Shown here: piece by piece, positions 1 through 42,082 of the stretch | How the letters are laid out: each line of letters opens with the position of its first letter | How positions within the stretch are numbered: position 1 is the first letter of the stretch | Sequence record: SRR2962707_5325 | Reading direction: 5' to 3' (one strand) | Length of the DNA stretch: 42,082 bases | The notes under the pieces: generated by a model | What the model was told of the DNA's origin: nothing | What the model saw: only the letters and a program-made list of their open reading frames with translations | Databases searched by the model: none | Program-made: the position numbers and the translations under genes

Positions 1-7
1 AATAAAA

Positions 8-340
8 ATGGGTAGAACAAATTTTCTGGGCGAATTCGAAGAGCTCATCTTAACCATGGTTTTGATCCTGGATGACAATGCCTATGGCAACACCGTAGTG
101 AAGTCGATCAAGGAACATCAAAAACGTGAAGTCAACCTCAGCTCGGTGCATATCACCCTCTACAGGTTGGAAGAAAAAGGACTATTGGAATCTTATATGG
201 GAGGTGCCACCAACGAACGCGGCGGGCGCAAAAAGCGCTATTTCAAAATCACTAACACGGGCAAGGCATTGCTTCAGGAGATGAAGGATGCGCGAACCAA
301 TCTTTGGAAACTCACTCCTCAACTCAATTTCTCTTCATGA
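8..340 (+). CDS. PadR family transcriptional regulator (PadR-1)
   Basis: 110 aa; LGEFEE, AYG, TLYRLEEKG and ERGGRKKRYFKIT winged-helix motifs; stop overlaps the permease start (ATGA, 337-340). Confidence 0.93.
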   Translation: MGRTNFLGEFEELILTMVLILDDNAYGNTVVKSIKEHQKREVNLSSVHITLYRLEEKGLLESYMGGATNERGGRKKRYFKITNTGKALLQEMKDARTNLWKLTPQLNFSS

Positions 341-3084
341 ACCGTTCAAGGCCACCGAAGCTTTTTTCAAACCTATTCAAATGGTACTGCCGGAAGCCGC
401 TTTATGAGCAAATCATGGGCGATCTGGAAGAACAATTTGAAGAGGATCTAAAAAATCAAGGTCAAATCAGGGCCAGTCTCCGATTTAGCTGGACGGTCAT
501 CCGGTTCTTTCGGCCTGGCATTATTAAAACCGCGAACAGTGGAAAACTCAATTATATAGGAATGTTCAAAAACAATATCAAAATGGCCTTGAGAAGTGCT
601 TCAAGGCAGAAACAATTCACTACTCTGAATTTGCTGGGACTCACACTAGGCATAGCCACCAGTATGGCCATCGCCTTATACATTCACGATGAGCTCACCT
701 ACGACACCTTCCATGCCAATGGAGATCGCATCTATCGGGTCAATCAGCCTAACATCTGGGGCAACTGGGATGAAATGATCTCCAACACAGGGCCCAATGT
801 AGCGGTGGCACTACGAAGCGAAGCACCTGAATTTGAGGAAGTAACACGAATCCTGAGTCAAGGTTCTCAAACCGTATATCCAGGAAAAGACGAAGAACGA
901 AGAAACACCTATAAAGAAGAAGGATTTTTTGCCGCTGAGAACAACTTCTTCAAGGTTTTCTCCTTCAAATTCCTTGCAGGTGATCGTTCTACGGCATTAA
1001 ACGACCCAAAAAGTATCGTGCTTACCCTTGAAACAGCACACAGGTATTTTGGTAAAAACGTAAGTCCTGAAGCATTGATCGGTCAAGCCGTGGACATCAA
1101 AAGCTGGAACGGAGTGTGGGAACCTTTTGCCATCAGGGGAGTCATTCAGGATGTCCCTGATAAGTCTCACCTTCAATTCGACATGTTGGTTTCTATGAGC
1201 AGCTACCAGGACCTTTTGGATATACATGGATGGAAATGGCATTGGACTGCTTTCGCTACCTACGGATTGGTTCATAAGCACACAGATGTTGTCGCTTTGG
1301 AAGAGAAAATCCAGGCACTGCCTCCCAAATGGGCAGCCCCCTCCACCGAACGGGTCTTTAATCAAACATTTGAAGAGTTTACCGATGGTCACCCATGGAA
1401 GCTCGATTTGCAACCACTAAGAGAAGTTTACATCGCAGGATCTCCCGAATCGCAATCTTTTGGTCCAACGGGTAATCCACTATTCATTAAAATTTTTGGC
1501 GCCATCGGAATGCTGGTGCTTGCCTTGTCCATCATCAATTTCATGAATCTCTCCACCGCCAGAGCTTCCAACCGAGCGAAAGAAATTGGTGTGAGAAAAG
1601 TGCTCGGATCTGAGCGCATCACATTGATGGGTCAATTCATTACCGAATCTACCCTCTTCGTTACCATCAGTACACTATTGGGAATCGGACTGCTTCAATT
1701 CCTCATGCCCTGGTTTAATGAGCTGACCGGGAAGGAGATGGAGCTATTGACTCTACTATCCAATGGTGCCGTATTTGGAATTTTGGTGGGATTTGTGGTG
1801 CTAATAAGTTTGCTCTCTGGTGCATATCCAGCACTTTATCTCTCCTCTTTTGGCCCCATTAAGGCTTTGAAAGGAAATCTGAGGCAAGGTTTTAAGGGTA
1901 AGAAACTGAGAAATTCCCTGGTAGTATTTCAATTCACCATCTCCATCGGGCTGATCATATGTGCCTCATTCGTACAAAAGCAGCTGACCTATGCCTCCTC
2001 ATTAGACCTTGGATTCGAAAAAGAGCATATCCTGCAAGTCCATAACATCGAACAGTTTGGCTTTGAGACAGAGAATATAAAAACCAACCTTGCATCTATT
2101 CCTTCCATTACGGCTGTTGGTAAGTCGTTTGGCGTTCCACCAAACATTTGGTCAGGAGACCGATACAAAACCACTGATCCAAATGCCGATGTAGTTCAAT
2201 TCAACAATGTGCGAACGGAAGCAGACTACCTGGAACTCCTTGGATTGGAGTTTCTTGCCGGAAACAATTTCGATCTATCCAAGCCAACGGACAAGTACAA
2301 GATCATTATCAACGAATCGGCTACCATAGCATTGGGTTGGGGGGATGCCTCAACGTATGCACAAGACTCACCAATTGGTAAAAAGATCGCACTGGCTTCA
2401 GGAGACGAGGATGTGTTCGAGGTGATTGGTGTGGTAAATGATTTCAACTTCAACAGTGTTCGAAGAGAAATTGCCCCGATCATCATCATAAACCATCAAA
2501 ACGATAAGGTATGGGATTATGGTGCCGGAAGGTCCTTCTACTCATTGAAACTGGATCCTTTGGCCATTAAACAATCGGGTGATCTGATGAAAGTAATCGA
2601 GCAAGTAGAATCACAACTTGCTAAAGTTGATGCGACGGTTCCTTTCGAATTCAGCTTCATGGATCAGGACTTCAATGACACCTTTCGATTTGAGCAAAAG
2701 ATGGGTAGTGTGCTCAATTTATTTACACTCATGGCATTGATGATTGGTTGCCTGGGTTTGTTTGGTCTGGCGGCTTTTTCAGCAGAACAGCGAATCAAGG
2801 AATTGAGTATCCGAAAAGTACTTGGCGCAAATGTTTCCAGCCTGGTGTATTCCTTCACGTCAGAATTCACCCGACTGATACTTGTCGCCATCGTATTGGC
2901 TAGTCCTATCGCCTGGTACCTTATGGACCAATGGCTCTCCAGCTTCGCCTATCGAACGCCCATCACTTTGTGGGTATTTGTAGCTGCATCCATCGGGGCG
3001 ATTCTGATTGCCACCTTAACGATCGGCTACCAATCACTCCGCATTGCACATAAAAATCCGGCTGAAACATTGAAAGATGAATAA
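337..3084 (+). CDS. MacB/FtsX-type duplicated ABC permease with N-terminal prefix domain (permease 1)
   Basis: Prefix PPK...GDLEEQF...RP; two MacB-PCD+FtsX modules (NFMNLSTAR..RAKEIGVRKVLG; EQRIKELSIRKVLGA); ends NPAETLKDE. Start moved from TTG 304 to ATG 337 because of the ATGA coupling and paralogue N-termini. Confidence 0.92.
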   Translation: MNRSRPPKLFSNLFKWYCRKPLYEQIMGDLEEQFEEDLKNQGQIRASLRFSWTVIRFFRPGIIKTANSGKLNYIGMFKNNIKMALRSASRQKQFTTLNLLGLTLGIATSMAIALYIHDELTYDTFHANGDRIYRVNQPNIWGNWDEMISNTGPNVAVALRSEAPEFEEVTRILSQGSQTVYPGKDEERRNTYKEEGFFAAENNFFKVFSFKFLAGDRSTALNDPKSIVLTLETAHRYFGKNVSPEALIGQAVDIKSWNGVWEPFAIRGVIQDVPDKSHLQFDMLVSMSSYQDLLDIHGWKWHWTAFATYGLVHKHTDVVALEEKIQALPPKWAAPSTERVFNQTFEEFTDGHPWKLDLQPLREVYIAGSPESQSFGPTGNPLFIKIFGAIGMLVLALSIINFMNLSTARASNRAKEIGVRKVLGSERITLMGQFITESTLFVTISTLLGIGLLQFLMPWFNELTGKEMELLTLLSNGAVFGILVGFVVLISLLSGAYPALYLSSFGPIKALKGNLRQGFKGKKLRNSLVVFQFTISIGLIICASFVQKQLTYASSLDLGFEKEHILQVHNIEQFGFETENIKTNLASIPSITAVGKSFGVPPNIWSGDRYKTTDPNADVVQFNNVRTEADYLELLGLEFLAGNNFDLSKPTDKYKIIINESATIALGWGDASTYAQDSPIGKKIALASGDEDVFEVIGVVNDFNFNSVRREIAPIIIINHQNDKVWDYGAGRSFYSLKLDPLAIKQSGDLMKVIEQVESQLAKVDATVPFEFSFMDQDFNDTFRFEQKMGSVLNLFTLMALMIGCLGLFGLAAFSAEQRIKELSIRKVLGANVSSLVYSFTSEFTRLILVAIVLASPIAWYLMDQWLSSFAYRTPITLWVFVAASIGAILIATLTIGYQSLRIAHKNPAETLKDE

Positions 3085-5656
3085 AGCCCATCCTCCCAAA
3101 TTGCCAATCAAGTTTCTTCGATGGTATTGTAAAAAACCATTGCAGGAATCCATCATGGGTGATCTCGAAGAGCAATTCGATGAGGACCTTGAAGCCTTTG
3201 GCAAAAGAAAAGCCCGAAGAAGGTTTGCATGGAATGTGCTTCGTTTCTGTCGCCCTGGAATTATTAAAACTGTCAAAAACGGTTCACGATTAAATCATTA
3301 CAGCATGTTCAAGCACAATTTACTTATCACATTCAGAAGCTTTAAAAGACATAAAAGCACCTTTCTTATTAACCTGATTGGCCTTTCTTCCGGATTGGCG
3401 TGTGTGCTGTTTATCTACCTGTGGATTACAGATGAGGTTCAAAAGGACAAATTCCATAAAAACGCATCCCGGATCTATCAAGTCTATTCCAACCACCATG
3501 ATGCCAATGGAATATTTACCTGGAAAGGTGTTTCCGGACTTTTAGAAGACGAAATCAACGCGAACATTCCGGAGGTAAAGCGAGTAGTGGCTGCTACCGA
3601 TGCGCATGAATACACCCTGAGTACGGAGAATGATGCTTTCAAGGTCACAGGTAAATTTGGAAATGAACAGTTTTTAAATGTCTTCTCTTACCCTGTTTTG
3701 CATGGCAACCGCGAAACAGCCCTTTCCGATCAATCAGGAATTGTCATCACTGAGTCCCTTGCCAGGAAGCTCTTTAATACCACAGACGCGTTGGGCAAAG
3801 AGGTTGATTTTCACTTTTGGAGTTATGAAAAAACGCTGACGGTAACGGCTGTCCTGAAGGACCTTACATCGGCTACTTCTGATCAATTCGAGTTTATCAT
3901 GTCATGGGATTACTATCATGATGAACTCATCAGCTACAAACAATGGGGAAATTTCTACGCCCGAATCATTGTTGAGTTGAATGATCAGGCTGACAAGCCT
4001 GTGGTTGAAGAAAAGATTGACGCCATTTTTAAAGAGAAGCTCGAGGATGACAAGGTAGATTTGATCCTGACCAAATACGCTGATCAATATCTCTACAACC
4101 ATTATGAAAACGGGAAAGTCGCCGGCGGACGAATTGAATATGTGCGGCTCTTTTCCATTGTGGCATGCTTCATTTTGGTCATCGCATGCATCAATTTTAT
4201 TAATCTATCTACTGCAAAAGCCACACAAAGGACCAAAGAAATTGGTGTAAAAAAATCACTTGGTGCGACCAGAAAAGCCCTTGCCAGTCAATATTTCCTG
4301 GAGACTAGCTGTCTGGCCCTGATGGGATTCATTATGGCCATTGGTCTGGTTTATTTCTTTCTTCCGAGCTTCAATCAGCTGGCACAAAAAGAGCTCATTC
4401 TGACCGCCGACAGGTCGTTGATTTATGGCTCCTTGGCTATCCTGATCCTGGTCGGAATAATAGCCGGCACTTATCCGGCCCTGTACCTTTCCGGACTGAG
4501 TGTATTGACTTCTTTGAAATCGAATCTGAAAGAGAGCAAACATGGGTGGGGACGCAAAACATTGGTCGTTGCACAATTTTCCATTTCCATTGTGCTCATT
4601 GTTGCAACCGTGTTGGTACAGCAGCAGATGCGCTACGTGCAGTCCATGAACCTTGGATATGACAGGGACAACCTTGTCTATTTTGAACGAGAAGGGAACC
4701 TGTTGGAAAGCCACGATTCATTCATCGAGGAACTGAAAAAGGTTTCAGGAATCAAAAAGGTGACTGCTTCCGGATTCATGGTTGGGGGTATGAACTCAAC
4801 AGGAGGTGTGAAATGGGAAGGCAAAACGGAAGAGGAACGCGTACAATTCTGGGAAACCAAAGCAGATTTCGGATTGATTGATCTATTAGGAATAGAGGTG
4901 GTTTTGGGTAGGGACTTTGATCCTTCGTTTTCCAATGAATCCGAAAACATCATCTTCAATGAAACAGCTATCCGTGCCATGGGGATGGAAGATCCAATCG
5001 GAAAGACCATTGATCATTATTCCGGGAAGAAGAAGATCATCGGGGTAGTCAAAGATTTCAACATTGTATCTCTTCACAAAAAAGTGGAGCCTGCCCTCTT
5101 CCTCTACAATCCTGAACAAACACATTTCATCATGGCCAAAGTAGAAAAGGGAAAAGAGCTCGAGACCATCATGCAAATGGAATCCGTCTTCAAGGATTTT
5201 AATCCGAATTATCCCTTTGCGGTCAAGTTCGTGGATCAGGACTATCAGGCACTTTATGCTTCAGAAGAGCAAGTGGCAGATCTGTCTGGTTATTTCTCCG
5301 GACTGGCCATCCTTATCTCTTGCCTGGGGCTATTTGGGTTGGCATCTTTCACCACCGAAAGACGTGTCAAGGAAATCGGGATCAGAAAGGTATTGGGATC
5401 AGGGGTTTGGAACATCATATTCCTGTTGACGAGAGATTTCTCCAAAATGGTGGTCATTGCCATCTTCATCGGGATTCCGGTCAGCTATTTTCTAGGCAAA
5501 AAGTGGCTTGAAAATTATGCCTACAGCATTGATCTGAGTTGGTGGTACTTTGGTGGGGCTGCTTTGGTTGCTCTGCTCATTGCCTGGCTAACGGTGGGGA
5601 TTCAAACCATCAATGCCGCCACTGCCAATCCGGTAGAATCCTTGAAAGATGAGTAA
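3077..5656 (+). CDS. MacB/FtsX-type duplicated ABC permease with prefix domain (permease 2)
   Basis: 859 aa; same architecture, RTKEIGVKKSLGA and RVKEIGIRKVLG motifs; 8-bp overlap with permease 1. Confidence 0.93.
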   Translation: MNKAHPPKLPIKFLRWYCKKPLQESIMGDLEEQFDEDLEAFGKRKARRRFAWNVLRFCRPGIIKTVKNGSRLNHYSMFKHNLLITFRSFKRHKSTFLINLIGLSSGLACVLFIYLWITDEVQKDKFHKNASRIYQVYSNHHDANGIFTWKGVSGLLEDEINANIPEVKRVVAATDAHEYTLSTENDAFKVTGKFGNEQFLNVFSYPVLHGNRETALSDQSGIVITESLARKLFNTTDALGKEVDFHFWSYEKTLTVTAVLKDLTSATSDQFEFIMSWDYYHDELISYKQWGNFYARIIVELNDQADKPVVEEKIDAIFKEKLEDDKVDLILTKYADQYLYNHYENGKVAGGRIEYVRLFSIVACFILVIACINFINLSTAKATQRTKEIGVKKSLGATRKALASQYFLETSCLALMGFIMAIGLVYFFLPSFNQLAQKELILTADRSLIYGSLAILILVGIIAGTYPALYLSGLSVLTSLKSNLKESKHGWGRKTLVVAQFSISIVLIVATVLVQQQMRYVQSMNLGYDRDNLVYFEREGNLLESHDSFIEELKKVSGIKKVTASGFMVGGMNSTGGVKWEGKTEEERVQFWETKADFGLIDLLGIEVVLGRDFDPSFSNESENIIFNETAIRAMGMEDPIGKTIDHYSGKKKIIGVVKDFNIVSLHKKVEPALFLYNPEQTHFIMAKVEKGKELETIMQMESVFKDFNPNYPFAVKFVDQDYQALYASEEQVADLSGYFSGLAILISCLGLFGLASFTTERRVKEIGIRKVLGSGVWNIIFLLTRDFSKMVVIAIFIGIPVSYFLGKKWLENYAYSIDLSWWYFGGAALVALLIAWLTVGIQTINAATANPVESLKDE

Positions 5657-8248
5657 GCAGATCAGACCACCGAAAACATTTGCCCGCTTCTTTGAATGGT
5701 ACTGCAGGGACATACTCAAGGAGTCCATTATGGGCGATCTGGAGGAGCAGTTCGATGAAGACCTTGAGGTATTCGGAAAGCAAAAAGCCCGCAGAAGGTT
5801 CGCCTGGAATGTGATCCGGTTCTTTCGTCCCGGGATCGTCCGAAAATTGGAAGGAAGTGTCAAACTAAACAACTATGGTATGTTAAAAAGCTATTTGAAA
5901 ATTGCATTCAGGATATTCAAAAAAGAGAAAGGTTTTACCCTGATCAATGTATTCGGCCTGGCAATCGGTATTGCATGCAGCCTGTTTATCTACCTGTGGG
6001 TGCAGGATGAAAAGAGCTACAACGACCATCTGACAAATGGCGAAAATGTTTCGTATGTCATGAGCCGTGAAACGATTGCCAACGACAAGATTGTAACCTA
6101 CGAAACCTGCCCCTATAATCTAAAAGCCGTTTTGGAAGGGTACTCGGCCATTGAAAAGGTGGCCATCATGTCCTTTGGAAACTGGATGGCTTTTGAGAAA
6201 AATGAGTCCGTAATTGAATGGAGAGGAATTGATGCTTCTGAGGAGTTTTTTGACCTTTTTGAAATCAACTTTCTCGCTGGTAGTCCGGCTTCTATGGCGG
6301 ACAACCCACAAACAATGGCCATTTCAGAAACCTTTGCCAAAACCTTTTACGCGGAAGACTGGGAAAAAATGGAGCTGGTCGGCACCACCATCACCAATGA
6401 ATGGGGAGAATCCTTCCAGGTGGCAGGTATCTATGAAGACCTTCCTGAAAAATCCACGTTGGACATTGCCTTCGTCGTGCCATTCTCCCACCGACTCAAA
6501 AACAACGATTGGCTCAAGGATTGGGGGAACAACTCGAACCAAATGTATGTGAAGGTTGCGGATGGCGTATCCCTTTCAGATGCTGAGTTGAGCATTAAAA
6601 AAGCAGTCAGTAAAGTCCGGCCTGAGGAAGAGCCCACGAGAGAACTGTTCCTGCTTCCTTACAAGGATCAATATCTATACAATCGGTTTGATGAAGGTGA
6701 GATTGCCAGTGGGCGGATAGAATACATCCGACTGCTTTCCTTTGCAGCGATACTGGTGCTCCTTTTAGCCAGCATCAATTTCATGAACCTTTCTCCGCCA
6801 GATCTGCCAAAAGAGCACGTGAAACAGGCGTTAGAAAAACACTGGGAGCGATCCGACTCCAACTCAAAACCCAGTTTCTGACTGAATCCATTCTCATCAC
6901 GACGTTTGCGCTGCTTGTGGCAATGTTGATTGTTTACCTTGGCCTTGAGCAGTTCAATTATATCACCGATAAGCAGATTTCAATTAACACCCTAACAACC
7001 ATTAACCTATTATACCTGTTGGGTTTTGTTTTAGGACTTGGTTTCTTCTCCGGGCTGTATCCGGCCTTCTACCTTTCCTCCTTGAATGTCATTAGTTCCC
7101 TCAAAAACGGATTTAAGAACAACCGTCTTGATGTGCTATTTCGCAAAGGATTGGTGGTCTTTCAATTTCTCATCACAGTTACCATGATCACCGGGGCGGT
7201 GATCGTTTATCAGCAGGTGACATACATTCGATCTAAAAACATTGGCCTAGACCGATCGAATCTCATTCGCACATGGAAACATGAAATGGATGCCGATAAA
7301 GACTATGCTCTTTTCAAAGATGAGCTGATGAAACGACCCGGAATCGAAAGTGTCTGCATGGTCAACCAGACCTTGATTAACATTGGTAATTCCACTTCTT
7401 CTGTGCACTGGAACGGAGAGCCTGATGATGATTTTGAATTCTACATTTTAAAATCATCACCGGACTTCATCCCAACTACAAAAGTGCAGCTTAAAGAAGG
7501 CCGCAATTTTGATTGGAACCTTCAATCCGATACCGCCAACTATATCATTAATGAAACGGCTCAAAAACTTATGAAAATGGATGACCCCATTGGACAGGAT
7601 CTGACACTGTGGGGGAATAAGGGTAAAATCGTTGGTGTCATCGAGGATTTTCATATCGCTTCGCTTCATAAAGCAATTGAACCGCTCATTATTCATTACG
7701 ACCAGCCTGGTACCTGGATGATCATGGTGAGAACCAAGCCAGGAGAAGTAGATCAGGGATTGGCCACTTTGGAAGAAGTGTACCATCTCTGGAACCCCAA
7801 ACGTACATTCGATTACCAGTTTATGGATCAGGTATTCAATCAACAATACCGAAGTGAATTGCTCATCAAGGACCTTTCTTTTTATGCTACCATTGTTGCT
7901 ATCGCGATTTCTTGTCTTGGCCTCTTGGGCCTGGTGGCCTATACAGCCGAGCGCAAGACCAAAGAGATCGGCATTAGAAAAGTCTTCGGAGCGAACTTGC
8001 ATCACATTCTTGTCCTGCTATCTAAAGAGTTTGTATTTCTTATAGGAATCTCGTTACTTCTGGCTTTACCTCTTTCCTATTACCTGATGGATTTATGGCT
8101 GAAAGATTTCGCTTACCAGGTAAGTCTGAAATGGTGGCATTTCGCCGTTAGTATCTTGCTGATTCTCTTCATTTCTAACTCAATCATTTGTGGTCTTGCT
8201 ATCCGATCATCAAGAATCAACCCTGCAAACTCACTAAGGGACGAGTAG
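5649..8248 (+). pseudogene. MacB/FtsX-type permease with prefix domain (permease 3), frameshifted near 6794
   Basis: ORFs 5649-6881 and 6917-8248 join if one base is added between 6794 and 6795, restoring NFMNLS[T]ARSAKRARETGVRKTLGA and an 866-aa product like its paralogues; may be a sequencing error. Confidence 0.85.
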
Positions 8249-8277
8249 GTACATCTCAGCAAATAATTCAATCGAAC

Positions 8278-8334
8278 ACTACAATTAGGAATTAACCTGT
8301 TCTTTTTCTACTATTGCAATACTGCAATTAGGAA
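8278..8334 (+). promoter_or_regulatory. Putative PadR-2 operator pair and promoter
   Basis: Direct repeats ACTACAATTAGGAA (8278-8291) and ACTGCAATTAGGAA (8321-8334) flank a -7-like TACTATTG (8309-8316) and the palindrome TATTGCAATA (8312-8321). Confidence 0.6.
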
Positions 8335-8340
8335 AAAACT

Positions 8341-8685
8341 ATGGGAAAATTTCAATTAGGTGAATTTGAGGAGATCGTCATGTTGACGGTAGGTGTGCTC
8401 TTTGGTGATGCATACGGCGTTTCGATCAAGAAAGAAATTGAGGAACGGCTGAATCGAAAAGTGAGTGTAGGTGCACTTCAATCGGCACTTAAGCGGTTGG
8501 AAGACAAAGGCTACCTGACTTCCAAAGAAGGAGAATCCACCAGTGAAAGAGGCGGACGTCCTAAACTATATTTTACCCTTACTGCCTCCGGAAGAGATGC
8601 CATCGAGCATGCTCGGCAGGTTAGAAATCAACTCTACAACGAAATCCCAAAAGTCGCCCTGGATATCAAATTCAGTACCTCATGA
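8341..8685 (+). CDS. PadR family transcriptional regulator (PadR-2)
   Basis: 114 aa; LGEFEE, AYG, ALKRLEDKG, ERGGRPKLYFTLT; ATGA overlap with permease 4. Confidence 0.93.
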   Translation: MGKFQLGEFEEIVMLTVGVLFGDAYGVSIKKEIEERLNRKVSVGALQSALKRLEDKGYLTSKEGESTSERGGRPKLYFTLTASGRDAIEHARQVRNQLYNEIPKVALDIKFSTS

Positions 8686-11291
8686 AAAGTGCTCCAACAC
8701 CACCGAAGTACTTATTGCGCTTTTTCAAGTGGTTTTGCGATCCCAGACTTCACAAATACCTGGAAGGTGATCTGCTGGAGTTATTCGAAGAAAATATCAG
8801 GAACAAAGGTACCTCACAGGCAAAATGGCTATTCGCCTTCGACGTGATCCGACTGTTCCGACCGGACATTATCAGAAAGTCAAAAACTCAAAAACTCAAT
8901 AATATGGACATGTTTAATAACTATTTAAAAATTGCCTTCAGGGTCTTCAAAAGGGAACGATCCTTTAGCCTTATCAATTTATTCGGACTCATTCTCGGCT
9001 TCACTTGTTGCCTGACCATTTATCTGTTCATCGACGATGAGCTTAGCTATGATCAAATGCACACGGATGCCGACCGAATCTACCGACTATCTTCTGCCTA
9101 CATGAGAGAAGGTCAATGGGAGCCCTATGCCTCCAACTCGTGGCGCACCGGGGAAGTCTTTGCTGCCAATTTTTCTGAAGTAGAAGAGTTGGTAAGAATA
9201 CGCAGACAGGAAGAATTCATCATGCACAATGACAAACGGATTCTTGAAGACCGGATCGCGTATGTCGATGCGAATTTCTTCCAGGTCTTTTCTTTTCCGC
9301 TGATTTCAGGTGATCGCAATACTGCTCTTGATGGTGCCGGAAAAGTGGTCATCAGTGAAAGTACTGCTCAAAAATATTTTGGAGATGCCAATCCCATGGG
9401 TCAGGTGCTAACGATCAGCGATACGCTGTATCAGCTGCAGATAGCAGGCGTTATGGAAGATATGCCACCCAATTCACACTTTCATTTTGACCTCCTCATC
9501 TCACCTCAAACCCAGCGTCTGACAGCTCCAGATTACATGTATACCAGCGTGGGGTGGGATTCACAGCGTATTTATGTGAAAATGAAAGAAGATGCCAATA
9601 TGCAGGCCATCGAAGATCGATTTCCGGATTTCATTGACACAAACCTGGATTACCTGACGGCCGGAAATTTCAAATTGTTCTTCCAACCGCTATTGGATAT
9701 CCATCTCAAATCTGATCTAGGCCTGGAGCTAGAAGACAATGGTGACATTGACAACATCTACATCTTCTCTTTTGTAGCTCTCTTTATTCTGCTGATAGCA
9801 TGTATCAACTACATCAACCTCACAACTGCTCGCTCCCTTCGTAGAGCCAAAGAGGTTGGCATGCGAAAAGTGCTTGGAGCCCAGCGAGGAAACCTGATCA
9901 ATCAATTTTTGATCGAATCCTTCCTCATGACTTTTATTGCTCTGATCAGTTCGGTTATTCTAACCATCCTGTTACTTCCTCGATTCAATGCCTTTGCCGA
10001 TAAGATGATCAGTGCATCCGTCTTGTTTGAGGGTCAGCTAATACTTGCGCTGCTAGTTGCTTACTTCGTGATTTCATTATTGGCCGGTGGCTACCCTTCG
10101 CTCGTTCTTTCATCCTTCAAGGCAGGATCCATTATTCGGTCTGGTAAATACACCGAAAAAGGTTCTGTGCTATTTCGCAAAGCATTGGTCATAGTGCAGT
10201 TTACGATCTCCATAGGATTGATTGCCTCCACTTTGGTTGTATTCAATCAACTCAAATTCATGCAGGAGAAGGAACTGGGAGTGAATGAAGAACTCGTGCT
10301 TTCCATTCCACTTCAAACCATGGATACCAGCCAATTCAAATCATTCAAAACGGAAGCCATGAGGAGTTCAGCCGTCAGCGGCCTGGCCTATTCCAACATG
10401 AGACTTCCGGGATGGATCAACAACAGCACCTTCTACACCGCCCAGGATGTGGAAATAGATGAAGAAGCCAGAAAATCGATGAAGATCATTCGTGTGGATG
10501 AGGACTTCTTTAATCTTATGGAAGTGGAGCTCCTAGGAGGACGTAATTTTTCCAGAGCATATCCATCTGAGCACACCTCCTCGATCATTCTCAATGAAGC
10601 AGCTATCAAGCAACTTGGCTGGGAAGACCCTATTGGAAAATGGGTGAAGATCGGAAGATATCAGTTGAATACAGTTGGCGTGGTGAAGGACTTCCATTTT
10701 GAATCGCTGCACAGAAAGATCCCACCTACCATTTTTGTTCTTTCCAATACCTATCTCAGGTGGGCGTATGTTCGGATCGATGGACGACAAATGGATACCG
10801 CCTTGGAACATCTCGAAGATGTCTATACCGGGCTCGTCACGAATCGTGATTTTGAGTACACCTTCGTCTCGGATGATGTAGCACGCCAATATGAGCGAGA
10901 AGCCAAATTCACCCAGGTGTTTGAAATTTTCACTGTGCTTGCCATTCTCATCGCAAGCCTGGGCACATTCGGGCTCATCTCATTTGCTGCCGAAAGAAAA
11001 ACAAAAGAAATAGGGATCAGGAAAGTGCTTGGTGCCTCTCTTGGCAACCTAACAATGCTTCTAACCCGGGAATTCCTACTGTTTTTAGGCATTGCCAGCA
11101 TCATTGCCTGGCCGGTAGCGTACTACTTCATGAAGGGATGGATAGACGATTTCATCTACCACACCACCATAGGATTCATACCTTTCATCATCGCGACAAT
11201 TATCGCGTTGCTGATTGCTGTATCCACAACGATTACCAAATCATTGAGGACAGCCAAAGCCAACCCGATTGAGTCACTCAGAGATGAATAA
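8682..11291 (+). CDS. MacB/FtsX-type duplicated ABC permease with prefix domain (permease 4)
   Basis: 869 aa; PPK...EGDLLELF prefix; NYINLTTARSLRRAKEVGMRKVLGA; ends NPIESLRDE. Confidence 0.93.
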   Translation: MKSAPTPPKYLLRFFKWFCDPRLHKYLEGDLLELFEENIRNKGTSQAKWLFAFDVIRLFRPDIIRKSKTQKLNNMDMFNNYLKIAFRVFKRERSFSLINLFGLILGFTCCLTIYLFIDDELSYDQMHTDADRIYRLSSAYMREGQWEPYASNSWRTGEVFAANFSEVEELVRIRRQEEFIMHNDKRILEDRIAYVDANFFQVFSFPLISGDRNTALDGAGKVVISESTAQKYFGDANPMGQVLTISDTLYQLQIAGVMEDMPPNSHFHFDLLISPQTQRLTAPDYMYTSVGWDSQRIYVKMKEDANMQAIEDRFPDFIDTNLDYLTAGNFKLFFQPLLDIHLKSDLGLELEDNGDIDNIYIFSFVALFILLIACINYINLTTARSLRRAKEVGMRKVLGAQRGNLINQFLIESFLMTFIALISSVILTILLLPRFNAFADKMISASVLFEGQLILALLVAYFVISLLAGGYPSLVLSSFKAGSIIRSGKYTEKGSVLFRKALVIVQFTISIGLIASTLVVFNQLKFMQEKELGVNEELVLSIPLQTMDTSQFKSFKTEAMRSSAVSGLAYSNMRLPGWINNSTFYTAQDVEIDEEARKSMKIIRVDEDFFNLMEVELLGGRNFSRAYPSEHTSSIILNEAAIKQLGWEDPIGKWVKIGRYQLNTVGVVKDFHFESLHRKIPPTIFVLSNTYLRWAYVRIDGRQMDTALEHLEDVYTGLVTNRDFEYTFVSDDVARQYEREAKFTQVFEIFTVLAILIASLGTFGLISFAAERKTKEIGIRKVLGASLGNLTMLLTREFLLFLGIASIIAWPVAYYFMKGWIDDFIYHTTIGFIPFIIATIIALLIAVSTTITKSLRTAKANPIESLRDE

Positions 11292-11382
11292 AAGACCCTA
11301 ATCACAGGCATCCTCGGAAGCATCCTGATGTGAAATTCACCCAGGCTGTATTATTCCGGGGAAGCCTTTTCTCCCGTAAAAA

Positions 11383-11547
11383 TTAAAGAGGTAGTGCGAT
11401 AATCTTCCGTTGAATCTCCTGCGCTTCTTGTTGCTTGCGAAGGCTTTCGTTAGGATTTGATTTGGATAGATCGTAGGCTTCTTTCATAAGCTTATCGTAC
11501 TTTTTCTGTAGCGAAGAAACCTTGGATGATTTGAATAGATTTAGCAT
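11383..11547 (-). CDS. Small helical protein, Lacal_2735-like family
   Basis: 54 aa from ATG 11547 (MLNLFKSSKVSSLQKKYDKLMKEAYDLSKSNP...); the LQKKY.KLM.EAY.LS pattern resembles a small Bacteroidota family; the longer 89-aa start is unlikely. Confidence 0.6.
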   Translation of the reverse strand: MLNLFKSSKVSSLQKKYDKLMKEAYDLSKSNPNESLRKQQEAQEIQRKIIALPL

Positions 11548-11725
11548 AGCGAGTAAGGGATTAACTATTTTCGGTGGCGAAGATTGCGATTCTTCTTTAC
11601 CCGTAATAACGCTGTTCTTTGAATAGCCAGAATTTTTCGATGAAATTTTCACTGTTTCCTTGAAAAAATACAGTGTAGCAACATCTATTCAAAATAGGTG
11701 CTATTGTATGTTGAAATAGTACAAT

Positions 11726-12544
11726 TTAGCTTGTTTCATTACGAACGATGTGATCCGCCTTGAACAGCATAATGATCTCAATGATCAAAAGTGGATATAA
11801 CAGCAGCACACCAACAAAAGAGAATAGCAAAGTGATGAAGGAGACACCATAGATAATTTCCATTCGCCCGGCAATTTTCGCGATGCGACCCATGCTATCC
11901 TGCAGCCGGAGAAGACCTATTCCAAAGACTACAGCAATCGCCCCAATTCCAATAGCTGAAAATGCATTCACCGCTTGTGACACAGAGGCATAAGACGGAT
12001 AAAAAATCAGCACGATGATATCAGCGATGATTGTAAATGATACCACTATAATGTACAGATATGAACCTATCCTTAGGAGTTGAATTTCAAAAAGCAGGGC
12101 CAGAGCCAGGAACGCCCTGGTAAAGAAATAAAAAGAGAGTAGCAGGAGTACTTTCGTTGTGATCATAAATCCAAGCATGGATTCACCGGATTCTTCCATG
12201 AGCAAACCGGCCCCCAAATCAAGTATATTCATCAGCAATAGCACAATGCCCGCAATAGCACCTGGAAGTAGTGCCTGAATCAGGCTTTTATCGGAGCATT
12301 TGGTCAGGAAAATGGAGTGCAATGAAAATTTCCTCTTATCTGATTTGAGCCATTCAGTATCCGTTGTATCAAGTGCAGCCACCAGAATTCTAATGGTAGA
12401 AATCCTTGGTATTACAGCGCCTGACTCTATTCGCTGTATCGTGCGTACACTGACATGGCACATCTCCCTGAGTTCCTGCTGGGTGATCCCCTTCTCCTTG
12501 CGAAGAGCTAGCAGCTTTTGTCCAAGTTCCGGCTGATCAATCAT
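11726..12544 (-). CDS. XRE-family helix-turn-helix regulator fused to a multi-pass membrane domain
   Basis: N-terminal LRKEKGITQQELREMCHVSVRTIQRIESG HTH followed by about 5-6 hydrophobic segments. Confidence 0.85.
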   Translation of the reverse strand: MIDQPELGQKLLALRKEKGITQQELREMCHVSVRTIQRIESGAVIPRISTIRILVAALDTTDTEWLKSDKRKFSLHSIFLTKCSDKSLIQALLPGAIAGIVLLLMNILDLGAGLLMEESGESMLGFMITTKVLLLLSFYFFTRAFLALALLFEIQLLRIGSYLYIIVVSFTIIADIIVLIFYPSYASVSQAVNAFSAIGIGAIAVVFGIGLLRLQDSMGRIAKIAGRMEIIYGVSFITLLFSFVGVLLLYPLLIIEIIMLFKADHIVRNETS

Positions 12545-13349
12545 TGGTCTTGATTTTATCGGTTGATTTTCTGGTATGGCTCCACGTGCTCAAGATAAGA
12601 ACAACGAGTAAAACACCCTGGATGCCAAAACCAAAGTTGATGTTAGATTGGATCATTTCTGCCGTTGGATTTTCAGTAAAATCAACTACCCATATTCCTG
12701 GCACCCAATCTTTATCTCCTATCATAGCTAATAGAAGGTTCAGTCCAGCATGAAATCCGGTAGGCAATGCAATACCTCCCGACTTCAAGGCAAGCAAGCC
12801 ATAAGCCAATGCCCAGATTCCGGGACCAACAAAAGCATCTATTACTGACCACCCGAGCACGACATGATAAAGCGCAAACAGGATAGCGATTAAAATCTGA
12901 GTTTTCCACACACCATATTCTTCCCGCAATTTGAAAAATGCATATGATCGAAAGGCAAGTTCCTCCATTATCGCGAGAGGAAGTACCGTCCAGATCATGA
13001 TGAAAAAGCCCGAAACATTTTCTTGTTGGAAGGTTAGGCTCAAGTCACTGTACCATATTTGAGAACCAATCATTGCTGCGCCAACGAGGACAGCTCCAAG
13101 TAATCCTATGAAGAAATTGGGCATAGAACTCTTCTTCCATTTATAGCTAAATGTGAATGGGTTCTTGTCCCATTTTTTCACCAGCAATAGTGCAAGCACA
13201 GCGCCTGCGCATCCACAAATGCCAAAGAAATATTTTGCGTATGGATGGGGTATTCCACCAATGCTCGCTGAACATACATAAAGAAAGAGTGTGTAGAAAA
13301 CCGGCACGAAAAGTACCAGCAATAATGGTTTCGCTGATTTTATCATCAT
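12537..13349 (-). CDS. CPBP (Rce1/Abi, CAAX type II) intramembrane glutamic protease
   Basis: EELAFRSY (EExxxR), FALYH (FxxxH) and HAGLN motifs in a polytopic membrane protein; 8-bp overlap with the XRE gene. Confidence 0.9.
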   Translation of the reverse strand: MMIKSAKPLLLVLFVPVFYTLFLYVCSASIGGIPHPYAKYFFGICGCAGAVLALLLVKKWDKNPFTFSYKWKKSSMPNFFIGLLGAVLVGAAMIGSQIWYSDLSLTFQQENVSGFFIMIWTVLPLAIMEELAFRSYAFFKLREEYGVWKTQILIAILFALYHVVLGWSVIDAFVGPGIWALAYGLLALKSGGIALPTGFHAGLNLLLAMIGDKDWVPGIWVVDFTENPTAEMIQSNINFGFGIQGVLLVVLILSTWSHTRKSTDKIKTND

Positions 13350-13398
13350 TGTTTTTCGGCAATGATAGAAGCCGGGAAACAGGAAGTAAATTTTTCAG

Positions 13399-13418
13399 GG
13401 CGACACTAAGGCGACACT
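13399..13418. promoter_or_regulatory. Tandem direct repeat GGCGACACT, candidate XRE binding site
   Basis: Perfect 9-mers at 13399-13407 and 13410-13418 (11-bp period) upstream of a minus-strand -7-like TATCATTG (13367-13360). Confidence 0.55.
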
Positions 13419-13458
13419 TGATTTTAAAACAGCTATCACCAAACAAAGAGCGAAAAAT

Positions 13459-14397
13459 CTATTGACTCAAGTCGAGAACAAACTTGGGTGTTTTGGGATC
13501 TCTTGTGAAAAAATCGCCTTTCTTTCCGGCACTCAGTCCCCACCTGTGAATCCATGAAATCCCCCAATCGCCAAACCTGGTAACTTCCGTAGCATAGGCC
13601 GGATCAGCGGAAGCTTCGGCTTGAGAAATAAAACTGTACCCGTTTTTTTCATAGATGGTGAGCAGTTGATCCAGATAGGTCGCATTCAAAAAGTTGGCGT
13701 GTATGAGTAAGGTGTGCTTGATGTTTCTGCCGAAAAGCTCTATTGAGATGGATTCGTAGTATAGCAGCTTTTCTTCCATATACTGTAAATAAGAATCACC
13801 GATTTTATTCATCAATTCCTGATCGTCTTTTCGATAGGCCCTTGCATAAGCGAGGGCAAACAAATAGTCGTCATCATCCACGGTTACAAATGCCTCCTTG
13901 TAGCCATTTGATTGTAAAAAGTCCTTTAATTGATCTGTAGAGGCACTATCTAATCCACTTCTGAGGTAAGGATGCCTGAAAAAAGCATATTCCTTTCCGT
14001 ATTTTTCTACCAGGTTTTTAACCACCTTTTCACCATCGAGAACGTCCTGGGTGAATTCTTCAAATGGTACCCGATTATAATTCTTATGTGAGTAGGTGTG
14101 GTTGCCCAGCTCATAACCCCGCTTTAGCCATTCTTCCAAATATGCCACACGCTTAGCGTCCAATTCTCCATCCTTAAACAACTTACCAGCATTCACATAC
14201 CCGATGGCCGGTACATTATGCTTATCAAAAGCGTCCAGAATGCCCTCAGTGATTTGCCATTCATGATCCTTTTCCTTCACCGCATACGGCACCACTGGTA
14301 AATCATCGACCGAAATGCATATCAGCTTTTCTTGTGCTGTCGCATTGATCATAACGCCTATAAGAATGGTAAGTAAGTAGCACTTTTTCAACTTCAT
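13459..14397 (-). CDS. Secreted polysaccharide deacetylase family protein (CE4/NodB-like)
   Basis: Signal peptide; SVDD, GNHTYSH and FFRHPY motifs. Confidence 0.88.
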   Translation of the reverse strand: MKLKKCYLLTILIGVMINATAQEKLICISVDDLPVVPYAVKEKDHEWQITEGILDAFDKHNVPAIGYVNAGKLFKDGELDAKRVAYLEEWLKRGYELGNHTYSHKNYNRVPFEEFTQDVLDGEKVVKNLVEKYGKEYAFFRHPYLRSGLDSASTDQLKDFLQSNGYKEAFVTVDDDDYLFALAYARAYRKDDQELMNKIGDSYLQYMEEKLLYYESISIELFGRNIKHTLLIHANFLNATYLDQLLTIYEKNGYSFISQAEASADPAYATEVTRFGDWGISWIHRWGLSAGKKGDFFTRDPKTPKFVLDLSQ

Positions 14398-14473
14398 AGC
14401 ACAAGTATAACTATATTTATAGTAATAGAAGTTGTGAAATAATAATTCAGTGTGACATCACTAAATTTATTTC

Positions 14474-14965
14474 ATGATTCGCCCAGCCAATTCATCAGAC
14501 GCTCCCCATCTTGCAGCTATCTACAACCATTACATTATCCACTCTCATTGCACCTTTGAAAAGGAGCCAGTAGAAGATGAAGAAGTGCTGAACAGAATTC
14601 TTGCAGTACAGCAAAAATATCCATGGATTGTTCTGGAGGAAGCCGATGAAATCCTTGGCTATGCTTACGCGACTTCCTGGAAAACAAGGGAGGCTTATTC
14701 CCGGACAGTTGAGAGCACTGTCTATGTTCGACCGGATGTCTTTGGTCGTGGAATTGGCAAGCAACTTTATTCTGCTTTGATTGATCAACTAAGAGCAGAT
14801 GGCCATCACGCGGTACTGGGAGGTATAGCCTTGCCCAATGAGGCCAGCATTGCCTTGCATGAGCATCTGGGGTTCCATAAAGTTGGTCAGCTGGAACAAG
14901 TAGGGTTCAAATTTGATCGATGGATCGATGTGGGTTATTGGGAATTGATTTTGAGACTTAAGTAA
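14474..14965 (+). CDS. GNAT N-acetyltransferase, phosphinothricin acetyltransferase/YncA/ArsN1-like
   Basis: IYNHYI...TFE, VESTVYV...GRGIG (acetyl-CoA loop), NEASIALHEHLGF and VGFKFDRWIDV motifs. Confidence 0.9.
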   Translation: MIRPANSSDAPHLAAIYNHYIIHSHCTFEKEPVEDEEVLNRILAVQQKYPWIVLEEADEILGYAYATSWKTREAYSRTVESTVYVRPDVFGRGIGKQLYSALIDQLRADGHHAVLGGIALPNEASIALHEHLGFHKVGQLEQVGFKFDRWIDVGYWELILRLK

Positions 14966-14974
14966 CTTACTGAT

Positions 14975-16105
14975 ATGGTGCTAAAGTTGAAGGTTGTTGA
15001 AATACTATATCTATTTGCTGCTTTTCATGGAGTATTTCTGTCATCTCTGATTCTTCTTAAAAAGCCTCACAAAGGCGGTAGTATTTTTCTTTTCTTTCTG
15101 GTGCTTTTGTTCTCTTTCTACATAGTGGAAAATGTGATTTATTCATCAGGATATATTCGGCAGTATCCGCACCTATACTTTACTACTTTGCCTCTTATAT
15201 ACCTAATTGGTCCTCTATTTTTCCTGTACGTTAGATCATCTATTAAAGAATCTGGTTTGAGATGGGTTGACTCTCTGCTTCTAATCCCATTTCTTTTCGA
15301 AATAGTAATTCTTATTCCATTTTATAGACTAGATGCGAAAATTAAAATTATCGTATATGATCTGAGTCAGCAGCAAACAGAAAATTCTGGCACCATTAGC
15401 ATTTTCTTCATTGGATATCTGGTTTACATCTTAAGTACATTTCTTTTTTTCTATCGGTCCTATCGGTTATTGAGTCTCTGGAAGCCTTCTAAGGCTAAAG
15501 AAAGGAGAAAGATGGTATCCTTGCGTGCCGTTTCAACCGGGTTTTTTCTATACGTTTTTATTAGTCTGGTTATGTCAGGAATGATGTGGCTTAATCTTGA
15601 CATTCGGGACTTATTTTTTCATTCCAATCTGATTTCTCTAACCGTTTTGATTCACAGTATTGGTTACATCGCATTTATGAATCCATCGCTTTTTGAGAGC
15701 ACCGAAAAAATTTCCAACTATACATTCTCATCAATTGACTCTTCAAAAATGAGCCTGCTTTCAACAAAACTTTCAGAAATAATGGATAAAGAAAAGCCCC
15801 ATTTGAACGGAACTATTTCTGCTGGTGACATTAGCAGATTACTTGGAATTTCTGCTCATGAACTTTCACAACTTTTAAATGTGGGCTTGCATACTAACTT
15901 TTATGAATTCATAAACCACCATAGAATTGAACATGCCAAACAACTTCTTTTGTCAGATAGGTATGTAAATGCTAAGATCCTACACATTGCTATTGACAGT
16001 GGCTTTTCCAACAAGTCATCCTTCTTGAGAAATTTTAAAAGTGAAACCGGACTTACACCAACTCAGTTTAAGAGGCTAAACAAAAATCAGGTTCCACTCA
16101 ATTGA
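14975..16105 (+). CDS. Membrane-anchored AraC family regulator
   Basis: About seven hydrophobic N-terminal segments; C-terminal NFYEFINHHRIEHAK...SGFSNKSSFLRNFKSETGLTP AraC HTH. Confidence 0.9.
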   Translation: MVLKLKVVEILYLFAAFHGVFLSSLILLKKPHKGGSIFLFFLVLLFSFYIVENVIYSSGYIRQYPHLYFTTLPLIYLIGPLFFLYVRSSIKESGLRWVDSLLLIPFLFEIVILIPFYRLDAKIKIIVYDLSQQQTENSGTISIFFIGYLVYILSTFLFFYRSYRLLSLWKPSKAKERRKMVSLRAVSTGFFLYVFISLVMSGMMWLNLDIRDLFFHSNLISLTVLIHSIGYIAFMNPSLFESTEKISNYTFSSIDSSKMSLLSTKLSEIMDKEKPHLNGTISAGDISRLLGISAHELSQLLNVGLHTNFYEFINHHRIEHAKQLLLSDRYVNAKILHIAIDSGFSNKSSFLRNFKSETGLTPTQFKRLNKNQVPLN

Positions 16106-16159
16106 AAATCACCTTTTGAGTTAACAGAGAGCGTACATTCCCCAAAAAATGGAGCTCTT

Positions 16160-17152
16160 ATGAAACGACTATTTTACTTATTGACATTCTCAATTTTGCT
16201 GACAACAGCCACCATTGGACAAGAGATAAATAACTTGGTTCATCCTGAAAATTATGAGACAGGAACTTTGGGAGAATTGGGAGAAATCCAAGAGTTTGGT
16301 TCCGGAGATCAAACCATGATTCTACTACCAGGTTGGGGTTTCGATTGGACTATTTTCCAACCACTTATTGACAACTATAAAGACCAATATAAAATCTACG
16401 CGATTACCTTTCCCGGATTTGGATCAACGCCAGCTCCACCAATGCCCGAGAATCCTGGTTATGCACAGTTGGAATGGACCACTGGAATAATTAACGGAAT
16501 TAAAAAATTGATTGAGGAAAAGGAATTGAAAAATGCAATTCTAGTTAGCTATTTTACATACAGTAATATCATAGCCATGAGAATGGCGTTGGACAATCCA
16601 GGTCTAATATCCAGAGTCGTTATTGTAAGCGGAATGGCCAAATTCACCAGTGACATCATTTCTTATGAGCCGAGTACTTTGGATCAACGAATTTATTACG
16701 TAGAAAAGTCGCTCGCTACAGCCTGGTTTAAGACAGTAAGTAAGTCGACATGGGATTCAGGCAATTTTCATCCTGAAATTTTCACCAAAGATTCTATTCG
16801 TGCATTGAATTATTGGAATCAGATGTCATCTGTACCAATTCCGACAATGGTGAGATATTTATGTGAATATTATTGTACTGATCTGAGTTTGGAATACTCG
16901 AAATTAGAGGTACCAATTATGGTTGTAATCCCATCATTTACCAACGAGGTTTTAACCAATTCAACAACCTCCTATGTGACACCATTCTTCAACTACAGCT
17001 GGTTGGGGGCAAAACCAGAAAGCAAACAGATTGCCATCATCACCATAAATGATAGCAACGCCTTCATAATGGATGATCAACCGGATAAGCTATTTAGTGT
17101 GATGGACGAATTTATTGCTGACAAGCTTAATAGATTCCAAGTAGTACGATAG
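16160..17152 (+). CDS. Secreted alpha/beta-hydrolase-fold protein, catalytic residues apparently missing
   Basis: Signal peptide; GSGDQTMILLPGWG and TFPGFG fold motifs; LVSYFTYS in place of GxSxG and DSNAFIMDDQP in place of the GHF His motif. Confidence 0.8.
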   Translation: MKRLFYLLTFSILLTTATIGQEINNLVHPENYETGTLGELGEIQEFGSGDQTMILLPGWGFDWTIFQPLIDNYKDQYKIYAITFPGFGSTPAPPMPENPGYAQLEWTTGIINGIKKLIEEKELKNAILVSYFTYSNIIAMRMALDNPGLISRVVIVSGMAKFTSDIISYEPSTLDQRIYYVEKSLATAWFKTVSKSTWDSGNFHPEIFTKDSIRALNYWNQMSSVPIPTMVRYLCEYYCTDLSLEYSKLEVPIMVVIPSFTNEVLTNSTTSYVTPFFNYSWLGAKPESKQIAIITINDSNAFIMDDQPDKLFSVMDEFIADKLNRFQVVR

Positions 17153-17169
17153 CTAATGTCAGGTAGGTA

Positions 17170-19779
17170 TCACTCTGTCCTCAGCGCATCCACCGGATTA
17201 CCGAAAGAAGCTCTCAGCGAGTGATAACTCACAGTTATCAAGGCCACCAACAATCCACCCAAAATGGCAAATCCATACATCCACCAGGTTATGGTGATAC
17301 GGTATTCATAGTTTTCCAACCAGCCATTCAGGAAATAGGAAGCCAGTGGTACCGCGAGGACAGACGCGACAATGACCAAAATCGAAAAGTCTTTTGAAAG
17401 GAGTTTCCAAAGTGAAGTCACTGAAGCACCCAACACTTTTCGAATACCTACCTCTTTGGTTCGTTGCTCTGTGACAAAAGCTGATAAGCCAAACAGGCCG
17501 AGGCAGCTGATCAAAATGGCCAGACTGCTAAAGAAAGTGGCCAGGCTTCCGATTTTTTCTTCTGATCTGAATTTGGTTGCATATTCATTGTCCACAAACT
17601 CAAAGTTGAAGGGATGTCCTTGCAACACCTCCTCAAATTTCTCCTGAATCATGGGTAGTGCTTCGACGTACCTGGCATCAGGTTTAATTCGAATAAAAAG
17701 AAATGAGTTTGCCCATTCTGTTGGGAAAAGCATCAACGGTTTTGGTTCATCGTACGGTGATCCTTTGATCATGTCTTTGACCACACCGATGATGGTGAAA
17801 TTATTTCGTCCATTAAATTCCCCTCTTGATTGTATTTGTGTGCCAATTGGATCAATCAAGCCCATTTTTTCCACCGCAGATTCACTGACAATGATATTGG
17901 AGGATTCATTTGAGAATTCCCGTGAAAAATCTCTTCCTGCCACCAACTCCCATTGAGTGGTTTTTCCGTATTCTGGTGTTACATAAATTGTGTTGAATGT
18001 AACACGCACACGCTCACCTGTTTCCTTGAGGCTAAATCCGTCATTATTCCCAAGTGTATTCATCAACGGGTAGTTGGCGGTTGCAACCTCCTCCACTACT
18101 CCGGTCTGTTTCAGTCTTTCTCTCAAAACATCATATTTCTTATAATACTCTACTGATCTGCCCCTTACTACAATGAGATCTTCCTGGTTGTAGCCAACCG
18201 GGCGGAGCTTGGCATGTTGTATCTGATTGTACACGGTGATGGTTCCGATCATCAACAGAATGGAAATGGTAAATTGAAAAATCACCAGTCCTTGTCGCAA
18301 TCGCACACTGGCGATCCCCTGTTTCAAAGTGCCACTCAAGGCCTTTAATGGTCGGAAAGAAGAGAGGAAAAATGCTGGATAGCTCCCAGCGACCAGGGCA
18401 GAAACCAATGAAAACAGAATGCCTGATAGCCACATCGTTCCACTTGTCCATGGGATACTCAGGGTTTTGTCAGATATACCGTTGAACCATGGCAGTATTA
18501 ACCATACCACCAGGATTGATAGAATAAATGAGGCAAATGCATACAATGTGGACTCAGCAAGAAACTGATATACAAGCTGAGATCGGCGGGAACCAACAGC
18601 TTTTCGGATGCCTACTTCTTTAGATCGGTTCTGATAACGAGCTGTATTCAAGTTGATAAAATTGATGAATGCAAGAAGCAGAACAAATGCACCTATGATG
18701 CCATAAAGTTTCACGAACTGCATTCTGCTACTTGTAACCTTACTGCCATTCTCGAAAGAAGAATTCAGGTGCCAGTCCTTCATTGGAAGAACGAAGAGTT
18801 CCATCTGCCTTTCTGTCCCTTCCAAATGTCCTTTCATCATATTACTTATGATAGTAGAAGCTTTAGATGGGTCTATTCCCTTTTTCAGTTGGGCATAAAC
18901 TCGTATGTCATAATTATCCCAGACATATGGATTCTGCTCATTGTAAATAAGCTCCAAAGAAGCTATATAGGAAGCATTGGCAAATGTGGAATTGCCAGGC
19001 ACATCTTTGTAGACCCCTGTCACTTTTAGGTCAGCCTGCAGATTCAGATTAACCAGCTCTCCGACTGGATTTTTATCTCCAAAAAACTTCTTTGCCAACG
19101 ATTCTGAAAGAAGGATTCCACTTCGATCATTCAGCCCACGTATGTCACCTGCCAGCATTTCTAATGTTAACATTTCAGGAGCATCCGGCTGAAAGAAATA
19201 CCCGATTTGATCAAATGACTGCTTACCAACGGTCAGCAGTTGAGCCCGGGATCTGAAAAAGGTCATAACCACTTTGTCAAATACCGTTTCGTACTGCTCT
19301 TTTAACGTAACGCCGATCATACCGGTCAGCGATGTATTTACACCAATACTGCCATCTGCATCGACATCCTTTCGGGAGACCTGTACTATTTGGTCATAAT
19401 TTTTATGATATTGATTGAAAGTGAGTTCATCGTGAATCCACAATCCAATAAGAATAGTAACAACCATGCCCATCGCTAGTCCGCCGATATTGATAGTTGA
19501 AAAAACCTTATTCTTCAGCAGTATGCGATAGCTGATTCGGAAGTTGTGTTTGATCATGGTCATGATAATCGAGTTTGATTTGAAATATTTGAAAGCGAAA
19601 GGCCTGAGATAGTTGAATACCTGATAATAGTAATTGAGTCGGGCTTTTCTTAAGGAGTGTTTCTGTAAGGTCTGATAGAACTTTTCATCCAGATCACCAA
19701 GTACTTCTTCTGCCAGGCTTTCTTTCAGGAAAAACAACAAAAGCCTTTCTGCCAGTCTCGGTGGCTGAGGATTTTTCAT
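17170..19779 (-). CDS. MacB/FtsX-type duplicated ABC permease with prefix domain (permease 5)
   Basis: 869 aa; PPRLA...EEVLGDLDEKF prefix; RSKEVGIRKAVG and EQRTKEVGIRKVLGA; ends NPVDALRTE. Confidence 0.93.
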   Translation of the reverse strand: MKNPQPPRLAERLLLFFLKESLAEEVLGDLDEKFYQTLQKHSLRKARLNYYYQVFNYLRPFAFKYFKSNSIIMTMIKHNFRISYRILLKNKVFSTINIGGLAMGMVVTILIGLWIHDELTFNQYHKNYDQIVQVSRKDVDADGSIGVNTSLTGMIGVTLKEQYETVFDKVVMTFFRSRAQLLTVGKQSFDQIGYFFQPDAPEMLTLEMLAGDIRGLNDRSGILLSESLAKKFFGDKNPVGELVNLNLQADLKVTGVYKDVPGNSTFANASYIASLELIYNEQNPYVWDNYDIRVYAQLKKGIDPSKASTIISNMMKGHLEGTERQMELFVLPMKDWHLNSSFENGSKVTSSRMQFVKLYGIIGAFVLLLAFINFINLNTARYQNRSKEVGIRKAVGSRRSQLVYQFLAESTLYAFASFILSILVVWLILPWFNGISDKTLSIPWTSGTMWLSGILFSLVSALVAGSYPAFFLSSFRPLKALSGTLKQGIASVRLRQGLVIFQFTISILLMIGTITVYNQIQHAKLRPVGYNQEDLIVVRGRSVEYYKKYDVLRERLKQTGVVEEVATANYPLMNTLGNNDGFSLKETGERVRVTFNTIYVTPEYGKTTQWELVAGRDFSREFSNESSNIIVSESAVEKMGLIDPIGTQIQSRGEFNGRNNFTIIGVVKDMIKGSPYDEPKPLMLFPTEWANSFLFIRIKPDARYVEALPMIQEKFEEVLQGHPFNFEFVDNEYATKFRSEEKIGSLATFFSSLAILISCLGLFGLSAFVTEQRTKEVGIRKVLGASVTSLWKLLSKDFSILVIVASVLAVPLASYFLNGWLENYEYRITITWWMYGFAILGGLLVALITVSYHSLRASFGNPVDALRTE

Positions 19780-20123
19780 CCTAAAACGAAATTGAGTTTA
19801 CCCTCAGCAAATGCTGGAAATTGATTCCATAGGGACATTTTTAACGCCCTGGAAGTCTCCAAAGCATGCTGTCCGGCGGCAGTGATCACATAGATTCGCT
19901 TCCTCCTCCCTCCTCGTTCCGAGGAAGCCCCTCCCATTTCTGAGGTGAGAAATCCTTTTTCCTCAATGCGATTCAATGTAGAATGAACTGCACCAATGGA
20001 GACCGGTCTCTTTGTCTGCGATTCAAATTCCTCTGCGATCCTAAATGCATAGGCGTTTTCTCCCAGTATGCCTACCAGCAATAAAATCGTTTCTTCGAAA
20101 TCACCCAGTTTACTTTCCTTCAT
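19776..20123 (-). CDS. PadR family transcriptional regulator (PadR-3)
   Basis: 115 aa; LGDFEE, TLNRIEEKG, ERGGRRKRIYVIT; ATGA overlap with permease 5. Confidence 0.93.
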   Translation of the reverse strand: MKESKLGDFEETILLLVGILGENAYAFRIAEEFESQTKRPVSIGAVHSTLNRIEEKGFLTSEMGGASSERGGRRKRIYVITAAGQHALETSRALKMSLWNQFPAFAEGKLNFVLG

Positions 20124-20130
20124 GGTGTTG

Positions 20131-20189
20131 TTACTAAATTGTAGAACAAATATACGTGCCCGTATCTAGTTTGTTCTACTTTTTAGTAA
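20131..20189 (-). promoter_or_regulatory. PadR-3 promoter with inverted 20-bp operator-like repeats
   Basis: TTACTAAATTGTAGAACAAA (20131-20150) and TTTGTTCTACTTTTTAGTAA (20170-20189) are 18/20 inverted copies; a perfect minus-strand -7 element TATATTTG (20154-20147) overlaps the proximal arm. Confidence 0.7.
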
Positions 20190-20241
20190 GAAATATCTAA
20201 AATCGCTTCTCAGGCTCATTAAACACACATTTTGTTTATTT

Positions 20242-20300
20242 TACTTACAAAAGTGAAACTTTAGTATCTTCGCCTCAGTATAATACTGACAATTGTGTAA
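20242..20300 (+). promoter_or_regulatory. Putative PadR-4 operator pair and promoter
   Basis: Imperfect direct repeats TACTTACAAAAGTGAAA (20242-20258) and TACTGACAATTGTGTAA (20284-20300); -7-like TATCTTCG (20265-20272); palindrome TCAGTATAATACTGA (20275-20289). Confidence 0.55.
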
Positions 20301-20303
20301 AAT

Positions 20304-20642
20304 ATGGAGAATATCAAGCTTGGCAACCTAGAAGAACTTGTGCTCTTACTCGTGGGCGTACTTTATAATGAAGCCTATTCTGTGAACATTGTGCTGGAAT
20401 ATGAGAAGCAAACAGGCAAAAAAATTAATGTAAGCGCGATTCACAATGTGCTCTATCGGCTTGAGGAAAAAGGGTTTCTCGAGTCCAGACTTAGTGAATC
20501 TACTTCGGAGCGAGGTGGGAAAAGGAAAAGATTATTTTACCTGACTCCCTATGCCAGTCGAGCACTGGATGAGCTCGCCACGCTGCGGGAACGGCTCAGG
20601 CACCAAATTCCACAGCAAGCTATCCATTTTACAAAAGGCTAA
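20304..20642 (+). CDS. PadR family transcriptional regulator (PadR-4)
   Basis: 112 aa; LGNLEE, VLYRLEEKG, ERGGKRKRLFYLT; TAATG overlap with permease 6. Confidence 0.93.
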   Translation: MENIKLGNLEELVLLLVGVLYNEAYSVNIVLEYEKQTGKKINVSAIHNVLYRLEEKGFLESRLSESTSERGGKRKRLFYLTPYASRALDELATLRERLRHQIPQQAIHFTKG

Positions 20643-23236
20643 TGAACTTCAAAACCACACCACCAAAACTAGCCCTTCGAATCTTTCGATGGTACTGCAG
20701 GTCTGACAGACAAGAAGAACTGGAAGGAGACCTGGAGGAATTCTTCTTTCTCAGGTTGGAAAATGGCTCTCCCCTATGGAAAGCACGGATGTTTTTCTGG
20801 TGGAATGTGATTCGCTGCTATCGGACGTACTCAAAAAAGCAAACTCAAAATAACTCGACTATGTATCCTCTTATTAAATCTTACTTTAAACTGGCGTTGC
20901 GGCACTCCTGGAAAAACAAATGGTCTGTATTGATCAATGTAGTTGGGCTTGGGATGGCCCTGAGCATGTGTGTATTTATGTATACAGTGTATGCTTACAA
21001 TTGGGAATTTGACAGCTACTACGGTAATACCGATGATATTTATCGGCTTCATTCAATGACCTTTGAAAACGGAAATGAGCTTAGAAACGAAATAAGTCCA
21101 CTGGCGCTGGATGATAAGCTTAGAAATGAATTCAGCGGAATCGAAAAAGTATCCAGTTATGTAGACTATTCCTTAAGCGTGAGAAAGGGAACCGACTTTT
21201 TTACAGAGCGAGTCGCTTTCGTTTCTGATGAATTTTTTGAGATGTTCAACATGCCTCTATGGTATGGGTCATTTAAAGATTTTGAAACTCAACCCCTGGC
21301 ATTTATAGCCAAAAAGACGGCTACCAAATATTTTGGTAACGATGTGGCCATCGATAGACAACTGACTCTTTATGTCGGTGATAATAAGATTGAAGTAATC
21401 GTTGCTGGGGTGTTTGAGCGAATCCCGGAAAATAACAGCTTTGATGGAGAGATTTACCTAAACTTCCAGCATTATGCGAATGTTCGTGAATTCGATAAAA
21501 ATGATTGGAACAATCGTCGTTACGTTTCGCACTTTTTCCAGGCGTCAAAAAATAACATTCAGTCAATAGAATCCAATCTTCAGGATTTTATTAAGCTTCA
21601 GAATGAAGGTCACCCGGAAATGAAAGTAAGCCGATTTGAAGTGGTTCCTTTCAGAAGTCCTGTCATTCAGGCCGATAAAATCAACAGGCGCTACACCAAC
21701 ACCCGTCTACGACCTGCCGTAAAGCTCATTTTTACCACACTCATTTCCATGATTTTTCTGATTGCTTGTTTCAATCTGGCCAACACTTCCATGGCGATGA
21801 TCAGTAAGCGGTTGAAGGAAATCGGTATCCGAAAAACGCTGGGTTCAGAAAGCAAGCAAATCTTCATACAATTTCTATTTGAAATGGGAATTATCTGCGC
21901 CATGGCATTTGTCATTGCGGTATCAACCTCCAATATGACTTCAAGAGCCATCCTCGGACTTTTTGGTGGAGATTTTATTCTTCAGGATACGGACATTACA
22001 GGCGTACTATTATTTGTCGCCGCTTTCTTATTGGTAACAACTTTGGTGGCTGGATTTCTGCCTGCACTTTACGCTTTAAGATTTCAACCTGTGGCGATTC
22101 TAAGACGTTCGGTTAAGCTGAAAGGCGTGAGCTGGCTCAACAAGACACTTACGATTGCCCAATTCGCATTCTCTATAGCTGTGTTGACAGTTGGGATTAC
22201 ATTTTCTCAAAACAAGGAATATCTGGATCAATTAAGCCTGGGCTATCAGAAAGATGGAATCTTCGTGCTCAGTTTAAAAAGTAATGAACATTACGCCGAG
22301 CTAAAACAGCGAGTAGATCAATTGCCAAATGTGGAGACGGCAGGGACGCGCAATCACATCAGCCAACATAGCTCTTCCAGTGTCATGACAATCGACACTA
22401 CTTCACAGGAAGTCAGAACAAATTCTGTGGGCAAAGGGTACCTCGCTCTGATGGGCATTGATGTGGTAACCGGTAGAGGTTTTCTCGAGTCCAGCGAAGC
22501 AGATATGGACAATTCCATTCTTGTCGATCAGGAGTTTGCCAAAAGATTTTATGACGGAGAAAATCCGGTCAATCAGGTGGTGAAACTCGGAGACGAGCGA
22601 AAAACCATTGTTGGGGTCACTGCCAATATCATCGATGATGTATATGAGGATGCCAGACCAGAACCTACCATTTACACCTTGGCCAAAGAGAATCACATGT
22701 TGAAGCTTATCGTAAAAGCAAATGAAACCGATTTGGAAGCTGTCAATGAAGAATTGAAAACCATCTGGACCGAGCTGATCGATTTGCCATACAGTGGACA
22801 GCTTCAAGAAGATCTTGCACTTGGCTCAGCTGTCAACGATACTGACAATCTCCAAAAAATCTTCCTGGTCATGGCTATGCTTGGCGGATTCTTGAGCCTT
22901 GTAGGCATCTTCTCTTTGGCCAAACTCAATGTAGCCAGAAGGTTAAAAGAAATCAGCATTCGCAAAGTACTTGGTGCACGCTTTGATCAACTCATGGTAG
23001 GAACGAACAGATCCTTCTTGTTGGTTGTCATCCTGTCCCTATTCCTGGGTACTGCCTTAGGCTATTTCACAACATCGACAGTTTTGGACATGATTTACAA
23101 ATATCATGTTGCAGTTTCGGTATGGACAACACTTATCTGTGGCTTCCTGATTATACTGTTTTCCATCTCCATGATCACCATGGCTGTGTTTGTTCCGGCC
23201 AAAGCCAACCCGGTTGTCGGACTAAGAGATGAATAA
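20642..23236 (+). CDS. MacB/FtsX-type duplicated ABC permease with prefix domain (permease 6)
   Basis: 864 aa; PPKLA...EELEGDLEEF prefix; NTSMAMISKRLKEIGIRKTLG; ends NPVVGLRDE. Confidence 0.93.
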   Translation: MNFKTTPPKLALRIFRWYCRSDRQEELEGDLEEFFFLRLENGSPLWKARMFFWWNVIRCYRTYSKKQTQNNSTMYPLIKSYFKLALRHSWKNKWSVLINVVGLGMALSMCVFMYTVYAYNWEFDSYYGNTDDIYRLHSMTFENGNELRNEISPLALDDKLRNEFSGIEKVSSYVDYSLSVRKGTDFFTERVAFVSDEFFEMFNMPLWYGSFKDFETQPLAFIAKKTATKYFGNDVAIDRQLTLYVGDNKIEVIVAGVFERIPENNSFDGEIYLNFQHYANVREFDKNDWNNRRYVSHFFQASKNNIQSIESNLQDFIKLQNEGHPEMKVSRFEVVPFRSPVIQADKINRRYTNTRLRPAVKLIFTTLISMIFLIACFNLANTSMAMISKRLKEIGIRKTLGSESKQIFIQFLFEMGIICAMAFVIAVSTSNMTSRAILGLFGGDFILQDTDITGVLLFVAAFLLVTTLVAGFLPALYALRFQPVAILRRSVKLKGVSWLNKTLTIAQFAFSIAVLTVGITFSQNKEYLDQLSLGYQKDGIFVLSLKSNEHYAELKQRVDQLPNVETAGTRNHISQHSSSSVMTIDTTSQEVRTNSVGKGYLALMGIDVVTGRGFLESSEADMDNSILVDQEFAKRFYDGENPVNQVVKLGDERKTIVGVTANIIDDVYEDARPEPTIYTLAKENHMLKLIVKANETDLEAVNEELKTIWTELIDLPYSGQLQEDLALGSAVNDTDNLQKIFLVMAMLGGFLSLVGIFSLAKLNVARRLKEISIRKVLGARFDQLMVGTNRSFLLVVILSLFLGTALGYFTTSTVLDMIYKYHVAVSVWTTLICGFLIILFSISMITMAVFVPAKANPVVGLRDE

Positions 23237-23247
23237 TTTTAAAATTG

Positions 23248-23281
23248 CGCATATTTTCGTAACAATCTGCGAAAATATGCG
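23248..23281. promoter_or_regulatory. Inverted repeat, probable toxin-antitoxin autoregulatory operator
   Basis: Perfect 12-bp arms CGCATATTTTCG (23248-23259) and CGAAAATATGCG (23270-23281), 10-bp spacer, directly before a -7-like TATAATTG (23282-23289). Confidence 0.7.
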
Positions 23282-23292
23282 TATAATTGTGT

Positions 23293-23682
23293 GTGGAAAA
23301 TAATATTCTAAATGATCCTGCAGCGAGATATCTGAAAGCCTCTCAAGGCATTTCAAAGTCAGATTTTCTAGCTATTGTAGCTGATACAGGCCTGACGCTC
23401 ACAGAATTTTCTTCATTATTGCCTGTTTCTAAAAGAACCATTGAAAAAGCAAAAGAAAATGATCTGCTTAGTCCTGCTGTCAGCGATCGAGTCCTTCAAA
23501 TTGCTTCGTTGTATGCCCATGGCACAACCATTTTGGGTTCAAGCAGCCATTTCAAAAATTGGCTAAATACCCCCCTCATTTCTCTTGGCAGTGAAAAGCC
23601 AATTCGTTTCATTGATAACGACACAGGCATCTCTATGATCAATGATATCCTTGGCAGGATCGAGCACGGCGTATATTCCTAA
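23293..23682 (+). CDS. Xre/MbcA/ParS-type antitoxin of an RES-Xre type II toxin-antitoxin system
   Basis: HTH region (LLPVSKRTIEK), LSPAVSDRV, C-terminal WLNTPLISLGSEKP...GRIEHGVYS; start uncertain (GTG 23293 or TTG 23287). Confidence 0.88.
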   Translation: MENNILNDPAARYLKASQGISKSDFLAIVADTGLTLTEFSSLLPVSKRTIEKAKENDLLSPAVSDRVLQIASLYAHGTTILGSSSHFKNWLNTPLISLGSEKPIRFIDNDTGISMINDILGRIEHGVYS

Positions 23683-24137
23683 TGATTTTATATCGAATTT
23701 CTTCTAAAGTTCACGCCCGGGACTTGTCAGGAAGTGGAGCCTTCCTTCATGGAGGTCGATGGAATGCCAAGGGTGTGCGCATGCTTTATACGTCTGAAAG
23801 TCTCTCACTGGCGATGCTGGAAGTCCTGGCCAACTTATCCGGAAATCAGCTTAATCAAATAAATCTGTACACTGTAGAACTTGATTTCCCGGATCACCTT
23901 GAGATTACCACACTCAAAAAATTACCCGAAAATTGGAACTCGTTTCCTTACACTTCCTCAAGCGTAAAAGAAGGAAACGATTTTATTGCGAAAGGTCAAC
24001 TGTGTCTCAAAGTCCCAAGCGCCATCATCCCAACAGAATACAACTTTCTACTCAACCCCCTGCACAAAGATTTCGGAGATGTAAGGTTTCTGGACGCCCG
24101 TCCACTAATCTTTGATCAGCGATTATTAAATAAATAA
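23682..24137 (+). CDS. RES-domain toxin (putative NAD+-consuming enzyme)
   Basis: YRIS, GGRWN, YTSESLSLAMLE, VPSAI and NFLLNP motifs; TAATG coupling to the antitoxin. Confidence 0.92.
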   Translation: MILYRISSKVHARDLSGSGAFLHGGRWNAKGVRMLYTSESLSLAMLEVLANLSGNQLNQINLYTVELDFPDHLEITTLKKLPENWNSFPYTSSSVKEGNDFIAKGQLCLKVPSAIIPTEYNFLLNPLHKDFGDVRFLDARPLIFDQRLLNK

Positions 24138-24159
24138 TGGTATTCATAACCTTCGTTTC

Positions 24160-24167
24160 TATTTTTG
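24160..24167 (+). promoter_or_regulatory. Bacteroidota housekeeping-sigma -7 promoter element for glnS
   Basis: TATTTTTG matches TAnnTTTG, 17 nt upstream of the ATG. Confidence 0.6.
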
Positions 24168-24184
24168 CAGCCTAATTTTTATCT

Positions 24185-25846
24185 ATGGACGAGGCTAAAA
24201 AATCATTGAATTTCATCGAGCAGATGATCGAAAAAGACCTGAAGGAAGGCAAGCACGAATCGATCGTGACGAGGTTTCCCCCGGAACCCAACGGCTACCT
24301 TCACATTGGTCATGCCAAGTCTATTTGTCTCAATTTTGGCTTGGCAAAGAAGTATGAAGGCACCTGTAACCTCCGCTTTGATGACACAAATCCTGAAAAA
24401 GAGGAAACGGAATACGTTGACTCGATCAAGTCCAACATCAAATGGCTTGGGTTTGACTGGGAAGATCGGGAGTTCTACGCTTCCGACTACTTTGATCAAC
24501 TGTATGAAATGGCCGTGAAACTCATCAACAAAGGAAAGGCCTATGTTGATGATCTTTCAGCGGAAGAATTCAACAAACTAAAGGGAACCCCGACAGAGCC
24601 GGGTAAACCAAGCCCGTACAGAGATCGGTCTGTAGAAGAAAACCTTGAGCTATTCGGAAGGATGAAGGCCGGTGAATTTGGAAACGGAGAGAAGGTACTA
24701 AGAGCAAAAATCGACCTGAGCTCTCCCAATATGCACATGCGTGACCCGATCCTTTATCGAATCAAACACATGGCACATCACAGAACTGGTGACACGTGGT
24801 GTATTTATCCGACCTATGACTTTGCTCACGGTCAGTCCGATTCAATTGAGAAGGTAACGCACTCTTTGTGCACCTTGGAATTTGAAGTACATCGCCCGCT
24901 GTACGAATGGCTGATCAATGAACTTGAGATTTATCCTTCCAAGCAAACTGAATTTGCCAGGCTTAACCTTGGATATACCATCGTTAGCAAACGAAACTTA
25001 AGAGAGCTGGTAGAACTCGGACATGTCAATGGCTGGGACGATCCGCGGATGCCTACTATCTCAGGAATCCGAAGACGTGGGTTCACTCCTGCTTCTATTC
25101 GTAAGTTTGCAGACACGATTGGTGTGGCAAGAAGAAACGGGATTACTGACATTGCTTTGCTTGAGCATGCCGTGCGGGAAGACCTCAATGCCAGCTCAAA
25201 CCGTGTATTCGGTATCATGAATCCACTTAAAGTGATCATTACCAACTGGCCTGAGGACAAAACCGAAACCCTGACTGCCGTGAATAATCCTGGTGATCCT
25301 TCGGCAGGAACAAGGGAGATGCCATTTACACGGGAGATTTATGTGGATCAGTCAGATTTTATGGAAGATCCACCAAGCCCGAAAAAATGGTACAGACTTG
25401 GCCCGGATAGGGAAGTCAGGTTGAAATTTGCATATATCATTAAGTGTACCGGCTACAAAAAAGCGGTTGATGGAACCATCGAAGAACTTTATGCGGAGTA
25501 TGATCCGGATACACGAAGCGGGCAAGACACGAGCGGAAAGAAAGTGAAAGGGACACTTGGATGGGTTTCAGTCCCTCATGCCGTCAAAGCAGAGATTCGA
25601 TTGTACGACCGACTTTTCAAAACGGAGAACCTCAATACCATTGATGACGACTTTAAAAATCATCTCAATCCGGACTCTTTGGAGGTAAATACAGAGGCGG
25701 TTTTAGAGCCCTCGTTAAGAAATGCTAACATAGGAGATCAGATGCAGTTCGAGCGAATTGGGTATTTTAGAGTTGACGAAGATTCTACCAGCGAAAACCT
25801 AATATTTAATCGAACTATTACGTTAAGAGATAACTGGGCAAAATAA
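24185..25846 (+). CDS. glnS: Glutamine--tRNA ligase
   Basis: TRFPPEPNGYLHIGHAKSICLNFG (HIGH), RFDDTNP, YPTYDFAH, WDDPRMPT, QFERIGYF; 553 aa. Confidence 0.97.
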   Translation: MDEAKKSLNFIEQMIEKDLKEGKHESIVTRFPPEPNGYLHIGHAKSICLNFGLAKKYEGTCNLRFDDTNPEKEETEYVDSIKSNIKWLGFDWEDREFYASDYFDQLYEMAVKLINKGKAYVDDLSAEEFNKLKGTPTEPGKPSPYRDRSVEENLELFGRMKAGEFGNGEKVLRAKIDLSSPNMHMRDPILYRIKHMAHHRTGDTWCIYPTYDFAHGQSDSIEKVTHSLCTLEFEVHRPLYEWLINELEIYPSKQTEFARLNLGYTIVSKRNLRELVELGHVNGWDDPRMPTISGIRRRGFTPASIRKFADTIGVARRNGITDIALLEHAVREDLNASSNRVFGIMNPLKVIITNWPEDKTETLTAVNNPGDPSAGTREMPFTREIYVDQSDFMEDPPSPKKWYRLGPDREVRLKFAYIIKCTGYKKAVDGTIEELYAEYDPDTRSGQDTSGKKVKGTLGWVSVPHAVKAEIRLYDRLFKTENLNTIDDDFKNHLNPDSLEVNTEAVLEPSLRNANIGDQMQFERIGYFRVDEDSTSENLIFNRTITLRDNWAK

Positions 25847-25848
25847 TT

Positions 25849-26364
25849 ATGATCCGAACAGCTGTATTACTTTTTGTGTTGTGTGCTGCTACTGTTTGTT
25901 TCGGTCAAGGTTTGACTGAAGTGCATGAGACCGACCATTACTCTATCAAATTTCCAAAGAACTGGACACTTTTTGAAGATGACGATTTAGGAGAAGCCAT
26001 TCACATGGTTGCACCCAAGTCAGGATTAGATGATACATTCACAGAGAATGTCAGTGTGATCATACAGGATCTTGCCGGCTACAACATCACCCTGGATGAT
26101 TATGTGAAACTGGCCGAAAAACAAATTACCGAAACTGTTGAAAACAGTAGCATCCTGAGCAGTCAGCGGTTTGTTGCAGGCAGCATTCAGTCTCATAAAA
26201 TCATCTACAAAGGGAAAATTCAGGGTATTGATCTGAAGCTGATACGCTACTATCAGATGAAAAATGAAAAGGCGTATATCCTGACCTACACTGCGCTAGA
26301 AAGTGATTTCGAAAAGCACAAACTATTTGGTCAGCAAATACTGAATAGCTTCCGGCTTAAATAA
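25849..26364 (+). CDS. Secreted PsbP/DcrB (Mog1/PsbP fold)-like protein A
   Basis: Signal peptide; YSIKFPKNW, FTENVSV, AYILTYTA and ILNSFRLK patterns. Confidence 0.7.
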   Translation: MIRTAVLLFVLCAATVCFGQGLTEVHETDHYSIKFPKNWTLFEDDDLGEAIHMVAPKSGLDDTFTENVSVIIQDLAGYNITLDDYVKLAEKQITETVENSSILSSQRFVAGSIQSHKIIYKGKIQGIDLKLIRYYQMKNEKAYILTYTALESDFEKHKLFGQQILNSFRLK

Positions 26365-26366
26365 TT

Positions 26367-26870
26367 ATGGCAATAAGAAACCTCGCTTCGATAGTCCTCC
26401 TCCTGGCTGTTCTTGGTTCATGGAGTCAGGATTTACAGACCCACACAGGAGATAAATATTCCATCCAATACCCTGCAACCTGGCAGCTGGACAAGGCGGG
26501 ACAACCGGGAGTATCATTCGTGATTATGGCACCCATGAATACTCAGGGTGATCAATTTAGGGAAAATGTAAACTTGCTGAAGCAGGACATTTCCAGCTAT
26601 GGAATGGACCTAAAAGGTTTTGTGACCCTTTCAGAAAATCAGATTCGTTCGATGATCACCGATGGTGAAATCATCGAAAGCAAACCTCAAGACGGCTACC
26701 ACAAGATGGTCTACAAGGGAACCATGGGTCAATTCAAGCTGAAGTTTATCCAATACTACTGGGTCGAGAAAGGAATCGCTTACGTACTTACTTTCACAGC
26801 AGAGCAGGCCGAGTTTGACAAATACCAATCCATCGGCCTCCAAATCATGGACAGCTTCGAACTAAAGTAA
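26367..26870 (+). CDS. Secreted PsbP/DcrB-like protein B (tandem paralogue)
   Basis: YSIQYPATW, FRENVNL, AYVLTFTA and IMDSFELK, colinear with the upstream gene. Confidence 0.7.
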   Translation: MAIRNLASIVLLLAVLGSWSQDLQTHTGDKYSIQYPATWQLDKAGQPGVSFVIMAPMNTQGDQFRENVNLLKQDISSYGMDLKGFVTLSENQIRSMITDGEIIESKPQDGYHKMVYKGTMGQFKLKFIQYYWVEKGIAYVLTFTAEQAEFDKYQSIGLQIMDSFELK

Positions 26871-26888
26871 ACTACTTATTACGCTCCC

Positions 26889-27050
26889 TTAATTGGAATG
26901 GATGGTTCCAAAAAGGATCCCTGCCTGAAAATGCATGATGTTGTTTTCGGAATAAACCTGATCTTCTTCTAATTCGGCGTTTGGAATATAAATCTCAGTA
27001 AGTTGGCCGTACGTTTCCAGCCTTGGCTTGATGGTGTTTTGATAAGTCAT
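26889..27050 (-). CDS. Small hypothetical protein, 53 aa (not in the ORF track)
   Basis: MTYQNTIKPRLETYGQLTEIYIPNAELEEDQVYSENNIMHFQAGILFGTIHSN; A-rich start context; perfect minus-strand TATTTTTG at 27086-27079; fills an otherwise empty gap. Confidence 0.55.
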   Translation of the reverse strand: MTYQNTIKPRLETYGQLTEIYIPNAELEEDQVYSENNIMHFQAGILFGTIHSN

Positions 27051-27183
27051 TTTTGCTATTTATTGATCTCACTCAACTCAAAAATAAACTACGAAAGCGC
27101 AATAAGGTTTGGATTTCGTTTACCGTGAGATTTAGCGGATAAATGGTAAGATTTTTCCTACCAATGAAAATTGGTCATTGAGA

Positions 27184-27891
27184 TTACTTCATCCGTTTGC
27201 TCCACACCTCATACATGGGTTCCCCACGACTGTTACTACCGGAGTGGTGCCACTTACCTTCCTTTATCTCATAGTTGAACCCCAGACTTGCCCCCACTCG
27301 GCTGTCATCTCTTGAGAAGAACTCAATGTTCTCCGTGTATTTACCGTCTTCGGTTGTATAGGTGCCACCACCTGTTCCCATGAACTGCTTCGTCTCAGTG
27401 TTGTAAGCGATCCACTGAAATCGGGTACCCGAGAGTATTTTCATTGTTTTGCGAGGACGATCGGTCTCACGCTCCTGAATCTCCCCATCCCTCATGCGAC
27501 CGGAGATCAACCATGCACCGGCAAGCTTGCCGGGCGAGCCATCATCAATTCTGGTGAAGTTGATACCAAAGTCTGTTTTAAGTTCATTGCCAACAATCTC
27601 ATAGGTGAATGAAACAGATGTGCCTACCCTTTCCGAATTATCGGTATCAAACTCTACTGTTTCGGTTACGGTGTTGCCTTCTTTCGACCACAAACCTCCA
27701 TTGCAGGCAATGAATGCGCCATTATCTGCATCGTACAAGGCTGCGACTTGATGTTTCTCGGTAAGTATGACCACACACTTCACCTTCCGGCCTGTTGAGT
27801 CTTCACTAATGTTTTCCCAGGCTCCTGTTAATGATTGTGCGAATAATCCGCTGGTCAGGCAAACCAATATGAGTGCATAAATCTTTCTCAT
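27184..27891 (-). CDS. Secreted protein with two tandem lipocalin-like beta-barrel repeats
   Basis: Signal peptide; internal duplication LTGAW...NGG...TETVEF...RVGTS / LAGAW...GGG...TENIEF...RVGAS; ATGA overlap with the acylase. Confidence 0.7.
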   Translation of the reverse strand: MRKIYALILVCLTSGLFAQSLTGAWENISEDSTGRKVKCVVILTEKHQVAALYDADNGAFIACNGGLWSKEGNTVTETVEFDTDNSERVGTSVSFTYEIVGNELKTDFGINFTRIDDGSPGKLAGAWLISGRMRDGEIQERETDRPRKTMKILSGTRFQWIAYNTETKQFMGTGGGTYTTEDGKYTENIEFFSRDDSRVGASLGFNYEIKEGKWHHSGSNSRGEPMYEVWSKRMK

Positions 27892-30050
27892 CTTTTCCCT
27901 GGTTTATATCTCTCTTCAGCCCTGGCTTCCACTTCTTCTCGGTAATAGGCCACTTCTTTAAACTGCTGATCGGCATACGGCTGTGCCTGATCGTAGAAAT
28001 GCGGTGATGCAGGATCGCCACTTTGGCCCCCGGCAAGGATGGTTTTAGCCTTTACCTTGTCACCAAATTCTACAGCTGCCACAAAACTGTTGCCCCTCGT
28101 TCCATAAATCTTCTTCGTCTCCTGTCTTGAACGCATGCCGTATGCTGCCAATGCTCCCCATGTTCCGGTAGTCATCCCTACTGCAATACTTGGCGCATCA
28201 TCGTCAAATTGAAGATCGATGGCTCCATCTACTCGTTGAAAACGATTGATCTCTCCCCAGGGAATGATCCATGTCCCGTAGCGTTGCTCCATGTCTTCCA
28301 ACGCTAGCTTGAAAATCCTTAACCGTTCAGCTTCCGGTAAGTCTGTACCGTAATAATTGAATCGCTCCATCGCTGAAAGTCCATTTGGTGTCTCAGCATT
28401 TCGGTAGAGGTTCATGCCATAAAAGTGCGCCAGTGACATGGCCTCAGATTCTTTACTTGTGGATAAATCCCACTGTTTTAGCAACTCCATTGCATCCCAC
28501 ATGGTTTTGTCCTGATCAGAGTGATTGTAAGCCTCAATCAGCCCGGGAATGACTTTCTCGAATGCCGGTAAATAGGGATCATAGGCAAGCTCAATCAGGC
28601 CATCCAATGTGAGATCGTTAGCCTTCGATAAAAGGCCGATGGCATGAACTCCTCTGAAATTCTCGGAAGCTGTAGCCATGTAATAGGGATAATCTTCCGG
28701 CTTGGGGCTGTTCTCTGCTGCTGCCGTAAATGGTGTTGAGTTGCAATTCTGAATCCATCCATTCGATGGATTGAGTAAGGTGATGGCTTCATCCACCTCG
28801 TGCAACCCCTGCCAGTCGGTGGCAGGATTACTTCCATCTACAGGTTGGGAATAGTCAAATTTGACATCCCGAATCGGAATGAAGTTGCCATGGAAATAGG
28901 CTATGTTACCTTCAGAATCAGCAAAAACGGTGTTGTTAGAAGAATTCGTTTTGATGTCCATCATCTCCCTGAATTCTGCATGATTCTTCTTCTTGGTCCG
29001 GGTGTATGATTGCTCAAGCGCACTGGCTGGTTCCCACATCAGGGCTGTTGCTACCCACTGATCATCAATGGAATGAGTAATGGGACCATGATGCGTCCGA
29101 TAGATGGGGAAGGTCTTTTCTTTCATCTCCTCTCCTTCATTGTAGCTCAGCGTCACTTCCTGTACCTCCACAGGTCGTTCCTCATCACCATATTGGTAAT
29201 ACAAACCATCTTCTTTCTCAAGAATTGTTTCTTTGAACTCGTCAATCACATCCGTGTAAGTAGATGTGTGCATCCAGCCGGTATTTTCATTAAAGCCCTG
29301 ATACACAAAAAACTGACCCCATGTGACTGCTCCATACGCATTCAGTCCCTCCTCGCTGACCACATGTACTTCTCCGCGGAAATAAAATGAAGTATGTGGG
29401 TTGATAAGCAGCATCGCATTCCCGGATTGAGTCAGGTCTCCGGAGATGGCAAAGCCATTCGAACCCTTTGGTTCATCAGGGAAGGTATTTCTTACATCGA
29501 CTAGCTCTGCTATTTCTTCCTGATTTTCATAAAAGGCTTTGATCCTCCGGGTAGATACTCGCTCAATGTCTCCTCCGATTGAACCCTCCGTAAAATACAT
29601 GGTCATCCAGGGCTCATATTTCTGTATAGCAAGCGGCTTCACCTCAGGATGTGTGTATAGGTAATAATTGATGCCATCCGCCCAGGCCTGGCAAAGGGAT
29701 TTCAGCCAATCTGGTACTTCCTCATAGATCTCTTTGGCTTCTTCTTCGGTCATGAAGAGACGAGCCCGAAGATCGCTGTACAAAGCATCTTCACCTTCTA
29801 CTTCCGCCAGACGACCGATGGCCCAGGTGAAGTTGCGTTCCACCCTGCGGAAGTCATCTTCACACTGTGTATAGAGCAAACCAAACACTGCATCTGCATC
29901 TGTTTGACCATATATGTGGGGCACACCATAGTCATCGCGGATGATCTCAATGTTTGCCGCCTGCGACTCCCATGCAGCAATTTCCGGATCCGCCGATTGT
30001 GGTGCACAAGCAATGAATAGAAGTATGGGAAGAAAGAATAATCTCTTCAT
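27888..30050 (-). CDS. Penicillin acylase family Ntn-hydrolase lipoprotein (glutaryl-7-ACA/AHL acylase-like)
   Basis: Lipobox FIAC; IRDDYGVPHIYG; GSNGFAI (beta-subunit Ser nucleophile), LLINPH, QNCNSTP, GGQSGDPASPHFYDQ. Confidence 0.93.
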   Translation of the reverse strand: MKRLFFLPILLFIACAPQSADPEIAAWESQAANIEIIRDDYGVPHIYGQTDADAVFGLLYTQCEDDFRRVERNFTWAIGRLAEVEGEDALYSDLRARLFMTEEEAKEIYEEVPDWLKSLCQAWADGINYYLYTHPEVKPLAIQKYEPWMTMYFTEGSIGGDIERVSTRRIKAFYENQEEIAELVDVRNTFPDEPKGSNGFAISGDLTQSGNAMLLINPHTSFYFRGEVHVVSEEGLNAYGAVTWGQFFVYQGFNENTGWMHTSTYTDVIDEFKETILEKEDGLYYQYGDEERPVEVQEVTLSYNEGEEMKEKTFPIYRTHHGPITHSIDDQWVATALMWEPASALEQSYTRTKKKNHAEFREMMDIKTNSSNNTVFADSEGNIAYFHGNFIPIRDVKFDYSQPVDGSNPATDWQGLHEVDEAITLLNPSNGWIQNCNSTPFTAAAENSPKPEDYPYYMATASENFRGVHAIGLLSKANDLTLDGLIELAYDPYLPAFEKVIPGLIEAYNHSDQDKTMWDAMELLKQWDLSTSKESEAMSLAHFYGMNLYRNAETPNGLSAMERFNYYGTDLPEAERLRIFKLALEDMEQRYGTWIIPWGEINRFQRVDGAIDLQFDDDAPSIAVGMTTGTWGALAAYGMRSRQETKKIYGTRGNSFVAAVEFGDKVKAKTILAGGQSGDPASPHFYDQAQPYADQQFKEVAYYREEVEARAEERYKPGKR

Positions 30051-30091
30051 AGTGAGGGGTGGGTTTGAGGTTGAATTAGTTCTTAATCAAA

Positions 30092-30110
30092 TATCGTCAA
30101 TTTGACGATA
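30092..30110. promoter_or_regulatory. Perfect 9-1-9 palindrome in a divergent intergenic region
   Basis: TATCGTCAA-T-TTGACGATA between the acylase and the 925-aa gene. Confidence 0.55.
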
Positions 30111-30147
30111 GATTATTAATCAATTACTTTACAGTAAATGGTTAGAC

Positions 30148-32925
30148 ATGATAGAAAGGGTAGTTCATAAACTTAGCCAATGGCAAATTCATCAATTGGC
30201 TAACTTAAGTTTAAATGGTTCTAGATTTAAGAATATTAGTGTTGAGAATGATGTAGTTCTCTTTGAATCAATCGATTTTAAATCTTATCGACATATACAA
30301 ATATTAGAATCTCAGAAAACTATGGTTTTCAAAGATTGCACATTCAATAATAACAATACACTATGCGAGGTTTTTCTGTCTGGTAACAATTTTGAATTCA
30401 AAGGATGTTCTGCATTAAAACTAAGGTCATCAGCAGGAATTATAAAACTCCTTGATTGTCAATTTTCTGCAATTGAGATTAAGTTTAGTACAATTTCTCA
30501 ACTTATTAATTGCATAATTCCAACTATTGAAATATCTCATAGTTCAGTAATAACTAACACCGCAATTGAAGGTCAAACAACGAAATTGGATATCAAAATT
30601 GTTAATTCATCAATTGATGGTGATTTTGTAATTAAAGATTGTGAAGAACTTAAGCTTCAACTAAGTAATATCAATTACAATACTGAAAATGATGTAACTG
30701 GTTTCTTCAAGATAAAGAGCAATACAATTTCAGATGAAGTATTACTCAAGAATGTAAAGGCTAATAAGTTAAATTTTCATAACAACAATGGTAAATTGTC
30801 AATTAACGAATCTTCGATAAATGATTTAAGCCTTTATAGAAATTTTGGTGAGTTAACGGTAGCATCAAGTAAGATTAAAAAATCCAAAGTCAATCTGAAC
30901 AAAAAAGACAGCAAATTCTTCATTAATCATACAGAGATTGCTGAAAAAATTGAGTTCGTTAAAAATCAGTTCCAAGTGATCGCATCTGAATCTCAGGATG
31001 TCTCAAACTTTCACTTTACAAACAATTCTGGTGAATTGATAATTGGCGATTTGCGAGGCAGCATGTTTCCTGATCTGACTAATAATCAATTCTCAAAAAT
31101 CAAGATTCATCAAGCATATAAAAGCGATAGTATTTATGATCTAAAAATTGGTCAAACAGATCATTTAATGATTGATAATTTTCCTATAAGAAAATTTGGG
31201 CTTACTGCGCACGAAATCGTTAACTTGAGCATTTCCAACTCTAGTCTAGAAGATTCTGAGTTTCATATATCTGTTGATAAATTATCTAATCTTGAAATCG
31301 ATAATCTTGATATTCACAATCTAGTCATTTCAAAATCTCATGTCAAAAAATTTCAACTTCTAAATTCAAAGGTTAAGGAGTTAGATATCCTTGGAAATAC
31401 ATTTGAAAAACTTGTCCTTACGGACAATAAAGAGCTTTCAGCAGTTCGATTGATCAAGGTGGAAAAAATTGATTTCTTGAAAGTACATAACTCCAACTGT
31501 AAAATCTTAGAACTCAAAGAAAGCAAACCAGATTCGCTTGAATTTCATCAGAAAGAGAAAGCAGAAGTTGAGTTAAGATCAATTAAAGAAGTAAGGTCAA
31601 TTGAAATATCAAATGCCAATAATAATGACTCGAATTGGTTTTTCCATAGTCAATCCATTGGTAAGTTTATTTTGAATTATTGCGAAAGAATTGAACAAAT
31701 CATAGCAAATGAAGAGTCCAAGAATGACGAAGGGCTTACTGAACTCCACTTTAATAGCAGTCAGATTAGCAAAGTCCACTGTACACATTTGAAATCAAGT
31801 ATTTACTCCAATAAGTCTTCCTATGGAGATTTTATTATTAAAAATCATGCTTCCACAAAAAAAGTCAATGGGAGCATTTTTAAGTCATTCAGCGATAGTC
31901 TAGGGGAGCTTTCATTCAAAAACTATTCAAATGCCATGGGTATACATCTTGAGGATTTATCTATTTCAAAGATCCTAAAGATTCAGGGTAAATCTTCTAT
32001 GAGATCAATTAGAATTTTCAACTCAGATATTGCGCCCTTGGATTTGTTCCTCAAAAAAGTTTCTATCGAGTATTCTGAGATTAAAGAATTGAAAATTGAG
32101 AACATAAAAACAGATAGACTAGAACTTAAATCATGCAGACCATCCGAATTCTTACTTCAAAAATCAACTATTAAAAATCTAATCTTAGATGATTTTAAAA
32201 AGACTAAGGTTGATAAGAACTTTGTCGGTCTGGAAATGAACTTTATCAATAATGATCAATCGTTCAAGGGGGAAATCCTTGCTTTCAAGAACTCTAGTTT
32301 AGATGGTTTAAGCTTAAATTCATGTTACTTCCGTTCATTTCGGGAACTTGAGGTTTACTCCAGCAAGCTTGACCATATCTATTGCACAGCCACAACATGG
32401 CCTGAGAAAGTGGTATCTTATAAAAATCAATCCAGAAAGAAACAGGATCAATTCGAAATTAGGGAGGCATGTCGTCAGTTGAAACTTGCCATGGGAAACC
32501 ATCAAGATCGAGTTAGCGAGCTACAATTTCATGCTTTGGAAATGAATGCCTACAAAAAAATCACATTATCTCGGAATGGTATTATACGGCTATTTGGAGA
32601 TGTGATAAGTCTTGCAGGAGGCTGGACAAACAAATTTGGGCTGAGTTGGACAAGACCACTTGCTTTAGTTTTCTTTATTATAACTGGTATTTATTTGTGG
32701 ATGATTTGCCTTCACTACAATGTCTCAATTATTTCCCTTGAATTATTCAATTGCACTAATTCGACAGACTATTTCCAAATGTACAATCCAACACATAGAT
32801 TAAGTCAGTTGAGTCTAGTAGGAGACATTTCTCTAGGAGTTGCTTTTTTAGATTTTTTAAGCAAAATCCTTTCAGCCTTCTTCATCTATCAAATAGCTGC
32901 CGCATTTAGAAAATTCAGAAAATGA
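30148..32925 (+). CDS. Hypothetical AT-rich protein: long degenerate beta-solenoid (pentapeptide/LRR-like) plus C-terminal membrane module
   Basis: Recurring ~10-aa L.I.NS.I units over about 740 aa; then REACRQLK, NKFGLSWTRPL, a TM segment, YNPTH and a second TM ending IYQIAAAFRKFRK. Confidence 0.7.
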   Translation: MIERVVHKLSQWQIHQLANLSLNGSRFKNISVENDVVLFESIDFKSYRHIQILESQKTMVFKDCTFNNNNTLCEVFLSGNNFEFKGCSALKLRSSAGIIKLLDCQFSAIEIKFSTISQLINCIIPTIEISHSSVITNTAIEGQTTKLDIKIVNSSIDGDFVIKDCEELKLQLSNINYNTENDVTGFFKIKSNTISDEVLLKNVKANKLNFHNNNGKLSINESSINDLSLYRNFGELTVASSKIKKSKVNLNKKDSKFFINHTEIAEKIEFVKNQFQVIASESQDVSNFHFTNNSGELIIGDLRGSMFPDLTNNQFSKIKIHQAYKSDSIYDLKIGQTDHLMIDNFPIRKFGLTAHEIVNLSISNSSLEDSEFHISVDKLSNLEIDNLDIHNLVISKSHVKKFQLLNSKVKELDILGNTFEKLVLTDNKELSAVRLIKVEKIDFLKVHNSNCKILELKESKPDSLEFHQKEKAEVELRSIKEVRSIEISNANNNDSNWFFHSQSIGKFILNYCERIEQIIANEESKNDEGLTELHFNSSQISKVHCTHLKSSIYSNKSSYGDFIIKNHASTKKVNGSIFKSFSDSLGELSFKNYSNAMGIHLEDLSISKILKIQGKSSMRSIRIFNSDIAPLDLFLKKVSIEYSEIKELKIENIKTDRLELKSCRPSEFLLQKSTIKNLILDDFKKTKVDKNFVGLEMNFINNDQSFKGEILAFKNSSLDGLSLNSCYFRSFRELEVYSSKLDHIYCTATTWPEKVVSYKNQSRKKQDQFEIREACRQLKLAMGNHQDRVSELQFHALEMNAYKKITLSRNGIIRLFGDVISLAGGWTNKFGLSWTRPLALVFFIITGIYLWMICLHYNVSIISLELFNCTNSTDYFQMYNPTHRLSQLSLVGDISLGVAFLDFLSKILSAFFIYQIAAAFRKFRK

Positions 32926-33275
32926 CAAATCTCCCCCTCACCCTTTGGATCATGGCCCTGCTGTATATCGCTGCAGGCGTGAATCACTTCATCATGCCAC
33001 GTTTTTATATGAGCATCATTCCGCCTTTTCTACCTTTCCCTAAACTGATAAATCAGCTAAGTGGAGTGGCGGAGATTGTATTAGGGGTAGGCCTGCTGAT
33101 CCCTGATTATACCTCATTGGCTGCCTGGGGAGTGATCGCTTTGCTCATAGCCGTGTTCCCTGCCAACATCTATCATTTCATGAAAGGATGGCGAAAAAAG
33201 AAAATGGTTTGGGTGCTTGCTTTGCGTCTTCCATTACAATTTCTTTTGATCTGGTGGGCATATTTATACACCTGA
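32922..33275 (+). CDS. DoxX/MauE-like membrane protein
   Basis: AGVNHF.MP.FY..IIP, SGVAEI, AVFPANIY and RLPLQ motifs; four hydrophobic segments. Confidence 0.8.
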   Translation: MTNLPLTLWIMALLYIAAGVNHFIMPRFYMSIIPPFLPFPKLINQLSGVAEIVLGVGLLIPDYTSLAAWGVIALLIAVFPANIYHFMKGWRKKKMVWVLALRLPLQFLLIWWAYLYT

Positions 33276-33433
33276 AGTGCAACCTTTCTTCGATTTTGGA
33301 ATCAATTCTTTATATCACTTTGTTATAAAGTGATCAGCAAAGAGTTTATTATAACCACTTTTGGACAATCAGAATAGCTCTCAAAGTGCTGTTGTTCAGT
33401 TGATTAGGTGATGGCAAGCTCTTTACTGCCAAT

Positions 33434-33441
33434 TATTTTTG
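33434..33441 (+). promoter_or_regulatory. Bacteroidota -7 promoter element for permease 7
   Basis: TATTTTTG 20 nt upstream of ATG 33462. Confidence 0.6.
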
Positions 33442-33461
33442 AACCCCTAACTCAAAGGACT

Positions 33462-35843
33462 ATGCTGCGCAATTTTTTCAAAATCACGTTCAGGAATTTC
33501 CTGAAAAACAAGTCTTACGTGTTCATCAACATTGTGGGACTTGGTTTGTCACTGGCCTGCTGCATTGTGGGCTACCTTAACTGGAATTATGCCGCTGAAT
33601 ACGATCAAAATCATGTCAATCATGAGCGTATTTACAAAGTACAACTAAACAAAGATGTCCAGGGAAGAAATGTTCCTTATGGGATCACCCCGCTTCCGCT
33701 TGGCGAGGCTTTCAAGGATAAAGTCTCGGGACTCTCGCACTCTGCCAGGTATGTAAGCACCGGATTGGTCATGAAAAAAGACCTTAAAGTGTTCAATCAA
33801 ACGATCGCTTTCGCTGACGAGGATTTTTTCGAAATGTTCACTTTTCCATTTAAATATGGAAATAAGGAGGTCTTTCTGGATCCCAGCAAGATCATACTCA
33901 GTGAATATGTTGCCGAAAGCTACTTTGGTAAAGACTTTGACCCGACAGGTGAAATAATCAAAGTCATCACGGAGGATGGAAACGAAATTCCGATGACTGT
34001 GGGCGGTGTATTGGAAAAGATCCCTCAGAACTCCTCTCTTCTTTTTGGTGCAGTTACCACTTTTGACAACTACCTGAAAATCCGTGAGCTTGAAGGAAAT
34101 GATTGGACACGATTTGTCTCTGCTACATTCGTGATGACCGAGGGTGAGAATTATCCTCAAAACCTATTGGATGACATTAATGCCAATTATGTCGAAATCC
34201 AGAATGCTGCGAGAGAAGATTTCAAGGTTGCCAGCTATTACCTGGTACAGCTAACTAACCTCGGTAGCGTTGCGGAGACCTTCTATTCTAACTGGCTAAG
34301 TCAGCCTCCTCCACCTCCGGCTGTTATTGTGCCTATGATCATGGCCATACTCATGCTTTTCATCGCCTGTTTCAACTTCACGAACACATCCATTGCGATT
34401 TCAAGTAAACGATTGAAAGAAATTGGGATCAGAAAAGTAATGGGAAGTGATCGTGGGCAACTCATTTTCCAGTTTATGGGGGAGAACCTGCTTCTATCTT
34501 TATTGGCTATGCTGGTTGCTCTTGGAATCGCCATCTACCTTGTCCCCGCGTACAGCGCCATGTGGGACTTTATTGACCTAAAGCTTGATCTCGCTGCAGA
34601 CCCTGAAATTTATCTTTTCCTCGGGGGTCTTTTGGTTGCCACTTCTTTGGTGGCAGGAGGCTATCCGTCTCTTTACATCAGCGCCTATCAACCGGTCAAT
34701 ATCCTTAGAGGAAGTCTTTCTCTGGGTGGCACCAATTGGTTTTCAAAAATCCTGCTTGGCTTGCAATACATGCTCACCATTATTGCCCTGATCTCAGCAC
34801 TCGCTTTTACCAACAATGCCGAATATCAAAACAACATGGACATGGGTTTTGAGAAGAACAACATTTTGGCTGTACGTGTCGAAAGCAAATCTGAATACGG
34901 CAAGTACAGTACGCTTGTTAGCCAGATGCCGGAAATCCAACAAATGACAGGCACCACCCATCACATTGGCTGGTGGAACTATGGCAGAACGCTCAAGGCC
35001 GGGGAAGCCGAGGTAGAAGCCATGATGATGGACTTTAGTCTGGACTATCAGGAAATCATGAATCTTCAGCTTGTTGATGGTCGATATTTTGATGAAGATC
35101 TCTATGATTTTGATCGGGAAAACTCCATCATTTTCAATGAGTCCATGGTGAAGGAATTTGGTTGGGATGAGCCACTGGGGAAAGTCGTACAAATCGATGA
35201 CAGCACGAGACTTACCGTGGTAGGGGTGCTTGAGGATTTCTACATGGATGGGTTCTTCAATCCTGTATCTCCTTCTGCATTCAGATTAGCAGATAAGGAG
35301 TCCATGAACTTTCTGATCGTTAAAAGTGAAAGTGACCATCTAAGTTTCAAAGAAAAAATGGAAGATAAATGGTACGAAATAGCACCCAACACACCATTTA
35401 ACGGCCAGTATATGGATGAATCACTCGCCGGAATGGAAATAGTGAATAAAAACATTAGTGCCATGTTCGAATTTTTAGGACTATTGGCATTGGTGCTCTC
35501 CTCTATTGGCTTATACACTCTTGTATCACTCAATATTATCAAGCGAGTCAAAGAAATTGGCGTAAGAAAAGTATTGGGAGCAACCATCCAACAAATCCTG
35601 GTAATGATGAACAAGCAGTTTTTCTGGTTGCTTTTGATTTTTGCTTTGATTGGAGCAGCATTAAGTTATGTGATAGTTGACATCTTGCTAATGCCAAGCA
35701 TTTTTGCAGTTTTCAAAGCAACAGATATTCTAACTATGTTGATTCCACTTCTATTCCTTCTAGTGGTCGCCATTTCGATTGCTTCATTTCGTATCTTCCG
35801 TACAGCTATGAAAAATCCTGTGGAATCATTGCGATACGAGTAA
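33462..35843 (+). CDS. MacB/FtsX-type duplicated ABC permease without prefix domain (permease 7)
   Basis: Begins MLRNFFKITFRN; NTSIAISSKRLKEIGIRKVMG; ends NPVESLRYE; start moved from 33408 because a promoter element lies between the two starts. Confidence 0.92.
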   Translation: MLRNFFKITFRNFLKNKSYVFINIVGLGLSLACCIVGYLNWNYAAEYDQNHVNHERIYKVQLNKDVQGRNVPYGITPLPLGEAFKDKVSGLSHSARYVSTGLVMKKDLKVFNQTIAFADEDFFEMFTFPFKYGNKEVFLDPSKIILSEYVAESYFGKDFDPTGEIIKVITEDGNEIPMTVGGVLEKIPQNSSLLFGAVTTFDNYLKIRELEGNDWTRFVSATFVMTEGENYPQNLLDDINANYVEIQNAAREDFKVASYYLVQLTNLGSVAETFYSNWLSQPPPPPAVIVPMIMAILMLFIACFNFTNTSIAISSKRLKEIGIRKVMGSDRGQLIFQFMGENLLLSLLAMLVALGIAIYLVPAYSAMWDFIDLKLDLAADPEIYLFLGGLLVATSLVAGGYPSLYISAYQPVNILRGSLSLGGTNWFSKILLGLQYMLTIIALISALAFTNNAEYQNNMDMGFEKNNILAVRVESKSEYGKYSTLVSQMPEIQQMTGTTHHIGWWNYGRTLKAGEAEVEAMMMDFSLDYQEIMNLQLVDGRYFDEDLYDFDRENSIIFNESMVKEFGWDEPLGKVVQIDDSTRLTVVGVLEDFYMDGFFNPVSPSAFRLADKESMNFLIVKSESDHLSFKEKMEDKWYEIAPNTPFNGQYMDESLAGMEIVNKNISAMFEFLGLLALVLSSIGLYTLVSLNIIKRVKEIGVRKVLGATIQQILVMMNKQFFWLLLIFALIGAALSYVIVDILLMPSIFAVFKATDILTMLIPLLFLLVVAISIASFRIFRTAMKNPVESLRYE

Positions 35844-35864
35844 AAACATAATCTTCTATTCCTT

Positions 35865-35898
35865 AAAAGGGCGGAATCATCGATTACTGCCCTTTTTT
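35865..35898 (+). terminator. Rho-independent terminator after permease 7
   Basis: AAAAGGGCGG...CTGCCCTTTTTT hairpin with T tract. Confidence 0.75.
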
Positions 35899-35956
35899 GG
35901 TTTCAGGGAATTCAAAACTGGCTATTTTTAGGTTACAATAAACTTAACTACCACTT

Positions 35957-38900
35957 ATGAAACACTTCCTAACCTGCCTGGTTATCCTATTTCTTAGCTT
36001 CTCGGCGTTTGCACAGCATGTGCTGAAAGGAAAGCTAGTGGATGACAAAGGTGTCCCCCTTGCCGGAGTTACCATCGAAGTAAGAGGTACCAAAACCACC
36101 TTTACTACCGCTTCCGACGGGTCGTTCGAAGCAAATCTGGAAACCGGCTATGAAATCCTTGTAGTTAAAATGGATGGTCGCATCGTTGATGAGATTTATC
36201 TGACCGGCCAGTCCAATTTATCATACACCCTGCAACCACGAAATTTCGATAGCGAAGAAGCTGTCAATTTCGGGATTGGTTCGCAAAGCAAAGATGAACT
36301 GACAAGCAGTGTCTCTAGTATCGCTGCTTCTGATGTGAGCCCTGCACCCCTTATCAACCTAGAGCAAGCCAATCAGGGAGTTACCGCCGGGCTTTTTGTG
36401 CAAAACTCCAGTGGAACATTGGGCCAGCCGACGCAAGTAAGAATACGAGGAGGTTCATCGCTATCTGCCTCCAACCAGCCATTGTATGTGGTAGATGGTG
36501 TACCGTTGATCTCCCAGAATCAATCCAATATTAACCCAAGCAACATTGCCTCGATTGAAATCCTGAAAGATGCCTCTGCAACTGCTATCTACGGAACACG
36601 TGCTGCTAACGGGGTGATCATCATCACCACCAAAAGCGGTAACAGTGGCAAAATGCAGGTGAACGTTGATTATCAATTTGGGATCAGTGAAACACCCAAA
36701 ACACTTGATATCCAATCAGGTGATGAGCACTTGCTTCAAACATTCGAATTCATTCTTAGAGGATTTGAAGATTTCTCGAATTCTCTCCTTTTTGAGCCGG
36801 TGATTCAGGTCAATGGCACTACTTATCCTGAAATGAATCGTGCGTTTCTAGAGCAATTCTACGATGCTGGAATTGGAGCCATCACGTTTACAGAGACATT
36901 TGTAGGAGGTAATTCTTTTACTTTCAACATTCCCGGATTCTACGACAACATGCGGACTTTGGGTGCTAATACCGACTGGCAAAATGAAGTATTCAGAAAA
37001 GGCACTTCGCACCGTGCGAACGTAGACTTCCAGGGCGGAACAGAAAAATTGGGCTACTTCACTTCAATCGGATACACCACACAAGAAGGCATCTTGGTTG
37101 GCAATGATTTTGATCGCTTCAATGGGTCGCTTTCATTGAATAGCCAAATCAACGATAAGCTTTCAGCCAACCTCAACATGAACTTCATCCGAACGGAAGA
37201 CAATCGACTGAATGAAAATCAGGATCTTGGGTTCCCGCTACAGGCCATTGTGCTTCCTCCATCAGATGCCTATGATCCAAATGATAGCTACAATTTGATC
37301 ATCAGGGATGATTACAACCCACTAACGGAAGTCAATTTTGCTTCCAATGTGGCTACCAACAATAGTATCCTGGGTAGTCTCGGCCTTCAATACCAAATCA
37401 ATGATCAGCTGACTATTGATGTAAATGGAGGTGTCGATTTCAACACGTTTGAGCAAGATCGATTCCAGGGCCCGCAAACGCAGGAAGGAGCGGGAGTGAC
37501 CGGTGGAAGAACAAGGCTTACAGAAGAAACCATTCGCAATTCCATTTTCAATGGATGGCTGACGTATACCAAGCCAATGGGTTCTAACCAGCTATCGGTG
37601 ATTGTTGGAGGATCTTATCAACGATCCAAGGGTACATTTACCTTCTCTGACAGCTTCTTTCCAAATACAGAACCATTCCCGGGATCAGCGTCTGCCTTTA
37701 TCTCCGGATACACGCGAGTGAATTATTCGCTTGGCGATCAATTCGATTTTCAAGTCAGTGGACGAATGGACGGAAGCTCGAAATTTAGTTCAGCAAACAG
37801 ATATGGCTTCTTCCCAGCTGCCTCGGCAGGATGGAAGGTTCATAATGCCACATTCATGGCCGATGCGGATGTTGTGAATCAACTGAAGCTAAGGGCGAGC
37901 TATGGATTGGTAGGAAATGCCCCGGCTGATGACTTCCTGTATCGAAGAAACTATTTCCGTTCATCGAGATATGGAACTGAATCCAGTTTAGAGCTTGCTA
38001 ACCTGGCCAACGAATCTTTGAAATGGGAAACCACAGCCCAGCTGAACATAGGCTTGGATTTTGGTTTGATGGATGATCGTATTAGTGGTTCATTTGATTA
38101 CTACATCAAAACCACGACGGATCTTTTGTTCCCAGTGCCCGTCACTCAGACAACAGGTTTTTCAGAGATCTTTGACAACATAGGTGAGATGGAAAACAAA
38201 GGATTTGAGATCAACCTGAGCACTATCAATGTGAACTCGACGGATTTTTCATGGACCACAGATTTCAATATTTCATCCAACAAAAACACGATTAAAGACC
38301 TGAAAGGTGAAGAAGCCATTGTAGGTGTGAATGCTTTCCTTGAAGGACAACCTGCAGGAGTGCTTTACATGAGAGAATATGTGGGTGTTGATCCAACTAC
38401 GGGTGACGCACTTTACAGTGATGGAGAAGGAGGAACAACTACGGATTGGGAAAGTGCTCCCAGACAAGTGGTTGGTGATCCTAATCCAAAGATGTTTGGA
38501 GGATTGACCAACGCGATCACTTACAAGAATTTCGAATTTTCATTCATGTTCCAATTTGTGATGGGTGTTGACCTGTATTTCCAAACGGGGGAATACCTGG
38601 CCAACAGTGCGATTCTGAACCTGGGGCAGCTGGCTGATCAATCCAATCGCTGGTATGCGGCTGGTGACGATGCGCCGAATCCAAGATTGGATCCATTCAA
38701 TGACTTCCCACAATCGTCCAGTCGATGGTTATCCAGTGGGGACTACATTCGATTAAAGAATATCACGCTTACGTATAACATGCCTGCTTCAGTGCTGGAA
38801 AGCCTGGGTGGGTTGAGAAACCTGAGCATCTATGTAGGTGCTACGAACCTATTGACTTTCACGGACTACATCGGTTATGATCCGGATGTCAGTTATTTCG

Positions 38901-39004
38901 ATCCGCTGGACGGAATTATCGGACAAAACATCAGCAGAGGTATTGATCAGTTCAATACTCCGCAACCAAGAATTATCATGAGTGGGATTAAAATAGGCCT
39001 GTAA
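35957..39004 (+). CDS. SusC/RagA family TonB-dependent outer-membrane transporter
   Basis: Signal peptide; N-terminal extension; VRIRGGSS...QPLYVVDGVP, IEILKDASATAIYGTRAANGVIIITTK, LKWETT and YIRLKNITLTY motifs. Confidence 0.95.
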   Translation: MKHFLTCLVILFLSFSAFAQHVLKGKLVDDKGVPLAGVTIEVRGTKTTFTTASDGSFEANLETGYEILVVKMDGRIVDEIYLTGQSNLSYTLQPRNFDSEEAVNFGIGSQSKDELTSSVSSIAASDVSPAPLINLEQANQGVTAGLFVQNSSGTLGQPTQVRIRGGSSLSASNQPLYVVDGVPLISQNQSNINPSNIASIEILKDASATAIYGTRAANGVIIITTKSGNSGKMQVNVDYQFGISETPKTLDIQSGDEHLLQTFEFILRGFEDFSNSLLFEPVIQVNGTTYPEMNRAFLEQFYDAGIGAITFTETFVGGNSFTFNIPGFYDNMRTLGANTDWQNEVFRKGTSHRANVDFQGGTEKLGYFTSIGYTTQEGILVGNDFDRFNGSLSLNSQINDKLSANLNMNFIRTEDNRLNENQDLGFPLQAIVLPPSDAYDPNDSYNLIIRDDYNPLTEVNFASNVATNNSILGSLGLQYQINDQLTIDVNGGVDFNTFEQDRFQGPQTQEGAGVTGGRTRLTEETIRNSIFNGWLTYTKPMGSNQLSVIVGGSYQRSKGTFTFSDSFFPNTEPFPGSASAFISGYTRVNYSLGDQFDFQVSGRMDGSSKFSSANRYGFFPAASAGWKVHNATFMADADVVNQLKLRASYGLVGNAPADDFLYRRNYFRSSRYGTESSLELANLANESLKWETTAQLNIGLDFGLMDDRISGSFDYYIKTTTDLLFPVPVTQTTGFSEIFDNIGEMENKGFEINLSTINVNSTDFSWTTDFNISSNKNTIKDLKGEEAIVGVNAFLEGQPAGVLYMREYVGVDPTTGDALYSDGEGGTTTDWESAPRQVVGDPNPKMFGGLTNAITYKNFEFSFMFQFVMGVDLYFQTGEYLANSAILNLGQLADQSNRWYAAGDDAPNPRLDPFNDFPQSSSRWLSSGDYIRLKNITLTYNMPASVLESLGGLRNLSIYVGATNLLTFTDYIGYDPDVSYFDPLDGIIGQNISRGIDQFNTPQPRIIMSGIKIGL

Positions 39005-39005
39005 A

Positions 39006-40529
39006 ATGAAGACAATAATGAAAAACATAACCAGATATAGCTTCCTTACACTTGCCTTAGGCTTGTCAATATTCTCTTCATGCGATACGGCATTGGATGT
39101 GGAAGCTGATAACAGTTTGAGTGGCAATGCGCTCACAAATACTGAAAATATTCAAGCGGCACTTATTGGTGCTTACGTCAACCTGATGGGAATTTACGAT
39201 GGTGGTGACGGGGGAGAATTGCTCGGTGGAGACTTTCAGCTCATGGCAACTCTGCTTACTCGAAGCAACAACACCGAAATTTCCTGGGATGAAATCGAGG
39301 CACCTGATTACGAAGATTTTATTGACAAGGATGTATTAGCGATAAACAATCGGATTGCTGCAAACTGGCGTAGAGCGTATGAGACCATCAATACCGTCAA
39401 TGCCATTCTTGAAAACATTGACAATGTGTCGAGCTCGACCGATCAGGATCGGATAGAAGGCGAATGCTTTGCCATTCGTGGCATTCTCTATTTTGAGCTG
39501 GTTCGCTTTTATGCGCCTCAATACACTTTTGGGTCTGCTTCGACAACCGGAGGGGTGCCACTATTGCTTTCTTCCATTGGGGATGTAAGCGAAATCGAAG
39601 TTCCGACTAAAGCGTCTATTGCAGATGTTTATGCACGGGCCATCCAGGATCTGAATTCTGCTTCAACGCTGCTTCAGGGTGTAAATACAAATGGAAGAAT
39701 TTCCTATTACGCCTGCCAGGCCTATCTGGCCAGGATTGCTCTGCAGCAGAATGACTTCAGTACGGCAGAGGGCTATCTGAACACTGTCATCTCCGGTGGT
39801 TTTAGTTTGAATGGCACATCAATGGGAGCGTTTAACAATTCCAGTGCCAGCTCTGAGGACATACTTTGGGTGAAGCAAAACAGCTCTTCCAACACTGGAA
39901 CGATTGGCTCACGAACAGGCCTTGTTGCTCATGTGGCCTCCATTCCAAATGTTGGATTTTCGGCGATGCGAATTCTACCCGAGTCGTTGAATTCGACATT
40001 TCTAAATAACAACCCAAAATACAGTGACGCTGATGACCGAGCAGTGACCTTTACCGGAATAGATGGCAGCTCAACTGTTTCGAATGTGCCTTCCAGTGCT
40101 GCCTATTACAACGATCCTGTGAATACCCTGACCATCAGTTCGGCGAAGTACCTGAGCTCCGAAAATGTGCTCCCTGTGATCCGACTTTCAGAGATGCATT
40201 TGTCACGAGCAGAAGCCATCATCGAGCAAAATTTTGTGGGAGACCCTGTTGACGCAACTGCACTTTCAGACTTGAATGCAGTTCGTACACGAGCAGGTCT
40301 TACAGCATTGCTGGATACGCTGACAGCTCAGGAATTTTATGACAGTCTGATTGTAGAGCGAAATCGAGAGCTGATCTATGAAGGTGTGCTCTTTCATGAC
40401 CTGAAAAGATGGGCTGTTTTTAGCCTGCATCAAACACCGAGGATTTCTTTTGTAAATCCTCTGGATGATCGATTCATCCTGCCTATCCCTCAGTCGGAAT
40501 GCGATGCAAGCCCGGGATTGTGTGACTAA
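39006..40529 (+). CDS. SusD/RagB family outer-membrane lipoprotein
   Basis: Lipobox FSSC; GECFAIRGILYFELVRFY, VIRLSEMHLSRAEA, ERNRELIYEG...DLKRW and LPIPQSE motifs; alternative start 39018. Confidence 0.95.
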   Translation: MKTIMKNITRYSFLTLALGLSIFSSCDTALDVEADNSLSGNALTNTENIQAALIGAYVNLMGIYDGGDGGELLGGDFQLMATLLTRSNNTEISWDEIEAPDYEDFIDKDVLAINNRIAANWRRAYETINTVNAILENIDNVSSSTDQDRIEGECFAIRGILYFELVRFYAPQYTFGSASTTGGVPLLLSSIGDVSEIEVPTKASIADVYARAIQDLNSASTLLQGVNTNGRISYYACQAYLARIALQQNDFSTAEGYLNTVISGGFSLNGTSMGAFNNSSASSEDILWVKQNSSSNTGTIGSRTGLVAHVASIPNVGFSAMRILPESLNSTFLNNNPKYSDADDRAVTFTGIDGSSTVSNVPSSAAYYNDPVNTLTISSAKYLSSENVLPVIRLSEMHLSRAEAIIEQNFVGDPVDATALSDLNAVRTRAGLTALLDTLTAQEFYDSLIVERNRELIYEGVLFHDLKRWAVFSLHQTPRISFVNPLDDRFILPIPQSECDASPGLCD

Positions 40530-40540
40530 GAATTCAAATG

Positions 40541-40570
40541 AAAAGGCCTCCAAAACGGAGGCCTTTTTTT
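40541..40570. terminator. Bidirectional Rho-independent terminator
   Basis: AAAAGGCCTCC-AAAAC-GGAGGCCTTTTTTT between convergent genes. Confidence 0.88.
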
Positions 40571-41133
40571 TAGCTATTCATATCTATTTTGATGCGATAA
40601 CGCGTGAGCAACCCGGAAACTTCGGATAGGGAAAATTTAGCCCTGGCAATTCGATTGTGTTCAGGATCTATCACAAAAGCTGTTGAATGACTCAGGTCAG
40701 CCCCTTCAAGATTGGTTCGCTCAAACTTGGCATTCAGAAGATTGCACCCATTCAGGACGGCATCTTCCAGATTCGTTTCCGTAAAATCGACTCCCTCAAG
40801 GCTTGAATTTGAAAAATTGATTTGCTTCAGTTTCATCTGATAGAAGGTGGCATGATCCAGCTGGCAACTTTCAAAGGACGCTGAGAACAAGAGGTGATTG
40901 CATCGATCAAACTGGATGCCGAGCATTTTGCATTGCTTGAATTGACAATCCAGAAAGGAAGTTTCATCAACATGCGCATTGCTGAGATTGCAGCCTTCAA
41001 ACACACATTCTATAAATCGGGTGGAAGTAAGATAAGCTTCAGAGAAATTGCAGTTTCGAAAAGTACATCCTTCGTATTCGTGCTGGTTGTCGAGTTTCTC
41101 CAGCCCTTCGAAGGTCTCATTGTCTTTTAGCAT
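40570..41133 (-). CDS. Pentapeptide-repeat protein (YjbI/MfpA/Qnr-like fold)
   Basis: Regular repeats (CTFRNCNFSEAYLTSTRFIECVFEGCNLSNA); TGATG coupling to the MBL gene favours ATG 41133. Confidence 0.9.
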   Translation of the reverse strand: MLKDNETFEGLEKLDNQHEYEGCTFRNCNFSEAYLTSTRFIECVFEGCNLSNAHVDETSFLDCQFKQCKMLGIQFDRCNHLLFSASFESCQLDHATFYQMKLKQINFSNSSLEGVDFTETNLEDAVLNGCNLLNAKFERTNLEGADLSHSTAFVIDPEHNRIARAKFSLSEVSGLLTRYRIKIDMNS

Positions 41134-42020
41134 CAACTTCCCAGTTTTTTCTTCCAGTATCTAACCAGACCAGCCACGCTCATCCATGACGGATTGGCTG
41201 CCTCATATTGTTTAAGCCCATGCTCAGAAACTCCACGCTCCGCTAATTGCTGTGCAGTGTATTTCATAAACAAAGGGGTAATCTCATCGTTGCTCAACCC
41301 TTCTTCCCATTTGGTTTTCATCCATTGTGCCCAGTCATTCAGAATTACTTTCAATTCCTTCATGTGGATGTTAGGGTTGATCTCCTCCCCATAGTGCGTC
41401 AAAATGAGTCGATTTGGATTCCTGGACAAAACAAGATCGATGGAGTGATTCCAATCCTCCAGATTGATATCGGGTGGTGGACATGGCGGGACTACCGGCC
41501 CTCCTTCTATTTTTACCCCGGCCACATCGCCGGTAAAGATGGCGTCTTTCCAGTGCCAGGCGATATGGTGTTTGGCGTGTCCTGGCGTATGCAGGGCTCG
41601 GAAAGTATGTTCCCCGATTTCAATCACTTCTTCGTGATCCACTGTTCTTAGGTTCTTTTTTGGAATGCCCTCCATCGCTCCCCAGAGCGTATCCATCTGA
41701 TCCCCATAGATCATGGTTGCTGAAGCCACCAATTTGGTGGGATCGTGCATATGGTCCGCTCCAAATGGATGCAAATAAATGGTCGCTCCTTGTTTGGCAA
41801 ATGCCCAGGCCGCACCGGCATGATCGAAGTGAATGTGCGACAACAGGACATGTTGGACATCCTTGGGTTTATATCCATGATTGAACAATGCCTCCTCCAG
41901 GCTTTCGAATGTACTGTATGGTCCGGATTCAATCAGAATGGGACCCTCTGTAGATTCAATGAGGAAGGAAGCAATGGCATGCTCATAATTTTGAAAGTGC
42001 AGGTCAAGCGTGTGATACAT
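41133..42020 (-). CDS. MBL-fold metallo-hydrolase
   Basis: SHIHFDHAG (HxHxDH), TPGHAKHH, FTGD and LTHYG motifs. Confidence 0.92.
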   Translation of the reverse strand: MYHTLDLHFQNYEHAIASFLIESTEGPILIESGPYSTFESLEEALFNHGYKPKDVQHVLLSHIHFDHAGAAWAFAKQGATIYLHPFGADHMHDPTKLVASATMIYGDQMDTLWGAMEGIPKKNLRTVDHEEVIEIGEHTFRALHTPGHAKHHIAWHWKDAIFTGDVAGVKIEGGPVVPPCPPPDINLEDWNHSIDLVLSRNPNRLILTHYGEEINPNIHMKELKVILNDWAQWMKTKWEEGLSNDEITPLFMKYTAQQLAERGVSEHGLKQYEAANPSWMSVAGLVRYWKKKLGS

Positions 42021-42082
42021 ATTCGGTTATTTTTGGCCAAATAAAGATACTAAAATGAGCGAGTCGAAATACTTTCAGGATC

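What the first reader, a model, noticed from the sequence alone, without database searches (positions are those of the whole stretch)
8..35843. Candidate modular permease-PadR signalling system: the prefix domain tracks padR exactly
Seen: seven MacB/FtsX-type permeases, four padR genes and no ABC ATPase. All six permeases in padR operons carry a ~75-aa N-terminal prefix (PP...GDL.E.F...A...RP-like) ahead of the first TM segment, and each padR is translationally coupled to its first permease. Permease 7 has neither prefix nor padR, although permease 6, which shares its NTS.A..SKRLKEIG signature, has both. Known: PadR linked to orphan duplicated permeases is described bioinformatically (ADOP, TIGR03434 with TIGR03433), but I know of no established mechanism. 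Inference: the prefix is a cytoplasmic PadR-docking module, so each permease acts as a transporter-sensor that sequesters or releases its repressor and borrows an ATPase encoded elsewhere.
Basis: partly seen in the sequence, partly recalled or inferred. Interest (0 to 1): 0.8.

Follow-up and report, generated by a model that had tools for sequence, protein, structure and literature searches.

The report
PadR repressors paired with prefix-tagged permeases
Four small PadR repressor genes each sit directly in front of large MacB-type membrane permeases that carry a short cytoplasmic N-terminal tag; this is a real and clean example of a pairing already catalogued and already proposed in print to be a membrane-to-gene signalling pair, but contact between the two proteins is still unproven.

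Summary
The window has seven duplicated MacB_PCD/FtsX permease genes (one broken by a frameshift), four PadR genes and no ABC ATPase. All six permeases in PadR operons carry the curated NCBIfam domain NF038404 (perm_prefix_2). The seventh has neither prefix nor PadR.

Elsewhere the rule is strong but not exact. In four Bacteroidota genomes, 95 of 101 prefix-permease arrays start behind a PadR gene. None of 149 prefix-less relatives does.

Three new points support a matched partner:
- Prefix-bearing cores are not one clade (AU p 2e-74).
- Prefixes that share a PadR stay alike (62-70% identity) while their cores have drifted (29-41%).
- In the window the synonymous sites of those prefixes are saturated, so recent gene conversion does not explain the likeness.

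This scan had filed the same architecture at least eight times on other DNA. The Pfam HAAS model does not detect this prefix, and profile comparison is weak, so homology to HAAS is unproven.

No PadR-prefix binding test could be run because the complex predictor never accepted the job. Verdict: a new member of a known kind, of modest interest.

The parts
8..340 (+). padR1, 110 aa small PadR-type winged-helix repressor; heads the operon padR1-P1-P2-P3. Its upstream region lies outside the window.
   Evidence: PF03551 39.2 bits; ATGA overlap with P1
337..3084 (+). P1, duplicated MacB_PCD/FtsX permease; prefix at about residues 1-73 (337-555)
   Evidence: Pfam; NF038404 53-58 bits
3077..5656 (+). 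P2, duplicated permease with prefix (3077-3295); overlaps P1 by 8 nt
   Evidence: AlphaFold2 model of residues 1-88 with helices 8-17, 20-41, 43-57 and 75-87
5649..8248 (+). P3, duplicated permease with prefix (5649-5870), interrupted by one frameshift near 6795 and so read as two ORFs (5649-6881 and 6917-8248). Either a pseudogene or a sequencing error.
8341..8685 (+). padR2, 114 aa
   Evidence: PF03551 47.7 bits; ATGA overlap with P4
8682..11291 (+). P4, duplicated permease with prefix (8682-8900)
   Evidence: sequence relatives among solved MacB structures 5lil, 5nik, 5gko
17170..19779 (-). P5, duplicated permease with prefix (19561-19779)
19776..20123 (-). padR3, 115 aa, divergent from padR4
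   Evidence: PF03551 34.6 bits; 4-nt overlap with P5
20128..20192 (.). Inverted repeat: 23-nt arms, 87% complementary, 19 nt apart, ending 5 nt from the padR3 start codon. A candidate operator or 5' leader hairpin; its function is not shown.
   Evidence: core 10+19+10 repeat reached by 0 of 100 shuffles
20304..20642 (+). padR4, 112 aa, the most divergent PadR
   Evidence: PF03551 23.5 bits, below the cut-off of 27; aligns along its whole length with the others
20642..23236 (+). P6, duplicated permease with prefix (20642-20860)
   Evidence: TAATG overlap with padR4
33408..35843 (+). P7, duplicated permease of the same family with no prefix and no PadR. It follows a DoxX-like ORF after a 132-nt gap.

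Best explanation
Each module is a one-step membrane-to-DNA signalling pair of the published HAAS-PadR type, joined to a MacB-class transporter.

The ~70-residue prefix is a cytoplasmic three-helix domain at the N-terminus of a duplicated MacB_PCD/FtsX permease. It occupies the position where MacB itself carries its ATPase domain.

Inferred: the prefix binds the small PadR repressor that is co-translated from the overlapping upstream gene. When the permease changes state, through substrate in its periplasmic domains or through cycling with an ATPase, the hold on PadR changes and transcription of the padR-permease operon changes.

All permeases of one operon carry prefixes matched to that operon's PadR, so the prefix acts as an address tag.

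The ATPase is supplied in trans by one of several stand-alone LolD/MacB-class ATPase genes.

Shown here: the domain architecture, the gene overlaps, the co-occurrence, the independence from core phylogeny, and the group-specific conservation of the prefix under protein-level selection. Inferred: physical binding, its direction (sequestration or release), the signal, and which ATPase is used.
For: (1) Architecture. 6 of 6 prefixes match NF038404. The model has three helices followed by TM1, mean pLDDT 71. In the best 150 of 2796 matching clusters the domain always starts within the first 30 residues.

(2) Co-occurrence.
- G003-G005: 39 prefix matches form 29 arrays, and 25 are headed by PadR.
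- G001: 82 matches form 72 arrays, and 70 are headed by PadR.
- Total: 95 of 101.
- Conversely, 70 of 73 strong PadR-subfamily matches in G001 are followed by a prefix.
- 0 of 149 prefix-less relatives have a PadR within 900 nt upstream.

(3) Not one inheritance event. On a 53-row core tree the prefix state changes at least 15 times. The AU test rejects a single prefix clade, with delta lnL 1566 and p 2e-74.

(4) Tag specificity.
- 10 same-operon pairs: prefix 70.5% against core 38.9% identity, with prefix higher in 10 of 10.
- 243 cross-operon pairs: 33.2% against 34.8%.
- In an 18-permease array with three PadR-headed groups, prefix identity is 68.3% within groups and 45.7% between them. Cores are 41.3% and 41.1%. 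Label shuffles reach the observed value 0 of 2000 times for the prefix and 707 of 2000 for the core.

(5) Selection rather than conversion in this window. P1-P3 prefixes are 61.7% identical in protein, but third-base identity at conserved residues is 15/51 (29%). In their cores it is 36/117 (31%).

(6) Independent parallels. 25 of 25 Pfam-HAAS membrane proteins sampled in Bacteroidia have a PadR directly upstream. 27 of 30 perm_prefix_1 loci in Acidobacteriota hold a PadR match on the same short locus (adjacency was not scored).

(7) The published hypothesis names this architecture.

(8) ATPases in trans are plausible. 7 of 10 LolD-like ATPase genes scoring 190 bits or more in G003 and G005 have no FtsX domain within 20 kb. 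One heads a long permease array.
Against: There is no direct evidence of binding.

Homology to HAAS is unproven.
- Pfam HAAS (PF22564) and HAAS_TM (PF08006) gave no match on the six prefixes at E up to 10.
- They gave none in five genomes that hold 185 prefix matches.
- hhalign of prefix_2 against a HAAS alignment gave probability 13-16% and P 0.002, over 25 columns only.
- Fold searches were unspecific: Foldseek found nothing at E <= 0.001, and VIA-align gave a best Z of 6.9, with a DUF1048 structure at rank 42 and Z 5.0.

Five of 101 arrays have an intact prefix and no PadR nearby. Their upstream genes are QueA, TetR, OsmC and an unknown gene in G004, plus one array in G001.

PadR similarity correlates with core similarity about as well as with prefix similarity. 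In G001 r is 0.217 against 0.239, both reached by 0 of 2000 permutations. With 12 modules r is 0.36 against 0.34.

No shared operator motif was found upstream of the PadR genes.

In the G002 array the within-group prefixes show raised synonymous identity (48.5% against 34.0% in cores), so some conversion or younger ancestry contributes there.
Confidence: 0.6

Rival explanations
1. PadR is an ordinary ligand-sensing autorepressor, like drug- or phenolic-acid-binding PadR proteins. It controls an efflux or extraction transporter. The prefix serves the transporter itself, for example by docking a trans-encoded ATPase, in assembly or in gating, and never touches PadR. On this view the two travel together only because this transporter subtype is regulated that way.
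For: The prefix sits where MacB has its ATPase domain, so a role in recruiting an ATPase is natural. No ATPase is encoded nearby. PadR similarity tracks core similarity as well as prefix similarity. Five prefix arrays work without a nearby PadR. That small PadR proteins bind ligands directly is recalled, not from a call.
Against: The 149 prefix-less relatives sampled must also use ATPases, yet they lack the prefix; one of their arrays lies directly behind a LolD-like ATPase gene. A shared ATPase partner predicts one common prefix type per genome. Instead, prefix types are specific to PadR groups inside one array. Other, unrelated membrane proteins with short helical N-terminal domains show the same strict PadR adjacency.
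Confidence: 0.2
2. Stoichiometric titration without sensing. The prefix simply sequesters newly made PadR at the membrane, giving positive feedback or bistable expression of the operon. No signal passes from the periplasmic domains.
For: Overlapping stop and start codons favour co-synthesis of PadR and the first permease. Operons with several prefix-bearing permeases per PadR would out-titrate the repressor: three here, and up to nine in G002.
Against: Nothing here separates this from the best explanation. Keeping two large periplasmic domains on every copy suggests the transporter part matters, though that is an argument and not a test.
Confidence: 0.12
3. The likeness of prefixes within an operon is a by-product of tandem duplication and gene conversion at the 5' ends, and the association with PadR is hitch-hiking of neighbouring DNA.
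For: PadR and the first prefix are adjacent, so they are rarely separated by recombination. Within-group prefixes in the G002 array show raised synonymous identity, 48.5% against 34.0% in cores.
Against: In this window synonymous sites of the P1-P3 prefixes are as scrambled as those of the cores (29% against 31%) while the protein stays 62% identical. The second and third prefixes of an operon lie 2.6-5 kb from padR. A single prefix clade is rejected, so the pairing has survived many rearrangements.
Confidence: 0.06

Closest known systems
HAAS-PadR-like wHTH dyad (Ravi, Anantharaman, Aravind, Gennaro and co-workers, mSystems 2024, PMC11237479; passages read)
   Same: A short helical domain at the N-terminus of a multi-TM protein, always next to a stand-alone small PadR gene. 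The paper explicitly lists fusions to FtsX-like TM domains with MacB/PCD domains. It proposes that the helical domain holds PadR and releases or reconfigures it on a membrane signal, as an alternative to two-component systems.
   Different: The paper's example is acidobacterial, which corresponds to the perm_prefix_1 type. The Pfam HAAS model does not detect the prefix here, and profile comparison is weak. The conserved turn after helix 3 reads R-P, not the G-x-P described for HAAS. I could not see the paper's supplementary tables (closed), so I cannot say whether Bacteroidota prefix_2 proteins are among its HAAS set.
NCBIfam NF038404 'permease prefix domain 2-containing transporter'
   Same: All six prefixes score over the curated cut-off. 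The same model finds 8 to 82 copies per genome in five Bacteroidota genomes.
   Different: None: this is the family. The model names a domain and assigns no function. A full-text search for 'permease prefix domain' found 0 papers.
ADOP family permease (TIGR03434) with acidobacterial PadR (TIGR03433) and perm_prefix_1 (NF038403)
   Same: The same overall design: PadR, then a helical prefix, then a duplicated MacB_PCD/FtsX permease with no adjacent ATPase, expanded to dozens of copies per genome.
   Different: Scores lie far below the family cut-offs: 245-280 against 622 bits for the permeases, and 22-37 against 102 bits for the PadRs. The prefix belongs to a different sequence family; hhalign of prefix_2 against prefix_1 gave P 0.007 over 23 columns.
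MacB / LolCDE-type (type VII) ABC transporters; solved MacB 5lil, 5nik, 5gko
   Same: MacB_PCD periplasmic domain plus a four-helix FtsX domain, here present twice in one chain, which mimics the MacB dimer.
   Different: No fused or adjacent ATPase. The N-terminal cytoplasmic position is taken by the prefix instead.
BceAB-BceS transporter-sensor modules of Firmicutes (recalled, from no call)
   Same: An FtsX-family ABC permease acts as the sensor for a transcription-controlling partner that cannot sense by itself.
   Different: There the partner is a histidine kinase and the ATPase is encoded in the operon. Here the partner would be a one-component repressor. This is a resemblance in logic only.
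Listeria LftR (PadR) with LftS (DUF1048, placed in the HAAS superfamily by Ravi et al.); Front Microbiol 2015, PMC4517056 (passages read)
   Same: A PadR repressor of a transporter operon, encoded in one operon with a small helical partner. The two are genetically linked.
   Different: LftS is a separate soluble protein. The paper states that how it acts is not clear, and that repression of lieAB did not need it.

Membership tests
NCBIfam NF038404 perm_prefix_2 | N-terminal domain match at or over the curated 35-bit cut-off | tested here: met
   6 of 6 PadR-operon permeases score 44.3-73.6 bits; P7 has no match
MacB/FtsX-type duplicated permease | Two MacB_PCD and two FtsX domains in one chain | tested here: met
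   Two stretches of PF12704 and two of PF02687 in each of P1, P2, P4, P5, P6 and P7. P3 has them across its two halves, except that the FtsX domain at the frameshift got no match
MacB/FtsX-type ABC transporter | A cognate ABC ATPase | tested here: not met
   None in the window. No whole genome is held for this window, so the genome could not be searched. Related genomes have stand-alone LolD-like ATPases
ADOP family, TIGR03434 | Score at or over the curated cut-off of 622.3 bits | tested here: not met
   244.6-280.2 bits for the six intact permeases
Acidobacterial PadR, TIGR03433 | Score at or over the curated cut-off of 101.8 bits | tested here: not met
   22.4-37.0 bits for the four PadRs
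PadR family, PF03551 | Score at or over the gathering cut-off of 27 bits | tested here: met
   padR1 39.2, padR2 47.7, padR3 34.6 bits. padR4 scores 23.5, below the cut-off, but is 41% identical to padR2 over its whole length
HAAS domain (Pfam PF22564; Ravi et al. 2024) | Sequence match to the HAAS model or profile | tested here: not met
   No PF22564 match on the six prefixes at E up to 10. 0 matches in five genomes holding 185 prefix_2 matches. hhalign probability 13-16%. Caution: the same Pfam model also misses 9 of 10 perm_prefix_1 domains, with the tenth at E 0.19. Perm_prefix_1 is the acidobacterial prefix type, as is the FtsX-fusion example that the paper gives
HAAS domain | Three consecutive helices, with a conserved kink or turn motif (G-x-P) at the third | tested here: inconclusive
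   The model has helices 8-17, 20-41 and 43-57. A near-invariant Pro follows helix 3 as R-P, not G-x-P. Fold search was unspecific; a DUF1048 structure, 2o4t, appears at rank 42 with Z 5.0 and rmsd 6.6
HAAS-PadR dyad | The domain lies N-terminal to a multi-TM protein and is always encoded next to a stand-alone PadR | tested here: met
   4 of 4 operons here. 95 of 101 arrays in four genomes. The domain is N-terminal in all of the best 150 library matches
HAAS-PadR dyad | Physical interaction of the helical domain with PadR | not tested
   The complex-prediction job was never accepted. This has never been shown experimentally for any permease fusion, as far as my searches found

The most novel reading that the evidence does not exclude
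The prefix is an address tag. Each PadR recognises only the prefix type of its own operon, and selection keeps every permease of that operon matched to it while the transporter cores diverge freely and are reshuffled. A single genome would then run dozens of insulated, one-step membrane-to-promoter channels (about 70 in G001). That would be a paralogous expansion of orthogonal pairs comparable to two-component or ECF sigma/anti-sigma systems, with an ABC-type permease as the input device.
Probability: 0.4. Interest if true: 0.6.

Novelty: new member of a known kind. Interest (0 to 1): 0.3.

Why it matters
These permeases are among the most expanded gene families in soil and aquatic Bacteroidota, with 8 to 82 prefix-bearing copies in the five genomes searched. 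No substrate or mechanism is known for any of them.

If the prefix really docks PadR, they would form a large class of transporter-coupled one-component sensors. The group-specific prefixes would offer natural orthogonal pairs with which to study how partner specificity evolves.

For this window itself the result is mainly annotation: four PadR/prefix-permease operons, one broken copy and one untagged copy.

Tried and rejected
**Complex prediction, PadR2 with the P4 prefix.** At the machine gave no usable answer. It never ran, so there is no result either way.

**Whole genome of the window.** Not held.

**Fold searches with the prefix model.** Foldseek against the PDB found nothing at E <= 0.001. 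VIA-align wide gave a best Z of 6.9, to generic helical bundles. The prefix profile against PDB sequences gave one chance-level hit at E 0.37.

**Shared operator.** Among 13 PadR upstream regions only padR3 (0 of 100 shuffles) and L042 (3 of 100) have a notable inverted repeat. No common motif emerged.

The window has 29 matches with up to 2 mismatches against 21.5 expected, and none lies in the padR upstream regions 8249-8340 or 20124-20303.

**Mantel tests and mutual information.**
- PadR~prefix correlation is real but no stronger than PadR~core.
- Mean of the top 20 corrected mutual-information values is 0.220, against a maximum of 0.186 in 30 partner shuffles.
- The top column pairs do not cluster, and shared duplication history is not controlled. 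I draw no interface from it.

**First core tree.** It contained one row, L035 1-2379, that is cut at its 5' end and was wrongly scored as prefix-less. It was dropped.

**Supplements of Ravi et al.** Closed.

**Rejected reading: membership in ADOP / TIGR03433.** Scores fall far below the cut-offs.
Full report
**What is there**

The window looks like Bacteroidota: it has a SusC/SusD pair at 35957-40529, and every related locus found is from that phylum or close to it. Its own genome is not held. The best related permease in the genome collection is only 45% identical.

Between 8 and 23236 lie four operons:
- padR1-P1-P2-P3
- padR2-P4
- padR3-P5, on the minus strand
- padR4-P6

A seventh permease, P7, lies at 33408-35843.

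Each permease has two MacB_PCD and two FtsX matches in one chain. P3 is one gene broken by a single frameshift near 6795. No ORF has an ABC ATPase domain, and no Walker A or LSGGQ motif occurs in any frame. Every gene junction inside the operons is a stop/start overlap of 1, 4 or 8 nt.

**The prefix**

The six N-termini align with ten invariant columns. All six match NCBIfam NF038404, 'permease prefix domain 2-containing transporter', over its cut-off. P7 does not. Pfam has no family for this domain.

A profile of the six prefixes finds 2796 clusters in the 1.84-billion-protein library. In the best 150 the domain always starts within the first 30 residues. Those proteins are either about 860-900 aa long or are shorter proteins, which I take to be fragments.

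An AlphaFold2 model (46-row alignment, pLDDT 71) gives three helices at 8-17, 20-41 and 43-57, then a basic linker and TM1. P2 residues 74-470 align to positions 250-635 of the MacB model. The prefix therefore takes the place of MacB's N-terminal cytoplasmic ATPase domain, which puts it in the cytoplasm. That step is an inference from MacB topology.

**Does the prefix track PadR beyond this window?**

- G003, G004 and G005: 39 prefix matches over the cut-off form 29 arrays. One sub-cut-off fragment containing a stop was dropped.
  - 24 array heads lie 78-141 nt behind a PadR match.
  - One lies 542 nt behind, with an unassigned 125-aa ORF between.
  - Four, all in G004, have no PadR. QueA, an unknown ORF, a TetR gene and an OsmC gene lie upstream instead.
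- G001: 82 matches form 72 arrays.
  - 70 heads lie 6-452 nt behind a PadR-subfamily match.
  - Ten further permeases follow another prefix permease.
  - One array has its PadR after the permease, and one has none.
- Together, 95 of 101 arrays are headed by PadR.
- In the other direction, 70 of 73 strong PadR-subfamily matches in G001 precede a prefix.
- In G003-G005 the PadR genes without a prefix partner are seven high-scoring canonical PadRs and three weak hits.
- In the 74 loci fetched with the permease core, 149 prefix-less permeases have their N-terminus in view, and none has a PadR within 900 nt upstream.
- Prefix-less copies are the majority. They form long tandem arrays.

**Is this one inherited clade?**

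No. On a FastTree tree of 148 cores the prefix state changes at least 20 times. Shuffled labels give a mean of 25.9 and a minimum of 22.

On a 53-row IQ-TREE quick tree it changes at least 15 times. This tree holds all 28 prefix-bearing rows, 24 randomly drawn prefix-less rows and P7. The AU test rejects a single prefix-bearing clade, with delta lnL 1566 and p 2e-74.

The branches are long and the models simple, so the exact counts are soft. The rejection itself is not marginal.

**The most informative result: the prefix follows the PadR group, and the core does not**

- Ten same-operon pairs, here and in six loci: prefix identity 70.5%, core identity 38.9%, with prefix higher in 10 of 10.
- 243 cross-operon pairs: 33.2% and 34.8%.
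- An 18-permease array in G002 is split by three PadR genes into groups of 5, 9 and 4.
  - Prefix identity is 68.3% within groups and 45.7% between them.
  - Core identity is 41.3% and 41.1%.
  - Shuffled group labels reach the observed contrast 0 of 2000 times for the prefix and 707 of 2000 for the core.
- In this window the P1-P3 prefixes are 61.7% identical in protein. Third bases at conserved residues agree at only 15 of 51 sites, the same as in the cores (36 of 117). So old duplicates are being held alike by selection on the protein, not by recent conversion.
- In the G002 array some excess synonymous identity remains, 48.5% against 34.0%.

**Weaker tests**

PadR similarity correlates with prefix similarity (r 0.34 for 12 modules; 0.239 for 69 modules of G001). 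It correlates about equally with core similarity (0.36; 0.217). Prefix and core hardly correlate with each other (0.05; 0.08).

Column covariation exceeds shuffled pairings but shows no clear interface.

**Relation to HAAS**

Ravi et al. 2024 define the HAAS domain. They state that it always occurs next to a stand-alone PadR. They list fusions to FtsX-like TM domains with MacB/PCD domains. They propose that a conformational change in HAAS releases or reconfigures PadR (passages).

Pfam now carries HAAS (PF22564) and HAAS_TM (PF08006).

- PF22564 finds nothing in five genomes that hold 185 prefix_2 matches.
- It does find one protein of about 540-850 aa in 26 of 61 Bacteroidia genomes, and 25 of 25 fetched loci have a PadR directly upstream.
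- hhalign comparisons are all weak:

| Comparison | P value |
|---|---|
| prefix_2 vs this HAAS set | 0.002 |
| prefix_2 vs acidobacterial prefix_1 | 0.007 |
| prefix_1 vs this HAAS set | 0.01 |

- All three alignments cover the acidic E-E-[IL]-x-x-[DH]-[LI]-E stretch that is helix 2 in the prefix_2 model.
- Pfam HAAS also misses 9 of 10 prefix_1 domains.

So these tools cannot settle homology. The prefix works like a HAAS domain in architecture and context, but I do not file it as a proven member.

**ATPase**

In G003 and G005, 7 of the 10 LolD-like ATPase genes scoring 190 bits or more have no FtsX domain within 20 kb. One lies next to a classical ~400-aa FtsX pair. One lies next to a 900-aa duplicated permease.

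One, at G003:C51:82900, heads a same-strand run of seven prefix-less duplicated permeases. A PadR/prefix permease follows that run. An ATPase supplied in trans, possibly shared by many permeases, is therefore plausible. It was not shown for this window.

**Literature**

- 'permease prefix domain': 0 papers.
- PadR + FtsX + permease: 8 papers hold all three terms and 6 were listed; only Ravi et al. is relevant among those.
- 'duplicated orphan permease': 2 papers, seen as listings only.
- The Listeria LftR/LftS paper (passages) gives the only genetic link I found between a PadR and a HAAS-superfamily partner, and it leaves the mechanism open.
- BceAB-BceS as an analogy is recalled, not from a call.

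**Earlier notes of this scan**

At least eight earlier notes describe the same architecture on other DNA and file it under the HAAS-PadR dyad. I had reached the paper independently. One note's idea of a matched repressor and tag is borne out by my tests. Its sigma-54 promoter is not seen here.

**Verdict**

Binding is untested. This is a new member of a known kind. The operon-specific prefix under protein-level selection is the one piece of evidence worth carrying forward.

Noticed in passing
window 5649-8248: P3 is split into two ORFs by a single frameshift near 6795; the homologous reading continues in another frame. Either a young pseudogene inside an otherwise intact operon, or a sequencing error.
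   Followed up: partly
window 20128-20192: Inverted repeat with 23-nt arms 19 nt apart, ending 5 nt from the padR3 start codon in the divergent padR3/padR4 spacer. It could be an operator pair or a leader hairpin that covers the ribosome-binding site. No counterpart was found upstream of padR2 or padR4.
   Followed up: partly
window 30148-33275: A 925-aa ORF in a stretch of only 31% G+C (the window's 2-kb bins otherwise run 39-48%). It is rich in N, S, I and K, repeat-like, has hydrophobic C-terminal segments, and matches no Pfam, NCBIfam or PADLOC family. The protein atlas places it nearest pentapeptide-repeat membrane proteins of Bacteroidota (score 0.95, a lead only). It overlaps a 117-aa DoxX-like ORF by 4 nt and lies just upstream of P7.
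   Followed up: partly
window 23287-24137: An Xre-like antitoxin (Xre-like HTH plus MbcA/ParS C-terminal domain) and a RES-domain toxin, overlapping by 1 nt, directly after P6.
   Followed up: no
window 11726-13349 (-): An HTH_3 (XRE-type) protein of 272 aa and an Rce1-like CAAX intramembrane protease, overlapping by 8 nt. The HTH gives weak PADLOC hits to RmrA, HTH_VI and capH models.
   Followed up: no
G003:C51:82900-164000 (related genome, not the window): One LolD-like ATPase gene is followed on the same strand by a run of seven prefix-less duplicated permeases, with one PadR/prefix permease module next at about 106.7 kb. Further duplicated permeases continue on the contig, 17 in about 80 kb. 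One ATPase may serve many permeases.
   Followed up: partly
loci L080-L104 (Bacteroidia genomes): A single conserved protein of about 540-850 aa with a Pfam HAAS domain at its N-terminus occurs once per genome in 26 of 61 genomes. A PadR gene lies directly upstream in 25 of 25 fetched loci, a clean positive control for the dyad.
   Followed up: partly
G001:C1:5320137-5323048 and G004 loci L075-L078: Exceptions to the rule. One module has the gene order reversed (permease, then PadR). Four intact prefix permeases have no PadR nearby, and two of their prefixes resemble prefixes of other modules, so control in trans is conceivable.
   Followed up: partly
window 25849-26870: Two adjacent PsbP-like proteins (171 and 167 aa) directly after a glutaminyl-tRNA synthetase gene, in what looks like a non-photosynthetic bacterium.
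   Followed up: no

Follow-up and report, generated by a model that had tools for sequence, protein, structure and literature searches.

The prefix domain of PadR-linked MacB/FtsX-type permeases diversifies with its repressor, apart from the permease body, and is a probable docking tag

Background

In systems of the Mlc-PtsG type a repressor is sequestered at the membrane by a transporter, and in systems of the BceAB-BceS type sensing takes place through a MacB-type permease. A further arrangement, the dyad of HAAS and a PadR-like wHTH (Ravi, Aravind and colleagues, mSystems 2024, PMC11237479), is described in excerpted passages of that paper as a three-helix N-terminal cytoplasmic domain on a membrane protein, always beside a standalone PadR-type regulator. 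HAAS is defined there by three helices in succession, with a kink in the third at a conserved GxP motif, and the helical domain is proposed to signal to PadR via a groove at the kinked helix; fusions of HAAS to FtsX-like transmembrane domains with MacB/PCD domains are listed. The pairing of HAAS and PadR with FtsX permeases is already in print, in those passages, as a prediction from gene neighbourhoods. The literature searched yielded no bench study of the PadR-permease pairs described below, and no paper came up when full texts were searched for 'permease prefix domain'.

Gene layout and domain content

The window, which is the whole stretch of 42,082 nucleotides that was analysed, contains six permeases with an N-terminal prefix, each in a PadR-led operon and all of the duplicated MacB/FtsX type (Table 1). 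Neighbouring genes of the operon that consists of PadR-A, P1, P2 and P3 overlap by 4 or 8 bases, and the PadR-A stop overlaps the P1 start (ATGA). For the three pairs of PadR and tag outside this operon (PadR-B, PadR-C and PadR-D), PadR identity is 39-45%. P7 provides an internal contrast, and the ORF upstream of it is DoxX-like.

Table 1. Genes and prefixes of the window
Feature	Coordinates	Strand	Prefix	Domain score (bits)	Remarks
PadR-A	8..340	+		PF03551 39.2 (cut-off 27)	110-aa PadR-type winged-helix repressor at the head of the three-permease operon
P1 (permease 1, 915 aa)	337..3084	+	337-570	NF038404 53.2 (cut-off 35)	prefix followed by duplicated MacB_PCD+FtsX
P2 (permease 2, 859 aa)	3077..5656	+	3077-3310	NF038404 68.5
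P3 (permease 3)	5649..8248	+	5649-5885	NF038404 60.6	two frames
PadR-B	8341..8685	+		PF03551 47.7	40% identity to PadR-A
P4 (permease 4, 869 aa)	8682..11291	+	8682-8918	NF038404 58.6
P5 (permease 5, 869 aa)	17170..19779	-	19546-19779	NF038404 62.1
PadR-C	19776..20123	-		PF03551 34.6	paired with P5
PadR-D	20304..20642	+		PF03551 23.5 (below cut-off 27)	alignable with the other three PadRs; paired with P6
P6 (permease 6, 864 aa)	20642..23236	+	20642-20881	NF038404 44.3
P7 (permease 7)	33408..35843	+			same body family; MacB_PCD x2 + FtsX x2; without NF038404 match and without PadR upstream

The prefix is listed by NCBIfam as the domain NF038404 perm_prefix_2 (under the title 'permease prefix domain 2-containing transporter'), and all six window prefixes score above its curated cut-off of 35 bits, over residues ~6-66. 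Pfam identifies two stretches each of PF12704 (MacB_PCD) and PF02687 (FtsX) in P1, P2, P4, P5 and P6, and the same duplicated architecture is recovered from P3 when both of its frames are combined. The frame of P3 shifts by one base near position 6795 (ORFs 5649-6881 and 6917-8248), which the original prediction had missed; the shift may mark a real pseudogene or an assembly error, and of the words sampled from the stretch, a fraction of 0.06 occurred in the only public sequencing run with any of it. The PF03551 cut-off of 27 bits is passed by three of the four PadRs (A, B and C, not PadR-D). The best NCBIfam match is TIGR03434 ADOP for the bodies and TIGR03433 padR_acidobact for the PadRs, and neither cut-off is reached: the five intact permease genes score 253.2-280.2 bits, full-length over the 803-position model, against 622.3 bits for ADOP, and the window PadRs score 34.6, 37.0, 30.5 and 22.4 bits against 101.8. 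The scanned ORFs of at least 100 aa in the window yielded no ABC ATPase domain; a distant ATPase elsewhere in the genome is possible.

Prefixes and bodies of the window permeases

Over a 40-residue core of the prefix, the original prediction had counted 35/40 identical residues between P2 and P3, 27/40 between P1 and P3, 17/40 between P4 and P3 and 13/40 between P5 and P3. These counts were reproduced exactly, as was the use of different codons for 19 of the 35 residues identical between P2 and P3 (92/120 bases identical), and P4 and P5 do belong to regulators other than that of P1-P3, namely PadR-B and PadR-C. Across the whole prefix, identity is 59-67% within P1-P3 versus 23-45% in all other pairs, and synonymous sites among P1-P3 are saturated (pS 0.87-1.00) with pN at 0.23-0.29. 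Body identity is 29-33% between any of P1-P5, and the bodies of P1-P3, rightly called divergent, are 30-33% identical and no closer mutually than to P4 or P5.

The nearest body relative of P1 is 61% identical, yet its prefix is only 22% identical. P2 shares 54% body identity with permeases at two loci, L057 (O027_1), where its prefix and its PadR are both 43% identical, and L003 (O005_2), where the prefix is 67% and the PadR 89% identical; P3 shares 54% body identity with O015_1 of locus L009, the prefix being 34% and the PadR 39% identical. The body tree assigns P1, P2 and P3 to three different clades, each supported at 100%, and monophyly of the three is rejected by the AU test on body data (lnL difference 1062, p 1.4e-7). 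When the AU test is run on prefix data, the clades that P2 and P3 occupy in the body tree are rejected, at p 2.8e-5 and p 6.0e-5, respectively; with P1 held with its body sister, whose prefix is a very long branch, p is 0.49. Congruence of the prefix tree with the body tree is thereby rejected in both directions.

Prefix type and PadR type across loci

The first data set was recruited with patterns from P1-P4-like prefixes (the four closest sequences, all six being too divergent). The label-change and contrast trees, on 95 permeases from 58 loci, and the single-permease trees were made with FastTree. When the 95 permeases are labelled by 18 PadR clusters, the prefix tree has 17 label changes, the fewest possible, versus 36 on the body tree; after shuffling of the labels the prefix tree has a mean of 44.6 and a minimum of 42, and the body tree 44.5. 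The 45 single-permease operons alone give 15 changes on the prefix tree, also the minimum, versus 24 on the body tree. Wherever the body tree offers an independent contrast in PadR type, the prefix type goes along (15/15, p 6.1e-5). Unsupervised clustering of the prefixes reproduced PadR cluster 0 in 95/95 rows, and a mismatch between PadR and prefix occurs in none of the 95 permeases.

Pairwise comparisons lead in the same direction. Permeases of the same operon (58 pairs) have a mean identity of 0.655 in the prefix and 0.347 in the body, and all other pairs (n=8588) 0.449 and 0.307, respectively. Across loci (4980 pairs), prefix identity correlates with PadR identity at a Spearman coefficient of 0.646 and with body identity at 0.160, and the coefficient between body and PadR is 0.163. 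Where body identity is below 0.33, pairs with PadR identity <0.5 have a prefix identity of 0.39, which increases to 0.58 at PadR identity >0.8. The junction of the mosaic falls between prefix and TM1: the excess identity of same-operon pairs is found at columns ~10-78 and is absent from TM1 on, and in pairs with close bodies under different PadRs identity is ~35% before column 60, against 68-70% after column 75.

The same holds within one relative's genome, G006, and all genome-wide counts given here are from relatives' genomes, not the window's own. In its 4.7 Mb, G006 encodes 59 prefix permeases and 46 PadRs, the latter with a median pairwise identity of 0.44 and only one of 1035 pairs at or above 0.70. 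A PadR gene precedes 57 of the 59 prefix permeases and lies directly downstream of the other two; in the window, all six are PadR-linked. In all 21 cases in G006 the nearest prefix belongs to an operon mate, and in 6 of the 21 the nearest body does. The expectation that the prefix should follow the PadR and not the body was thus borne out among the 95 permeases, in single-permease operons taken alone and across one whole genome. The prefix is probably a docking site for the PadR of its own operon, a tag that co-diversifies with that PadR as the bodies move as cassettes; the idea that it encodes cognate-PadR specificity is supported, with respect to a predicted binding, by the congruence of the trees, the AU tests and the complex model described below.

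Selection and DNA copying of the prefix

The codon differences between P2 and P3 had been ascribed to purifying selection and not to gene conversion, which stands for this window, but elsewhere 8 of the 58 same-operon pairs have a prefix pS below 0.5. These pairs share DNA tracts of ~120-240 nt that are 86-100% identical, run from the prefix start and are confined to the prefix between unrelated flanks, and G006 also contains one recently copied prefix pair (pS 0.27). Such prefix-only tracts in other genomes indicate that DNA copying is one way by which the match of prefix and PadR is installed. They also agree with a neutral concerted evolution in which gene conversion homogenises the prefix, and body replacement by crossover in the conserved TM1 region leaves the resident prefix by its PadR, with no recognition involved; recent copying could keep operon mates alike without any PadR.

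Neutral concerted evolution is nevertheless an unlikely explanation, because pS is at least 0.7, saturated like that of unrelated pairs, in 39/58 same-operon pairs and in 19/28 of those in G006, and the saturated pairs still hold type-specific residues (pN 0.08-0.3). Operon mates retain 51-94% prefix identity despite saturated synonymous sites, an example being E15_3 and E15_6 of G006 (prefix identity 83%, pS 0.81, pN 0.08). Operons with one permease lack a mate that could be copied, yet their congruence is perfect; no permease is mismatched; between genomes, prefix identity increases with that of PadR; and neutral copying leaves unexplained both the complex model and the covariation that matches its interface. 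Judging from these substitution patterns, the prefix is under type-specific purifying selection.

Predicted contact between PadR and prefix

The prefix of P2 is modelled as helices at residues 8-17, 20-41, 43-58 and 60-67, the third broken at R59-P60 (mean pLDDT 69.3). Foldseek of this model against the PDB gave no match at E<=0.001 (best E 3.6), and a wide VIA-align search reached at best Z 6.1, all hits being unspecific helical arrangements. A search of PDB sequences with the prefix profile gave no match at E<=10, so that there is no solved complex with a sequence relative of the prefix for a complex model to recall.

When a PadR-A dimer was modelled with residues 1-78 of P2, ipSAE was 0.67, 0.68 and 0.68 versus 0.02 for the best of three controls; the score expresses model confidence, and a job of a dimer plus one chain is unlike the calibration set of the tool. 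The corresponding mark is reached by 51/78 solved complexes and 2/108 mismatched pairs, and also by 7/44 blind neighbouring gene pairs. At least 86% of the contacts are common to the runs, with a partner pLDDT of 80, and the P2 prefix is put on the predicted DNA-reading face of PadR-A. The model with its controls thus supports a direct contact of PadR and prefix.

Covariation between the two proteins, which the original prediction had proposed as a check, exceeds that of body controls. The top MI-APC scores, which among related sequences are inflated by common ancestry, are 0.24-0.38 for PadR with prefix and 0.14 and 0.11 for PadR with control segments of the body. Of the ten highest-ranking MI pairs, seven fall with both residues within the predicted interface, and 28:33, 45:57 and 45:53 among them are listed contacts. 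PadR column 74 and prefix column 24 carry opposite charges in 78 of 114 operons and the same charge in none. The strongest charge-swap pair, PadR column 31 with prefix column 36, is opposite in 54 of the 114 operons, in both polarities, and the same in 5, and it falls outside the confident predicted interface. Over 44 PadR clusters, the observed maximum z of the charge covariation averages 4.11 (minimum 3.65), barely above the experiment-wide null, where the maxima after shuffling have their 95th percentile at 3.67 and reach 4.40. ATGT-N8-ACAT, a PadR operator pattern, matches the window once, inside the coding region of P7, versus a chance expectation of 0.83.

A prefix partner other than PadR, either a distant ATPase or the other permeases of the operon through an assembly tag, would make the correlation with PadR secondary. 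It would suit the lack of an ATP-binding protein in the 42-kb window, given that the permeases would need a distant partner if they are transporters, and the tag is common to operon mates. Such a partner is very unlikely, since the congruence with PadR type extends to single-permease operons, a distant ATPase is not expected to co-vary with 46 different PadRs of one genome, and the covariation and the predicted interface indicate PadR itself. A difference in rate within a single history, P1-P3 being tandem duplicates whose bodies diverged to a family floor of ~30% as a slow prefix kept the signal, can hardly be the cause and was rejected: the uniformly low body identities of P1-P5 might by themselves reflect saturation, but P1, P2 and P3 each have body relatives of 49-61% identity in other genomes, which differ from them in PadR type and have dissimilar prefixes, their separation into fully supported clades is upheld by the AU test, and the prefix is not the slower part, being less conserved than the body in 39 of 51 orthologue-like pairs (means 0.68 vs 0.73).

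Proposed mechanism

By comparison of sequences, each permease consists of two evolutionary modules, a cytoplasmic three-helix prefix of ~65-78 residues and a duplicated MacB/FtsX-type body that begins at TM1. The variable residues of the prefix co-diversify with the operon's own PadR, giving one tag per PadR type, and bodies are swapped between operons as cassettes that always bear the resident tag. The match arises in one of two ways, by retention of the resident prefix as a new body comes in or by copying of an operon mate's prefix onto a new gene, and purifying selection maintains it afterwards. The mechanism of the probable docking is inferred from the predicted complex and the covariation: the acidic helix 2 of the prefix (with an invariant G-D-L-x-E) and helix 3 would lie on the recognition helix and wing of PadR, such that a PadR held at the membrane by the permease could not bind its operator, and the permease, on changing, would let this PadR go or catch it. 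A single PadR would be served by three permeases of one tag type, and the other three pairs of PadR and tag would stay separate. As to the suggestion that three sensors converge on one regulator, P3 is frameshifted, so the sensors may number two, and their role as sensors is predicted.

Tentatively, the prefix might be a membrane-tethered acidic anti-repressor on the PadR recognition helix and wing. One PadR surface would then read both operator and tag, so that divergence of a duplicated PadR would re-key both, and each cell could possess dozens of separate one-step channels from membrane to gene, with bodies plugged in at the joint before TM1.

PadR-permease pairs are very numerous in Cytophagales, as illustrated by the number of permeases in the 4.7-Mb genome, and the window offers a natural 4 x 6 matrix of PadR and prefix specificities within a 23-kb stretch. 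If the mechanism is true, it would be a compact alternative to two-component signalling in which specificity resides in a swappable 65-residue tag, useful for the insulation of paralogues and as a source of parts for orthogonal membrane-to-promoter wiring.

Comparison with known systems

The NF038404, TIGR03434 ADOP and TIGR03433 models name a domain and give no account of its role. MacB-type (type VII) ABC transporters have a fused or adjoining ATP-binding subunit, whereas none was found in the scanned ORFs of this window.

The HAAS dyad resembles the present pairs in that an N-terminal cytoplasmic domain of a membrane protein is linked to a PadR, as are all prefix permeases of the window. 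The modelled prefix has three helices, the third broken at R59-P60; the kink motif is GxP in HAAS versus a conserved R-P-G in the prefixes here. The nearest named cluster to the prefix in the ESM Atlas is 'HAAS domain-containing protein' (0.77), which is a lead only, and a fold search placed the DUF1048 chain 2o4t_A at rank 35 (Z 4.6, rmsd 4.6, 67 aligned), tied with many unrelated helical chains. The six window prefixes of 80-81 residues have no match to Pfam HAAS (PF22564) at E<=10. In the genomes of five relatives, PF22564 identifies no permease, only a DUF1700-like protein and a PspC-type protein, both preceded by a PadR of their own, and when the prefix profile was compared with these two by hhalign the probabilities were 0.1% and 1.2%; homology of the prefix to HAAS thus receives no support from profile comparison. 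Type-specific tags, the shuffling of bodies, several permeases per PadR and contact with the DNA-binding face are not described in the excerpted passages of PMC11237479. New beyond the HAAS-PadR prediction published there are the history that tag and repressor share apart from the rest of the protein, the sharp joint between tag and body, the type-specific purifying selection on the tag, and the agreement of a controlled complex model with independent covariation on touching residues.

With the Mlc-PtsG and BceAB-BceS types, the proposed mechanism has in common that the state of a transport protein would be passed on to transcription at the membrane, through direct contact between proteins. 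It differs from both in that the partner is a PadR, the contact is made by a dedicated detachable tag with a predicted hold on the DNA-reading face, and dozens of separate pairs occur in one genome.

Gene arrangement and domain content

Six permeases (P1-P6), each with a short cytoplasmic N-terminal prefix and a body formed by the duplicated MacB/FtsX-type remainder from TM1 on, are encoded in the window together with their PadR genes. P1, P2 and P3 follow PadR-A co-directionally, with gene overlaps of 4 or 8 bases. Two MacB_PCD and two FtsX domains are present in every one of the six, and all six pass the cut-off of NCBIfam NF038404 ('permease prefix domain 2') at about residues 6-66. Their top whole-protein match is the duplicated-permease family ADOP (TIGR03434), at 253-280 bits versus a cut-off of 622.3. 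A further permease, the seventh, shares the body family of these six but has neither prefix nor PadR; a small DoxX-like membrane protein, not a PadR, precedes it. None of the scanned ORFs of at least 100 aa in the window codes for an ATP-binding protein.

Features of the window

Feature	Coordinates	Strand	Remarks
PadR-A gene	8-340	+	start of window, ahead of P1-P3
P1 permease	337-3084	+	downstream of PadR-A
P2 permease	3077-5656	+	PadR-A operon
P3 permease	5649-8248	+	PadR-A operon; read in two frames
PadR-B upstream palindrome	8313-8328		ATTGCA-N4-TGCAAT
PadR-B/P4 pair	8341-11291
P5/PadR-C pair	17170-20123	-
PadR-C upstream palindrome	20128-20192		23-nt arms, 87% complementary
PadR-D upstream palindrome	20275-20289		TCAGTAT/ATACTGA
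PadR-D/P6 pair	20304-23236
Toxin-antitoxin pair	23287-24137		directly after P6; Xre-like antitoxin (Xre_MbcA_ParS_C) and RES-domain toxin
925-aa ORF	30148-32925		no Pfam match; local G+C 30.6% vs about 43-46% around
DoxX-like protein and permease 7	32922-35843
Permease 7	33408-35843		prefix-less

The frame of P3 changes by a one-base shift near position 6795 of the window sequence (region 6780-6920), in the cytoplasmic loop after TM2; the halves on both sides are otherwise open and conserved, and the same kind of split occurs in six permeases of the first data set. The palindromes just 5′ of three PadR genes all differ and are candidate private operators; the region upstream of PadR-A lies beyond the window edge.

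Discordance of prefix and body in the window

The original prediction, that permeases under one PadR share a conserved prefix on divergent bodies, is confirmed as an observation. Its 40-residue prefix counts were reproduced exactly (35/40 identical for P2 and P3, 27/40 for P1 and P3, 17/40 for P4 and P3, 13/40 for P5 and P3), as was the use of different codons at 19 of the 35 identical residues. Whole prefixes are 59-67% identical among P1-P3, with synonymous difference (pS) 0.87-1.00 and nonsynonymous difference (pN) 0.23-0.29, and 23-45% identical in other pairs; the bodies of P1-P3 are indeed divergent, with 30-33% identity versus 29-33% between any of P1-P5.

The nearest body to that of P1, from locus L006 of another genome, is 61% identical but carries a prefix only 22% identical. 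Bodies 54% identical to that of P2 occur at L057 (O027_1; prefix 43%, PadR 43%) and at L003 (O005_2; prefix 67%, PadR 89%), and one 54% identical to that of P3 occurs at L009 (O015_1; prefix 34%, PadR 39%). In a 35-row maximum-likelihood tree of the bodies, P1, P2 and P3 fall into three separate clades, each with 100% support, and the body data reject a P1+P2+P3 clade (lnL difference 1062, p-AU 1.4e-7). Conversely, AU tests on the prefix data, with groups chosen with knowledge of the pairwise identities but before the prefix tree was seen, reject the clade that the bodies give for P2 (p 2.8e-5) and that for P3 (p 6.0e-5); for P1 and its body sister, whose prefix is a very long branch, p was 0.49. 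The discordance of prefix and body is real.

Prefix, PadR and body in other genomes

With patterns from the P1-P4 prefixes, 75 loci were recruited from other genomes and annotated with purpose-built HMMs for PadR, prefix and body; the patterns matched 359 stretches, 250 of which were confirmed and the best 80 kept. Operons in which two to four prefix permeases come after a PadR are common. Prefix identity was 0.655 and body identity 0.347 in the 58 same-operon pairs, and 0.449 and 0.307 in the remaining 8588 pairs. Between loci (4980 pairs), the Spearman coefficient was 0.646 for prefix with PadR, 0.160 for prefix with body and 0.163 for body with PadR; in pairs with body identity below 0.33, prefix identity was 0.39 where PadR identity was below 0.5 and rose to 0.58 where it exceeded 0.8.

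Trees were made for 95 permeases (58 loci, 69 operons) whose PadRs form 18 clusters by 70% single linkage. The original interpretation was that the prefix encodes specificity for its cognate PadR, in which case the prefix should follow the PadR rather than the body. It passed this test of its own: PadR type changes 17 times on the prefix tree, the lowest number possible (shuffled labels: mean 44.6, minimum 42), versus 36 times on the body tree (shuffled labels: 44.5). When the prefixes are clustered without supervision, the largest PadR cluster is recovered correctly for all 95 rows. In the body tree, prefix type goes with PadR type in 15 of 15 independent contrasts (p 6.1e-5), and in about 7.6 of 8 and 5 of 7 contrasts for two other PadR clusters; the reverse was never seen. 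The congruence holds in the 45 single-permease operons alone (15 changes on the prefix tree, the minimum, and 24 on the body tree); therefore, operon mates are not required for the effect.

One relative's genome of 4.7 Mb (G006, to which L003 and L037 belong; loci L078-L114) was gathered without regard to prefix type. It encodes 59 NF038404 permeases and 46 PadRs, in 37 operons of a PadR followed by one permease, four with two permeases, and one each with three, four and six; in addition, one PadR precedes a prefix-less permease and two operons have the PadR downstream of the permease. The PadR paralogues are mutually unlike (median identity 0.44, 99th percentile 0.62, at least 0.70 in one of 1035 pairs). 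Prefix identity was 0.734 within operons and 0.338 between them; body identity was 0.319 and 0.275. In the multi-permease operons, the nearest prefix belongs to an operon mate in 21 of 21 cases and the nearest body in 6 of 21. Operon mates account for 25 of the 28 pairs with prefix identity of at least 0.6, and the other three are under the most similar PadRs (0.69, 0.69 and 0.96).

Origin and maintenance of the match

The excess identity of same-operon permeases extends over columns of about 10-78 and is gone at TM1. In eight pairs whose bodies are close but whose PadRs differ, identity is about 35% as far as column 60 and 68-70% from column 75 onward. By these profiles the proteins are mosaics, with a fixed seam between prefix and TM1.

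The pattern is not explained by slow evolution of the prefix next to a saturated body, because in 39 of 51 orthologue-like pairs the body is the better conserved of the two (means 0.68 for prefix and 0.73 for body). Recent gene conversion, which had been set aside in favour of purifying selection on the protein, survives in part. The prefixes of most same-operon pairs are old (pS at least 0.7 in 39 of 58), and type-specific residues are retained in old pairs, including P1-P3, for which the original view stands; but in 8 of the 58 pairs, all in other genomes, prefix pS is below 0.5, and DNA tracts of about 120-240 nt from the prefix start are 86-100% identical between unrelated flanks. Recent copying of the prefix only was seen at L025 (O085_2/3), L031 (O023_1/2), L012 (O092_3/4) and L066 (O040, O041), where prefix pS is 0.11-0.46 and the bodies are 26-54% identical. 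The prefix alone has at times been copied between operon mates in other genomes.

Predicted contact between PadR and prefix

An AlphaFold2 model of P2 residues 1-78 (mean pLDDT 69.3, core 75-90) has helices at 8-17, 20-41 and 43-58, a break at R59-P60 and a helix at 60-67. Covariation (MI-APC) of PadR with prefix in 157 pairs from 114 operons gave top scores of 0.24-0.38, versus 0.14 and 0.11 for PadR with two segments from the bodies of these permeases. PadR column 74 and prefix column 24 have opposite charges in 78 and the same charge in none of the 114 operons; PadR column 31 and prefix column 36 have opposite charges in 54 and the same in 5, with both polarities represented (10 and 15 PadR clusters). 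When each of 44 clusters contributed one representative, the maximum covariation z had a mean of 4.11 and a minimum of 3.65, versus 2.58 and 2.54 for body controls and a 95th percentile of 3.67 (maximum 4.40) in experiment-wide shuffles; at the cluster level, charge covariation is suggestive rather than strong.

These analyses preceded a model of the P2 prefix in complex with a PadR-A dimer, which was made without the alignments used in them. Its ipSAE was 0.67, 0.68 and 0.68 (best of three controls, 0.02), with at least 86% of contacts in common between runs and a partner pLDDT of 80. In calibration, a set from which a PadR dimer with a prefix differs, 51 of 78 solved complexes attained this ipSAE mark, as did 2 of 108 mismatched pairs; 7 of 44 blind neighbouring pairs passed it as well. 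The predicted interface comprises PadR-A residues 26-28, 43-45, 48-49, 52, 64 and 74-77 and prefix residues 22, 24-26, 28-33, 53, 56-57, 59 and 61-62. Of the ten top-scoring MI pairs, seven have both their residues inside it, about 0.3 being expected (14 of 106 and 16 of 65 positions), and three of the seven (28:33, 45:57, 45:53) are listed model contacts; the confident interface does not include the charge-swap pair 32 x 36. At the hub of the predicted interface is D29, an invariant residue of the prefix, opposite the nearly invariant A-Y-G of PadR, and the variable type-specific residues S25, Q33, N53, R56 and F57 form the rim. In the PadR fold, residues 43-52 correspond to the recognition helix and 74-77 to the wing; according to the model, the prefix would therefore lie over the face with which PadR reads DNA. 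The prefix may thus act by occluding the DNA-binding face.

Comparison with known systems

The helical domain HAAS is paired with PadR in PMC11237479, which lists fusions to FtsX-like TM domains with MacB/PCD domains and puts forward the idea that a groove at a kinked third helix serves to signal to PadR. Canonical HAAS-PadR pairs are found elsewhere in the same relatives' genomes (L076, 1106-2016; L077, 1064-3180), one consisting of a PadR and a DUF1700-like membrane protein and the other of a PadR and a PspC-type protein. The Pfam HAAS model (PF22564) matches both pairs but not the permease prefixes, and profile comparison gives no support for homology of prefix and HAAS. For PadR operons of Listeria, the relevant passages of PMC6624303 and PMC4517056 give genetic links without binding. 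Full-text searches on the permease prefix domain, on HAAS with PadR, and on PadR with FtsX permeases in Bacteroidetes found no paper for the first and, in all, no description of tag-PadR co-diversification or body shuffling. The system belongs to a catalogued family, and it fits a signalling idea already in print that is itself a prediction. What is new is that tag and repressor, judged from their sequences, co-diversify, whereas the sensor bodies are exchanged, always at one fixed seam; to this are added, as proposals, named candidate contact residues and a predicted mechanism in which the prefix occludes PadR's DNA-binding face.
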